In this document: positions 1 to 64,000 of the stretch, in pieces
Layout of the letters: each line of letters opens with the position of its first letter
Position numbering within the stretch: position 1 is the stretch's first letter
Origin: Vairimorpha necatrix
Lineage: Eukaryota
Direction: 5' to 3'
Length of the DNA: 64,000 nucleotides
Assembly (NCBI GenBank): GCA_036630325.1
Contig: CP142728.1
Coordinates: forward strand, 992,001-1,056,000
The notes under the pieces: generated by a model
The model's database searches: none
What the model was told of the DNA's origin: nothing
What the model saw: the letters and a program-made list of their open reading frames with translations, nothing else
Program-made: the position numbers and the translations under genes

Positions 1-2528
1 ACAACAGTTTGACAGAGTGATACGGGATTGTCGGTCTCTCTTATATATACCAGAAAGCATCGCAGAAAAGATGCTAACTTCACCTTCTGCATAGTCAGAA
101 GGTCAAGAAAAAAAGAAATTCCTGGAGCCATGGATATACTTGGCCTGGAAATATTAAAAGAAATTTCAACTCGTGATAGAGTGGAGAATAAAAGAAGAAG
201 CAAGTCCATAGATAAGGATAAACTCTGTAGTATTAACATCGATTATTTCTACGGAAAGAAGGAGAAATGAGAAATTCTCCGTAAAGCAGAAAAGCCAACA
301 GTCTTATGTCTTCAAGAAACTTGGAAGAAATCCTTAGGTTCTACGAGACTAGAAAAGTATATGGTGGTGGAGACACCAGCCATAGGAAAAAATCGGCCGG
401 GTCTAATGACTCTGGCTAGAAAAAACGGGGCAGTAAGATGTTCCAAGAAAAGGAACGACGACAATATTCTGCAAACTGTCGTTGAATTCAAAACTAGTAC
501 GGGATGGACAAAGATTTTAATAGTCAATGAATTCTTCCTACAAGAGAGAGTTAAAGGCCGAAACACTAAGTAAAGCAATCAACCTTCTTAGTATTGAGAA
601 GGATAAAAGAAACTACAAGGAGATTGTAGTTATGGGAGATATGAATACTAGTGATTCTTCCATCAAAAAGAAGCTTGCTATTGCAGGGCTTACCCCTGCA
701 ATAAGCTATAACAGATTATCAGGGACAAGAATCCCGAGCGATGCACAAGTCTCTAAAAGACGTTTTGATAAGATATTTAGGGTCTTTAATCAGGACAACG
801 AGAAAATAACAATTTCTCGAAGATGGGCGGTAATTGATCATCTCTTGCTAGAGAATGATATATCTTCCTCCTCCTGCGAGAGAACGGCCATTTGCCTACA
901 ATAGGAAGAAACTTGAGCATCGAGGAATGGAAGCTAAGCTTTTAAGAAAGTTGGATGAAAAAACATTCACACTAGATTAACTCTCTAGAGTTTTAAAAGA
1001 AGTTTGTATATTCTCCAAGATATACAGTAAAGTAGGGACATTTAAAGGATTGCCCACCAGATGGAGATTTTAAATGTTTTTAAAAGTTTTAGATATGCTA
1101 CTAAGCGTATGCTAATGAATAGGTTCGTAACGTCTGTGCATAGGTACATGATACTGAAGGATAAGGGGTAGACGACAAAGATAAAAGTTCGGAAAGATCG
1201 GGCCATTCTTTGGGCCTTCGGGGGCAATGAGCTCTATAAAAGTAACAGATCCAGAGACTTCTGGAAATGGTTATTAAGTTCTTCTAACGTCACTGTTAGA
1301 TTAGACACGTTTGCTTGAAAGATGTATCTTTTTCTTTTTTTGCAAGTAAGAGGTAGGAAGAAACCTTACATATGGACAAGAGGGACTTGGGTGTGATCCT
1401 CATCTAACTGGTACTGTGAGATTTTTACTCACTAAAACTTCCTCCATACAACTTTCCGGTGCAGCAAGCTTCGACGTATCCATTGGACTTTGGCTCCGGG
1501 AGAACACTTTCCATTTATACCTCAAATCGCGTCCAGAGTGACCTCACAGCGGATATTCATTACGGGCATGGTTATCTATACCCCGAGGAGAGACATAATC
1601 GTACTGACTCGAAGGTCCCTACAATCATCCGTATTGTACACACGGCTACTTACGCGGCCACATAACCAGCCCGGCGTTTTTATTGGGCTGCGTTGACCAC
1701 CAGTCCCACCAGTTTCGGCCACCTTGTTACAGAATCTTGTAGGATAGGGTCCACGAGACCTTCTATTGCCCCACTTACTCTAGTCTCTTAGTTAGCTCTA
1801 GGATCCCACTCTAGAGTGCACCGGCCATGGGCTCCAACTAGGCCGTACCCATTAGATACTTTTATGTATCAATAAGTCACCACAAGAGTGATGCTGTTTT
1901 TTGGCTTTGAGATGCATTTCTACACTAGATGCTAATCCCCTTGTGGTTGGACACACACAAGTTTTATTAAATCAACTTAATGATTATCGTGGACATTTTC
2001 ATCATCTGAGTTGTTCCAACTGCATCATAGAAAGCAGAAACAATTTTGGTGCCCCTGGGAATCGAAACCAGCCATTGCTCAATAAAACATTGCATTCTAC
2101 CATTGTGCTAAGGGCACTCTGAAAGATGTGTCAAGCATGGCTCATAACGAGCATAAAAATAAGTTAGAGATGGCCAATGACTTTTACGCTAATCCAACTA
2201 ATTCAATTGCAGACGTTGAAAATGTCTATCAAAAGAATATCGAAAGGGATACTTCAGAGAACATCACCATGGAGAAATTATTGAGAGCACTAATATCTGT
2301 GGTAACAACAAGGCAGCTGGGCCGGATGAGATTCCGGCCGAGATATACAAGGTACTACTTAAACCTAGTTTAGTGGATAAAAAGCTCTCTGTTACTAGTG
2401 AACGAGTATAACAGAATACTAACAGGAGACAGCCCTCCTGTTAGCTGGAGTGCTGCTGACATTATTTGCCTCCATAAAAAGAGATTTGTCAGATCTCAAC
2501 AACTATAGGGAATTGCGCTAATTAATAC
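1..2528 (+). pseudogene. Degenerate LINE ORF2 fragment (APE endonuclease to start of RT), related to the LINE at 43.5-48.9 kb; interrupted by a SINE and ending at LTR element A
   Basis: Broken ORFs match ORF2 at 45142-48867 (CLQETW, PGLMTLARKNGAVRCSKK, VMGDMN, KLEMANDFYA, and a YRGIALINT-like end); many frameshifts and stops. Confidence 0.85.
1329..2119 (-). mobile_element. tRNA-derived SINE, copy 1 (~790 bp)
   Basis: Minus-strand head GTGCCCT-TAGCACAATGGTAGAA...GGTTTCGATTCCCAG-GGGCACCA (A box, B box, acceptor stem); A-rich tail; flanking duplication tgaaagatgt(a/g)tc at 1316-1328 and 2120-2132; homologous to 20976-21764. Confidence 0.85.
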
Positions 2529-5500
2529 TTTAGAAAGTGCCACACATGTCAAATATATTGTGTCTTTGTTTTGATACATTTGACTTGTTCGTTCTTAAAT
2601 ATTTTATGATGAATAAACTCATGTTTTTATTCCAACAATTTGGCGAGAACGACAAGAAATATTTAATATTTAGAAATGAGGACATGGATGACCCACAGCA
2701 GTTCTTGGAGGACATGCTAGAGGTGTAGAGGTTGCAGGAGTACAGTGACGGTAAACTGATGCCCCTGTTTAAAATGTCTTTAAAAGAAGAAGCGAGAGAC
2801 TGGGTTAATTCACTGCCCTTAGGACTTGGATTTGACAAGGTGATTGGAGCATTTAAAGAAAGGTTCTTTAGTAAAATGCAGCTAAAAATTTGCATTGATA
2901 AACTCTTCGCTTTAAGATACAACGGGGCTTCATTTTGAATTATCTAGATAAGATGGCGGGACTAGCACGCAAGGGTAACGTTCCCATGAGCATTTTATTG
3001 CTTTTGCGCTAAAGGCGCTATCCAATGATTTAGCAAGCATAATTCTAGTGAATAACAATGATTCGTTATCGTGGGGGTACATCTATAGAGCTTTGAGTAA
3101 TGTAAAGTCCGAGAATGTTCCAAGACACTCAGAAGTAATGCGTGGAGAGCCTTTGAAAGTAGATGCTATTAAAGGCAAGGTCTGGCTTAAAAATAATGAA
3201 AAAAACGGGTAAGAATGGGTTGATTAAGTGTTTTATTTGTGGAAAGAGACCATATAGTTGCACAATGCAAATTTAATACCTTCCGTAAGAATCTTAGAGT
3301 TGTAGAAAAGGTCGCGGAGAAGGAAGAAGAATACGAGGAAAACGACTCTAATAAATTTATTTTTAACTATTCCAGTTCAAAGTTTAATGACATTAGAACA
3401 ACACTTAAAGCTGCGTCACTAAACGATGCAGAAGTTAAGTTTAAAGTACTCAGCGATACAGGAGCTGATATAAATTTGATCAGACCAGAGCTTTTGCCAA
3501 AGAAAACAGTTGTTAATCGTTCGAAACAACAGCTTGGGGCAGCCAATGGATCGAAAATAAAGATCATTGGGGAAACAGTAATCAATATTAAAATTGAGGG
3601 CATGATATTCGAAGATAAATTTATTATTACTAGGGATATCTCAATTCCCTGCATTATAGGACAAGGGTTACTCGACAAGTATAAGATAAATTTAAAATTC
3701 GGAAATAACAAAATGGAAATCGAATCTGGACATTTGGCAAAAGGGAAAGCTATGGGTATCACAAAATTATAACGAAGGATGATAACCCAATACTATCTCA
3801 GTTTATACAAGCTGGGGGAGCAAAAGAGGATATTGCGTCTCATTTAGTGAAAGAGTATTTAAAACTTGGAATGGTTAGACCCAGTGTAAGCGCATGAGAG
3901 GTCCGATTATTATAGTCTCCAAAAAGAATGGCGATCATAGGTTATGTGTTGATTATCGAAGATTAAATGATGCGATCATCGATGACGCGTATCCAATGCC
4001 CTGCGTAGAAGAGTTCATCAATGCCCGAGAGGGAGCAACGTATTTTACTAAATTAGACGCTGAATATGGCCATCACCAAATAGATATGGCGCCTTGTGAT
4101 ATTGAGAAGACAGCTTTTGCCTGTAGAGAAGGTCTATTTGAATTTACAAAAATGCCATTTGGACTTGTCAATGGCCCGGCTACATTTCAGTGGGTGATGA
4201 ATGATATATCGAGGGAATTTTTGTTTAAGTTTGTTGTATTATACATGGATGATATACTAATCTGTAGTAAAACTGTAGAAGATCATAAGATAGACGTTCA
4301 AATAGTATAAAAAAGCTCAAGTCGGTAGGACTGAAACTTAATAAGAAGAAATGCGAATTTAATAAGACCGACTTAAAAATCTTAGGACATGTAATATCAA
4401 AGGAAGGAATAAGGGTGGCTGAAGAAAGAGTGAGAAGTATTCAACAGCTACCAATCCCGAAAAATAAAAAAAAAAGCTACAAACATTGTTGGGATTGTAT
4501 AATTACTGTGCGAAATTTATAAAAAATAGTCATAAGGTGGTTAGCCCACTATTTGATATAATCAGGCTCAAGAACGAGGAAGCAGATAGTTTCTGGAAAA
4601 ATGTAGAACAAAATACTAAATATCGTAAGGATATTAAAGAGGTAAAACAGGCCATGAAGAAAACGGCCTTGTTGACTATCTCAAACTGGAAGGATAAGTT
4701 CATTCTGACTACAATTAGATCAAACGAGGGATGTGGTGCCACATTGGCACAAATAATTGGAGAAAAAGAAACAATTTTTTCTCATTACAGCTCCTTACAC
4801 TCGAAGACGGAAAATAATTAATCCACGACGGAACAAGAACTATTGGCGGTAATAAAATCTATTTAACACTTCAGATAATACTTATTATTAGGCAAATTTA
4901 CATTAAAAACTGATCATCAAGCTCTGGAATATTTGTTTAAGTCTAGAAACGTTAAAGCCAGGTTGGCTAGATGGTCGTTGATTTTACAAGATTTTGACTT
5001 TGATGTTGAATATATAACAGGACCATCAAATCATACAGATCACCTAAGCAGAGAATTTATAAAGGAAGAAGAGAAGGTTCATCAATTAAATTTAGTACAA
5101 AATAAAAACCTTAAAAAAGAGAGAACATTGGCATTACTGAGGTTTATCATGATTATTTAGGTCACGGATCAAAACAGAACATTAAGTTTAATATCGGACA
5201 AAAATACTCATGAAAGCATATGAATAAAAACATAGAAGACTATATTGACAATTGTTGTTTTTGTCAAAAGGAAAAACCACAGAGAAAATTTAAGGATATT
5301 ATGCCGGTGGTAATAATAAATTAGAAGAGAACTGGAAATTGAATATGGTAGGTCCTCTGAAAGAGAGTGAGCAAGAAAATAAGTATTTATTAACAATGAT
5401 TGACCATTTCTCAAAAATTGCAGGGGTTGTGCCGGTTTATACAAAGGATATGAATACGGTTATTCATTTGATTGATAAACATATAGTCAGAAAACATGAT

Positions 5501-6219
5501 ATTCCGAAGGCCATTCTAACTGATAATGGCAAAGACTTCAAAAATAAAATCTGTGATGAATATGCAAAGATTAATAATTTTATCTGGAAGTATGGTCCCC
5601 CCTATAAACCAACGACCACGGGGCTTGTGGAGAGATTTAACAGAACAATAGGCTTAAAATTAAGGAAAATTACGGAATTTGGGAAATCTGATTGGCGAGA
5701 TGCGTTCCTAAATTGGTCAAGGCTTATATGCAGTCGTACCATAGAGCTATAGGCTGCGCTCCAGTAGAACTTATCACAAGAATGACACTTAATGTTATGG
5801 ACCTACAGGAAGGGATTAAGACCTCAAAAGAAAAGGAAGAGTATCAGGAACAGGCAATTTAAAATTTACAAGCCTACAGACGTGAATATAACACGAGCGG
5901 AAAGAAAAATGATGAGAGTAAGGAAACTATCAAGGTAAGAGATAGAGTCTGGTACTATTTAATTCTCCTGATAAGAGGGAAACTTGAACCTAAATGGGAA
6001 GAAAAGGAGTGGTAGTAGAACAAAAATTTCATTCATTTAAAGTTTTATTAGATGGTGGAAAGACTGTTACGGCAAGCCGAAACTATGTAAAGCTTTTAAA
6101 GGAGGGGTAGTGTAGGAAGTGCCACACATGTCAAATATATTGTGTCTTTGTTTTGATAAATTTGACACATTGTTTCATAAATATTTTATAATAAATAAAC
6201 CCATGTTTTCATTCCGACA
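2529..6219 (+). mobile_element. Ty3/Gypsy LTR retrotransposon A (decayed), ~109-bp LTRs, tRNA-type PBS
   Basis: Diverged LTRs 2529-2637 and 6111-6219; TGGCGAGAAC 3 nt after the 5' LTR; polypurine tract before the 3' LTR; fragmented gag, PR (SDTGA), RT (YMDD), RNase H and integrase ORFs. Confidence 0.9.
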
Positions 6220-7846
6220 CTATTATGCCTAAGCTTGCGTAAGCACGATCATTTATACTTGATTGGGACTAACTTCAAATGATTTTTCTGTCTTTTTTGT
6301 ATGATAATTTGGTTTATCTTGTCATCTTTTTTATTTGCGTCCGCATGTAATCCTGATTCCCGTATTGTTTTTGTTTCTTTCAACGTTAAAATTAGTATTT
6401 CCAGGCAGGGGTCATTTTTGATTGACTCATCGTCAGCGGTATCTTCTTAAACTTTAATCTGCTTCAAGTTTAGTAACATAATCTCGAAAAGGGATTTTGT
6501 CTTGTTGCATAAGTGTGGTATGACCACATGTTTTCAGAGTGACAAATCAATAAGGAAACGTCAAACAGTTTTAAAACACGCCAATAACTAGAAAAAGCTA
6601 ATGGTCCAGTATGAAACATCAAAGAGTGTTTCGTGATCCACAACTATAAAAAGCAAAATTATGTTGTAGATACAAATCTATGAAGAGAAACTCAAACGAA
6701 CACTCTACAGCTAACCATATACAAACAAAAACTATTAACAATAAACCATTTAAAAAACTAACATTAATTCTATAAGTGTACTGGAACATTTTTACCAGCA
6801 CGGATACGTCAATAAACTAGATAATAGATAAAAGTTAATATTGTTCGTTGTTGATTCGTTGTTGTTGATTCGTTGTTGTTGATTCGTTGTTGTTGATTCG
6901 TTGTTGTTGATTCGTTGTTGTTGATTCGTTGTTGTTGATTCGTTCGTTGTTAAATCGTTTGTAATTTTCATGTGACCGTTATCCTTAATTCGTTTTGTTG
7001 CGTGATTTTGAGTATGTAACGATTTTATTTTGTTTAAATTTTTTCTGTTGTTTTAGTCTTTAGAAGACGATGCAATCTTTTGTATGATGTCTGGATGTCT
7101 CGTTGTATTCCCAATTGATACTTCGATGACGCAGCTAATTCACCTTTGATTTAAACTAAATTACATTTTCCAAATTATCTGAAAATGGTATCCACGCGAT
7201 ATCCTCGGCTCTTTTTACGAATTGATCCCAAGTTTGGTTCGTCTCTGCTGCTTGATAAAGAAGGGCTTTGATTTCAGCTGGGGATTTGTTGATAACGATC
7301 TGTGTGAGTGGTATTATGTTCATATAGTGTTTTTTTATAGTATTGTTGAGTTTTTAGCAACTCCGTAAATTCATCTCTTGTTGTTAGAGGATTTTGTAGC
7401 AAGAATTTTAATGCTATATATGTGCTCTTCGGGCAACTGAATCGCGTTTAAGGGTCATTTAAGCTCGAGAAGTCCCATATCGTCAATTATTTCATCAAAG
7501 GGTTCTGCAGCCCAGCTTAGGCCTCTTCCTCTTAACTGTAGTAAAATAAAGTTTGATGCTTCGGCATCCGAGTGCTTCATAATCTTGATATAGATAGTAG
7601 GTCTTGGATTAAGATGGATAAATCTTCATTCCATTCCCGCTAAAAGTTTGTATTTCTTTTGTCGTTGTCGCCATGTTGAAAAGAGTAGATGGAGTCTGTA
7701 CGAAACTGCATATTTATTAGAAAACTTTTGCTTTTATATTAAAGACTGAAACACTGATCTGTGATATCAAATTTGGTTTACCAAACTTGTGGTGATAAAG
7801 TTTGATATCTGATTAAAAGCGATGATTGGTAACTAGAGGTACAACA
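6220..7846 (-). mobile_element. Truncated Gypsy remnant J (5' LTR, PBS and degenerate gag)
   Basis: Putative LTR 7674-7846 (TG...CA). On the minus strand it is followed by TGGCGACAAC and an ORF start MATTTKEIQTFSG, resembling element E (MATTTKNANYFSG). Left boundary uncertain. Confidence 0.6.
6857..6940. repeat. Minisatellite (CGTTGTTGTTGATT)x6
   Basis: Six perfect 14-bp units with partial units on either side. Confidence 0.95.
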
Positions 7847-7983
7847 ATTATAATACAAATTTATAAATGTAAGTAGTTATATATGTTTTGTTTGGGGACA
7901 ATATCCTACTTACTTATTACTTTTCACAAGATACATTCACTATTTATTTAGGCAGTTCTCAGAGGTCCTCCTTGAAACCACAA

Positions 7984-8750
7984 GGTGCTCTTGGCCCTGA
8001 TCAAATACTATGCGTTCATTACGCAATGACACGGTTCGAGTATATATATATATATCTATATATATATCTAAAAGTGTTCTACTTTTTACGGTACAGTAAT
8101 AGCATATCAGATGATTAAAATGTTCACAATCATTGTTGAGTTGATTTAATAGAACTTGTTTGGATTAAGCCACAGGAGACTAGCATCTAGTTTTGAAACG
8201 CACACAGGCCGAAAAGCAGCATAATCCACGTGATGACTTAGTTTTGCATAAAAGTATTTAATGAGTAAGCTTAACTGAAGCACTCTAGATTTAGATCCTA
8301 AAACTAACTACGAACTTAGACGAAGTAGGCAAAAAAGTTTCGCGGTCCCTAACCTACGAGAGATTGTAATACGGTTGCCGAAATAAGTGGGAGATTTATT
8401 GTCGAAGCAGTTTAATAAAATGCCGGTCTTGTATGTGACGTCTAACTCATGTGTGGGATAAAAATGATTTGAGAACCTTTAAGTTAGTACTATGATGTCT
8501 TTCTTTAAGTTTTAGAAAACCATTCTCGTTATGACATCCGATGTGAGGTCCTCTGGACGCGATTTGATATATGAATGTAAAATGTTCTTCTGAAGACAAA
8601 GTCCAATGGAAACGCGAAGCTTGCCGCAGCGACAAGTTATATGATGAGGGCTAGAAATTAAGAATCTCACATTACAAATTAAATAAGAATCGCTTTTAAA
8701 TCCCTCTGGTCTCTATTCTGGTTTCTCTCTACTTCGGATTTGTGAAAAAA
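7984..8750 (+). mobile_element. tRNA-derived SINE, copy 3 (old, diverged)
   Basis: Colinear similarity to 20976-21764 (tagcatctag, cactctagatt, ctctggacgcgatttga, aaagtccaatgga, aagaatctcaca, tccctctggtc); head remnant ending GGTTCGAG and interrupted by (TA)n. Confidence 0.75.
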
Positions 8751-11700
8751 CAATGAGGTCCAGCGAAATAAAAAACTCTAGTCCTTATCATGTAGCCTTT
8801 ATGCGAGCCAAAAACGAAACCACCAACAATGAAATCATAAAAATTTACTTTTGGCATTTGGGGACTTTTTTAAAAAATAATTAAAATTTTTTTGGGCCTT
8901 GTAAAACAGAACCTGTTATTTTTTATTTCTACTCTCAATCATTTTGGTGTTAGATGGTAAATAAAACCGATTACAAAAAGTGTTTTTTCATAGAATTAAC
9001 CATTACATACAACAGAATAAAAAAAATTATGAAAAAAAGAACGACCTTGTTTATATTACTACAACGAATACCACATAAAAACTATTATCATTGTGATTTG
9101 ATAAGGAAGAAGAGCAGCAGCGCTAGTGTCAATAATATCCTGACAAAATGGCCCGACGATAGAATTTATTGTTACATCGCATTCAATTTACTCAGAAGTA
9201 CCTCCTCTGGGTTGTGCCAAGAACGATAACAATTTGTCATTGTTTATGAAATCAACATTATTTGAAACTTATGAGATTATGTTGATCTTTGAAAAAACGA
9301 TAAAGAAATGAAAATAATATGCTTATACCGAGTGCAATCTTGCAGTATATAGTTTTCTTTGGGACATGAACATTTTCAGTTTACTTATAGATAAAATAAT
9401 AAAAGGATTCTATTTAAGAACTAAAATTGCAAAAACTAGTTTTTTATTTACAAACAACAAATATTTGATAACTTTTCGGCTTTCAGTGTCACTAGTTTTT
9501 AAATACATCTATATTTTGCTCTTTAATCGGTATTTTCTCCTATAACTCTGATCTAGCTCTCTTTGGTCTTTTCAAAGTTATTGATAAATTTTATGTTCAA
9601 TTAATGGAAGGGTTTAGTACTTCTTCTTTTATTTCGTAATAATAATGTAATACATTTTCTAAATTAACATATGAAGCACATCTTGATAAAAATCGATAAT
9701 AAAGATAAATCAGACTTATAAAATTTATTTATAATGACTTATTGTCAAAGGAGAGCAGATCACATTCATCTTATTAAAAGTAAAAAAATACATGTAATAT
9801 TAGCAAGGTAATAGCTTTTTTAAAATTTTTATATGACGTTGTCTAATATAAAACTAAGATGTATATATATGTTCTCCAAAATATATATTTCTAGTATTAA
9901 AAAATAGGTTTTAATTATCATATAGTATTAGTTTATGCAAATATTTATTTGTATATTATCATCGGGATGTAAGAATAATTTAAAAAAGAAAAAAATAAAA
10001 AAAATTAAAAAAGACTTACAATTTATTTTAGATAGTAAAAAATAATGGTTTATAGACCAAATTTCTGGTATTTGTATAACAAAAGGATGAGTAAAAGGAG
10101 CTCATAGTGTTCTTCCTGGTTTGTTCCATGTCTAGGTCCTATATTTTTCTCTAAAAACCCCCAAATCCACACAATTTGCATGGTATTGTGTCCCATGATA
10201 GTTAAGGTTTACAAAATTGATGACGCGATTCACAGTCCTGTGCGCCATTTCAGTGATTTATCTAATGCGGAATCATATGATACCATTACTAATGATCACA
10301 GTAGGACTAGTTATACATATTGTTTCCCCTCAAGGAGAAAAGATACATTTCTACTAGACACAGGACAAGCAAGGCGCACGCTGGTTATGCATTATTCAAT
10401 TTTTTAAATGAACTTTATTATCTGCTATTCAAAAAAACACTCTTTTTCGACAACTTTTGTTCTTACCAATTTTGTCATTTTTTTATAGGGGTTCATTCAA
10501 AATTTCAAAGCGGGTTCCTAACAGTCATGTATTAAATAATGCTATCATACGTTTTATGGAGCATATGTCACTAAAAACTTCATTACTATAATCAAAAAAA
10601 AATTCAATCGTATGAGTGTCGAATATAGTTATATTTTTATAGTTTTTTATTCGTTGTTCAAAATTATAACAAAAACAATCAAATAATCTAATTGGAATTT
10701 GTTTATGATAAATGGCGATTCGATTTATTATTTATACTTTGTGCATACTAGTCTGCAGAATATATTTCCTTCTCAATTATATTATATGAACTTGAAACGA
10801 TTTCCAACAATTATGTTAAGGGCCTTTGTAATTGTTTAATCTTGTTCCCCCTTTCTATACTTTTTTTTAAATTTAATAAAACTATTAGTCAACAATAACG
10901 TGGATATAAATTTGGTGATAAATTAGAAAAACATCACAATTTTTACAATATTTAAATTTTTACTTAAATAAGAAATTTCTGACATTTATTTTATTTAACT
11001 AAATGACTAGTACAATTCAGGTTTGTTTATAAATATGGTAATTAATAAAATTTTAACAAAAAATAAACGATTAAAAAATGAAATGTCAAAAATCAATTAT
11101 AAAAATTTGGAAGATCTCGTCAGCATTAAAAGTAAAACAAGCTTTTATCAATCTACAAATTATTACGGAGTAATATTAGCTCCATAAGACGAACTATGCC
11201 TCTAAAACAAAATTGAAGACCGAATCTTACTTAGATACTATAAATGAGGAAAGAAATTAAATAGAGTTTTGTAAGAGAAATCACATCAAGAAATATGTAT
11301 AACCCCCAAACAACGTTTTAGAATACAACAAAATAACAACTCATAGAATTTTATTTAACTTTATGAAGAATGAGATAAATTTTGTGGTATAATGGATTAT
11401 ACCACATGTTCTTAATTAACCAATGGAAACTAAAACGTTGATTTTTCACCGGAACGATCAATGATGGGCAGCTATTATTGATTAGTTATATCACATTTGC
11501 TTCTATTGGTTACTCTAACTATAAATAAAGAAAATCAATCAACATTATGGTACATCACTCGAGCACTAACAAACACTATTCCTTCTATAATTCAGATAAG
11601 CCAAACTCTTTTTGTAACAATAAATAATCTTTTTCTTCAAACTAAATAAACTCCGGTTTTCACGGCACTCCAACCCGTAGCATCATTAAATGCTTCCTTG

Positions 11701-14700
11701 CCACAGGCAAGCTCCCCGGTAAACACGCCAAACATCAATGTATCTTCCACCTGGTTGTTTGAAGTGAACAATCATGATAGGTCCTCATAAACTCATTATT
11801 TCCTACAGAATAGAAATATGTTTTGGAAAAAAGAGTGGGAAGTCTGTACTGTGATAAATAATAGACTATAAATCATTATACTAGCATGTGATCGATTCTG
11901 AAAATTTGTTTATGGAAATACACACAATAGTAGGTATACGTTTTACTATTTATGTGTATAAAATGGGGTTTAAAAGAATAAAAAGAAACGTGAATAACAT
12001 TACAGGAGATCATGTAGGATGATCAGCTATACTATGTGTGAATACAATAATTTTATAGATATATAAATTAACAATTTCCTTCTTTAATTCATGTGTTTAT
12101 AACGAAGCAAATATAATAAATGCTTTTATTTTTAAGATCATTATTTATAAAATTAAGAGGTAAATATATAAATTTTTAAATAATACAACAAATGCTATGC
12201 GGATTTATCAATTATAATGTTCTTTTTATGATAGTCGAGAATTATATTATAAAAGTGATGGGCACCCTGTAAAAAAATTAGGTCTAATTGAAACACCTGA
12301 GGTAAGAATAGTAGTATATGTAATGAGAATGATTTTTAGAGGTATCATTATATCACAGAATGTACACCAGAAAGATATAAGTACTAACCGGTTCTAAACT
12401 AACATCTAATCTATTGTGCGAAATATTGATTAAGAGTCCAATACTAGGGTAGACGATAAAGTTTGGCATGGAAGACGCTGGGAAAAACTGCTTAGAGCGT
12501 AAGTCCACTATCTGGGAAACAGCCCGAGTTAAGAATAAAAATTGAAGAAAAGCCCAAATACCAATAGAGCTTTAAACATTAGCATTACTGCTGTTTTTAA
12601 TCTATTAAGAGTAGAACAACTTAAGCGAAAATGAAATATATATGTTATTACGAGAAGCAAAATTGTAACGACAAACATTTTTACTAAAAAAATAATGGCC
12701 TTAGGATAATATCAAATAATTAATCCATGCATAAAAATATAATAGTATTATTTTATAGGACTTTATAAATATTTTAGCTCGTAGAATCAACAACAAAAAT
12801 CTATACATTTAAGATACAACTATTATAAAATCTTTTCACGCTAGAAAAACATACAATAAAGTGCGGATCTCAAAATGTTCGGTCTATGAGGGCATATAAT
12901 ATTTTAATAGATTATAATCTACAGCGAAATTGTCGTCTGTAGTATAAAAATCGGTCAAGATTTACTACTCAAAGAAAGTAAATAAAAACGTAAACAAATT
13001 ATGTTTAATGTAAGAAATACTATATATCGATTTTTAAATATAAGTAAAATTGAGCAGCGTCGATAAAAAACATTTTTGCGTATACATAGTAATTCTAAGG
13101 GTTAAAGTGGAAAAGAAAGAATACATAAAAACATAAACGATATGTTAAAAAAATTTAGAGCATCGAAAAACAACTTGACTTTTGGTAGTTTAGAAGACTT
13201 CGAATTTGTAAAAATCAACGTTGACGATTAAAAATAGGTATGTATGTTCTGGTATGTGTCTAACCTACAAAAAGACAAAAACTTTGCCCGATATCGCAAA
13301 ACAAATTCTTGTGGAATCAAATAAAAGAAATTTTATATTTTCATATATTTTTTCTTATTAACAAAAGCCTAATGGTAAGTTCGAAGCTAGCCCAATGCTT
13401 CAAATCATGGATAAAATATCGGTTTCCGATATTTTCATAAACAAAATGGTAAATGCAAAAATAGTATAATAACAAATTTTCATACATTTTGCTTGACGAT
13501 TTCAATTCATGATGTATCCCATAATATAACTTGTATGATCTTATGTAGCGTTATACTGTTTGACATTATAGCATACTTCATATTGTCTACAATGAAAAAA
13601 ATTTAACAACCACCAGTCCACTATTTTATATATCAGGTATTTTTCGACGCACGTAAAAGGCAAAGCTGATGTTGCGTTTAGATTGGGTACAAGTTTATAG
13701 ACGGTATCGAAAAAAAATAAGATTAATTTCTTTCATCCTTGGTCGCGGAAAATTACATACAAGTAACATAATGGATAATAAATCTTTTGATCATATTAAT
13801 TTAGAGACATCAAACACGTTGGAAACTTATTTTTTATGCAGTTTGGTGAGCCCTTTAGGAAGGTAATGCTTGAGTTTAAATTCCAGCTACTTTAGATTTT
13901 ATAACTGTTAGCTTCAAAAAAAGAAAAAATCAAATACGACAAACTTGAATAGATATTTTCTGTAATATTTTTTCGATTGAGAATGGGCGATTACTGCACC
14001 AATATCATCATATATATATATAAGAAGTTCATTCAATTTTTACCTCTTTTTTGTGGTTTTAAGCCCCTAAAAAATACACTTATGAATTTTGATGTTAAAA
14101 TGATTTTAAATATAGATTTAAAAATATAATTGTGCAACTATATTACAATAAATTTTTTTTATTTTTCAATCAAAAATTAGTTTCTAAATACCGTTAGAAT
14201 CGTTTTTAGGATTAATTAAACCTCTCCACAAAAAATTGCAATAACACTAAACCAATGAAGATTTGAATATAAATGCAAAAGTAGGGCTTTAGATGTCAAA
14301 AATCATCCAATTATGATTTAATTGTATTTTATCTCTACTTTAATCATTAAATGTTACTTAAAAAGTGTTTTAAAAACTCGCAATCTCATTTTAAATTCTC
14401 TCTCCCAAAATGGAAATTTAAAAAAACCTGAGCTACATATTATAAAACTCAACATTTAATCCCGTTTTCAAAATGTGCAGCATACATTGTACAATGATAA
14501 ACAAATATTAATGAATTTATTGTGGAATATTAGGAGTCTACTTCGGACAGCTGCACGGAATATCTGAAGAAAGTATTTAGAGATACAATCATACAATAAA
14601 AATCTGGAATTATTCTATTATGAATGCCCTTATGAAGAACATATTGATACAGTGCATCAAACTTTATATAAACATGTAACCTTACAAATGCCATAAATTC

Positions 14701-15213
14701 TCAGCAATAAAAAGTTGATAAATTAAAATCATTGAAAAGCAAAATGATTCTTTATGAATAAACAAAGCACAACTGAAATTAAGATCTTTTTAAATAAGAA
14801 TAAATGATGAAAAAAATGTAGATTATTTTTTTATATTTTAGATATCATATTTTACGTAAATAAAACTCTCTGGCCCCAAAATAAAGAACAAAGTATATGC
14901 TATCCTATAAGTGGTACGTTTTATAGTAATGAAGATCTCTCTCACAGTTCGTTTACAAAGATATGATTTTTAATTTATGTTCTACGTCCCCTCTACAGAT
15001 TAGATATGCAATTGTAGATCTATAGGCCATAAATAATATGTTTATTGTCATTATTTAATCTCTCAACAAAACTATTTATACAACATATGACTTAATTCTT
15101 GGCGCCAATTAGAATTGAGCGTATGAAAGCTGACATTTTTGATTATAAAGTTTCAATTTTAATTTGTTAGTCTGTATATAATAAAATAAAAGCTTTTTCC
15201 AAGAAACCAAGAT

Positions 15214-15765
15214 ATGCATTTATTGTTAATACAACTATATTTAAACCGCAGTGAATCATCTAAGGTGCTCTTTACAAACACTAAGTCAAAATTGAGTTTG
15301 TGTAGTCAAGATGGTGTAAAAATTTATGGATGCACGGATAAGAATAGCATAATAAAGGCAGTAATAAGACATGAAGATAATGGTAAAATTTTTATTGAGG
15401 TACCAAAATATAAAAAGGTGTTTGATGTTGCGGGAAATGGAACAAAACTAATTTTATATAAGAAACATGGAGGAACAAATCAAGTATTTAATATTGTGTT
15501 TTTTGATTACGAAAAGTATACGATCAGAAACAACGAGAAATGCTTTGGATACGATACAGAAAAGGATATTTTTATGAAGTCGCCTTGTTCTGAAGATGGA
15601 TCAATATTTAAGTTAACATTTGACTATGTTGAAAACGAGAAGCTTATATCATCGAAGAAACAGCCAGCAATCGTCGTTGAAGAATATTGGGCTCATAAAT
15701 CGGAAAATAATGTTCGAGGCATACCAAAGCTTGGCAAAAGAAATTATATTCCAATGGACAAGTAA
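15214..15765 (+). CDS. Secreted ricin-B-lectin (RBL)-type protein, 183 aa
   Basis: Short hydrophobic N-terminus; beta-trefoil motif KKVFDVAGNGTKLILYKKHGGTNQVF and paired cysteines typical of microsporidian ricin-B lectins. Confidence 0.8.
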   Translation: MHLLLIQLYLNRSESSKVLFTNTKSKLSLCSQDGVKIYGCTDKNSIIKAVIRHEDNGKIFIEVPKYKKVFDVAGNGTKLILYKKHGGTNQVFNIVFFDYEKYTIRNNEKCFGYDTEKDIFMKSPCSEDGSIFKLTFDYVENEKLISSKKQPAIVVEEYWAHKSENNVRGIPKLGKRNYIPMDK

Positions 15766-16407
15766 ATAATTTTATTTTTCCGTCTATAGCAACATTTTAT
15801 TGCCTTTCACGTAGTTATACTGCTTATGCTCGTAAGTTTATTTACAGCTAAGGTATTTATATATTTTAAAAAAATTAATAAATATGAACAAATCAACGTG
15901 AAGGCGGCAGCCATTTCAAAAAAATAAATATTATATGCGACATTATTTAGAAACATGTAGATAAAGAAGTCAAGGGCTGTCATGGCCATTATTTTACGCT
16001 TCTACGACATTTAAATTCGGAATCTTTTTGAAAATAGTCTTCAATCAAATTTCTTTTGTGCGATACAGATTTAATAGCCAATGTTTTTTCACAGCACATA
16101 TTTGACATAAACCGAAGTAATATCTCCGTTTTTTAAATACATTTCTAAAATATTTGTATTGTATTTATATTTATTTATGTTTAATCTGTTTTATTGTTAT
16201 TCTTCATGCTCGGTGTTTTCTAACTTTTTCGGACTATTTATATTTATTTATGAAACATAACGTTTCATGTCCGATAGTTAGAGATCACCGCCCTTGACTA
16301 TTCGTTCGGAGCAGTGTTTTACTGATTAAAGTTTTAACACAGTAATACACAGATGTCATGGTTTTGAGGACATGACAATATTATAAATTCAAATATGATA
16401 TTATATC

Positions 16408-19400
16408 TGAGATGTCCTATGGGGACATGGCCATTTTTCAGATATGCCTCTATGAGGCTTTTGTTATGTTTAATATTTTTAATGTTTTTATTACTATTAT
16501 ATTTATTATTTTGATTACGGTTGTTTCCTAAATTCATCATGCCCTCCTTTTCTTAAAATTTTATTTATAATTTTTTTTTAAAAACTTGGAGTGAAAATAA
16601 AATAAATAAAATAAAATTATGTTATGAAAGGACATAACATCCTGCCTCCTCTAGAACTTCAGCTGACTTAGATGTATCCAGTCGTTATATCCAATTAGTT
16701 TTACCCATCTTCCATTTATACCTACTTCTGAGACTTTATAGGGTCCGCAATACTTTGGTTCTAATTTATTAGTAGAAGGATTTTTCCTGTAGACTTCTTG
16801 TCCACATGTTACGATATCAGTGTCATGAACCTCTGTTCTGCTTGGCTGACTGTATTCCATTTCCTTTGATTCTAGATCATAAAAACTTCTTTTAAATACG
16901 ACTTCCCTTGGAGAGCAGCCTATCGTCGTATTGACGTTATTATTAATTCTATGTTCAATGCTTTTAACTATACTCTTCATATTCTTTTTTTTATTCATCC
17001 TCAACATTTCGGAAATTGTCCTGTTAATTCTTTCTGACACTCCGTTACTTTGTGGATGATACGCCGGTATCAGTTGTTGTTTTATTCCTTGTTTCTGCAA
17101 ATAATTTTTTACTAAATGGCTTGTATACTGAGTTCCGTTATCTGAAACTACCTTTTTTGGTTTAGTAAAATGTTCTTGCCATACTTCTAAGCATTCTATA
17201 ACTTCTTGACTTCGTATTTTTTCATTAAAAAATATCTTTGTATATCTGGAAAATACATCTGTAATTGTTAGTATGAACCCTTTGGTCGAGTAGTATGTAC
17301 CTTCAAACTCCTCCAAACTAAAAGGTCCATAAATGTCGGTACTGATTGTCTCAAATATTATCTCGCTGTATATTTTCACGTTGCTGTATTTTTTTTTATT
17401 CCTCTCTTTGTTGATTAAACATTTTCTGCATTCATGACATACTTCAGTTATATTTCTTTTGATGTTATGTACCCAGTAGTGTTTCTTAATATTAAGATAC
17501 ATAATTACTTCGCCGCAATGTTCAGAAATTTCGTGTATAAACTTTATAAACTCTTTTGCTTTATTTTCACTGATAATTATTCTCTGCTTATTGTCTTTTA
17601 ATAAATCTTTTACTCCCATGCTATTATTTGCATATGTGCAATAGCTCCGTACCTTTTCGTCGTATTTCTGTTTATCTGCTTTACCTTGCGATATAATATA
17701 ACACCGCGATAGGTGGTCTGCAATGTTATTTTTCATCCCATCTATACTAAATATTTCAAAATTAAATTCGTTCAATAAAACTTTCCATCTTTCTAATCTA
17801 TTCGAAATTTTCTTATTCTCAAATGTACAGTTTTTACTGTCTGTCTCAATTCTAACGTAATTACCTTGTATTATTCTTCTAAAATGATCCATTGACTTAA
17901 CTATCGCGAATAATTCCTTCTCTACTATCGAATAATTCACTTCCGAACTTAGAAATTTCTTTGAATAACACCCTATGAGTCCGTGGGCTTGAATTAATAC
18001 GGAGCCCATTCCTGTATCGGATGCATCGCATTGTAATATAAACTTCTTATTAAAATCTGGGCTAACTAGGTTAATATTCTTTTTGATAATTTCTACAATA
18101 TTATTGATTTCCATTGTATGCGACGAGCTCCATTTTATTTTCTGGGTGTCGGTTTTCTTCAATAAGTTCGTTACTTGATTGATTTTTGTACTTAAGTTTG
18201 GTACAAAGGTTCTAAACCAATTTATGATTCCTAGAAGCCTCTGTAGTTCTTTCTTTGTTTTTGGTTCTTTTAGTAGTATTTTCTCATCTAAATTCTTCAA
18301 GTTTGCGCGTATTCCGCGATTGTTTACGATACATCCTAGTATTTCTATTTCTGTCTTGCAAAACTTTGATTTATCAAAGTTGATTCGTAAGTTATGGTTA
18401 TATAGTGTTTTCAGAACTTGTAGTAAAGTTTCGTCATGCGCATCTTTACTCTTCCCGTATATGACGATATCGTCGATATACACGAAAACATTATCAATTT
18501 CTTCTAATAATTCTGATATGATTCTTTGAAATAGCTTCGGACCCGATTTTATTCCAAAAGGAATTCTTTTATATTGATAGTGCTTTCCTAGTATGTAAAA
18601 CCCTGTTATTACTCTGCTCTCTACATCTATTGGGGCTTGATTAAATCCGTTAGTGAGGTCTAATTGTGAAAAGTATAGGTTCCCAGATAGTAATAATAGA
18701 TTGTCATGAATATTCGGAATTTGATATATTTCATCAAGTATATATTTATTCACATGTCTGTAATCTATCACCAATCTTAAATCCTTGTTTTTCTTTTCTA
18801 TTACAAATGCCGGGCTGGCAAACTTAGAATTACATCTTTCTATAATTTCTTCACTTTCCAATCGTGCCAATTCTTCCTTTAATCTTCCTACGTATGCCAA
18901 TGGAACTTTATAAGGATGAGCTTCATAATACTTGAGGCTTTTGTCATAAACTATTTTTTGTAAAGTGTTTGTTTTAATGCATTTAAATTTATCGTTATTA
19001 AGCTTATAGAGATCCATTGTTTTATTTAACTTTAGTTCTTTCTCTGTTGCCAAGTTGAGTTTCTCGAACAATAGATTATCTAGTTCACATTCCTTGCTCT
19101 TATCGTGAAATGATATGTTCCTATTTTTATACTCAACTAGGCCTAATTTATAGTTTAAGATAAATCCATTCCCATGCAAAAATTCCGTTCCTAATATCAC
19201 CTCATCAGGTCCTTCCTGTAACACCTGTAATTTCACTAATCGACACTCCATTAAGTCGTTTACTTCCAATTTTACCAATGTTGAGTTACAACTGGTTTCT
19301 GTCTGATTATTTGCAAACTTTACGTCTACGGTCGCATCTTCTTTAATATCTAGTCCTAGGCCGGTGGCTAGCTTGCTTCCAATAAAGTTTTTTGTAGCAC

Positions 19401-20535
19401 CAGAATCTAAGATTAACTTAGCATCTTTTCCGTTGATTTTACCAGAAAGTATTATGGTACTTATCTTTGTCATAGGTTCGGTAATTATTTTCGTCTCTTC
19501 AAGATTTCTTGATCCTTTATTGGCTGGTCGACTATTTGGATGTTGATTATAAAAGCATTCTTTGGTCTGGTGTGAGTTATTCTTATGAATGGAACACCAT
19601 TTTCGAGTGTTGTAGTTATTTCTTGTATTGGTAGCATCAAAATGTTTTTTGGGTTCATCATTATCAACAATATTATTTGTAATCTTATTTTCGTAACGTT
19701 CAATTTCTTTGTTTATTACTTTGTCAAGGTTTTTTAAATATTCTAAAGCTTCCTGTAAATTATCTTGTATTCTTGCCTTTACTATCTCGAAGTTACTATT
19801 TCTTCCTAGTCCGCTGAAAAAACATTCACTCATATGTCTATTAAATTCCGTCTTGCTTATTTCGTAGTAAGCGCTGTATATGACAATTCTCTCATAAATA
19901 GCGTCGTAATACTCGGTTATCGTTCGGTAGCTGATTTGCAAAATTCGAAATGCCTCGCTCAAAATGTCACAGTTACTAGCTCCATATTTGATCTTAATTA
20001 TATTCCTTCTAATGGTTACGCAATCTTTTGCAAAAATCTCATTATCTAATCGTGAATCTGGGATTAAATTCGTTAAAATTAAAACTTGTTGTTCATTTGT
20101 CCAGCATTCTGGATCGCTATTGATTCAAATTCTATGAACCAGGTTGTAATGTTCCAGTTATCTATGTTTCTAATTATTCTTATTTTCTTGTTAAATTCCG
20201 TTTCTGTTTCTGGAATTCTAATCTTTACTTGTAAAAAGTCATCCTCATTATCAGATTTCTTCTCCTTATAAATGTTTTTATTCTTCTCAATTTGAATTCA
20301 AATTGAGATGTCCTATGGGGACATGGCCATTTTTCAGATATGCCTCTATGAGGCTTTTGTTATGTTTAATATTTTTAATGTTTTTATTACTATTATATTT
20401 ATTATTTTGATTACGGTTGTTTCCTAAATTCATCATGCCCTCCTTTTCTTAAAATTTTATTTATAATTTTTTTTTAAAAACTTGGAGGGAAAATAAAATA
20501 AATAAAATAAAATTATGTTATGAAAGGACATAACA
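16408..20535 (-). mobile_element. Ty3/Gypsy LTR retrotransposon B (palindrome-PBS group), 232-bp LTRs
   Basis: Near-identical LTRs 16408-16639 and 20304-20535; ATATC target-site duplication on both sides; polypurine tract AGAGGAGGCAGGA. Confidence 0.95.
16651..19962 (-). CDS. Gag(C-terminal)-PR-RT-RNase H-IN polyprotein of element B (gag N-terminus upstream is frameshifted)
   Basis: CSIHKNNSHQTKEC knuckle, LDSGA protease, YIDD RT, CDASD RNase H, HHCC zinc finger and DDE integrase. Confidence 0.92.
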   Translation of the reverse strand: MSEAFRILQISYRTITEYYDAIYERIVIYSAYYEISKTEFNRHMSECFFSGLGRNSNFEIVKARIQDNLQEALEYLKNLDKVINKEIERYENKITNNIVDNDEPKKHFDATNTRNNYNTRKWCSIHKNNSHQTKECFYNQHPNSRPANKGSRNLEETKIITEPMTKISTIILSGKINGKDAKLILDSGATKNFIGSKLATGLGLDIKEDATVDVKFANNQTETSCNSTLVKLEVNDLMECRLVKLQVLQEGPDEVILGTEFLHGNGFILNYKLGLVEYKNRNISFHDKSKECELDNLLFEKLNLATEKELKLNKTMDLYKLNNDKFKCIKTNTLQKIVYDKSLKYYEAHPYKVPLAYVGRLKEELARLESEEIIERCNSKFASPAFVIEKKNKDLRLVIDYRHVNKYILDEIYQIPNIHDNLLLLSGNLYFSQLDLTNGFNQAPIDVESRVITGFYILGKHYQYKRIPFGIKSGPKLFQRIISELLEEIDNVFVYIDDIVIYGKSKDAHDETLLQVLKTLYNHNLRINFDKSKFCKTEIEILGCIVNNRGIRANLKNLDEKILLKEPKTKKELQRLLGIINWFRTFVPNLSTKINQVTNLLKKTDTQKIKWSSSHTMEINNIVEIIKKNINLVSPDFNKKFILQCDASDTGMGSVLIQAHGLIGCYSKKFLSSEVNYSIVEKELFAIVKSMDHFRRIIQGNYVRIETDSKNCTFENKKISNRLERWKVLLNEFNFEIFSIDGMKNNIADHLSRCYIISQGKADKQKYDEKVRSYCTYANNSMGVKDLLKDNKQRIIISENKAKEFIKFIHEISEHCGEVIMYLNIKKHYWVHNIKRNITEVCHECRKCLINKERNKKKYSNVKIYSEIIFETISTDIYGPFSLEEFEGTYYSTKGFILTITDVFSRYTKIFFNEKIRSQEVIECLEVWQEHFTKPKKVVSDNGTQYTSHLVKNYLQKQGIKQQLIPAYHPQSNGVSERINRTISEMLRMNKKKNMKSIVKSIEHRINNNVNTTIGCSPREVVFKRSFYDLESKEMEYSQPSRTEVHDTDIVTCGQEVYRKNPSTNKLEPKYCGPYKVSEVGINGRWVKLIGYNDWIHLSQLKF

Positions 20536-20975
20536 ATATCACATTTGGTCGGGAAAATATGTTCTCTGTTTTTTGGTCGCATTTTTGGGACCGTAAAACA
20601 GAGAAAAGCAAAAATTTACATTTTTTTTAAAAAAAGACTCATAAAACAACAGAAAATAAAATTTCATAGTTTGATACTGTCACACGACAACCTTCTTGGG
20701 GCTCTAGAAATCAGTACAAACATCTAAACTAAAACCACTCGGCCGTCAAATCTCAATAAGAGCCGTGTCAATGACGTAAACTAAATACGTCATCGTTGCC
20801 AAGCAAACGACTTAGAAAGTGTATGTTTTTATCTATAATGCCATAATATGAAAAGTTACTTAAGATAATACTTTTCCCTTCTATTCTTGACAACTTTGAC
20901 ATTAATTAAAATTTAAACAAAAAAGACCGAATTTCTGCCATTTGCCTTGTTATGAGAGAGCAACAAACCAATAAA

Positions 20976-21764
20976 GGGTGTTTTTAGCCCAGTGGTAGAA
21001 GACGATGCTTCTATTGAGCAATGGCTGGGTTCGATTCCCAGGGACACCAAAATTGTTTCTTTTTTCTATGATGCAGTTGGAACAACTCAGATGATGAAAA
21101 TGTTTACGATAATCATTAAGTTGATTCAGTAGAACTTGTGTGTACCCAGCCACAAGGGGATTAGCATCTAGTGTAGAAACGCACCTCAAGGCCATAAACA
21201 GTATCACCCTTGTGATGGCTGTATGATACATAAATGTATCTAATGGTAAAGGCCTGGTCGGAGTCCATGGCTGGTGCACTCTAGATTGGGATACTTGAGC
21301 TACTAAGAGATTAGACGAAGTAGGGCAATAAAAGGTCTCGTGGACCCTATCCTAAAGAATCTGTAACACGGTGGCCGAAACTAGTGGGAGACTGGTGGTC
21401 AGCGCAGCCCAATAAAAACACCGGGCTGGTGATGTGGTCGTATAAGGAGTTGTGTGTGTGCAATACATATGATTAAAGGGACCTTTGAGTCAGTACAATG
21501 ATGTCTCTCCTCGGATTATAGATAACCATGCTTTTTAAGTATATCCGCTGTGAGGTCACTCTGGACGCGATTTGAGGTATAAATGGAAAGTGTTCTCCCG
21601 GAGCCAAAGTCCAATGGATACGGCGGAGCTTGCTGCTCCGGCAAGTTGTATGGAGGGAGTTTTAGTGAGTAAGAATCTCACAGTACCAGTTGGATGAGGA
21701 TCACACCCGAATCCCTCTGGTCCCTATGTAAGGTTTCTCCCTTTCTCTTACTTGCAAGAAAAAA
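20976..21764 (+). mobile_element. tRNA-derived SINE, copy 2 (~790 bp)
   Basis: tRNA-like head 20977-21049 (GGTGTTT...TAGCCCAGTGGTAGA...GGTTCGATTCCCAG..GACACCA); A-tail; duplication aacaaac(c/t)aataaa at 20962-20975 and 21765-21778. Confidence 0.88.
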
Positions 21765-24608
21765 AACAAACTAATAAACAGTTTCGTAAAAACTCATTTT
21801 AAGACACACCGAGCAGTCAGGGAGGCTGCCCGTGTCACAGATACATCCTTCGTTTTATAGACTTGGCCTATGTAAAGACTATATGAAAAAAACTAAAATT
21901 ATTGCCCTTATTAGACGTTGTGGTTCTTGTGATTATGTCGTAGCAAAGTTAGAATATCTTCGGAAAAAGAAAAGGAAAGATTTGTTTATAGATGTATAAA
22001 ACGAGAACGTAAGGCAAAAAAATAGTTTTTTACCCAGCAGTCAATATCATTCTTAATTATCTTTTTTGTTGTGTTTTTAATCCTTTGTAACAGCAATTAT
22101 AGATTGTTTAAAGGTTAACGAGTGTGTTAAATGACAATATTTTAATATATAGCTAAAATTAAGAATATAAATTAAAAAGAAATTTTAAAAAGACTGCAAG
22201 TCGGGGAAAGAGGTGCAAGGGCGGAGAGTGAACTGTATTGTTGTGATGACTTGATTCAACAAAACAAAGGTCTTTACATTATTTGTTTACTACGCTTAAC
22301 AAATACTCCATTTTTATGTATTTTGATCTTTACTGCGTTTTAGGATAGTCTTTTTAGAACTTTTTGTTGTATGTTTGTTTACAAACAAACATGTAAAACT
22401 ATAAATAGCGAAACCCCCCCTTAAGATAAATTAGTAGGAAGACTGATACAAAATCTAAAAACAATGAAAACTATACTTTTAAAAATACCCTTAATCATAT
22501 TAGGACGTATCTCCGCTTAAGATATGTCAATTGTGAAGAAGAGGAACTATTAGAGTTCCATCTAGAACTGACAATGTAGCAAAAGATACTGTATGGATTT
22601 AGGGTTGTTTGAGGCAGTTAATAAAAATTTATTTCTATGTCGTCATGTTCCTGATCGAAAATTAATATTCTAACAAGGAATATAGGAGATAGAGTTTTAC
22701 TAGAATCAGTTCTTATTTCCAATGCCCATACTAGTTATTTAAGTGTAGCAGCAAATATAAATCTTGAATACATTAATGTTATTTATTGAATAGGTGTGGT
22801 ATCCACCACAATTATTTCTTAAATTTTTCTTCCTTTTCAATTTTTAGAAAATATTTTCTATAAATAAAAAATATTCAAAGAAGGGCATACAAAATGAAAA
22901 GAACAACCAAAGAGACAGACGACCTACGTACATGACTCCACAGCGAGATTATGATAATAAACCTTTAATTAAAAACAAACCATTTATTTGTTCATTCATA
23001 GAACAACAACTTCGTTTCGGACACCTCATCCAAGGTTACGACAATTTGATATCAAATAAGAAAAAAGATCCCACGAACGAAACTACAAAGAATAAGAAAT
23101 ACGTAAAATTTTAGTCCCAATCCTTGGGAAAACGACTAAATATACTGTCGATATATTACAGGTAGATGATCTAGAGACTGTTGATATTTACCACTGGTTC
23201 AAAGAATTTGAATCCCTTATGAAACAGCAATCTTGGACAGAAGAAAATCTTCAGCTAATTTTAAACAATCTATTCCGAGATCCAGACGTGGATCGAGATA
23301 TATTTTCTGAAGAGCTACGAAAGCATGAAAGAGGAATTAATTAAATTGAAGTATCCAAGGAGTTCCTACTCCTTGATCGCCAAGAAACTAGACAGAATCT
23401 ACCAAAATAACTACAAAACTATTAAAAATATTTGCAAGAGATAGAAACTTGCCTGAAGATTTATACCACCTTAATAAAAACCACCAAAACTGAGTACGCT
23501 AGAGAATTACACGACCCCCTTTTAAATAACCTAGGACGGTTTACAAAACTCCACGGTTAATCCCTGGAGAAGGATGAAGATTTTGATACCCTTTATAATT
23601 ACCTATTAAATACAAAAAGAAATTAATTAACAACTTACTAGAACAAGAGCAAAGCAATCTAAACATCTGTAATCTTCAATTAGAAAATCAAAAAAAATAT
23701 TTCGCTACAAAAAGCTGGAATGAAAACGGGGAAACTAACAAGCCAGTAAAGTTTAACGCGTCAAATTCTAGCATATTACCTAAGGAGAAGCAAAACTATG
23801 TTGGTCATAGTGCCGAAAATAAGACATTTAGAAAAACTGAACGACATAATACGATGATATTGAACCCACAGAACCAATAACAGATATTTTTATAAAAGTA
23901 AAATTGATCAACAATGAAGAAATTACCGCATTAATAGACACGGCGTCCACTAGAAACATTGTTAGTGCAAATCTAGTAGAAAGACTTAAACTTGATAAAC
24001 GCGAAAATCAGTAAATAAAGGTATTATTCGGGAACAGCCAAGTATTTACCTTAAATGAAACAGCAGATATGAAATTTATGACCAAGGAATGCGCGGAACC
24101 CTTCATTAGTGAATTTTACCTCATGGATAATCCAGCACATCATTTAATACTAGGAAATGTATTTTTAAGCAACAATGGATGCATAATCGACTATGAGAAT
24201 TATGAAATGAGATTGAAAAAAATAAAAATACCGTTGATTCACGAAAGTCAACCACAAGAGGAAGTGTCAGATACAGACAAAATTTTCTTCGAAAAATTCG
24301 CTTGTCATCGAGAATTTGATACAGAACATGAATTTACTGACAAATTACGTAAAGAGTTGACGTATCCTAGGCGAAGATACGTCTCGATGAGGTTTGAGGT
24401 GTTTTCAAAACTATTATTTTTATTGTTAATTGAGTTTGCTTTGACCTTCTTACTCACCATGCCCATTTGGGCTTTTTTTTATTTATAGTTTTACATGTTT
24501 GTTTGTAAACAAACAAACAACAAGAAGTTTTAGAAAGACCATTCTTGAAAAATAGCATAGTGCATCATTACATGGACATGGAGTATTTGTTAAGAATAGT
24601 AAACAAAC

Positions 24609-27600
24609 TGTCAAACTGTTTATTATAATTTTCCATCCCCTCTTTTGGAAATGTTTTTAAATAGTTTTAGTAGCCAATCAAATACTAACATTTGTCGAAA
24701 GATGATTGGCTAGTTTTTGATGGGCTACGACACCCCCTCACTCAGTTTTTGATGTATCCCTTTTTATGTGGCTTTTATTAACTCTAAATTCGCCTTTGTT
24801 GTCAAATGGCCTCACCATGTACGCGTCTTCCGATAGTATTTCTGATATTTTGTATCCAGGGAGCCATTTTGAGCTTAATTTATCTTTCCCAGGTAGATTC
24901 CTATAGATCATCACGAGTTCACCAACTTCAAGTTTTTCTTTAATGTCAATTTTCCCTTTGATTATATCTTTTTTGTACTTAATGAAGTTTTTATTTCTTT
25001 TCTCAAGCAAGTGTTGCTTGGAATATCTTTTAGGAATAATTTCAAGTTTCTTATCTACTTCCGTTTGCATCTGATGTCCATGTTTCATAATATACGGGGA
25101 GGTTCCAATGGCTCGATTAAAAGAGAGGTTGATAGCTAATGTTGCCTTTTTTAAGAAGGGGCTCCAATCTCGTTCTCCGAACAACGACATTCTTCTTAGC
25201 GCATTTCTAAGAGTTTGGTTTACTCTTTCTACTGCACCTGTTGTCTGATGGTGGTATGGGGAGCCAAATTCCCAATTTATATTATATTTTTTCTGTAACG
25301 AAGATACTTCTTGGTTGCTAAATTCCAATCCGTTATCCGTCAAAATCCTTTCTGGTATTCCGTGTTTTCTTATAATTAGCTCTTCCACAGCGCGATAAAT
25401 TTCTTTAGAACTTTTGTTATTTAGTATCTTAGTCTCTATCCATTTTGTGTAATGATCAATGGCCACAAAAACATATTTCGATCCCGTACTTTCGTACATT
25501 TTACCTAGTAAATCAATTTCCCAGAGTTCGTTGGGTCTTTCTGATATGATTACCTTATTTTTTGTTTTAGTTCTTGGTCCCCTTGACATAAGACATATTG
25601 CGCATTGTGAACAAAATTTTTCTATATCTCTATGCATGTTTTTCCACGCGTAATTTTGGGAAATCATGAATTTCATGGTGTTTGTAGAACCATGGCCCGA
25701 AATATTATGGTATTCTATAAGAATTTGCTTTCTGTCCTCTACACTTAGTTCTTGTGTATTTACTTTATTTATTTCTTTTTGTTGAAAGAATCTACTGAAT
25801 CCGTCTGCTATATTATCGTCTCCCTTTACGTGTTCTATTTTGAAATCGTATTCGGCAAGTTTCAATGACCATCTTAAAAGTCGGCTAGATGGGTCTTTTG
25901 TTTGCATGAGATAGATAAGAGCTTTGTGGTCAGTTCTAAGGATAAATTTTTTCCCTAATAGGTAATGGCGAAAGTGGCCTATTCCTTTTATTAGGCCCAA
26001 TAATTCCTTGTCAGTTACTGAATAGTTTTTTGGCATTTATCAAGTCTTTTGCTGTATGCCGCGATCATTTTTTCTTCGCCTTTTTCGTTCTCTTGCAATA
26101 AAACAGCTCCTATTCCTGAATCCGAAGCATCCGTCATAAGTATGAAATGCTTCTGAAAATCGGGCTGCGTCCTGATTGTGCTTTTTCCCATTTCTAATTT
26201 CGTTTTATTAAATGAATCTGTTTGTTCTTCGGTTAAGTGGATCTTTTTATTGGAACTTAGTTTTTCTCCTTTTAATATATCATATAGTGGTCCTGTAAGG
26301 GATGCTATGTTTTTAATAAAGTCTCTACAGTAATTAACAGTACCTAGGAAGCTTCTTAGTTCCTTTATAGTGGTAGGTATTGGGTAGGTATTTATTTGAC
26401 TAATTCTTTCAGGATCAACTTTTATATATCCGTTTCCTATGATGTTTCCTAAAATTTTAATTTCATTTTTATAGAACTTACATTTTTTTAAATTGAGTGA
26501 TAACCCAGCGGCTCTAATTTTTCCTAACGCTATTTGTGAGTGTTTATCGTGGTCGTCCTTGGTTTTAGAATAAATAATGATATCATCTAAATAGGGTATT
26601 ATAAATTTTCTGTTTTCACATCTAAAAATATTGTCCATCGCTCGCTGAAATGTGGCCTGAGCGTTGCAAAGTCCAAACGGCATCCTATTGTATTCATATA
26701 AACGACCCCTAAATGAAAAGGCTGTTTTTTCTTTGTCCTTTTCTTCCATGGGGAGTTGTTGAAATCCACTTGTGGCGTCTAAGATTTTAAAAAATGAAGC
26801 TTTACAACAACTATCTAAAATTTCGTCAATTCTAGGGGACATGTATGAGTCCTTGACTGTTATAGAATTTAATCCCCTATAATCTATGCACATTCTCCAA
26901 GTTTTATCGGGTTTCGGAACCATGACTATCCTACTACACCAGGGGCTTTTACTATCTCTGATTATTCCCAGCTTGAGTAATTTCTGAATTTCCTTTTCAA
27001 TTATGTCCTCTTGTGCAACCGGTATCCTACCATTTCTTTGGCAAATTGTTTTTTTTGCAATTAACTTCTATGCTATGTTTACCAGCTGTACATAGATTAA
27101 ATTCTCCTATTTCTGTCTTGAATAAGTCTTTAAATTCTTCCTCTATTTTTGATTTCGTTAGATCGTTACAGTAATTAACCTTTTGTTTAGCATTTGGAGA
27201 TATTTCTGTAAATATCTCGGTGACTAATTTCAAATTTCTTTTTATAACCTCGGATCCTAGGATTATATACCGCGTATCTTGCATTATCAATGGAGAGAAT
27301 GTAATAGTTTTATTTTTTATTGTTATGGTGCAATTTTTTAGTTGTCCAACTATTTTTAACGTGTTATTTCCCGCTCCTTTGACGATCCCCGAATATGTGT
27401 TGATATGTTTATGTAGATGTTTCGGGATGTCTGGATAACCAATGAGTGACACATCAGCACCAGTATCTAATAAAACGCTCTTCTTTTTATTAAATATATA
27501 ACCCTCTATGAAAAAAGGATTGTCGTCGTTGATAACTCTGCATAATGAATAAAAAATATCATCATTTATTTTTTTGTCTAGTTCCGCTTCTTCTTCTACT

Positions 27601-28512
27601 ATATTAAGGTTGCTAGGATGTTTTCTTCTTTCGTCCTCAATGAATTTCGTCAATTTATTGCATTCTTTAGTAGCATGGGATCCTTCTCCATGTACAATAC
27701 AATACTTTTTGTTTTTATAGGAGTTTCCTGCCTGTCTCCCTCCGTTAGACGGTCCCTTGCCGTATTTTCTGTTGTTATATGGCCCCTTGCCATAGTTTTC
27801 TTTAAAAGTTGGCCCTTTGCCATAACTATACGCGTTTAATTTATTATTTCCGTAATCTTCCACCCTTGACAACATTTTATCTGGATAAGCTATCCAAGAT
27901 ATTTCTTCTGCCATTTGAATGAAGTTTTCCCATGTTTCGGCGGATTTTGAAGCTTGGAATAACAGTGGCTAAATCACAGATGGGGATTTATTGATGATCA
28001 TTTTACACAATGCAATTAGGTATATTAAATTTCTTCCCGAGATGATAGTCGCTTGTGTTAGCATTTTGGAAAAATCTTCCCTTGTTTCTGGTATGGGGAG
28101 AGAGAGAGGAATCTGCTTAGATTAATATCATCGTCCTTGCTTGCACCAAATCTGACTTTTAACATTTTTACCAAGTCTTCGAGAGGTATAGAGTTTATCT
28201 TTCCTACTAAAATTTGGGATGCCCAAGATAATGCATTCCCTTTCATTTTGAAAATTAACGCTTTTTTTATTTCTTGCTCTGTCCATTCAGAGACTTCCCC
28301 CAACAACATGATATCTCTTATCCAAGTGCTAACGTCTTCACTTGGCCCCCCCCCGAAAAATAATTGGCATTTTTTGTAGTTGTCGCCATGTCAAACTGTT
28401 TATTATAATTTTCCATCCCCTCTTTTGGAAATGTTTTTAAATAGTTTTAGTAGCCAATCAAATACTAACATTTGTCGAAAGATGATTGGCTAGTTTTTGA
28501 TGGGCTACGACA
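24609..28512 (-). mobile_element. Ty3/Gypsy element E, identical 124-bp LTRs, inserted in the 3' LTR of D
   Basis: LTRs 24609-24732 and 28389-28512; CAAAC duplication; PBS TGGCGACAAC; frameshifted ORFs for gag-PR (27027-27914, LDTGA), RT (26015-26923, YLDD) and RNase H-IN (24738-26036). Confidence 0.95.
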
Positions 28513-29991
28513 CAAACAATGTGATGAGCTATGTTTTGTTTGATCAGGTCATCACATCCTGCCCACTCCTCCGGATTTGATATCATCCTCGTGAATTTCG
28601 CTTTCAAATCCTTCCAACTTATACCATTTTCCCTTTCTTCCTACTTTAGTCACTGCTACGGGTCCTATGTATTGATCGTCTAATTTTTTCGCTTTAAAAT
28701 TTCTTACAAAGACTTGTTGTCCTACCTCAAATGCTGTGGCCTTGGTAGTGCTGGTTTTTAACTCAGTAGCGTTTCTACAGTTAGTGTCAAATTTAGAAAT
28801 TTCCTCCTCGTAAGGATCACATGGATTGTGATTTATCGTTAAAGTAGCTGGCGGTATTTTTAGTGTGGTATTATAATTAAAATTGTGTCTTAGATGGATT
28901 GCTTCTGTTATTGATTTGATGTTTCTACCTTTGTATAATCTAAGGCATTGCGTAATAGTTTGGTTTAGTCGCTAGCATAATTCCATTGCTACTTGGATGG
29001 TATATCGGAGTTGCTATCTTGTGAATCTCTTGTTCTTTACAAAATTTTACTAGTCTCTCAGATTCATATTGTGATCCATTATCGCAAATAAAGGTCTTCG
29101 GCCTTTCATAGATACCTATCCAGTCTTTTAGACATGCAATTATGCGCTCAGCTGTAGACTTGTACGCAAAATATACTTTTAAAGTTCTCGTATATACGTC
29201 TACAATGGTAATATAGTATCATCTTTGACATATACCATTATGCATGTAGTTCTCTAGACTAAATGGTCCATAAACATAACTCGATACTTTTTCGAATGGT
29301 GAAGAGGCTACAATATTTTTATGTGATTTGGTATTTCTGGTTTTCTTTTTAGTTTTAATGCAATCGATACAATTTCCGGTCATTTCTTTAATCAATTTCT
29401 TAATACCTAAAACTTTGAATATGGGCTTAATATTGTGATGAAGAATAGTAGAGCCTACGTGTATGGATTTTCAATGCATAAATTGCAGAAAGTTTCTCGT
29501 CTGGTCGTTTTCGATAATTATTCTGTTTTTTGTGTCTTTAGCCCATTTATTGGGATCATCTTTAGTTTTCATCACGAACTGATTAAGCTCGTTTACATAT
29601 TTCGTGCTATCTATGTCATCTTCGCCGTCCTCTTGACATCTCGTGCTAAGGATTTTAATGTTGATTTTTATTGTCTGATTTTTGTAATTTATTATTACAT
29701 TATTTCCACTAAAAAATTCGTTACCTAATACGAATTCGACGGGGCAATTTTTTAGCAAATAGAGTTTTACAATATGGCTTGTTTTCTTGGTTCCAAGAAG
29801 TATTTCTTCGGTCACAGTTTGTGTACACTCTTCCTTCTTATCATTCCCGTATTTTATAGTTATAGGGGAATCTTCTACGATCGACAGTTTTAATTTTACA
29901 GCAACGTCACTTTTTATAAAATTTCTGGTGGCTCCCGTGTCTATTAAAAACGATGTTTTGAAATTTTTAATTGTCCCTGGTAATTCTGGTG

Positions 29992-32900
29992 TGTTGACGT
30001 TAGCCAAAATATGAGGTTTTAGAGTATTCTTTTTATTATTGCCCATCCTCATAAATTCGAGGATGTATTTATATTTAATTCTGAAACGTTGTTTCAGAAT
30101 TATCATGTTTCAGATGTCAAGAAGACAATCTGATTGGTCCGGACTATCCGCCGTCCACACTCTCCCCTTCATCAAATAAGATATCGTCTTTTCAGTTTCG
30201 GTTACAGCAACTAAATCTTTTCGATTAATATCAAATGTTTTCCCTCCATTACAACTTCTTATTTGATAAGCACCTTTGCCTTTCTTAGTGATAATTTCGA
30301 ACTCTTCATCTTCGTATGGTGATTCGAATTTTCTCTTCAATAGTGCGTGTTTCTTTAAAAGAACTGTATCTCCTATGTCTAAGTCATTGGGGTCTGCTTT
30401 ATATAAGTTTCGTTCGTTAGACTTAGCCTTTTTCTTATCTTCTACTTCCATTATTCTTTCTTTAATAATATTTATTTTCTCTCTTTTCTGTCTTACATAT
30501 TCAATTGGATCAACAAAATATAAATCAAAGTCTGATGGTATCTCAATTAAATTGCTTGGAACTAAAGGCTCTCTGCCGTATAGTTACATAAAGGGTGACG
30601 CATTAAAGCGTTCCACTATACCAATCCTATATTGCATTAACACATACGGGAATACTCTATCCCAGTTCTGTTCATGATCTACCATGGCTTTTGATATTTT
30701 TTCTATCATGGTCTTGTTTGTTCTCTCTGCAAGACCATTAGCTTGTGGGTGGTATGGAGATGAATGTTTAAATCTACTTCCCCATAACGATGCTACTGAG
30801 TTCACTAGTTTATTTGTGAACTCTAATCCCTGATCACTCCTGATCGTTTTGACCGTCCCATGTCTTGAGAATACGTCTTCCACTAGAAATCTTGCTATCT
30901 CTTCTGCCGATTTCTCTTTTAGAACTTTACCCTCAACCCATTTAGTAAAGTAGTCGGTTGCGAGAACAATGAATTTGTGTCCTGATTTCGACTTTGGCAG
31001 TGGACCGATGCAGTCGATCCCAATTTCCATGAATGTTCCTTCTACATTTGTTGGATATTGTTTGAACGGTCTATTCCTTTTAAATTTTAAACATGTTCCA
31101 CATGTTCTCAATATATCTTTCACTCTATCTCGAGATATTCCTGATCCCGCATGATGTATCTTCAAAAAATTGTACGTGTTATTGGCACAACTTTGTCCTT
31201 TTAAGGAATGAGCTTCTAAGATTAATTTCGTAGACGCCCCATCGCCATCTTCCTTGGTTATTGATTTTAATTGGACTCTTGAAAGGCAGTCTGCTACTAC
31301 ATTATCTTTCCCTTTCTTATATTCAATCACAAATTCCATGTCTGCCAGGAACATCAACCATCTAGCAATCCTTCCTTGTGGATTCTTTACTTTATAAAGC
31401 CATACAAGAGATTTGTGATCTGTTCTTATGACAAATTTTTTATGTAAATAGTTTTTAAAAGTCTTCACCGCATAAATTATTGCAAGAGTTTCCTTTTCAA
31501 GTGTAGGATAGTTCCTCTCAGCAGGCATTAGATTTCTGCTACAGAATCTGATGACCACATCCTTCTGATTCTTTTTCTGTTTGAGAACACCGCCTATACA
31601 ATAATCTGATGCATCTGCTTCTATTATGAACATCTCTTCCATATTTGGGAGTTCTAAAAACGCCGAATTTATTAATTCTAGTCGTAGGTCATTTACAGTT
31701 TTCTCGACTTCAATTTTTGAAAATTCTCTTTTCCTATTGATTATTTCGTTTAATATAAATGTTTTACTAGAAAAATTCTTAACATAGTTTCTGAAGTAGC
31801 CTATTCCGCCAACAAATGAGTGTAACTGTTTAATAGTTTCTATCTTTAGCTTATCTTTAAAAGGACCTAGTCTCTTTTCATCTGGGAATACCTTTCCATC
31901 CATTACTGAATGACCTAATAAATCCACCCTCTTCGTGCAGAAAACGCTTTTCTCAGTACTTATTTTAAGTCCGTTTGCTAACAAGACTTGAAGGACCTCT
32001 CTTACATCTCTGTGGTGTTCTTCATGCGTTTTACTATATATGGTAATGTCGTCCATATAAACTACGACTTTGGAATTTATTAAATTTCTGAAAACTCCAT
32101 ACATTAGTCTCTGGAATGTTGCCGGGGCATTAGTTAAGCCGAAAGGCATCATTCTATATTGAAACTTACCTACTGGTGACATAAAGGCTGTCAACTCTTG
32201 TGACTCTGGATCCATGGGCACTTGATGATACCCCTTTTCTAGATCTAATTGTGTGAAATATCTGGCTCCACTCAATGAATTAAGACACTCCTCAATAGTT
32301 GGAGGCTGGCAAACTTCTTTTACCGTTCGATTATTTAATTCTCGATAATCTATACACATCCTGTGTCCTCCCGTGCGTTTTTTAACCACTACTATAGGTG
32401 CATTCCACCTACTCACGCTTTCTGTTATGATTCCATTTTTAGCCAACTCTAGGCATTCGTTAATTATGAACTCCTTCTTTTTACCGTTCATAGTATAACT
32501 TCTCATATTAGCTATTGTCACGTTGGGGCGTAAATCAATTTTATGGGCTATTCCCAACGTATTGCTGAGACCTTCTTCACGTCCTTTCAGCCTTTCAAAG
32601 TAGTCTTTGACTAATTCCAACGTTGTGTTACATGTGCTGTGAACACTTGGCTGTCGTGATGTCTCTTTAGATATATGTCTTAACTCCAGACAATCCATAT
32701 TTTTTTTTATATTTCCGGTTTTTAATATATTTTTCCCAAGAGTAATTCTTTTGTTATGGAAATCAATCGCTCCTTTGTTTATTTCCAAGAAATCTCTTCC
32801 TAATATTACATCTTCGCTTAATGGACACATCACCTGGAGGGGGATTTTGTACCTCTTTCCTTCAATCTCCAGGACTCCATTAATGCTACCATAACTAGAA

Positions 32901-34014
32901 ACTATACCAGTGGCAGTTGTTATGCGTTCTCTTCTCATGTTTTCTAACTTACATTCTTGTATGAGACTTTTATCTATAAACGAATGCGATGCTCCTGTAT
33001 CTAGTAAGGCATTAACAGTTTTATTATAAATTTTGACTTTTAAATAAACTAAATCAGTTTTATTTTCATTGACTTCGTTGAGTTTTTTAGTGTCTTTAGA
33101 AATAATTTGAGCCCTTCTAGAACTTGAATAAGCCGCTTTTTCTTTCTTCAGATTTTGGTTTTTGCTCGGACATCTACTCGCATAATGTTGCCCTCCGCAG
33201 TTAAAACATGAAATTTCTGCTTTAGTATCTTTTCTCTGTTTTGTTATTAAAGATGAGTTTTTAGACTTTATTTCTGGTGTAATTTTATTATATTTACCTA
33301 ATCTTTTAATAAAATCTTCGTTATCATTTAAGATTTTGATGATGCTCTTCCAGTCCATCGACTCTTTTACTTTGTCGTGAAGAACAGTTGGGAAAAACTC
33401 GATCAGTTCCATTTTGACTGTATTAAACTCTAATTTAGCTTTCCTATTCTGGGTTATAACCTCCATTATGAAATCTTCCAGGCCACTTTCGTTAGGACCA
33501 GATATTAATATTCTGTATAACTCTTTGATTTCATTTCTTGTCGTTTGTTTATTTACACCAAATTTAGTTATAAGAGCTTGTTTAAAACTGATGAAGTCAG
33601 TATATTCGATGTCTTCCATCGCTATCATCCATTTTTTCGCTCTTCCCACGACATAGGGTTTCATATAGGATAGAAGTTTTTCGCCTTTCCATTCCCCTTC
33701 TAAATACGAGAATTGTTCCAGCCATAGCTCAACTTCCATGCCTCCTTTACCACTGAATGGTCTTATGCCATCCTTCCTGAAGCCCACTGCTTCTAGTAAA
33801 GTACTTAATCTGTCCTTCTCAACAGATTGGTTTGCGTTGTCGCCAGTGTTGACGTTGGCCGAAATATGAGGTTTTAGAGTATTCTTTTTATTATTGCCCA
33901 TCCTCATAAATTCGAGGATGTATTTATATTTAATTCTGAAACGTTGTTTCAGAATTATCATGTTTCAGATGTCAAGAAGACAATCTGATTGGTCCGGACT
34001 ATCCGCCGTCCACA
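29992..34014 (-). mobile_element. Ty3/Gypsy element G, 168-bp LTRs, nested in D
   Basis: LTRs 29992-30159 and 33847-34014; ctggtg on both flanks (5-6 bp duplication); PBS TGGCGACAAC; polypurine tract GAAGGGGAGAG. Confidence 0.95.
30584..33961 (-). CDS. Gag-PR-RT-RNase H-IN polyprotein of element G (integrase C-terminus continues in another frame to ~30160)
   Basis: CFNCGGQHYASRC knuckle, LLDTGA, YMDD, EADAS, DDE integrase. Confidence 0.92.
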   Translation of the reverse strand: MIILKQRFRIKYKYILEFMRMGNNKKNTLKPHISANVNTGDNANQSVEKDRLSTLLEAVGFRKDGIRPFSGKGGMEVELWLEQFSYLEGEWKGEKLLSYMKPYVVGRAKKWMIAMEDIEYTDFISFKQALITKFGVNKQTTRNEIKELYRILISGPNESGLEDFIMEVITQNRKAKLEFNTVKMELIEFFPTVLHDKVKESMDWKSIIKILNDNEDFIKRLGKYNKITPEIKSKNSSLITKQRKDTKAEISCFNCGGQHYASRCPSKNQNLKKEKAAYSSSRRAQIISKDTKKLNEVNENKTDLVYLKVKIYNKTVNALLDTGASHSFIDKSLIQECKLENMRRERITTATGIVSSYGSINGVLEIEGKRYKIPLQVMCPLSEDVILGRDFLEINKGAIDFHNKRITLGKNILKTGNIKKNMDCLELRHISKETSRQPSVHSTCNTTLELVKDYFERLKGREEGLSNTLGIAHKIDLRPNVTIANMRSYTMNGKKKEFIINECLELAKNGIITESVSRWNAPIVVVKKRTGGHRMCIDYRELNNRTVKEVCQPPTIEECLNSLSGARYFTQLDLEKGYHQVPMDPESQELTAFMSPVGKFQYRMMPFGLTNAPATFQRLMYGVFRNLINSKVVVYMDDITIYSKTHEEHHRDVREVLQVLLANGLKISTEKSVFCTKRVDLLGHSVMDGKVFPDEKRLGPFKDKLKIETIKQLHSFVGGIGYFRNYVKNFSSKTFILNEIINRKREFSKIEVEKTVNDLRLELINSAFLELPNMEEMFIIEADASDYCIGGVLKQKKNQKDVVIRFCSRNLMPAERNYPTLEKETLAIIYAVKTFKNYLHKKFVIRTDHKSLVWLYKVKNPQGRIARWLMFLADMEFVIEYKKGKDNVVADCLSRVQLKSITKEDGDGASTKLILEAHSLKGQSCANNTYNFLKIHHAGSGISRDRVKDILRTCGTCLKFKRNRPFKQYPTNVEGTFMEIGIDCIGPLPKSKSGHKFIVLATDYFTKWVEGKVLKEKSAEEIARFLVEDVFSRHGTVKTIRSDQGLEFTNKLVNSVASLWGSRFKHSSPYHPQANGLAERTNKTMIEKISKAMVDHEQNWDRVFPYVLMQYRIGIVERFNASPFM

Positions 34015-37000
34015 CTGGTGTTTTTGTGTTCAGCCCCTTTTCACCTATAATAAAGTTTTTAGTCTCACCTTTACGTTTTTCTTCATGTCTTTTACTTTTT
34101 TCTTTTAAAAATTTCTGATAGGTCTCGCATTCTTTCGAGTCATGATCGTTATTCTTATGATATCTACACAACTTATTGTTTTCTATCACTTCAGACTTTT
34201 CTTTTATAGACTCTTTTTTTATAAAGTTGCCATTTTTAGTTTCTAGCATTATTTGTTTAGAGATTATTTTTTTTTTCAAGTGTGTACAGGTAACTTATAG
34301 CATCATTATAGTCTTTGAAATCGTGCTTGAAAAGCTCACCATCTGTATAAGGACCAAGCCCACTGTAAAATGTTTCTTCAACTCTTCTATTAAATTCGGG
34401 TTTAGTGAGTTTATGCGTTACGGCATATATATTTGCAAGCTCTTTAATTTCTTTAATATATTCTTCGATGGTTTCATAGTCTGTTTGTTTAATTGAAGCT
34501 AATTTAGAAAGTATGCTTCTACTATGTTCTATCGGAAATCTAAGACCGATCAGATAATCTCGTGTATTAAAAAAAGTCTTCCACTATCTTCTCTTTTTCG
34601 ATCAATGAGTCTTTGCTCATTTTCCTTGTCACCATCATTAGTTGTTTCAGTGTCCATATATTATCTTCAGATACATTCTCAATATCTTTTAACCATTCTA
34701 TGATATTCATATTTAGTATATCTTCAATGATGTAAAGGTACGTCGTGAACTTCTGTTCTAAGCCTTCTATTTGGTTTCGAATGTAATGAACTTTCCCTTG
34801 AAACTTTCTGTCTGTTTCCTTTCGTATTTCGACAGATGTACCTTGCTTAGGATTTCTCTGGTTGAATTCAACTTGACGTATCCTAGGCGAAGATACGTCT
34901 CGATGAGGTTAGAGGTGTTTTCAAAACTATTATTTTTTTTGTTAATTGAGTTTGCTTTGACCTTCTTACTCACCATGCCCTTTTGGGCTTTTTTTCTATT
35001 TATAGTTTTACATGTTTGTTTGTAAACAAACAAACAACAAGAAGTCTTAGAAAACCATTCTTGAAAAATAGCATAGTGCATCATTACATGGACATGGAGT
35101 ATTTGTTAAGAATAGTAAACAAACAATGTGATGAGCTATGTTTTGTTTGATCAGGGCATCACAGGAGTATACTGAAAAACTAAATACAAGTCAACCTATA
35201 TACATGAAACCAATAAATCTAAATATAACGGAACAGGACATAGTTACCCAATATAAGAACTATCTGGTACCAGAAAAATTTAAAATACCGGCTCAAGAAG
35301 AGATAACACGGTTAATACACGAAGGCATTATAGTGAAAACTGATAGCCACATTACGTCACCAGGATTTTTGATTTGTAAGAAAAATGGGCAAGTACGACT
35401 TGTCATAGACTACCGTTACTTAAATAATTATTTAATTGATGAACCTTGCAGTATCCCAAACATTTTAGAAAACATAAAAGGTATTGAAGAAAAGAAGATA
35501 TTTACGCAATTAGATTTAAAAAATAGTTTTAACCAGATACCGCTGCCAAAGAGTCGCGACCCCTAACTACATTTATACTCTTCAATCAACGCTATCAATA
35601 TGTAGGGATACCATTTGGGTTATAAATAGGACCGAAACTTTTCCAACGAGTAATTTTGAGTGTTCTCGGAGACCTACCTAATGTTTTCGTTTACATTGAT
35701 GATATAGTAATTTTTGCCAATACAATACACGAACACGACAAAATATTAGAAGAAGTTATTACACGATTAGAAAACAATAATATACAAATTAATCTAGGCA
35801 AATTTCATTTTTACCAGAAAAAGATAACCCTTTTAGGATATCTCATATCTTCACGAGGCATAGAACCAGACTTAAAATATTTAAAACATAAGATATTCAC
35901 TAAAGAAATAGAAACTAAAGAGATCTACAATGCCCAATAGAACTTTTAAATTGGTATAGACCATTTGTTGATGATTTAAGTACACGTATCAATAAAATAA
36001 CAGATTTATTAAAATCAAAGGAAATAAAAATAAACGAGGACCATAACAAATGCATACAAAAGATATGCAACGAAATTAAGGAAGGAAGTGCCTTGAAGTT
36101 CCCCGACTTTTCAAGAGTTTTTAAATTGAAATGCGACGCTTTTAACATAGGTATTAGAGGAACTTTACCAAGATCATGGAACATTAGGTTATTATAGTAA
36201 AAAATTGAATAGCACAGAAAAAAACTACTCCATTGTCGAAAAGGAATTATATGCAACAACAAAATGCGTGTTATTCTTTAGAAATATAGTACAAGGTTAT
36301 CATACCATAATCTATTCGGATAATAAAAATTGTATTACAATAAACACGGCAGCGACATCCAGAATGAAAAGATGGCATTTGTTATTACAAGACTTCAATG
36401 TTGAACTAGTCAAAATAGAAGGGAGCAAAAATAACGTAGCTGATACATCATCAAGATTAACAATGATAAATCAAATAAAACTGACGAAAGAAGGAAAGTT
36501 TGCAAAAAGAGTAAAAGAATTTTTAACAGGAGAAAGAGACGAGGAAAACAGGAGAATTATTAAACAGGAAAAGGACCTCCGCTTTATAAAGTTGATTCAT
36601 AAGTTTAGTGGACACGTAGGGGTTACGAAGACGTACGAAAACATTTATCGATATTACAAAATTGAAAATATAAAACATAAAGTTGTAGAAGTAATTCGAG
36701 AGTGCAGGAAGTGTAAACACTATAAGATAAAACAAGAAAAGAAAAGGCCAGCGTTAAAATAGGAGCCTCTAATATTTTTGAAAAGATCTATACAGATACA
36801 TACGGAACATTCAGTTTAGAAGGAATATCACACGATGAAGTTACCGAAAAAGTATATTACATGACTATAACGGACATATTCACAAGGTTATCAAGAGTTT
36901 ACTTTACATATAATGCCAATAGCGAAAGTGTGTTATCATGTTTAAAGAAATGGATTAAGAAACATAAGAAACCTAAATCACTTATATCAGATAATGGCAC

Positions 37001-39110
37001 CGAGTTTAAGACAAAGAAGTCGAACAATACTTAACAGAAAACGACATCATTTACATACTTATTCCCCTTATGCGCCTTATGCAAATGGAATAAGTGAGGC
37101 GATTAATAAGACAATCACGGAAGTGATAAAAATGAATAAAGGAAAAGAGATTAAATCAATAACAAGAAAGATAAACTTTAGACTTAATGAGAATACGAAT
37201 AGTACAATCAAGCTGTCACCTAAATCAATATTAAGAGGATATAATTTCTATTTAAACCTAACCCAGATTACTTATAAGCCCCATACTGCGTCTTCAGAAG
37301 TCAAGAAAAAATATCAGATAGGACAAGAAGTTTACATTAAGAATCAAAATACTAAGCTTACAGATAAGGAATACATCGGACCGCACTACATAACAGAGGT
37401 AGGCAAAAAGTAGCGATAGATAAAGGTACAAGGAATTGAAGATTAAGTTCACGTAAGAAACGTCAAACCATGAGAGAGGCAGGATGTGGTATCCACCACA
37501 ATTATTTCTTAAATTTTTCTTCCTTTTCAATTTTTAGAAAATATTTTCTATAAATAAAAAATATTCAAAGAAGGGCATACAAAATGAAAAGAAAAAACCA
37601 AAGAGACAGACGACCTACGTACATGACTCCACAGCGAGATTATGATAATAAACCTTTAATTAAAAACAAACCATTTATTTGTTCATTCATAGAACAACAA
37701 CTTCGTTTCGGACACCTCATCCGAGGTTACGACACTAGGAAATACAAATGAAGAAGATTAAACGCAAATAACAATAAAAATTTTTGATTCGGTACGAAAT
37801 CAAAAATGATTAAACAGCACGGAGTAAAACATAGTAATATTGATTCATATCTCAAAAATTTACTTTTAGAATTAATTAGAATAATTATTCAAAAAGATCC
37901 AGCAAATGGATGTTTTTTTAGTTTTATTATTTTCATATTTTTGCAGCCCCATTTTCTTTTTAACCTTAAAATAGTCAATAACTCGATGACCCTATAAGAC
38001 ATCGTCAATTTAAAGCAGCGTTGTAATGTAATCATTTTTTTCTAATGTTGATTATGCTAGTATGTTCTTTTTTATATTTTTTCATATTACAGTGGGGTTT
38101 CCCGTGGGTTCATAATTTTTTATATCTCTTTTGGGTTCATGTTAAAATTTAAGAAATTTCATATTCCGTAGCGTTGGGGTTTAAAAAAAAGCCAATATAA
38201 TCGACGTATGTGAATATATTTTGCAATGCCCGTGTCACGTCATAACGACATATCACATAAAATAAATCTGTTAAACATCTTATCATTGACCGTGAAACGT
38301 CGATAAATAAACAAAAAATATTTTTAGAGATATATTTATAATGTACGATACAAACAATTAGTATTCTTGTTAAACAAATAAACATTAAAAATAAAAGAAA
38401 GGCATGTAATCTAATCTAGAGCAAGACCAATAAAGCTTTCAGTAAGTGAAGCAATAAAAATATGTTTTAAGAGCATATTTACTTTTACTAACATAAATTA
38501 ATATACAATTATACATGATGTAATATTTGTATTATACATCACAAACTCACCATGGAAAAGGTTTAGAATATTTTTATTATGTGTAAATCGACGTCAAATT
38601 GTCATCTATCATCATATAGATGTCAAGTTACTTATTTTTATGTTAACCCAGCAAATAAACAAAACGTATGTGCAATAGACAATATAATTTTATTTCTGAG
38701 AAATAGAAAATAGATCATTTAATTGTCAGAATAATCATAGTTTAAGATAAATATATAAGTTGTGTTCATGTATAATACTGTAAAATCATACAGTCTCAGT
38801 TACTCATAAAAACAATTTAAAATCCCTTTTTATTCAATTTTTACACAATTATAAATGTTGCTAATCTCAGATCACACTTTTGATCAGTGAATCAGTGATT
38901 AATCAATCATTTGCTGATTTATTAAAATAATTTTTTACCCTTGTAAAATTTTATTTCATCCAATCTGATATTATATCATTTATTAAGTATTTTTAAACAA
39001 TTATAGTTTTCATATTTTATATTATAAGAATTTGTATTAAGAAATATATATATTTCTAATATTTTCATAAATACTGATTAAAATCAAATATATTGATTTT
39101 TAATACACAA

Positions 39111-40356
39111 CACCAGGTTGATTCTGCCTGACGTAGACGCTATTCTCTAAGATTAACCCATGCATGTTTTTGATATGGAAAAATGGACTGCTCAGTAATA
39201 CTCACTTTATTTAATGTATTAAATTAGTATAACTGCGTTAAAGTGTAGCATAAGACATATACAGTAAGAGTGAGACCTATCAGCTAGTTGTTAAGGTAAT
39301 GGCTTAACAAGGCAATGACGGGTAACGGTATTACTTTGTAATATTCCGGAGAAGGAGCCTGAGAGACGGCTACTAAGTCTAAGGATTGCAGCAGGGGCGA
39401 AACTTGACCTATGGATTTTATCTGAGGCAGTTATGGGAAGTAATATTCTATTGTTTCATATTGTAAAAGTATATGAGGTGATTAATTGGAGGGCAAATCA
39501 AGTGCCAGCAGCCGCGGTAATACTTGTTCCAAGAGTGTGTATGATGATTGATGCAGTTAAAAAGTCCGTAGTTTATATTTAAGAAGCAATATGAGGTGTA
39601 CTGTATAGTTGGGAGAGAGATGAAATGTGACGACCCTGACTGGACGAACAGAAGCGAAAGCTGTACACTTGTATGTATTTTTTGAACAAGGACGTAAGCT
39701 GGAGGAGCGAAGATGATTAGATACCATTGTAGTTCCAGCAGTAAACTATGCCGACGATGTGATATGATATTAATTGTATTAGATGATAGAAATTTGAGTT
39801 TTTTGGCTCTGGGGATAGTATGATCGCAAGATTGAAAATTAAAGAAATTGACGGAAGAATACCACAAGGAGTGGATTGTGCGGCTTAATTTGACTCAACG
39901 CGAGGTAACTTACCAATATTTTATTATTCAGAGAAGATTTATAATCTGAGAATGATAATAGTGGTGCATGGCCGTTTTCAATGGATGCTGTGAAGTTTTG
40001 ATTAATTTCAACAAGACGTGAGACCCTTTTATTAATAGACAGACACAATCAGTGTAGGAAGGAAAGGATTAAAACAGGTCCGTTATGCCCTCAGACATTT
40101 TGGGCTGCACGCGCAATACAATAGATATATAATCTTTATGGGATAATATTTTGTAAGAGATATTTGAACTTGGAATTGCTAGTAAATTTTATTAAATAAG
40201 TAGAATTGAATGTGTCCCTGTTCTTTGTACACACCGCCCGTCGCTATCTAAGATGATATGTGTTGTGAAATTAGTGAAAACTACTTGAACAATATGTATT
40301 AGATCTGATATAAGTCGTAACATGGTTGCTGTTGGAGAACCATTAGCAGGATCATA
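39111..40356 (+). rRNA. Small-subunit (16S-like) rRNA, microsporidian, Vairimorpha-like
   Basis: Starts CACCAGGTTGATTCTGCCTGAC; universal motifs GTGCCAGCAGCCGCGGTAA, TGTACACACCGCCCGTC, AAGTCGTAACA; compact ~1.25 kb. Confidence 0.98.
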
Positions 40357-40393
40357 ATAAGTTAAATTTAAATTAATTTTAATTATTAAATTT
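40357..40393 (+). other. Very short AT-rich ITS
   Basis: About 37 nt, almost all A/T, between the SSU end (GGATCATA) and the 5.8S-like start. Confidence 0.8.
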
Positions 40394-41988
40394 ACCCACA
40401 CATGGGATCAATAGGATACCATAACGATGAAGGTCGTAATAGAATACGAAAGTATATTATTTACCTAATTAAAATATTTATAATGTATTGATAACCCTTT
40501 GAACTTAAGCATATCATTAAAAGGAGGAAAAGAAACTAACTAGGATTTCTTTAGTAGCAGCGAGTGAACAAGAAATAACCCTCCATTGTAATCCTTAATT
40601 GGAGTTGTAAATGGTTTATTCTATTAATTATATTTATAGAGAATATTATATTCGTTATTAATAGAATAGAATAATGTACTTGAGTAGAGCTGCTTGGTAG
40701 TGCAGTTTGAATGAAGGTAGAATGAAATATCTAAGGTTAAATATAATGGTATACCGATAGAAAATAAGTACTGCGAAGGAACTTGTGAAAATGTGTGGAG
40801 TTTAGCCTTATTTTTAAGGACCCGTCTTGAAACACGGACCAAGGAGATTATAATTATAGCAAGATAAAAATTAAATTTTTTAATCTTTATTAACTTGATT
40901 AGTTATAATTATAAGACCCGAAACACAGTGAACTATACATGTTCTGGTTGAAGATAAGCAACAGTTTATTGGAAGACCATAATCATTCTGACGTGCAAAT
41001 CGATGATTTAAGATGTGTATAGTGGCGAAAGACCAATCGAACTGTGTGGTAGCTGGTTCACAGCGAAATGTCTCTCAGGACAGCAGTTATTATTATATAG
41101 GACATAGATGTAGGACACTGTTATAGTTTTTTTAACTATGAGAAATCTTTAATTCTATGGAATTATATAAATTAAATTTATATAATGAATCTATTGTATA
41201 ACTAGTGGGCACATGATTGTAAGAATGATGTGCAAAAAGGGATGAACCTTATGAAACATTAAATATTCTAAATAGTAGATATTATACCATAAATATGATG
41301 AATACATTGAGACAGTAGGGCGGTTGTTATGGAAGTAGAAATCCGCTAAGAAACGTGTTACAACGTACCTACCGAATGTATTATTGTATAAAATGGAAGA
41401 AGATTACTACTTTTATGAGATGTTTCTAATAAATATTTAGGTAGCTGTGCAATTTGTTTGTATTGAAGTATATATGTGAGTGTATATAGAAGAAACAAAT
41501 GAGCTGATCTTGGAGGCAGTAACAATATATTTGTATAGATATAGACTAGGGTTTTCAATTATTATTGAAGTGAATCGGTGTTATTTATAAAAACAAAAAA
41601 GATTAATAATTCTTTATTAAATTATTATAAGGTAACTTGATAATGACAGTATATTTCAATAAATTTAAGATAAATGAATTAAATTTTATTTTAACTATGG
41701 ATTGTCATGATAAGAAATAGTTAATTATATATACTTGATAAAAATAAAATAATTTTAACCGTACCTATACCGCATCAGGTGTCTTTGTATCATAACAAAT
41801 ATTTTAAATTAAAGTAAGTAAGGGAATTCGGCAAATTAGATCTGTAACTTTGGGATAAAGATTGGCTCTAGCATGCTAGAACTTTTACTATGTAAGGAAT
41901 CTGACTGTTTATTAAAAACATAGCTTTTTGTATTTACAAGAAGTGAATTCTGCCCAGTGCATTTATTGTTAAAGTTGTGTAAGCGAAT

Positions 41989-42041
<53 letters not shown>

Positions 42042-42140
42042 TTAATTGGTGACGCGCATGAATGGAGCAACGAGATTCCTACTGTCCCTACTTACAATTT
42101 TGTGAAACCACGAGACAAGGGAACGGGCTTGTTATTTATC

Positions 42141-42172
<32 letters not shown>

Positions 42173-42607
42173 TTAGTATGTTTTAATAAATATTCGGTAT
42201 ATTGTAGAGAGGTGGGAGAAGTATTGTGAAACCACTAGTATGTTTGAATATTTATTTATTAGAATATATGGGGAGTTTGGCTGGGGCGGTACAGCTGTTA
42301 AAAAGTAACACAGCTGTCCTAAGGTAGATGAATGATGGATGGTAACCATCAGTTTATTATAAGGGAATAAATCTGCTTTACTTTATGCATATGACTGTAT
42401 TTAGTAGGGAAACCTTGGCCTAGCGATCCCAATTACATTCATTATGTATTGGGTGATTGAAAAGTTACCACAGGGATAACTGGCTTGTAGCAGGCAAGCG
42501 ATCATAGCGACTCTGCTTTTTGATTCTTCGATGTCGTCTCTTCTGATCATCGTAGTGTATATGTTACGAAGTGTTGGATTGTTCACCCGGTAATGAGGAA
42601 CGTGAGA

Positions 42608-42649
<42 letters not shown>

Positions 42650-42830
42650 TAAGTATTTTTGAGTGAACTTTGATAGTACGAGAGGAACTCTAAGTGATGA
42701 CCACTGGTAGTGCGATTAACTATTAAGTTATGTTGCTTAGCTACGTCGTTTCGATTAAGGCTGAAGGCCTCTTAAGCCTGAAGCGTAGCTCAAAGATACA
42801 TTTAGGAGAATACTACTCTTTTAAGCAGAA
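40394..42830 (+). rRNA. Large-subunit rRNA with fused 5.8S domain (3' end approximate)
   Basis: GAACTTAAGCATAT, GACCCGTCTTGAAACACGGACCAAG, TAAGGTAGCCAAATGCCTCGTC, sarcin-ricin loop AGTACGAGAGGAAC; no ITS2. Confidence 0.96.
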
Positions 42831-43123
42831 CTGTAAGAATGAAGGTGTATGCCGACATTTTGAGGTTACTGCTTTTTTTGTATGTAAAGTAGGTGTTGTA
42901 TACTATAAGAGAGCGTACTTTATGTCTAGATTTGGTACCCTTACAAGAGAGAGTCTACGTCGCGGAGGGCGGGACCGATGTTTTTTAACTAGGTGCAGAT
43001 CTCTAAGTCTTACCAACCTTCGGCTGCTGGTTGGTAAGTAGGGTCAGCTATACTCTAGGGGTGGGAGACCCATTGCTGGTGAGAAGGACACCGTTAACTT
43101 TCGAGTAATTCTTCATATTTTTA

Positions 43124-43435
43124 ACCTGGGAGAGGTTGGGCATGATACTGAAGCTGTATTGTTCCGCTGAACTGAGTCGTGTTCTTAAATGGTGTATTGA
43201 ACCAGGCGTTGTGTTTTCGTCAGGTCCGCGAAATATGTAGTCAGAGATGACTAAGGATCTGTTACCTACGGGAACAAATTTTTCTCCTACAAGCGAGGCC
43301 GTTGAGGTATGCTGGCGTGTAATCGCAATTATTGATGTTTTTCTTTATTGGTGGAGTTTTTGGTGGCTTGGTGGCTTTTCTTCGTTTTGCTGATTCTGTC
43401 TTTTTTTACAATAAACAATTTTATTTTATTTTTTT
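43124..43435 (+). repeat. Structured repeat module R, copy 1 (most divergent)
   Basis: Homologous to 48956-49268, 51536-51863 and 58887-58986; ends in AATAAA followed by a T-rich tract. Confidence 0.9.
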
Positions 43436-43508
43436 AGTCTTACCAACACCCTATGAAGGGTAAAGCGCAACAAACCAGGAGCAAGCTCAGTAGAGAAAAT
43501 TTTGACGT

Positions 43509-45182
43509 ATGAAGGGTGAGACAAAACAAACCAGGAGCGAGCTCAGTAGAGCAAAAAGTGACCACTTTGGTAGTCCAAACAACAATTTAGATACAGAAAT
43601 GTATTTAAAACAACAAACTAAGCATGTATATGCTAATAAAAGTTTCCCAAGTGTTACTTTCAAAAATGATGGAGAAATGAAATATTTTCTCAAGAAAATC
43701 AAAATTCTCTCAGAAAGAATTAATAAAAATGATATTTTTGACACGTCAAAAAAAGAAAATAACAAAGATCTTATTGATCTTAAAAGATACATATCTAGCA
43801 CAACTGAATTAGTATTGATTCAGCAGACATATTTGGAGCTCTTCCATGACAAGCTAGAAAAACAAAATATCAAATTAAAAAATTTGATTAAAAATAATCT
43901 GATGGATGACAGTAATCAAATTACCGAATCATCCAAAAATAAAATCGAGATAATGATTGAGAATCACTCAAAAGAATGTGTAGAACAAAAGGATAATAAC
44001 TCCGATGTTCCAAATGATACCAGTAGCGAAACCCTTCAGTTAGCTACTGGAAACAATGATATTTCTCAACTAAAAATCATCAATGAAGATGTTTTAATTA
44101 ATGTCAAAAATATCGTGTCTGCTGTCAAAGCAGAAGAGGAAGATCGATTGTCGGAAGATGGCAAAAGAAAATGTATAGGTGTCTCAAATGCGTCTACAAA
44201 TATTGTTATTAATAAAAATATTAAAACAAAAGATGTTAAGCTAGACTTAGCCTCCATTAATAAAAAAGCAGTAGTTAGACATCTGTCAACTATCTCTGCT
44301 ATTATAGCTGGTAAAAGAAAAGCTCCTAAGAATGGAGTAAAACTTTACCATACAAATGAAGACGGATGGACATCTGTCAAACACACATTCAAGCCTAAAG
44401 TCCAGATAGACTTGAAGAAAAACAGAAGTGTCAACCCCACGTATAAATCCAACTTTAATAGATTTAAATCACTTAAAGTAGAAATCGGTGGCAATATAAA
44501 AGTGCCCAAAAATACTATTTATGAAGTTTTAAGGAGAAAATTTATCATTCCTAAAAAAGATCATGAAAAAAGAAGATCACAAAATCGTAAAAAAAATTCT
44601 ACCCCCAAAATGGAGAACAAAAAAGGTGAGAAATCTCAGAAAAAGGGAAGCTCAGTTTTACCAAAGAAAAACTGGGCTGAAGGGCTATCAGACGAAGCTC
44701 TCATGAAAATTATTAAGGGTGGTAGATACATATCTAAATGCAAGTTCAAGTTAGCTCTTGTGTCTGGACTCGGGTTGGAAGGGAAGCCCCAATCTAGAGA
44801 TGCCTGGGCAGCGATGATGGAAGTGCAAAGCAAAGATATTACCCTTATAAAACAATTTAAAGAGTCAGAAGTAGTACTCATGATGATTAGAGAAAACGTG
44901 TGCCAAAAGGTACTTAAAAAAATTAAAGAAAGATTTGTAGGTTCCGACATCTGCGATGATGAAGAATTCTTTGCTGGCTTCTTATCTTTTAATAAATCAA
45001 TTGTTCTTGGAGAACTACTGAGACTCTCCGGAACACATAAAAAGTTTGTACCACTTGTGAAAGCATGTAGGTACATAACTAAAGAATTGAATAAAGAAAG
45101 TCCCGAATACGATTCCTTTATTTACTTAAAAAAAATGATGGGTGAACCTGCCCGAGAATTCAAGGACTTTAATAATGAATAA
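43509..45182 (+). CDS. LINE ORF1 protein (557 aa, basic, no recognisable zinc knuckle)
   Basis: Long ORF directly upstream of and overlapping the APE-RT ORF; paralogue at 49414-51109. Confidence 0.8.
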   Translation: MKGETKQTRSELSRAKSDHFGSPNNNLDTEMYLKQQTKHVYANKSFPSVTFKNDGEMKYFLKKIKILSERINKNDIFDTSKKENNKDLIDLKRYISSTTELVLIQQTYLELFHDKLEKQNIKLKNLIKNNLMDDSNQITESSKNKIEIMIENHSKECVEQKDNNSDVPNDTSSETLQLATGNNDISQLKIINEDVLINVKNIVSAVKAEEEDRLSEDGKRKCIGVSNASTNIVINKNIKTKDVKLDLASINKKAVVRHLSTISAIIAGKRKAPKNGVKLYHTNEDGWTSVKHTFKPKVQIDLKKNRSVNPTYKSNFNRFKSLKVEIGGNIKVPKNTIYEVLRRKFIIPKKDHEKRRSQNRKKNSTPKMENKKGEKSQKKGSSVLPKKNWAEGLSDEALMKIIKGGRYISKCKFKLALVSGLGLEGKPQSRDAWAAMMEVQSKDITLIKQFKESEVVLMMIRENVCQKVLKKIKERFVGSDICDDEEFFAGFLSFNKSIVLGELLRLSGTHKKFVPLVKACRYITKELNKESPEYDSFIYLKKMMGEPAREFKDFNNE

Positions 45183-48100
45183 AGTATCTTTGCTAAAGTC
45201 CTGTTTTTATAGGAAATTATTTTCTTATAACAAAAGCGATATTTTTAAATCTTTAAATAAAAAAATGCATAATCCAATTGGTTATTATAAATTAAAAAAT
45301 ACTTTCAAAACACCAAGGAGACTGAATAGTTTCAAATATTTTTCTATTAGAAAGAATATATGGTGGAAGAAAGTACAAGAAAAATATCGTATTGTCAAGA
45401 TACAAAGAATTCCTTATGGAGTGAAAGATCTCCTCAAAGACTTATGTAAGAAGAAATCTCTTTTGGAGAATTCCATCATTACAGCAAGAAAGTATAGACG
45501 AAGAGACACGTCTTTTACAAAAATAATAGTTGAAAAACTATACGCAAATTCATTGATTAAGACAGTTAAAGCTAAAGGCTTTAAAGTTTTAAATGATAAT
45601 AGAAAAGAACTAGAGAAATCTAGTAAAGTAAATAAAAAGACCAAAGAGAACATAAAACTCTTAAGTCTAAACATTAATCATCTCTCCAATAAGAGAGAAG
45701 AACTTGAGTTTCTTCTTAAGAAGGAGAAGCCAGAAATCATGTGTTTACAGGAAACTTGGAGACAATCTACAAGACCTTTAAAACTTGAAAAATACACTAC
45801 AGTTGAAACACCTAGTGGTGGAAAAAATAAACCAGGATTAATAACTCTGGTTAGAAATAATGGAGCGATCAGATGTTCCAAAAAAGGAACAGACTCAAAT
45901 ATCCTGCAAACCGTAGTTGAGTTTAGTTCCGCAGGCAAATGGATTAAGTATTTAGTCTTAAATGTCTACATACCACAAGACAAGGATCTCAAGAGGGAGA
46001 CCTTGGCCAGATTACTTTCTCTTTTAGAAAAAGAGAATTTCAGAAATAACTATAGTGAGATCATAGTGATGGGAGATATGAATATGCAGAGTTCTAGTCT
46101 CAAGAAAAAACTAAATGTAGTTGGTTTGCCAGTTACAATAAAATATAACAGCAACGATGGTACAAGGATCCTCAAAGATGGTAAAAGATCTAAGAGGAAA
46201 ATTGATACCATCTTTCGACTAAAAAGTAATGATAATGAGAAGATCATTATATCCAAGTCTTGGGTATTAAGTGATCACTTAGTGCTCAAAAGAAAAATTA
46301 AACTTGCCGTTGATAAGATCTCAGATCAACTAGTTTATGATAAGAAGATGCTGGAAAATCTAAAAGTGATTAAAAAGCTTAAAAGGAAGTTGAGTAATCA
46401 ACAATTAAACATGAATAATCTTCCTGAGATTATTCAAAAAGTTTGTACATCGTTAAAGATTTACAGAAAGAAAAAAGTCCATACTGGACTTACAATGAGA
46501 TGGAGATATTTAAAAGTCTTCAAAGAAAGACGTCTAGCAGCAAGAGCTGTTATGAAAAATTACAACGAAATCAACTCAATTAGATTCGAATATCTCAAAA
46601 AGAGAGTAGACGAAACTAAAAAGTTGATTCGCAAAGATAGATCGAAACTTTGGGCTTTAAGAGGAATAAAGCTCTTTAAAAGTAACAGATCCCGAGAATT
46701 CTGGCAATGGCTGAAAAATAGAAGTGTTTCCATTCGTTTGGATCAAGTGGCTCTAATTGACCACAATAAGATTCTTCAGACTTGCCGAGCAAAGAAGCTA
46801 GAAATAGCGAATAAATTTTACGCTGATTTGGCGTCAGAGAATGATATAGATGTCAATGTCTATGATAAAGTAGATCTTGTTGATCTTCCCCCAGAGATAA
46901 CAGATGAAGAATTTCTATCCGCACTGAATAAATGTGGAAATAACAAAGCAGCCGGTCCTGATGAGATTCCAACCGAGCTATACAAACACTTACTGACTAG
47001 AGCAGTAGAAGATAAATTCTTTAAATTCATGCTACATGAATTTAATAAATATATTTGTGGAAATAGTCCTCCTGAATACTGGAGCATGGCAAACATGATT
47101 TGCCTCCACAAAAAAGGAGATGAGACAGATCTAAATAACTATAGGGGAATCTCCTTAATTAACACAATTAGTAAGATCTATCTCAAGATAATAAATGACA
47201 GGTTAACTCAATTTGTCGAAGAACAAGATATACTCTCTAGATACCAAGCAGGATTCCGAGCAGGTGAAGAGTGTATGAATCAGATTACATCTCTACTAGA
47301 AATAGTGAGAAGAAGAGAATTCAGAGGCCTGAACACAATAATGTGTTTTATTGACTTTGAAAAAGCTTATGATAATGTAAGTCATGACTTATTATTTGAG
47401 AAGCTTACAAAACTTAATATCCCATTGTATTTAATCAATACAATAAAGGATATTTATAAATATACCACCATGCGTGTGAAAATTGGTGGTGACACGTCAA
47501 GTGGCTATAGCTACAGAAAAGGAGTGAGACAAGGGTGCCCTTGTTCTCCAATGCTGTTCAATATATTCATCAATGATATTTTTGACGGCATAGAAGGAGT
47601 TTTGATCCCAAGATCAAATACGAGAGTTCCGGGACTGATGTTCGCAGATGATATTGTTGTCTTCGGAAACAACATTGATGATCTTAATAATAAGATCAAT
47701 AGAATTTCTAATTGGGCGGTTAATAACAGAATGAAGATTAACTGCACAAAAAGCGGAGTATTAGAATGGAATGCTCATTCTAACATACAAGAATTCCGAA
47801 GTTTGTATTCTCTCAGTACAGACTTTGGTGTGATTGAAGAAGTCACTGAATACAGATATCTAGGTGTCTTAATTAAAAGAAACACGCTAGAAGAACATTT
47901 GGTCAAAGACGCAGCAATGCGTGGCAAGAAAGCCTTAGACGCCTTGATGCCCAAGTTGATGAATAATAGCATCAACCTTTACTTCAAGGCGATCTTAATC
48001 AAATGTGTACTAGTACCCACACTAATGTATGGTAGTGAACTGTGGGGAATGTCAAGTACAAGAGCAGGTAAGATTGACAGGATCTTGAGAAAATCTATCA

Positions 48101-48867
48101 GAATGATATTCAAAAGAGTATTAGTTCCACTAGATAGAGTAATGGACGAGTTCAGTATCGAACGAATTCATATACAAGCAGCTTTAAGTAGATTTAGAGC
48201 ATACAACAAGTGGAAACACAATAAGACAATCATATCGGATATAATTGCAATAAATCCGAAAGAAAGAAAAACTACCTGGTGTTCAAGAACACAAAGATGG
48301 TTAAAACGATTTGTCGGCGACGAATACGAATCAAGTGATAGTAAATTTATCACTTCAAAAATAATTGATGTACTAAGAAGTCGAAGAACTCTAAATACTT
48401 CCTTAGCTGCATCAATAGCAAACCAATATGACATAAGAAATTCACAAATAAAATATGTCATGAACAAAATAAATAATAGAAAAATTAGAACATATACTAG
48501 ATTGAGATGTAATCTAGTAAAGTGGTCCTCAGCAATAGCATATTCAAAAAGAATACCAATGAGTTATAGAAACAAATGCTTTTTGTGTGATGGACCACAA
48601 GAAAATTTAGAACACTTTCTGCTGGAGTGCGTCTGTTTAACTGACATTAGATCATCTTTTGAAAATAAACTGCCTCTACTGACTTGTTCAAAAACAAATA
48701 TCCGAGATAAAACCAAGCAACTCCTTGGTAATAAAATCGGACTAAAAAATAACCCAGATAAGATAAAAGAACTTTGTTGCACTATAGAGTTCTTAGATAG
48801 AATGGTTGTCTCTAGAAGAATTATGATTAATAACAAACTGAAGGAGATAACGAAACAAAATAATTAA
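45175..48867 (+). CDS. LINE ORF2: APE endonuclease, reverse transcriptase and C-terminal CCHC finger (intact)
   Basis: SLNIN, CLQETW, GDMN, SDH (APE); YRGISL, DFEKAYD, GVRQG, FADD (RT); CFLC...EHFLLEC. First ATG at 45175 overlaps the end of ORF1. Confidence 0.95.
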   Translation: MNKVSLLKSCFYRKLFSYNKSDIFKSLNKKMHNPIGYYKLKNTFKTPRRLNSFKYFSIRKNIWWKKVQEKYRIVKIQRIPYGVKDLLKDLCKKKSLLENSIITARKYRRRDTSFTKIIVEKLYANSLIKTVKAKGFKVLNDNRKELEKSSKVNKKTKENIKLLSLNINHLSNKREELEFLLKKEKPEIMCLQETWRQSTRPLKLEKYTTVETPSGGKNKPGLITLVRNNGAIRCSKKGTDSNILQTVVEFSSAGKWIKYLVLNVYIPQDKDLKRETLARLLSLLEKENFRNNYSEIIVMGDMNMQSSSLKKKLNVVGLPVTIKYNSNDGTRILKDGKRSKRKIDTIFRLKSNDNEKIIISKSWVLSDHLVLKRKIKLAVDKISDQLVYDKKMLENLKVIKKLKRKLSNQQLNMNNLPEIIQKVCTSLKIYRKKKVHTGLTMRWRYLKVFKERRLAARAVMKNYNEINSIRFEYLKKRVDETKKLIRKDRSKLWALRGIKLFKSNRSREFWQWLKNRSVSIRLDQVALIDHNKILQTCRAKKLEIANKFYADLASENDIDVNVYDKVDLVDLPPEITDEEFLSALNKCGNNKAAGPDEIPTELYKHLLTRAVEDKFFKFMLHEFNKYICGNSPPEYWSMANMICLHKKGDETDLNNYRGISLINTISKIYLKIINDRLTQFVEEQDILSRYQAGFRAGEECMNQITSLLEIVRRREFRGLNTIMCFIDFEKAYDNVSHDLLFEKLTKLNIPLYLINTIKDIYKYTTMRVKIGGDTSSGYSYRKGVRQGCPCSPMLFNIFINDIFDGIEGVLIPRSNTRVPGLMFADDIVVFGNNIDDLNNKINRISNWAVNNRMKINCTKSGVLEWNAHSNIQEFRSLYSLSTDFGVIEEVTEYRYLGVLIKRNTLEEHLVKDAAMRGKKALDALMPKLMNNSINLYFKAILIKCVLVPTLMYGSELWGMSSTRAGKIDRILRKSIRMIFKRVLVPLDRVMDEFSIERIHIQAALSRFRAYNKWKHNKTIISDIIAINPKERKTTWCSRTQRWLKRFVGDEYESSDSKFITSKIIDVLRSRRTLNTSLAASIANQYDIRNSQIKYVMNKINNRKIRTYTRLRCNLVKWSSAIAYSKRIPMSYRNKCFLCDGPQENLEHFLLECVCLTDIRSSFENKLPLLTCSKTNIRDKTKQLLGNKIGLKNNPDKIKELCCTIEFLDRMVVSRRIMINNKLKEITKQNN

Positions 48868-48955
48868 TATAGCTTAATTAAAAAAAATGAAGATCTAGAA
48901 TTAGAAGAAAGAAGTGTTATATTATTAACAAAAAGACTTATATTTATTTATATTT

Positions 48956-49268
48956 GACCTGGGAGAGGTCGGGCATGATACTGATGCTGTATTGTTCCGC
49001 TGAACTGAGTCGTGTTCTTAAATGGTGTATTGAGCCAGGCGTTTTCGTTTTTCATCAGACCCATGAAAGTGGGTCTCTAGTCATATTATGACTAAGGATG
49101 TATCCTATGGGAACAAACTTTTCTCCTACAAGCGAGGCCGTTAAGGTATGCTGGCGTGTAAACGCAATTATTGATGATTTTCTGGTTGGTGGAGTTTTTG
49201 GTGGCTTGGTGGCTTTTCTTCGTTTTGCTGATTCTGTCTTTTTACAATAAACATTTTTATTTTATTTT
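48956..49268 (+). repeat. Structured repeat module R, copy 2
   Basis: Direct repeat of R, 88 nt after the ORF2 stop. Confidence 0.92.
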
Positions 49269-51532
49269 AAGCTCAGTAGAGCAAAAAGTGACCACTTTGG
49301 TGGTCCAAACAACAATTTAGATACAGAAATGTATTTAAAACAACAAACTAAGCATGTATATGCTAATAAAAGTTTCATAAGTGTTACTTTCAAAAATGAT
49401 GGAGAAATGAAATATGAAGGGTAAAGCGCAACAAACCAGGAGCAAGCTCAGTAGAGCAAAAAGTGACCACTTTGGTGGTCCAAACAACAATTTAGATACA
49501 GAACTGTATTTAAAACAACAAACTAAGCATGTATATGCTAATAAAAGTTTCCCAAGTGTTACTTTCAAAAATGATGGAGAAATGAAATATTTTCTCAAGA
49601 AAATCAAAATTCTCTCAGAAAGAATTAATAAAAACGATATTTTTGACACGTCAAAAAAAAGAAAATAACAAAGATCTTCTTGATATTAAAAGATACATAT
49701 CTAGCACTACTGAATTAGTATTGATTCAGCAGACATATTTGGAGCTCTTCCATGATAAGCTAGAAAAACAAAATATCAAATTAAAAAATTTGAAAAAAAA
49801 TAATCTGATGGATGACAGTAATCAAATTACAGAATCAACAAAAAATAAAATTGAGATGATGATAGAGAATCACTCAAAAGAATGTGTAGAACAAAAGGAT
49901 AATAACTCCGATGTTCCAAATGATACCAGTAGCGAAACCCTTCAGTTAGCTACTGGAAACAATGATATTTCTAAATTAGAAATCATCAATGAAGATGTTT
50001 TAATTAATGTCAAAAATCTCCCATCTGCTGTCATAAATCTCGACACTGCTGTCAAAGTAGAGGAACAAGATAAATTGTCAGAAGATGGCAAAAGAAAATG
50101 TATAGATGTTTCAAAGGCATCTACAGATATTATAATTAATAAAAATATTAAACCAAAAGATGGTAAGCTAGATATAGCTTCCATTAACAAAAAAGCAGTA
50201 GTTAGACATCTGTCAACTATCTCTGCTATTATAGCTGGTAAAAGAAAAGCTCCTAAGAATGGAGTCAAGCTTTTCCATATAAACGAAGACGGATGGACAT
50301 CTGTCAAACACACATTCAAGCCTAAAGTCCAGATAGACTTGAAGAAAAACAGAAGTGGTAAAACCACAGATAAAACCAACTTTAATAGATTTAAATCACT
50401 TAAAGTAGAAACTGGTGGCAATGTAAAAGTGCCTAAAAAGATTAATCATGAAGCTGTAAAGAGAAAAGATATCATTCCTAAAAGAGATCATGAAAAAAGA
50501 AGATTACTAAATCAGAAAATAAATTTTACAAAAAAAACGAAGGACAGAAAAAATGAGAAATGTCAACAAAAAAGAAGGCCAGTTTTACCAAAGAAAAACT
50601 GGGCCAAAGAGCTAACTGAAGAAGCTCTTATGAAAATTATAAAGGATGGTAGAATTATTTCCAAATGTAAGTTTAGGCTAGCTCTTGCTTCTGGACTCGG
50701 ATTGAAAGGGAAACCTCAATCTAGAGACGCTTGGGCAGCCTTAGCTGATGTGGAAAATAAAGATATACCACTTATAAAACAATTTAAAGACTCGGAAGTA
50801 GTACTTCTGATGATTAGAGAACACGTGTGCCAAAAGGTACTAAGCAAAATTAAAGAAAAGTTCGTAGGTTCTAATATCTGTGAGGAAGTTAATTTCTTCA
50901 TCGACTTTTTGTCTTTAACAAAAACAACTGTTCTAGGAGAACTACAAAGACTCTCTCGAACGCATAAAAACTTTGTACCACTTGTTAAAGCATGTAGGTA
51001 CATAACTAAAGAATTAAATAAAGAAAAGCAAAACCATGGATATTTCATTTATTTAGAAAATATGATGGGTGAGCCTGCCCGAGAATCTAAGGACTTTAAC
51101 AATGAATAAAGTATCTTTGTTAAAGTCCTGTTATTATAGGAAATTATTTTCCTATAACAAGAGTGATATTTTCAAATCTCTAAATAAAAAACGCATAATC
51201 CAATTGGATTTACTCAGATTAAAAATACTTTCCAAACGACAACGAGATTGAATAGTCTCAAGTATTTTTTCATTAGAAAGAATATGTGGTGGAAGAAAGT
51301 ACAAGAACAATATTGTATTGTCAAGATACAAAGAATTCCTTATGGAGTGAAAGATCTCCTCAAAGACTTATGTAAGAAGAACTCTCTTTTGGAGAATTCC
51401 ATTATTACAGCAAGAAAGTATAGACGAAGAGACACGTCTTTTACAAAAATAATAGTTGAAAAACTATACGCAAATTTATTGATTAAGACAGTTAAAGCTA
51501 AAGGCTTTAAAGTTTTAAATGATAATAGAAAA
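49269..51532 (+). mobile_element. Second LINE copy: frameshifted ORF1 plus the first ~430 nt of ORF2, then joined to R
   Basis: ORFs 49414-49668, 49643-51109 and 51069-51583 are paralogous to copy 1; the ORF2 sequence breaks at ...GATAATAGAAAA|TTTGACCTGGG. Confidence 0.92.
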
Positions 51533-51535
51533 TTT

Positions 51536-51863
51536 GACCTGGGAGAGGTCGGGCATGATACTGATGCTGTATTGTTCCGCTGAACTGAGTCGTGTTCTTA
51601 AATGGTGTATTGAGCCAGGCGTTTTTGTTTTTCATCAGACCCATGAAAGTGGGTCTCTAGTCATATTATGACTAAGGATGTATCCTATGGGAACAAACTT
51701 TACTCCTACAAGCGAGGCTGTTAAGGTATGCTGGCTGTAAGCGCACTTATTGATGATTTTTTCTTTATTAGTGGAGTTTTTGGTGGCTTGGAGGCTTTTC
51801 TTCGTTTTGCTGATTCTGTCTTTTTTACAATAAACAATTTTATTTTAATTTTATTTTTTTTTT
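51536..51863 (+). repeat. Structured repeat module R, copy 3
   Basis: Near-identical to copy 2. Confidence 0.92.
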
Positions 51864-53965
51864 AAATATTTTATCCTTAGAAGGGTACGATAATGAGGAC
51901 AAGAGAAACAACAAATAATCTAAATCCAATAAACAATAATATTTTAGACACGTTTCTCAGTGGTGGATACCACAAGTTAAATTTAACGAAGATGTATCCT
52001 AAGCTAAACAAAGGGATAAAGACTGAAAAAGACAAAGAAATGATCAGCTTTAAAATTAAAGTCAAAGGCCTAAAAGAGCCAATTATTAAGCAATTAGAAA
52101 TAGTAAAAAGTATGGAAAAAACCAACATGTTAGAGTGGTTTAGAAAATTTGACGAGCTTAGCAGTAAACTAGAATGGAACGAGGAAGAGAGCCTTTTAGT
52201 ATTGCAGAATGTAGTTCAAGTCAAGGAGTGCGAAGGAAGAAACGGGGACCAAACTTACGCGAAACTTAGAGACGGGATACTGAATAAAGCGTACCCACAT
52301 CATCTATTCTCAAATGTAAGCATTAGATTACTGGAAATTAAACAATACAAGTATGATTTGATAGAAGAAATGTTCGTGGAGATTCATGCCAAACTAGAAG
52401 TGGCTTCGTATTTAGAAAAGTACACCAAGAATGAATATGAAAGAAGATTTAACGAAGTTTGCTTAAATGCACTATCAGAGTCCACAAAAGATTATGTCAT
52501 GAAATCAGGAGTTAAAAATGTTAAGGAAATCATTAACTTACTAATAAATCTCGAGAAAGAACTAGTAGTTAGAATAAAGAATGATTTGGATCTAGCCAGG
52601 TGTAATCAAAACGAACCCAGAGAACCCATGCAGAGAAAAGAAATGAACCGATGGTGTAGTGTGCATAAATCTAAAACGCATAACACCAGAGATTGCTTCA
52701 GTAAGAACACTAGGAGTCAAAATAATACCCCTAGTGCCGATACAGAAGAATCTAAATTAAACAAAGATATTAAGTTTTCGCATTGTAAGGTAATTTTAAA
52801 AGAAAAATCGGAGTATTTAATAGTACAACTCCCCATTTCTATCAATGACCAGATGGTAATCGCTATATTAGATACAGGATGCACTAAAAGCCTAATAAGT
52901 GCAAAAAGGTGAATCAATTAGGAATTATTACAAGAAAAGATAGAGAAATATGCTTCATATTCGGAAACGGCCATCAAAAGAAGTCGGCAGATATAATAGA
53001 AGAGAAAATTAAAGTGAACATGTTAGATCTTGAACACCCAACAAGACTACATGTAATAAAAGAACTATCAGCAGATATAATTTTAGGAGTGGAATTTTTA
53101 TGCGAGAATCAAATACTTCTCAATTTTGCTACACAAACAATATATTGTAATCAAAAGATTATCAACATGGTAAATGGACTACCTCAACCGTACGAGGAGA
53201 ATAGAGATTTACTACTTCAGAAATGCTTTTGGATAAACAAAGAGACTGTCAGTTCCGGAAACACTTCCAGATTAATGAAATACATGGAAAATAATGATTT
53301 ATATAAAGAAATGAAGATTAATAAAATTTCATTCGAAATCAACAACAAAGAGGATTTGAGAATAACTAATAAAAAATACTCAATCCCGCACAAGTATCTG
53401 GATGCAACGAAACGAGAGATACAGAGACTCTTGAATGAGAAAATAATCCAATACAGTGAATGTAAGTACAGCAGCCCAGCTTTTGTCATTGCCAGGAAGA
53501 ACCACGAAATAAGATTAGTGGTAGATTATAGGGAACTTAACAGACATATAGTTGATGAAATAGACCTATTGCCGAAAATAGAAGATATGATCAATGAGGT
53601 CAAAGGGGCGAAGTATTTTTCTAAAATCGATCTAAAAAACGGGTTTAACCAAGTACCTATATAAGAGAACTCAATGAATGTGACAAGCTTTAGAATTCTA
53701 GGGAACGCATACAGATATACAAGAATCCCATTCGGCATTGAATCGGGTCCAAAATTATTCCAAAGGACTAAAATAAAATACTGGCTGAAATACCCCAAGT
53801 AGTAGTATATATAGATGACATCTTAATATACACATCAACCAAGGAGGAACATAATAAGATCCTAAACCAAGTACTAGATAGGCTGTCTAGTTACGAAATA
53901 AAAATTAACTTTGAAAAGAGTATATTTGGCGTTAAAGAAGTCGAAATGTTGGGACTTATAATAAA

Positions 53966-56900
53966 TGTTAACCATTTATTTATTAAGGGTTCTAAACCCT
54001 ACATCCCCCCTCCAGACGGGTAGTCTCTCCATCTTCTAAACAACTCTTCCTTATCTCTTTCAAATCATAATGCCTCTTTTTAACAATTTTACCATCCAGT
54101 AGTCTCACAATATATGAATCATTTTCACTTATAGCTACGATCCTTCCGCGACCCGTGAATCTTCCCTTGTCTGTTTTCGCACGTGTACCTAAATTTTCTC
54201 TCCTAGCGATTCTTACCTCTTGGCCTACTGTAAATGTCTCTCTGTGTCTTCTCTTGAACCGACCAGCATATTTTCCATTTTCATCATTTTCAATTATAAC
54301 TTCAGCAGTTTGATCTCTCCACGCTTCCATCGGCGTACATTTTATTGCTGTATGTAGTGTATTATTATATCCTTTGATTGCTCTTTCTATCTTTTCAGAA
54401 ATATTCCCATCATTTTGCTTTATCAATGTCTCTCTTATAGTTCTGATGCATCTCTCGATTCTACCATTACTCCTATGAGCTTCTAAGCCCACTTTCCTAT
54501 GTTTAATATCATTAATACTACACCATTCTTTAAATCTATTACTTACAAACTCTTTTCCGTTGTCTGTCACATATTCCTCTGGAAATCCATCTTCCCTTAT
54601 CCACTTTTTTAATACCTCTATAACTTCACTACTCTCTTTACATCTCAAATTCGAACCCCACAACCTTCTAGTAAAGTAATCAATACCCAGTAACACATAC
54701 CTATTCTCTCCACCTATGTCCATTAAATCCAACGCCACTTTCTCCAATTTCTTTCTAGTTACTACGAAATCACATCCTCCTGGGTTTTTCCTATTGTTAA
54801 TCCCACATATTTCACAATTCTTAATTACCTTATTAATATGATCTTTCATACCAGGCCAATACCATCTTTGTTTAATGTTATAATAAGTGCCTTTGACACC
54901 TCTATGGTTTAACTCCTCATGTACTCTTGTTATTTCATGTTCTCTACTATCTAGGCTCAATATCTCTTTCACCTCACCTGTGGAAAATTCCCAATACTGT
55001 TTACCGTCCTTTTCTTTAATATGTTTCTGCTTTTTTCCCAAAATTTGTTTTTCGATCACTTCTTTTCTCTTGTTGTCCTTTTCTTTTTGTTCATCCGAAA
55101 CTTCTACCTGATCATACTGCCTACTTAACGCATCTGCATCTGTCATCAACTCCCTTTTCACATACTCTATTGTAAAGTCAAACTCTTGAATCTGTTCTAC
55201 CCATCTGTTTATTCTGTTATTATTGAAGTATGGCTTATTTCTGATCTCTGCTAATGCTTTATGATCCGTCATCAAATGAAATTTCCTTCCTCTCAAATCA
55301 CTTTCAAACTTCTTTATTCCAAAAAACACCGCCAACATCTCCTTCTCACTTATCGTATATCTTCGCTCGGTAGGAGTCAACATTTTCGATGCCCATTGTA
55401 TCGGAATCCACTCACCCTCTTTATTTTCTTGTAATAGAATTGCTCCGATCCCCGTATCACACGCATCAGTTCTTACTCTAAATAGCTTTTTTCCGTCCGG
55501 AATCTTCAACTTTTTCATATCTCTCAAGCCTTGCTTCATATCCTCAAAGGCTCTTTCCATATCCTCCGTCCAATTCCACTTAACATCTTTCTTTAAAGCC
55601 TCAGTAAGCCTTACTGTTCTATACGCATAGTTGGGAATAAAGTCTCTAAACCAACCAGTTAGTCCTAAAAATCTTCTTAACTCTCTAACATTCTCAGGTT
55701 TTCTATATTCCAATGTCTCCTGCTTTTTAATCTCATTCGGTCCCATGACCTCCCCATTAATTGTTACTCCCAGCAACATCACCTCATCTTTTTTGTATTG
55801 TATCTTTGTTTGGTTTATTCTCAACCAACACTCTTTAAACTTTTTAATTACCCTCTCTAGTAACTCGTCATGCACTCTTACGTCTTTTCCATGAATAACT
55901 ATATCATCCATATATACTTCCACGCCTTTACCTCTGAATTCATCTAAAACTCTGTTCATTACTCTCTGCATTATATGAAGCGAATTCTTAAACCCCATAA
56001 CCATACTATTCCATTCGTATACTCGACCATTCACTTCAAATGCTGTTTTGTGCTTATGGTGCTTCTCAATCTCAATATGATAAAACCCTTCTTTTAAGTC
56101 GATAACCGTAAATACTTTTGACCCCTGTGTGGCTCTCATAATATCCTTAATTAACGGTAGTGAGTACGGGTCCTTGTCAACCAAATCGTTTAACGCCATC
56201 AAATTGCTTACCAATCTTACGTCCCCATTTGGGTTTTCAAGTGCTCTTATTGGACTCCTCCACTCACTTTTGGAACGTCTTATAACCCCTCTATTTTCCA
56301 ACTTATTCAAGTACTCCTCAAATTTCACCCTAAGGTAGTATGGCACATTCTGCCCTCTTTTCACAACCTTTTCACCTTGCTTAGTATTTATTGGACACTT
56401 CTCTCCTGTGAGATATTTTATCTTTTCTTCTGATTCTTTAAAAACTTCCGGATACTTTTCAATTAAATTTTCTAACTTATTTTCTGTTTTACATCTTTTC
56501 TCTTCATTGTTGATAATTGGTTCTTTCTGTAAAACTTGTTCCTTTTTAATTTTATATTTTTCCCTACCAGCTACACTTTCATAACATTCTCTAGCGTAAT
56601 GCCCTTCTTTCTTACATATAAAACATTTTGTAGTTTCTCTGATTTCTCTTCTTTTCCTATACATCCTAAGATTTTCTTTTCTTTCTTCCCTAAACTCTTT
56701 CAACACTTTATCCATAATCTCTTTAATCATTTCTTGTCTTTCTTCTGACTCTCTCTCAAATTCTGCTCCTTTTTGTAAGCCTTTATAAATTTCCTCCCAA
56801 CTGCTCCTTCCGTCACAAAAATTTTCAAAAATATAATCCTGCAAGTTCGCAGATGCCAAATCCATAACATCTTTCCACTCAACTTTCAATATTAACTTTA

Positions 56901-57031
56901 GTCTCTTATCTATCCTAATTGCCTCTTTCTCTAATGTTCTAGCCTCTTGACTACGGGACTCTCTTGTTTCCCTGTTCATCCTTGTGTTCGCCATGTTAAC
57001 CATTTATTTATTAAGGGTTCTAAACCCTACA
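53966..57031 (-). mobile_element. Minimal Ty3/Gypsy element H, 3066 bp, identical 38-bp LTRs
   Basis: LTRs 53966-54003 and 56994-57031 (TG...CA); ATAAA duplication; TGGCGAAC directly after the 5' LTR; polypurine tract GGAGGGGGGA. Confidence 0.95.
53992..57003 (-). CDS. Gag-RT-RNase H-IN polyprotein (1003 aa), no protease motif visible
   Basis: CFICKKEGHYAREC knuckle followed closely by the RT N-terminus; YMDD; TDACD; HHCC and DDE integrase; single uninterrupted ORF. Confidence 0.92.
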   Translation of the reverse strand: MVNMANTRMNRETRESRSQEARTLEKEAIRIDKRLKLILKVEWKDVMDLASANLQDYIFENFCDGRSSWEEIYKGLQKGAEFERESEERQEMIKEIMDKVLKEFREERKENLRMYRKRREIRETTKCFICKKEGHYARECYESVAGREKYKIKKEQVLQKEPIINNEEKRCKTENKLENLIEKYPEVFKESEEKIKYLTGEKCPINTKQGEKVVKRGQNVPYYLRVKFEEYLNKLENRGVIRRSKSEWRSPIRALENPNGDVRLVSNLMALNDLVDKDPYSLPLIKDIMRATQGSKVFTVIDLKEGFYHIEIEKHHKHKTAFEVNGRVYEWNSMVMGFKNSLHIMQRVMNRVLDEFRGKGVEVYMDDIVIHGKDVRVHDELLERVIKKFKECWLRINQTKIQYKKDEVMLLGVTINGEVMGPNEIKKQETLEYRKPENVRELRRFLGLTGWFRDFIPNYAYRTVRLTEALKKDVKWNWTEDMERAFEDMKQGLRDMKKLKIPDGKKLFRVRTDACDTGIGAILLQENKEGEWIPIQWASKMLTPTERRYTISEKEMLAVFFGIKKFESDLRGRKFHLMTDHKALAEIRNKPYFNNNRINRWVEQIQEFDFTIEYVKRELMTDADALSRQYDQVEVSDEQKEKDNKRKEVIEKQILGKKQKHIKEKDGKQYWEFSTGEVKEILSLDSREHEITRVHEELNHRGVKGTYYNIKQRWYWPGMKDHINKVIKNCEICGINNRKNPGGCDFVVTRKKLEKVALDLMDIGGENRYVLLGIDYFTRRLWGSNLRCKESSEVIEVLKKWIREDGFPEEYVTDNGKEFVSNRFKEWCSINDIKHRKVGLEAHRSNGRIERCIRTIRETLIKQNDGNISEKIERAIKGYNNTLHTAIKCTPMEAWRDQTAEVIIENDENGKYAGRFKRRHRETFTVGQEVRIARRENLGTRAKTDKGRFTGRGRIVAISENDSYIVRLLDGKIVKKRHYDLKEIRKSCLEDGETTRLEGGCRV

Positions 57032-58886
57032 ATAAATGAAAAAGAAATCCGGCCTAACATAACCAGTATTGATAAAATAATGACAAAATTGGACATTTCA
57101 AAACGTAGAGAGCTACAGAAAATCTTAGGTGTCTTAAACTGGTACAGAGAATTTGCGCCAAATTTTAGTGCCAAAGTTATGGCTTTAACCGATAAACTGA
57201 AAGGAGGCGACCAAAAAGTAGAACTAACTGACAAAGAAAAGGGAATTATAAAGAATTTGGTCAGCGAAATTAAGTAAAATGGGAGATCGGTAGCCCCGAA
57301 TTACGCAGAAGAATTCTGCTTACAGACTGATGCTTCCGAGAAAGCCATGGGAGCTGTATTATTTCAACAGCGCGGATGCATTGGATATTATAGCAAAAAA
57401 TTTACCGTTACGGAAGGAAATTACACAATTGTCGAAAAAGAAATGTTCGCAATTTTACAAAGTTTAACATTTTTTAAAGGGATTATCATGGGCTATCCGG
57501 TAAAAGTTATGTGCGATAATAGAAATTGTCTATTTGATACCCAGAATAATAACAACAGAATGATAAGATGGAAGATGATGCTTAATGAATATAATTTTAC
57601 ACTAAAAGGCATAGAGGGGAAGAAAAATGTAATCGCAGACCAGCTGTCACGAATAGCAGAGGAAGTACTACAAGTAAAAATAAATAACGGAGATAAAGCG
57701 AGTAAAGCTTTTAAAAGGGAAGTAACGGTTTCGGAAACAATGAAGAGCAGTAAGATACGCATACGCCCGAATGAGAGCGAAAGATTTATTAAAAATATGC
57801 ACTTAAAAAGCAAGCATGCAGGAATGTTTGTTTTATACCATGATCTGAAAGATTATTATATTATGTATAAAATGAAGGAGTATCAAAAGGGTAGTTACCA
57901 GCTGTCAGAACTGCAAAGTCAACAAAAAATTCAGCTACCACAGATTTGAAGAGAAAGCAGAAATCACAGCTAATACACCTTTTGAAAAAATATGTTCAGA
58001 TATATACGGCCCATCAAAAATAAACAAAAAGAAATGGTATATACTGACGATCGTCGATGTTTACACCAGATACACCAAAGTGTATAAATTAAGAGAAATT
58101 TCAGATAAGAGAGTTGTAGAGTGTTTTGAAAAATGGTGCAAGGAGTTCCAATATCCAGAAAAGGTAATTACAGATAACGGAACTCAGTATACGAGTAACC
58201 GAGTTTAGAACTTTATGAATAAACATAACATAAAAATTATACATGTACCCAAATACCTCCCTCAAAGCAATGGGATCAGTGAGAGAACGAATAGTACCAT
58301 ATCAGAAATAATTAGATTATATAAAACGGAACCTCTGGAAAATATAATAGAAAATATCGAGGTGAGACTGAATAAAAACTTTAGAAGATCGATAGGCTGT
58401 GCACCGGAAGAATTAGTCACAGGAAAAAATAATTTGATCCCAATGGTAGAATTCGGGTTAAGAAATTAGTAAGAATAAGGAAAAAGAATCCGTCTAAGAA
58501 AAGGATCAAAGAAGTGAAAATCGGAGATAAGGTGTATGTCAAGAACTTTCAAGCTAAGAAATGGGAAAAGGTATTTACAGGGCCACACATAGTAGAATCA
58601 GTGGGAAAAAATAACCGATGGATCAAGGTAAAAGGAATCTATGAATGGATTCACATTGCAGACACCAAAATATAAAGTGAAAGGAGAGGCAGATTATGAT
58701 ATCCCAAATATCATAAAATTATATTTTATAAATATTTCCCTCCAAATTTCTCAGTTTTCCCTCCTAAAAGTATTTAAATATTTTATTTTTAGAAGGGTAC
58801 GATAATGAGGACAAGAGAAACAACAAATAATCTAAATCCAATAAACAATAATATTTTAGACACGTTTCTCAGTGGTGGATACCACA

Positions 58887-58986
58887 GGTGTATTGAGCCA
58901 GGCGTTTTCGTTTTTCATCAGACCCATGAAAGTGGATCTCTAGTTATATTATGACTAAGGATGTATCCTATGGGAATAAACTTTTC
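58887..58986 (+). repeat. Module R, partial copy 4
   Basis: Matches the central 100 nt of R copies 2 and 3; bounded by the LTR of F and the Merlin TIR. Confidence 0.9.
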
Positions 58987-60195
58987 GGCGCTACTTCATT
59001 TTCTTGCCCCCCCCCCTAAAAAAAACATCAATAAAAAGATACAAAATCGTGTTATTTTTCAAATCTAAACATTTTTTCGAGGGGGCAAGAAAATGAAGTT
59101 AAGGTATTTTTTGTCGATTTGAGAATTTTTAAATGCCTCCTGCAGATTCCTCATTAAGGGGTTAAAAAATTTTAATTTTTTAAACCCTTAATGAGGAATC
59201 TGCAGGAGGCTATCGCGAGCTAAATATCTGCGAAGATGCGTGCTTTAGGAACAAAGAAGCAGCAATTGATTTTTTTAGATAATGGTCTTCTAAAAAGATC
59301 GATTGCTTGCAGACATTGTTCGACATCAGAACGAACTGTTCTTATGAACATTAGTGGATGTTCCGGCTACATTGACGGTAAAGCTTATCGTTGTGTTAAT
59401 AAAAAGTATGGTTCGAAGAGCTTACTTAAAAATGGTACGATGTTTAAAGGGATAAGCTTTCCATTTCACAAAATTCTTAGAGCATTCTATTGCTGGGTAT
59501 TTAATTATACTACTTACCAAGCAATAGATCTTTGCAAGATATGTGAAAATTCATATCTTAAAATCAAGGATACAGTGATGGAAATCATTGCTTCTAAAAG
59601 CGATGATAGCTACCAAATTGGAGGAACTTCTGTTCGTGTACAATTTGATGAAACCGCCATATGCAACGGGTTAATTGTATCTAATCCTTCTTCAACTTTG
59701 GATTTCATGCCTGGAATTCAATGGATTATAGGCGGCGTAGTAGAAGGTAATTGTGGAGAATTTGTTGTTGATTTGCTACCTAATCGACAATCTAGTACTA
59801 TTGAAGACTTTTTTAGACGCAGACTAAAACGTGGGTCTATTACAATTACTGATTGTTACTGTTCATAACCATCAGCCTCTACAAATTTTGGGAGTGAACA
59901 TTACATAGTAAATCATTCGCTTGGATTTATAATGCAGAAGGAGACCACACAAATAATATAGAAAATTTGTGGTCCCATTTGAAGAATGAATATAGATCGA
60001 GAAGTCGTGTTAAAAGGCATAGGATAAATTTATTTCTAAAAGAATTTGCTTGGAAAAAAAGAAAAATCAATCATTCTAAAAATGATCATAGGTGTGCTTA
60101 TATAAAAATTCTAGAACTTAGTAGGTTGGAATAAATAAAATTTCTTTTTATTGATGTTTTTTTAAGGGGGGGGGGCAAGAAAATGAAGTAGCGCC
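58987..60195 (+). mobile_element. Merlin (IS1016/ISXO2-like) DNA transposon with ~55-bp TIRs; transposase disrupted
   Basis: TIR GGCGCTACTTCATTTTCTTGCCCCCC... and its reverse complement ending at 60195; ORF 59236-59868 with CxxC, VQFDET, WIIGG, PNR, ITD motifs, continuing past a stop and frameshift (VNHS, HTNNIENLW). Confidence 0.9.
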
Positions 60196-60234
60196 AAATT
60201 ATTGAACCCAAACAAAAAAACAAAAGCAGAGGTT

Positions 60235-63200
60235 GTAAGTTCCGTCGAGGCATGAGACGTAAAAAAAATGCAATTTCGGTTAGAATGGAGATGTTTGGTT
60301 GTCTAACAGAAGAGAAGATGATGGCTTACATCAGTTGAGGGACCCGGATACCGGATAGGTGAAGACGTGGAGGTGCAACGAAGAGCTATTGAGAAAAAGT
60401 ATTAACTGTAATAAGATCTAACATAGGATATGTGCAGATCGAATGTGGTGGTAATCCCACTATTCGCACTTAAAGTTATAGTGGATAGATAGCTAAATTA
60501 TTAGTGTTCAAAAATCCAGAGAGATTTATAAACAAAAGAAATCATAAAGAAACTATGTTGTCGATGAAAAATGAGATGGCAAATAAAATCCGGATTCATT
60601 GTTGGAGAGACATGCGTAAAGGAAACCCACATGCCCATAGACTTTGAGTATTTAAACAGGGAAAGAAGTACCGTAAAGACCAATACAAGAAGAATTAGTA
60701 AGACGCGAAAGAATATAGCGCAGCAAATGGTCGATAAACTTAAAAATGCACTTTTATTTCGAGAGCCAAGTAGTATGTGTAGGAAGTAGTAAAGATAATT
60801 TTATCACCCAGTACTAAATTTGGCGCGGGGATGTTGAGAATATATATTTAATAATTTTACTCTTAACTTACTGTTGGATGGCTATAAATAGCAATATTAT
60901 TATTAAATACCCCTTATGTCTACTATTCTCAACATGGCACCCGATACGGAAAACTCGTATAGAAGGATGGAAGCACCCAACTTCAGTTTAAAAAGTGCAG
61001 TTGTAGATTGCATGAAGTTTGAGATATATTTTAAAGACAAAAATATAATTGTAGATGAGGAAAAAATAAACACCGTCTTATTATTTTCAGACGATGAAGC
61101 CGCTTATTTCTTGTACACAAACAAAGAAAAATTTACAAAAATTACATGGCGAACATTTAAGGGAAGAATTTAAAATACATGGAAAGTAAGCTTTAGAGAA
61201 AATTTTAAAATCAAAACAAAAATATAATGAAGCAACAGCAACTTGGATAAAAAGAGTTCTTCCCCTGGCAAGTGCAGCCAAATTGCCTCAAGAATATAGT
61301 AAAATGCTCATTAAGAATACATGTGTTAACTTAGATTCAATGTTGATTATCCAAGAATGTTTGATGGAACGTAATATTTACAAAGAGAAAGAAATGATAC
61401 TAAAAGATAAAGATGAAGTGGAATATATTAAGAAAACTGTAAAAAAAGATAAGAGCTAATAGAGAGACAGTAATGAGAAGAAAAAGGGTTTCAGAGCCAA
61501 GACATAAAGAACTTATTAAACAAACTGACAAAACTGAAATGAAAAAATTTAATCAATTAGTAAAAGAGCCTATAGATTATAACAAAAGTGATAATGTAAC
61601 TGAGATAAAACTAAACAGTGTAAATATCTCCGCTTTTATGGATGAGGGATCAGATGTGAACATTATCAATGAAAAGAAAGTAGAAGAAAGAGGACTTATT
61701 GCATTACCCTGTGAACATACAACAATAAAAAACGTATTTGGGGTAGTAACAGAACTGACTAAAAAGGTAGAGGTAACATTAAAAATCAATGATATTATAC
61801 TTACTCAGGAATGTTATGTAGGAGCTTTTAAGAATTCCAATGAAGACATAGTTATCGGCAGGCCAACGTTAAATAAAGTAAAAAACTTAAAAAAAACTTT
61901 TGAGCTTGTATGAAAATTTCCAAGGGTTTTTGATGGAAAGACAAGTAAAGGATACACGGATATAATGTGTGAGATAAACACGCCGATAGGTAAGAAAGTG
62001 AATATAAAATACAGAAATATACCACAGGCCCCAATGAAAGGAGCACAAGAAACAATCAACAAATTATTAGAACAAGGATATATAAAATGTTCGACATCAG
62101 CTTGGTGTAATCCCATAAGACCAGTATTGAAACCAGATGGCACTGTTAGAATTACAAAAAATATGCAATTTCTGAATAACCTAGTTGAAGATAACAACTA
62201 TACAACACCTGTAATGCAAAACATAGTAGATGCCACGCGAGGCAAAAGATTTTTTACAGTTATAGATCTGACAGATGCCTACTATTAAATATACCTGAAA
62301 CCTGAACATAAATATAAAACCGCATTGTATTTTAAAAATAAACTACACCAATACACACGGATGCCACAAGGCTTTAAGAATTCACCTGGCATGTTTCAAA
62401 TGATAATGGATAGACTACTAGAAAACCACCTTGAAACTGCTCGTTGCGTCTATTTAGACGACATAATAATTTTTGGAACAACAGAAGAAGAACATGACAA
62501 TAACCTAGCTAATGTTTTGACAATACTTGAAAAAAACAACTTCGAGGTTAACCCAACTAAATTATAATTTAAACAAGAAACTATTAAATTATTAGGAATG
62601 ATGATCGATGGAAAGAAACAATATCCAATAGAACAAAATCAAAAAAGGTATTAGATTTTAAAGTACCAACCACAGTTAATGAGGTACAACGATTTCTAGG
62701 ATTAGCCAATTATTACAGAAGGTTTATCTCAAACCTATCTACAATTTTTGCTCCGCCTTATGAATTACTTAAAAAGAAGAATGAGTTTATATGGAAGAAG
62801 GAGCAACAAAAAGCATTTGATATTATTAAAGAAAGAATCAACAGTAAGATTGCTAGACATAAACCTGAACACGACAAACTCTTTATACTATCCACCGACG
62901 CATCAAATACAGGAATCGGTGCATGCCTAGAACAAGAGCACAATAACGAAATTGCAGTAGTAGATTGGGCATCAAAGAAGCTGACAGATGCTGAGAAAAA
63001 ATATGGAATTACAGAAAAGGAATTTCTAGCGATGGCTTGGTGTATTACACACTTTGATTATTATCTACGAGGAAGAAAGTTTAAAGTAATAACAGATCAT
63101 TCTGCAATTTTATTATGAAAGACAAACACATTTTTGGAAACCTACGACTAGAACGAATGAGAGAAAAATTACAGGATTATGATTTCGAAATTGAATATCG

Positions 63201-64000
63201 AAAAGGCAAAGAACTAATAGACGCCGATGCAATTAGCAGGATTTATGAGGATCCAAAAGGAGTTGAAGAACTTAGAATTAAAAATTAAAACGTATTAATC
63301 GCTTCTGATGGGAAGTGGTACTATAAAGTAAATGAAAATGAAATTAGATATTTCCCCGAAGTTCTTGAAAGAAAAGATATTTTATATAAAGCACACGAAG
63401 TACACACCGCGCATGGTGGAATAAGTGCCATGACTTACGAATTGAAAAAGAACTATTATTGGCCAAAAATGACAGAATCAATAACAAATTATATAAAAAA
63501 CTGTGAATCATGTGTCCGAAACGATCAAAAAAGCTTAGGAGGTGAAGAATTTGTAGAAACACAGAGACCGTTAGAAATATTTGGAATAGACCTAATGTTT
63601 ATTGACCAGAAGACGACACTTATGACTTGTATAGATTACTTTACACGTAGATGTATGATGAAACCCTTTCAATCAAAGAAAGCTAGCGTTTGTAGAAATG
63701 CAATAACAGAAATGTTTCAAGAGATTGGAGTTCCAGAGATAATTATTACACAATGGAAAAGAATTTACAGCTACAACTATTAAAGAAATCATGTCTAATA
63801 TGTTAATAAACCACCATAAAATTTCTATAGACATGCATCAGTCTAATGGTAGGATAGAAAGATTACATAGGAAAATTTGGCAAGCAAAAAAAAAAATAGA
63901 ATGTAATCAAAAGGAAACATTAGAAGAAATTTTATATGATGTAGAAAATAAAATTAATAATACATTTAATAGAGCAATAGGTTGTACCCCGAACGAAGCA
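60235..64000 (+). mobile_element. Decayed Ty3/Gypsy element I, running off the window end
   Basis: Putative long LTR from ~60235; PBS-like TGGCGC at 60821; fragmented gag, PR-like (MDEGS), RT (YLDD), RNase H (TDAS) and IN (HHCC, GIDL). Left boundary uncertain. Confidence 0.8.

Follow-up and report, generated by a model that had tools for sequence, protein, structure and literature searches.

To our knowledge, almost all LTR retroelements and retroviruses need a host tRNA to begin reverse transcription, and Tf1-type self-priming is the one established exception. In Tf1, the primer-binding site (PBS) pairs with the 5' end of the transcript and is not palindromic; the element's own RNA is the source of the primer, and an RNA-RNA duplex of approx. 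11-12 nt is formed at the PBS slot.

Self-priming elements of this kind (Tf1/Tf2 and the sushi group) are listed in PMC6934838, and Tf1-type self-priming is also discussed in PMC5445492. The latter, from 2017, describes a 'Conserved Hairpin Site' (CHS) in fungal GalEa Copia elements, i.e., a palindrome in the PBS slot, for which, as set out in that paper, the authors proposed a PBS role without a fitting mechanism and which they stated not to be Tf1-like. Palindromes in or next to the PBS are described for MMTV (PBS pal) and proposed for HIV-2 (PMC8096270). Microsporidia-specific Ty3/gypsy groups were described by Parisot et al. 2014 (PMC4202319), in the main text of which the terms 'PBS' and 'primer binding' have zero occurrences.

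Here, we analysed a window of 64,000 nucleotides of Vairimorpha necatrix DNA that contains four divergent LTR elements, B, C, D and F, with a palindrome at the 5' LTR junction. Our main reading, to which we assign a probability of roughly 0.5, is that these elements are members of a Ty3/gypsy clade specific to Microsporidia, that in this clade a 12-nt self-complementary element, located 1 nt after the 5' LTR and in the gag frame, replaces the tRNA PBS, that pairing of this site with its own copy is selected, and that the element's own RNA would serve as the primer.

Organisation and classification of the elements

The ends of the LTRs were defined via the 3' LTR copies and target-site duplications. 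The features of the four elements, in positions of the window, are as follows:

16408..16639, minus strand: element B, 3' LTR, with the polypurine tract GAGGAGGCAGGA just before it
16651..19962, minus strand: element B, gag-pol ORF (protease, RT, RNase H, integrase)
20291..20302, minus strand: element B, 12-nt palindrome TTTGAATTCAAA, occupying the PBS slot
20304..20535, minus strand: element B, 5' LTR, 232 nt, TGTTATGTCC...GGACATCTCA
22795..23043, plus strand: element C, 5' LTR, TGTGGTATCC...GGTTACGACA
23045..23056, plus strand: element C, 12-nt palindrome TTTGATATCAAA, 1 nt past the 5' LTR
37485..37734, plus strand: element C, 3' LTR, with GAGAGAGGCAGGA just before it
24358..28556, minus strand: element D, 3' LTR, with GGAGGAGTGGGCAGGA just before it; in two parts (28513-28556 and 24358-24608), interrupted by the nested element K
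34861..34872, minus strand: element D, 12-nt palindrome GTTGAATTCAAC, 1 nt past the 5' LTR
34874..35163, minus strand: element D, 5' LTR, about 290 nt, TGTGATGCCC...GGATACGTCA
51861..51974, plus strand: element F, 5' LTR remnant, ending ...GGATACCACA
51893..52912, plus strand: element F, gag ORF, 339 aa
51976..51987, plus strand: element F, 12-nt palindrome GTTAAATTTAAC, 1 nt past the 5' LTR
about 58698-58886: element F, full 3' LTR copy

The minus-strand orientation of B and D was absent from the first-pass annotation. None of the four copies is intact (there are two frameshifts in B, nesting or deletion affects C and D, and F is interrupted), and element C encloses D as well as elements K and M. 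The repeats at 43116-51852 are part of a LINE-like element.

The ORF of element B, which is 100% identical to a V. necatrix protein, encodes an Asp protease (residues 173-263), RVT_1 (388-545), RNase H (611-733) and an integrase (799-995), i.e., the protease - RT - RNase H - integrase order of Ty3/gypsy elements (Metaviridae), and the interior of D and the fragments of C and F match the same clade. The elements likewise have direct LTRs of the TG...CA type and short target-site duplications, and a polypurine tract precedes the 3' LTR. The duplications are GATAT in B, ATAGG/CTAGG in C and ACTCC/ACTCT in D, and the two LTRs of B are identical at 231 of 232 positions. The 5' LTR of B contains TATAAATA, GGGCATG and AATAAA. 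The earlier description of the four LTRs as otherwise dissimilar went too far: common to them are the termini, the motif TATAAATA...GGGCAT and a polypurine tract GGCAGGA abutting TGT, and the elements belong to one clade.

The nearest relatives of the elements are microsporidian Ty3/gypsy proteins. In the tree, a branch with a support of 100 separates all motif-bearing rows (31/31), together with B and F, from the TGG-type elements K, M and E. Membership in the GalEa clade (Ty1/Copia) was rejected, as the integrase follows RNase H and the nearest relatives are microsporidian Ty3/gypsy elements.

A self-complementary site at the 5' LTR junction

All four perfect 12-mer palindromes reported by the first-pass annotation were found at the positions it gave. 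In element orientation, the complete 5' junctions of the clade (4/4) share a consensus in which the LTR end GGAyAynnCA is followed by a single A and the palindrome, and the combination of CA, A and a perfect 12-mer occurs in none of four elements from other lineages. In element B, TTTGAATTCAAA sits within a perfect 24-nt palindrome (20285-20308), and the spacer A is the complement of position 20303; in element C, the palindrome extends to 14 nt (23044-23057). A 12-bp duplex as A/U-rich as this is weak. Because the window (33% GC) contains 38 perfect palindromes of at least 12 nt, compared with approx. 30 expected (an estimate from base composition), an isolated 12-nt palindrome is uninformative here, and it is the position that counts.

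The compensatory changes claimed at positions 1/12, 4/9 and 6/7 are real, i.e., three of the six pairs are altered on both sides. Across the four 12-mers, 24 of 24 pair cells are complementary, whereas registers slid around the site are 21-65% paired, and 7 of 500 shuffles matched the level of covariation. The central pair 6/7, which is unable to pair inside a hairpin, is kept in element C through a change from AT to TA. Calculated energies also favour self-pairing, as the bare 12-mer does not fold (0 to -1.1 kcal/mol) but pairs with a second copy at -9.4 to -14 kcal/mol. On the main reading, selection acts on the capacity of the 12-mer to pair with its own copy, and the view that self-complementarity is conserved rather than sequence is upheld both by this covariation in DNA and by covariation at the peptide level in relatives.

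Relation to the gag reading frame

In this clade, the gag ATG lies in the LTR, and the palindrome falls within the gag reading frame; in element F, for example, the gag ORF begins within the LTR and continues through U5 and the palindrome (...GGYHKLNLTKMYPK...). Given the peptide and codon usage, the probability of a palindrome is 0.016, 0.010, 0.007 and 0.023 for the four elements, and gag coding alone is therefore insufficient, as it yields a palindrome in just 0.7-2.3% of cases per element. Only 3.0% of natural pentapeptides are palindrome-compatible in this register. By comparison, among cleanly aligned relatives (one representative for each cluster at 50% identity; those named are Nosema, Dictyocoela, Hepatospora and Vairimorpha), 22 of 24 have a homologous pentapeptide whose codons could form a palindrome, whereas in eight shifted registers a compatible pentapeptide is found in 0-2 of the 24.

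Moreover, the first base of residue 5 of the pentapeptide covaries with the identity of residue 2 (Leu/Met): where residue 2 is Leu, the codon of residue 5 can begin with A (16/16), and where it is Met, position 5 holds Leu or Phe, i.e., T-starting (4/4). The first-pass annotation had named a retained peptide with lost palindromy as the pattern that would speak against it. The opposite is seen, in that the peptides change and a palindrome nevertheless stays possible. The spread of the palindrome across the clade is thus supported at the protein level, the palindromes of relatives being deduced from their peptides. Judged from these sequences, purifying selection on the site suffices to mould the sequence of the gag protein.

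tRNA primer sites in the window

The reported lack of TGG in B, C, D and F holds for the first 60 nt past each of the four LTRs, and a classical tRNA-CCA primer site is ruled out for these elements on this ground. Instead of the six TGG-type elements previously counted (A, E, G, H, I and J), four were found, A, K, M and E, which are unrelated to the clade and have classical TGGCGA... sites. The control elements K, M and E are located as follows:

24609..28512, minus strand: element K, other lineage, 124-nt LTRs, PBS TGGCGACAACTAC immediately past ...GACA
29993..34014, minus strand: element M, nested in D, ORF 30584-33961, PBS TGGCGACAACGC 1 nt past the LTR
53966..57031, minus strand: element E, nested in F, 38-nt LTRs, PBS TGGCGAACACAAGG, target-site duplication TTTAT

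The sole tRNA called in the window (Ile-TAT), to which this comparison is confined, has at most 4 nt in common with the 12-mers.

Proposed mechanism and alternative explanations

The end of U5 is set by the start point of minus-strand DNA synthesis, and therefore the 3' end of the primer must anneal at the left edge of the palindrome. Since the site varies among families and is always self-complementary, the simplest primer is the element's own RNA. Priming by this RNA is the best reading, which we hold at even odds, because the U5 boundary fixes the annealing position and the site covaries only with itself. Taken together, the junctions suggest that the clade starts reverse transcription without tRNA, probably with its own RNA as primer, and that primer would probably come from another genomic RNA that pairs with the first through the palindrome. 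Whereas the anatomy, position and covariation of the site are shown here, its role as primer site, the origin of the primer in the element itself, pairing in trans and a cut are inferred. The earlier interpretation, palindrome-based self-priming, is partly supported, namely with regard to conserved self-complementarity, the missing TGG site and, for C, D and F, the lack of a complement of the Tf1 type; however, a palindrome in the PBS slot had already been published for GalEa.

We tentatively propose a start that is dimer-dependent and tRNA-independent. The palindromes of two co-packaged genomic RNAs would pair as a 12-bp duplex, the element's RNase H would cut at the 3' side of this duplex, in one of the two strands, much as the RNase H of Tf1 cuts its 11-bp duplex, and the new 3'-OH of the cut RNA would be extended across U5-R of its partner. 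The cut would have to be asymmetric because cutting both RNAs leaves the minus strand without a copy of the PBS. Dimerisation and priming might thus be a single event at one shared site.

The strongest alternative, possible if rather doubtful, is that the palindrome is merely a dimerisation or packaging (DIS-like) signal abutting U5, and that a host RNA, for example a tRNA half or fragment, primes by pairing with part of it. Retroviruses do have palindromes inside or beside the PBS, as in MMTV and, by proposal, HIV-2 (PMC8096270), and the calculated homodimer of the 12-mer is stable (-9.4 to -14 kcal/mol). However, the left edge, where the 3' end of the primer must pair, varies (position 1 is T/G, position 4 is G/A) and the right half varies along with it, which a fixed host RNA does not predict, and a cloverleaf arm with a 7-nt loop should not accommodate a contiguous perfect 12-nt palindrome. 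An alternative candidate PBS is absent within 60 nt, and the MMTV PBS palindromes are described as dispensable for dimerisation (PMC8096270).

Fold-back self-priming in cis, in which the palindrome and flanking U5/leader form a hairpin in one RNA, with cutting and extension of that hairpin as in the suggestion made for the GalEa CHS, appears unlikely. In local folds of B and D, a longer stem does carry the palindrome at its tip rather than displaying it in a loop: B has its 24-nt perfect palindrome, and the leader of D matches, in register and imperfectly, the inverse complement of the U5 end (12/20), the U5-leader duplex reaching -22.9 kcal/mol (0/500 shuffles). This extension is missing from C (4/20) and F (3/20 in register), the bare 12-mer forms no stable hairpin, and its central pair is conserved even though a hairpin would leave it unpaired. 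No consistent second complementary box was found in the 80-nt leaders of the four elements, where the best 9-mer match is 8/9 in B (+70) and F (+63), as in 43-45 of 500 shuffles, and 6/9 in C and D.

There is little probability that the palindrome is a dyad-symmetric DNA site for a dimeric protein, be it encoded by the element or a transcription factor of the host. Perfect dyad symmetry at a fixed position beside a promoter-bearing LTR would suit such a site; nonetheless, this explanation predicts that contacted bases are conserved and the others free, and it does not demand complementarity, whereas the substitutions at 1/12, 4/9 and 6/7 are paired and complementary, as they are at the peptide level (2/11 and 5/8).

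Self-priming in cis of the Tf1/sushi type, with the site pairing with the first approx. 11 nt of its own transcript, is very improbable. A tRNA site is absent, as this model expects, and in the folds a U5 hairpin adjoins the palindrome. The transcription start was only guessed, from the TATA...GGGCAT motif. In element B, a marginal 10-nt complement that includes G-U pairs lies 119 nt before the LTR end, near the putative start (26/1000 shuffles). By contrast, C, D and F show no match to their own transcript start; the longest Watson-Crick run between the site and any LTR position is 5-6 nt, and 859-990 of 1000 shuffles do as well. Moreover, self-complementarity is not needed by this model.

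Finally, chance, or coding constraint alone on the conserved ...KLNS... peptide, is already disfavoured to the point of being negligible, since, although the 12-mer lies within a conserved gag N-terminal motif (LIExYLxxG...LNS), the probabilities of a palindrome given the peptide multiply to 2.6e-8 over the four elements, and amino acids change as base pairing predicts (N/K with N/T, S to L, N to I, and L to M with K/I/T to L/F).

Comparison with known systems

With the groups of Parisot et al. (PMC4202319), as presented there, the elements share a single-polyprotein Ty3/gypsy organisation diversified within Microsporidia, into which B, C, D and F fit. They resemble retroviral PBS palindromes and dimer initiation sites in being self-complementary at the PBS region, with a possible role in dimerisation or packaging (PMC8096270). 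However, the retroviral PBS palindromes described in that source are still complementary to tRNA and are a by-product of 6-11 nt, whereas in B, C, D and F palindromy itself is conserved and no complementarity to tRNA was seen (no TGG; window tRNA only). The retroviral dimer initiation site displays its palindrome in the loop of a stem-loop apart from the PBS, while here it lies, in folds, at a stem tip in the PBS slot.

Like Tf1/Tf2 and the sushi group, these are Ty3/gypsy elements without a tRNA PBS and, as proposed here, with a duplex of approx. 11-12 nt at the PBS slot and a primer from their own RNA. Unlike in Tf1, the complement of the transcript start is lacking in three of the four elements, and the site pairs with itself, so that a second RNA is implied.

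The GalEa CHS is the closest precedent, and a palindrome in the PBS slot is thus, as a kind, not new. As described for the CHS (PMC5445492), a tRNA-type PBS is absent, variants differ by paired changes, and a palindromic box stands at the 5' LTR end, here with a 1-nt spacer. However, GalEa elements are Copia elements of Pezizomycotina, whereas B, C, D and F are Ty3/gypsy elements of Microsporidia. The CHS palindrome measures 10 nt including the last A of the LTR and makes a hairpin with a second box, complementary to it and located 12-41 nt downstream, while the present palindrome measures 12 nt after the spacer, has no consistent second box and, unlike the CHS as described, lies inside the gag ORF. 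The GalEa site has been without a mechanism since 2017. The same kind of site, arising independently in another superfamily and apparently across a whole microsporidian clade, would turn palindromic primer slots from a curiosity into a recurrent solution. This bears on the possible evasion of host tRNA-fragment defences by such elements, and, if true, the logic of dimer-dependent priming may also account for the fungal GalEa site.

Element anatomy and the LTR junction

Self-comparison, with both copies of each LTR inspected, established the anatomy of four Ty3/gypsy elements of one clade (B, C, D, and F), all of which are damaged in the window and each of which carries a 12-nt palindrome in the slot of the primer-binding site (PBS). 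Four elements of other lineages in the same window (A, E, K, and M) have classical sites and served as controls.

LTRs 16408-16639 and 20304-20535, minus strand: element B, LTR identity 231/232; palindrome 20291-20302
LTRs 22795-23043 and 37485-37734, plus strand: element C; palindrome 23045-23056
5' LTR 34874-35163, minus strand: element D, nested in C, 3' LTR split by nested K; palindrome 34861-34872
5' LTR remnant 51861-51974, 3' LTR end 58886, plus strand: element F, interrupted by E; palindrome 51976-51987
Control element A: classical PBS TGGCGAGAACGAC
Control element E: classical PBS TGGCGAACACAAGG
Control element K: classical PBS TGGCGACAACTAC
Control element M: classical PBS TGGCGACAACGC

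The first-pass annotation had placed all four 12-mers correctly, and its claim that a TGG site is missing from B, C, D, and F holds throughout the first 60 nt past the LTR. A single 12-nt palindrome is unremarkable here, because perfect palindromes of at least 12 nt number 38 in this 33% GC window vs. approx. 30 expected from base composition; the signal is position. In element orientation, the junction reads GGAyAynnCA, one A, and then the palindrome in 4/4 elements, and a motif scan of the window found no additional junction of this type.

Element B is flanked by the target-site duplication GATAT and has the polypurine tract GAGGAGGCAGGA. The interior of D is interrupted by M and lacks RT-RNase H. 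Nesting within 22795-37734 is four deep (C holds D, whose interior holds M and whose 3' LTR holds K), F (51861-58886) holds E, and a D-like solo LTR with the target-site duplication ATTGT lies at 22242-22530. Element E itself (53966-57031, minus strand) has LTRs of just 38 nt (TGTAGGG...GGTTAACA), the target-site duplication TTTAT, and an intact 1003-aa gag-pol ORF, whose ATG lies within the LTR and which reads through the TGG-type PBS. The window also contains the following features:

39111-40357 and 40472-42994: SSU and LSU of a microsporidian rRNA unit
43116-51852: LINE-like element directly after the rRNA unit, with an endonuclease and RT ORF (45142-48867); its end repeats of approx. 320 nt and a partial second copy in tandem could be misread as LTRs
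20977-21049: tRNA-Ile(TAT) beside element B, called by ARAGORN and unreported by Rfam at the gathering threshold
1331-2111, 8070-8753, and 20984-21766: three copies of a repeat of approx. 700-780 nt, with the tRNA at its edge

Covariation and coding within the palindrome

When the four junctions are aligned, 24/24 cells are paired and three of the six pairs are changed on both sides, namely 1/12 (U-A/G-C), 4/9 (G-C/A-U), and 6/7 (A-U/U-A). Compensatory changes at exactly these positions had been proposed beforehand and are borne out, with no one-sided change in any pair. This degree of covariation was reached by 7/500 shuffles, and slid registers were 21-65% paired, with no double changes.

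The LTRs of B, C, D, and F carry TATAAATA, followed approx. 20 nt on by (A/G)GGGCAT(G) and later by AATAAA. The gag ATG lies at or just after (A/G)GGGCAT(G), and AATAAA follows 35-60 nt further (in B, for example, 20410-20465, minus strand). Given this layout, gag translation would begin in R and continue past the poly(A) signal and across U5. In F and D, an open frame that opens at the ATG of the LTR crosses U5 and the palindrome to enter gag; the motif encoded there, ...LIExYLxxG...[x]LNS[x], is also found at the N-terminus of relatives. Coding constraint does not account for the palindrome: natural pentapeptides permit one in this register in only 3.0% of cases, and the probability of a palindrome given the peptide and window codon usage is low (0.016, 0.010, 0.007, and 0.023 for the four elements).

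As a separate observation, the gag N-terminus of B (20127-20420, minus strand) is shifted +1 and then -1 relative to its Nosema granulosis homologue. Both shifts fall between the palindrome and an 'IAIQN' motif, the first at the point where the palindrome extends to 24 nt, and the NCBI model P0001 (MNLGNN|QCWTNEQQ) skips the shifted stretch, U5, and the palindrome as if they were a GT...AG intron.

Distribution across the clade

The polyprotein of B matches a protein named from Vairimorpha necatrix at 100% identity, and its next relatives are named from N. granulosis and Dictyocoela muelleri. B, C, F, and the interior of D match this group at approx. 25-40% identity, whereas no such match is seen for the E, K, and M ORFs. 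A profile search covering 1.84 billion representatives returned 626 matches below 1e-30, of which the best 150 were listed. In a FastTree tree (without bootstrap) of 59 hand-picked rows, including 31 relatives chosen for carrying the motif and 23 taken from the initial list of search hits, one branch with a support of 100 splits the rows into 38 and 21; the larger side comprises B, F, all 31 relatives with the motif, and five more with no N-terminus in their predicted proteins, and the smaller side includes E, K, and M. Named members of the clade come from N. granulosis, D. muelleri, Hepatospora eriocheir, and V. necatrix.

Alignment of a five-sequence seed profile to the N-termini of the full set of collected proteins gave 38 matches, 24 of them clean over the five residues; the other 14 rows were excluded from the count of palindrome compatibility. 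Codons permitting a perfect 12-nt palindrome in the exact register exist for the pentapeptide in 22/24 clean rows, compared with 0-2/24 in eight shifted registers, and the two misses are, by eye, misalignments in which the true motif is likewise compatible. Where residue 2 is Leu (TTG), residue 5 can start with A (16/16); where it is Met (ATG), residue 5 is Leu or Phe (4/4); and relative P0137 has, by eye, His/Ala (CAT/GCA) in place of Asn/Ser (AAT/TCA). The amino acids covary in the way that pairing predicts. An initial A is possible for residue 1 in 21/24 rows, and a final C for residue 0 in 23/24, a pattern that fits an LTR end ...CA one base ahead of the palindrome throughout the clade. 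From these peptides we infer palindromes clade-wide, predicted examples in relatives being ATTGAATTCAAT, AATGAATTCATT, and TTTGAGCTCAAA.

Further searches added no members. A metagenome scan with the clade alignment gave 80 loci, all at no more than 34% identity to the query, and neither clade members nor the N-terminal motif of gag were encoded in any of them; 16 had a repeat pair, none useful as a control. Three unrelated, gypsy-like metagenome loci (L052, L059, and L062) have LTRs starting with TGTGGTGGAA or similar and a GTGGTGGAGA-like sequence directly after the 5' LTR, so that the PBS slot resembles the LTR start. Genome contigs yielded three unrelated loci, viral contigs yielded none, and a second protein word-search (23-row alignment) returned generic gypsy proteins only. 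Among sequencing runs, one contains 83% of the sampled words of element B, and the matching runs listed include no RNA run.

Alternative readings of the site

A tRNA half (anticodon arm) fits the letters of element B loosely; nonetheless, it would place a pyrimidine at position 37 in D and F, and it would not predict the covariation. The sole tRNA called in the window has at most 4 nt in common with the 12-mers, and a contiguous perfect 12-nt palindrome would misfit a cloverleaf arm. Pairing with the transcript start, as in Tf1, lacks support as a general feature: B has a marginal 10-nt complement, G-U pairs included, but in C, D, and F Watson-Crick runs do not exceed 6 nt anywhere in the LTR, as in shuffles. 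A stem between U5 and the leader is not a general feature, since the dyad extends beyond 12 nt only in B (24 nt, perfect) and D (12/20, approx. 0.3% of random centres), and not in C or F. Reading GAATTC as a heat-shock element would require a different spacing and would misfit C and F.

Proposed priming mechanism

Minus-strand synthesis starts at the 3' edge of U5, and the 3' end of the primer therefore pairs within a few bases of ...CA. In B, C, D, and F, this position is the left edge of the palindrome, which varies between families and covaries solely with the right half of that 12-mer. Such covariation would be predicted by a primer derived from the element's own palindrome but not by a fixed host RNA. 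We put the probability of self-derived priming at approx. 0.5.

The bare 12-mer forms no stable hairpin (0 to -1.1 kcal/mol), its homodimer reaches -9.4 to -14 kcal/mol, and the central pair, which is unable to form in a hairpin, is maintained; together, these properties favour pairing between two RNAs. Two RNAs would thus pair through the palindrome in an intermolecular 12-bp duplex, a Tf1-like cut would be made at its 3' edge, and the cut RNA would then be extended on its partner, a model that would require an asymmetric cut. This trans form of self-derived priming is the more doubtful proposition and is put forward tentatively. The first-pass annotation had proposed tRNA-independent priming via the palindrome: its observation is confirmed and extended, and its interpretation is partly supported.

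Comparison with known systems

The main texts searched, among which the first papers on the Nbr elements of Nosema bombycis do not figure, contain no report of a palindromic or missing PBS in microsporidian elements, nor of the palindromic site in Ty3/gypsy elements; Parisot et al. (PMC4202319), in the main text of their microsporidian element survey, do not mention the PBS. The PBS palindromes of MMTV are described as dispensable for dimerisation in PMC8096270. In fungi, according to PMC5445492, GalEa Copia elements have a palindrome at the LTR end (the Conserved Hairpin Site, CHS) with paired variants and without a tRNA site, for which the authors found that no model fitted; the site is also cited in PMC6934838. 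GalEa differs in having a second, downstream box, CHSeq2, whereas a search among B, C, D, and F for a similar complementary box gave no consistent equivalent. The GalEa CHS is the nearest precedent for the microsporidian palindromic site.

Follow-up and report, generated by a model that had tools for sequence, protein, structure and literature searches.

A recently amplified Ty3/gypsy family of Vairimorpha necatrix with 38-bp LTRs and no encoded protease, and a candidate poly(A)-completed stop codon behind Gag in its clade

The window (the whole stretch of 64,000 nucleotides of Vairimorpha necatrix DNA that was analysed) harbors an LTR retrotransposon of the Ty3/gypsy group, inserted in reverse orientation into a degenerate host gypsy element whose reverse transcriptase (RT) it interrupts. 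The features are listed below.

53966..57031, minus strand: LTR retrotransposon, Ty3/gypsy, 3.1 kb
56994..57031, minus strand: 5' LTR of 38 bp, TG...CA, with CCC at LTR positions 15-17, AATAAA at 20-25 and ATG at 29-31
53966..54003, minus strand: 3' LTR of 38 bp, same sequence as the 5' LTR, containing the stop codon of the ORF
57032..57036, strand not applicable: target-site duplication ATAAA, 5' side of the element
53961..53965, strand not applicable: target-site duplication ATAAA, 3' side of the element
56981..56993, minus strand: primer-binding site, 13 nt complementary to tRNA-Arg(UCG), overlapped by the ORF
53992..57003, minus strand: single ORF of 1003 aa, Gag-RT-RNase H-integrase, without protease
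56749..56964, minus strand: helical N-terminal domain (three to four helices, about aa 14-85), probably a single CA-NTD-like capsid fold (AlphaFold and profile match)
56632..56748, minus strand: long charged helix (aa 86-124) in place of the second capsid domain of relatives (AlphaFold and profile)
56584..56625, minus strand: CCHC zinc knuckle (aa 127-140; Pfam match 126-140)
56407..56583, minus strand: poorly conserved linker of about 60 aa in the place of the protease
56530..56550, minus strand: candidate internal poly(A) signal ATTAAA-N12-TTA, a degenerate form of the AATAAA-N12-TAY of the clade, weak and of putative function
55759..56406, minus strand: reverse transcriptase, YMDD at aa 364 (Pfam RT 258-415)
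55180..55572, minus strand: RNase H (Pfam, aa 478-608)
54049..54945, minus strand: integrase with zinc-binding, core and C-terminal parts (Pfam 687-836)
54004..54013, minus strand: polypurine tract adjoining the 3' LTR
51861..58886, plus strand: host of the insertion, a degenerate protease-bearing gypsy element with a 114-bp terminal repeat

An earlier note, made from the letters alone, had described identical 38-bp LTRs, a perfect 5-bp duplication, a site resembling a primer-binding site, a polypurine tract and an intact 1003-aa ORF running from one LTR into the other, and all of these were recovered. The LTRs are direct repeats (53966-54003 and 56994-57031), and a 25-nt LTR pattern has two matches in the window compared to none in 100 shuffles. 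ATAAA lies on both sides of the element; in 11 of 11 related host copies, the uninterrupted site has ATAAA only once. The primer-binding site is complementary over 13 nt to tRNA-Arg(UCG) and over 12 nt to tRNA-Arg(ACG), both of them tRNAs of this genome, compared to at most 5 nt for the remaining 14 of the 16 tRNA types compared (30 of 63 tRNA loci covered). The polypurine tract, directly before the 3' LTR, is similar in sibling families. The ORF (57003-53992) starts at the ATG at LTR position 29 and stops within the 3' LTR; the junction between LTR and primer-binding site creates a second in-frame ATG (Met4), and many relatives start at the same junction methionine.

The LTR had also been credited with a hairpin, a CCC motif, AATAAA and an ATG. 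The last three are present, whereas the hairpin did not hold up, since the LTR folds no better than its shuffles (z -0.24) and the hairpin is absent from sibling LTRs. A CCC shortly 5' of an ATG is found in the LTRs of six sibling families as well, and a promoter role of the CCC motif has a basis in earlier work on microsporidia (PMC2803860). We infer that the LTR may combine a microsporidian minimal promoter (CCC just before ATG) with a terminator (AATAAA).

The search of the genome (15.0 Mb, 12 contigs) returned at least 38 near-full-length copies at 98-100% identity and 83 matches to the LTR pattern, compared to 0 for a control pattern. The 39 copies examined all lie at different sites with different flanks, and 33 of them have a perfect 5-bp duplication; the LTRs are 37-38 bp long in 39/39 and the two LTRs of a copy are identical in 31. 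An ORF of at least 1000 aa is open in 15/39 copies, the other 24/39 having a stop or frameshift. Two copies carry the same private change in both of their own LTRs, as reverse transcription would give. The mean pairwise divergence among copies is 0.5%, which bears out the recent insertion supposed earlier, and contigs from a public DNA run cover the element. The copies are the product of a recent burst through reverse transcription and integration. The target is palindromic, with an A just before and a T just after the five duplicated bases in 33/33 copies; in copies of sibling families, each of the two flanking bases is present in 30/32. The six sibling families of this genome are 3.1-3.2 kb long and have LTRs of 48-49 bp with CCC at 25-26 and ATG at 33-34, and four protease-bearing gypsy elements in the same window have terminal repeats of 114-232 bp.

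The absence of a protease motif between zinc knuckle and RT, also claimed in the earlier note, was borne out in several ways. Pfam finds no protease family at E<=1 on the 1003-aa ORF, and the sole D-T/S-G motif of the ORF lies in RNase H. The gap between knuckle and RT is about 60 residues, compared to 90-92 positions in protease models, and this linker has low model confidence, low complexity and variable length across the clade. Longer LTRs together with a protease in other family members, or a divergent retropepsin fold, had been named as findings that would speak against a minimal element; the LTR lengths given above show the former nowhere in the family, a protease Pfam family is present in 0/42 of the closest proteins, and AlphaFold models residues 1-222 as helices and knuckle without any strand of 3 or more residues, so that no retropepsin fold is predicted. 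The minimal element proposed in the earlier note is thereby supported. The 42 closest proteins are mostly near 1000 aa if complete, and many lie on contigs of 3.0-3.5 kb; the named sources among them are Nosema granulosis, Vairimorpha necatrix and Enteropsectra breve, and one is labelled as a Clostridium MAG. Identities within the clade go down to about 40%. Three clade proteins (P0011, P0024 and P0038) have linkers as long as those of protease-bearing relatives, and P0011 has an unconserved D-T-G.

An aspartyl-protease Pfam family was found in 12/12 protease-bearing controls compared to 0/6 further clade members, and none is among the families common to at least 2 of 32 aligned clade members. 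In an RT-RNase H tree built from 49 rows that were labelled by hand and picked out of 105, the 32 rows lacking a protease group on a single branch (99/91), which lies within protease-bearing gypsy elements. The sister rows of this branch bear a protease, one of them with D-P-G in place of D-T-G. The single protease-less branch, its protease-bearing sisters and the Pfam contrast indicate that the protease was lost once, long ago. We are nearly certain that the element belongs to a recently amplified microsporidian Ty3/gypsy family within an old clade, in which the protease was lost once and LTRs shrank to 38-49 bp, and that it integrates with a 5-bp duplication at a palindromic A-N5-T. The age of the clade escaped the earlier note, as did the candidate signal for a Gag-only mRNA described below.

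The gypsy traits present are the TG...CA repeats, the 5-bp duplication, the tRNA primer-binding site, the purine tract, the order RT-RNase H-integrase and an RT that falls among those of gypsy elements. The element is gypsy by descent, yet non-canonical in that it encodes no aspartic protease. TRIM and Cassandra elements also have short terminal repeats and encode no enzymes; a TRIM or other non-autonomous miniature was rejected because RT, RNase H and integrase are intact and the ORF is open in 15 of the 39 copies. DIRS elements, likewise without a protease, depend on a tyrosine recombinase and leave no target duplication of this kind; DIRS/Ngaro was rejected on account of the rve (DDE) integrase and the 5-bp duplications.

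Among solved structures, the clade profile matches Ty3 of Saccharomyces cerevisiae best (E 9e-107, with RT, RNase H and integrase covered); Ty3 encodes a protease, uses a frameshift and has LTRs of about 340 bp. The element and Ty3 share tRNA priming, a polypurine tract, a 5-bp duplication and one knuckle; unlike the element, Ty3 has a double capsid fold (PMC6525542). The nearest protease-bearing relatives are the microsporidian single-ORF gypsy groups, which resemble the element in the single polyprotein, an ORF that in many cases begins inside the 5' LTR, and the order RT-RNase H-integrase (PMC4202319, PMC2474625), and differ from it by their protease, their two-domain Gag and LTRs that are mostly 100-270 bp long. 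In Nosema bombycis, 'nearly all' gypsy elements are stated to have a protease (PMC2474625). Most of the complete elements of Anncaliia algerae have LTRs of 100-270 bp, and many of their ORFs begin in the LTR; Aalg retro S has an LTR of 45 bp, and Aalg retro L has an LTR of 50 bp and an ORF at 32-3049 in a total of 3127 bp (Parisot et al., 2014, PMC4202319). The short LTR and the ORF started in it are less unusual than had been supposed, since LTRs of 45-50 bp are on record for Anncaliia and such ORFs are common among its gypsy elements.

The traits of a clade resembling Aalg retro L are all present here (about 3.1 kb, LTR of at most 50 bp, one ORF of about 1000 aa without protease). By eye, not by computation, Aalg retro L is similar in its N-terminus, knuckle and RT motifs and has no room for a protease, and on this comparison it is probably a member of the same clade; it differs in that the LTR here is 38 bp and the internal signal here is degenerate. 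The word 'protease' is absent from the main text of PMC4202319, which does not discuss the protease-less design, and no description of this design was found in the openly accessible literature. The short LTR of retro L is already tabulated, in the supplement; what is new is the signal behind the knuckle.

In the Gag region, AlphaFold predicts aa 14-124 as three short helices and a long one, followed by the knuckle and the low-confidence linker, with no beta domain and no second capsid domain in the model. The N-terminal profile of the clade matches the first of the Gag domains in relatives that bear a protease and in early-branching ones (28.3 compared to 8.2 ± 1.5 for shuffled columns), and the Gag profile of these relatives matches canonical gypsy Gag across both domains (35.3 compared to 7.2 ± 1.1), whereas the core N-terminal profile of the clade did not match canonical gypsy Gag directly. 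Early-branching protease-less members retain both Gag domains, and the helical domain persists throughout the clade. Fold searches were unspecific and recovered no capsid structure, a weak test for a query that is a small helical bundle. On these models, Gag appears reduced to a single capsid-like helical domain with a long helix and a zinc knuckle behind it, against two capsid folds in Ty3.

Behind the knuckle, many clade members have a motif N-K-x4-Y. Among 37 clade proteins with a knuckle, N-K occurs at most 30 aa behind it in 21 and is followed by Tyr exactly four residues on in 16 (spacers of 3 and 5 residues account for two and three cases), compared to Tyr at the same spacing in 3/164 N-K pairs elsewhere, a contrast between rows related by descent for which a Fisher P overstates the case. 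The four spacer residues vary freely. In the DNA, the motif reads AAT AAA, 12 nt, TAT or TAC in 9/9 cases (product of codon-usage odds 0.001), 4 of which are protease-bearing families of this genome. Aalg retro L shows the same AATAAA-N12-TAT spacing after the knuckle by eye, and a degenerate metagenome copy (one copy) has TAG at the Tyr codon. In protease-bearing families the motif lies at the Gag/protease boundary with Tyr 11-15 residues before the catalytic Asp, a position where a hydrophobic residue is expected anyway; in distant gypsy proteins it is found at only 1/71 protease sites. On the other hand, N-K-x4-Y is absent in 21/37 clade proteins, including the four closest relatives of the family in the window and the siblings L124, L127 and L172/L177. 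In the family itself the corresponding site, equally far behind the knuckle, reads ATTAAA-N12-TTA and is weak on its own, because 4/7 in-frame ATTAAA of this ORF have T at that spacing. The ORF contains many further A(A/T)TAAA hexamers that would have to be read through.

The spacing suggests that the clade signal may yield an mRNA for Gag alone, in which poly(A) supplies the end of the stop codon. Microsporidia show leaky use of AAUAAA/AUUAAA, CCC motifs and 5'UTRs of less than 7 nt, and the distance from signal to cleavage is about 20 nt in eukaryotes in general (PMC2803860); no measured distance for microsporidia was found in the literature. In human genes, polyadenylation can turn a Tyr codon into a stop (as cited in PMC4159000). 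The likeness to this PAY* process (Yao et al., 2012, as cited in PMC4159000) and to the poly(A)-made stops of Blastocystis is that cleavage in UAU/UAC followed by poly(A) gives UAA and a truncated protein; PAY* was described in cellular genes, and in the present element such a stop is a candidate suggested by the sequence. Literature searches returned no retrotransposon with a polyadenylation-made stop. The short-GAG mRNA of the plant Ty1/copia element EVD offers an analogy of function, a single-ORF element that uses a subgenomic RNA, terminated early, to obtain excess Gag (PMC5580714); unlike the route considered here, it requires splicing and belongs to a Ty1/copia element that has kept its protease. 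The presence of the motif in protease-bearing families means that it could predate the loss of the protease and have permitted it.

A single ORF without protease or frameshift cannot yield free Gag, and a possible way out is the following. Transcription would start a few bases after CCC in the 5' LTR, and the full RNA would run to the last base of the 3' LTR or slightly past it, so that strand transfer could use a repeat of about 15-20 nt, with priming by tRNA-Arg at the LTR edge. A fraction of transcripts would be cut about 13 nt after the poly(A) signal that lies in frame beyond the zinc knuckle, where poly(A) would complete a UAA stop and give a Gag-only protein of about 160 aa; read-through would give the full RNA and a Gag-RT-RNase H-integrase protein working largely uncut. 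With two RNAs made, the element would need no protease of its own. Ty3 and retroviruses require their protease for productive replication, which is a point against this mechanism, and as a whole it is offered tentatively, with confidence falling slightly short of the midpoint. Somewhat less likely is the complete picture of a fully autonomous protease-free lineage, in which Gag with its single capsid fold would be made via a poly(A)-completed stop, the enzymes would act as one uncut protein, the 38-bp LTR would serve as promoter, repeat region, terminator and integrase ends, and the poly(A) route would be older than the loss, having appeared in ancestors that still bore a protease and could then do without it.

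The element could instead be semi-autonomous, with its own Gag, RT and integrase, and rely on the protease of other gypsy families in the genome to cut it in trans, N-K-x4-Y being a retained cleavage site. Helpers exist, as at least 150 protease-domain matches were counted in the genome and many of them lie in open frames of 1250 or more aa, and the named hosts that were checked also contain protease-bearing families. Retropepsins prefer Tyr followed by a hydrophobic residue, which several instances of the motif resemble, and in protease-bearing relatives the motif sits between Gag and protease. However, retropepsins read about four residues on each side of the cleaved bond, and this reading leaves unexplained an N-K fixed six and five residues before Tyr and always encoded as AAT AAA; a borrowed protease would also have to be packaged together with a very divergent Gag, whose core profile has no direct match to canonical Gag, in a clade whose members diverge to about 40% identity. 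Cleavage in trans is considered unlikely, while keeping appreciable weight. A lower probability is given to a host protease that cuts the polyprotein, or a proteasome that trims it, in charged disordered linkers, which would make a subgenomic RNA unnecessary. It fits the low-confidence, low-complexity linker of variable length and the many members without N-K-x4-Y, but it explains neither the exact spacing nor the AATAAA coding of the motif, and it would supply Gag and enzyme only at 1:1 unless the enzymes were destroyed.

Replication without a capsid, in which the uncut protein would bind its own RNA via the knuckle and oligomerise via the long helix as a ribonucleoprotein while the remnant helical domain builds no shell, is less probable again. 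One helical domain remaining compared to the two capsid folds of Ty3, and fold searches that recovered no capsid structure, are consistent with it; against it, those searches are weak for small helical bundles, the domain is retained clade-wide, and a conserved signal placed just where Gag ends implies that Gag is needed in excess. The idea of a single copy altered by deletion or misassembly, or of a divergent protease that escaped notice, could draw on the stops and frameshifts in 24 of the 39 copies, the long linkers of P0011, P0024 and P0038 and the unconserved D-T-G of P0011, and yet it is scarcely credible given 39 copies, six sibling families, a clade of 32 rows, an independent published consensus of the same design, the public DNA-run contigs covering the element, and a linker that is shorter than a protease domain and modelled without strands. 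For the family in the window, deletion, misassembly and a hidden protease are ruled out by the copies, the siblings, the clade and the linker model. The preferred reading remains the two-RNA mechanism set out above.

LTR retrotransposons and retroviruses are commonly regarded as built around a protease, a double capsid fold and LTRs of at least a hundred bases. A lineage without protease, with an apparently halved capsid, a 38-bp LTR and about 40 recent copies shows how small an LTR life cycle can be, and it makes testable the ideas that RT and integrase work uncut and that excess Gag comes from a single ORF. If the candidate poly(A)-completed stop is real, microsporidian 3'-end data of any kind should show transcripts ending about 13 nt past a defined hexamer. 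The usual length cut-offs of LTR finders exceed such LTRs, so that these elements are probably under-annotated. A related element on a metagenome contig likewise has a pair of 39-bp LTRs and a duplication.

The candidate Gag-only signal, in which poly(A) is proposed to complete a stop codon, extends beyond the protease-less elements: an in-frame AATAAA-N12-TAT (or its protein equivalent N-K-x4-Y) lies at the Gag/protease boundary of the protease-bearing microsporidian gypsy families represented by loci L195, L220, L225 and L232, and of the proteins P0192 and P0151. L195 and the window element at 30584-33961 belong to one family. Since protease-bearing gypsy families carry the motif too, the signal may, judging from sequence, be general within one branch of single-ORF elements. 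Among siblings of the main family (that of the 38-bp-LTR element at 53966-57031), one family (L127-L131, L173, L180 and L181) lacks both the internal motif and an AATAAA close to the LTR end; its LTRs terminate in TA, not CA.

Near the base of the protease-less clade, the early-branching members P0039 and P0090 retain a two-domain Gag, and the zinc knuckle is absent from these two as well as from P0041, P0040 and P0104. Within the sister group, P0112 has a protease that is recognisable otherwise but reads D-P-G; on its sequence, it is possibly an inactive enzyme, intermediate toward protease loss.

Irregular copies of the main family were also observed. L069 contains an inserted sibling element with 49-bp LTRs, L071 has an internal deletion that leaves an LTR spacing of 1.74 kb, and in L063 a complete copy precedes a 1-kb 3' segment bearing an additional LTR.

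The window holds further features:

15214-15765, 183-aa ORF among repeats
20977-21049, tRNA-Ile(TAT) gene among repeats
24300-35163, three nested gypsy elements
43116-51850, tandem copies of a non-LTR retroelement (557-aa ORF1, 1230-aa ORF2)
58984-60198, 210-aa ORF in an element whose terminal inverted repeats are 56 bp long

In the gypsy nest, the 3' LTR (~295 bp) of the outer element is interrupted by an element with 125-bp LTRs, and the split has left a 37-bp repeat that is misleading. The second non-LTR copy is broken by the degenerate protease-bearing gypsy (51861-58886, plus strand) that hosts the element under study. The 210-aa ORF presumably resembles Merlin/IS1595 transposases.
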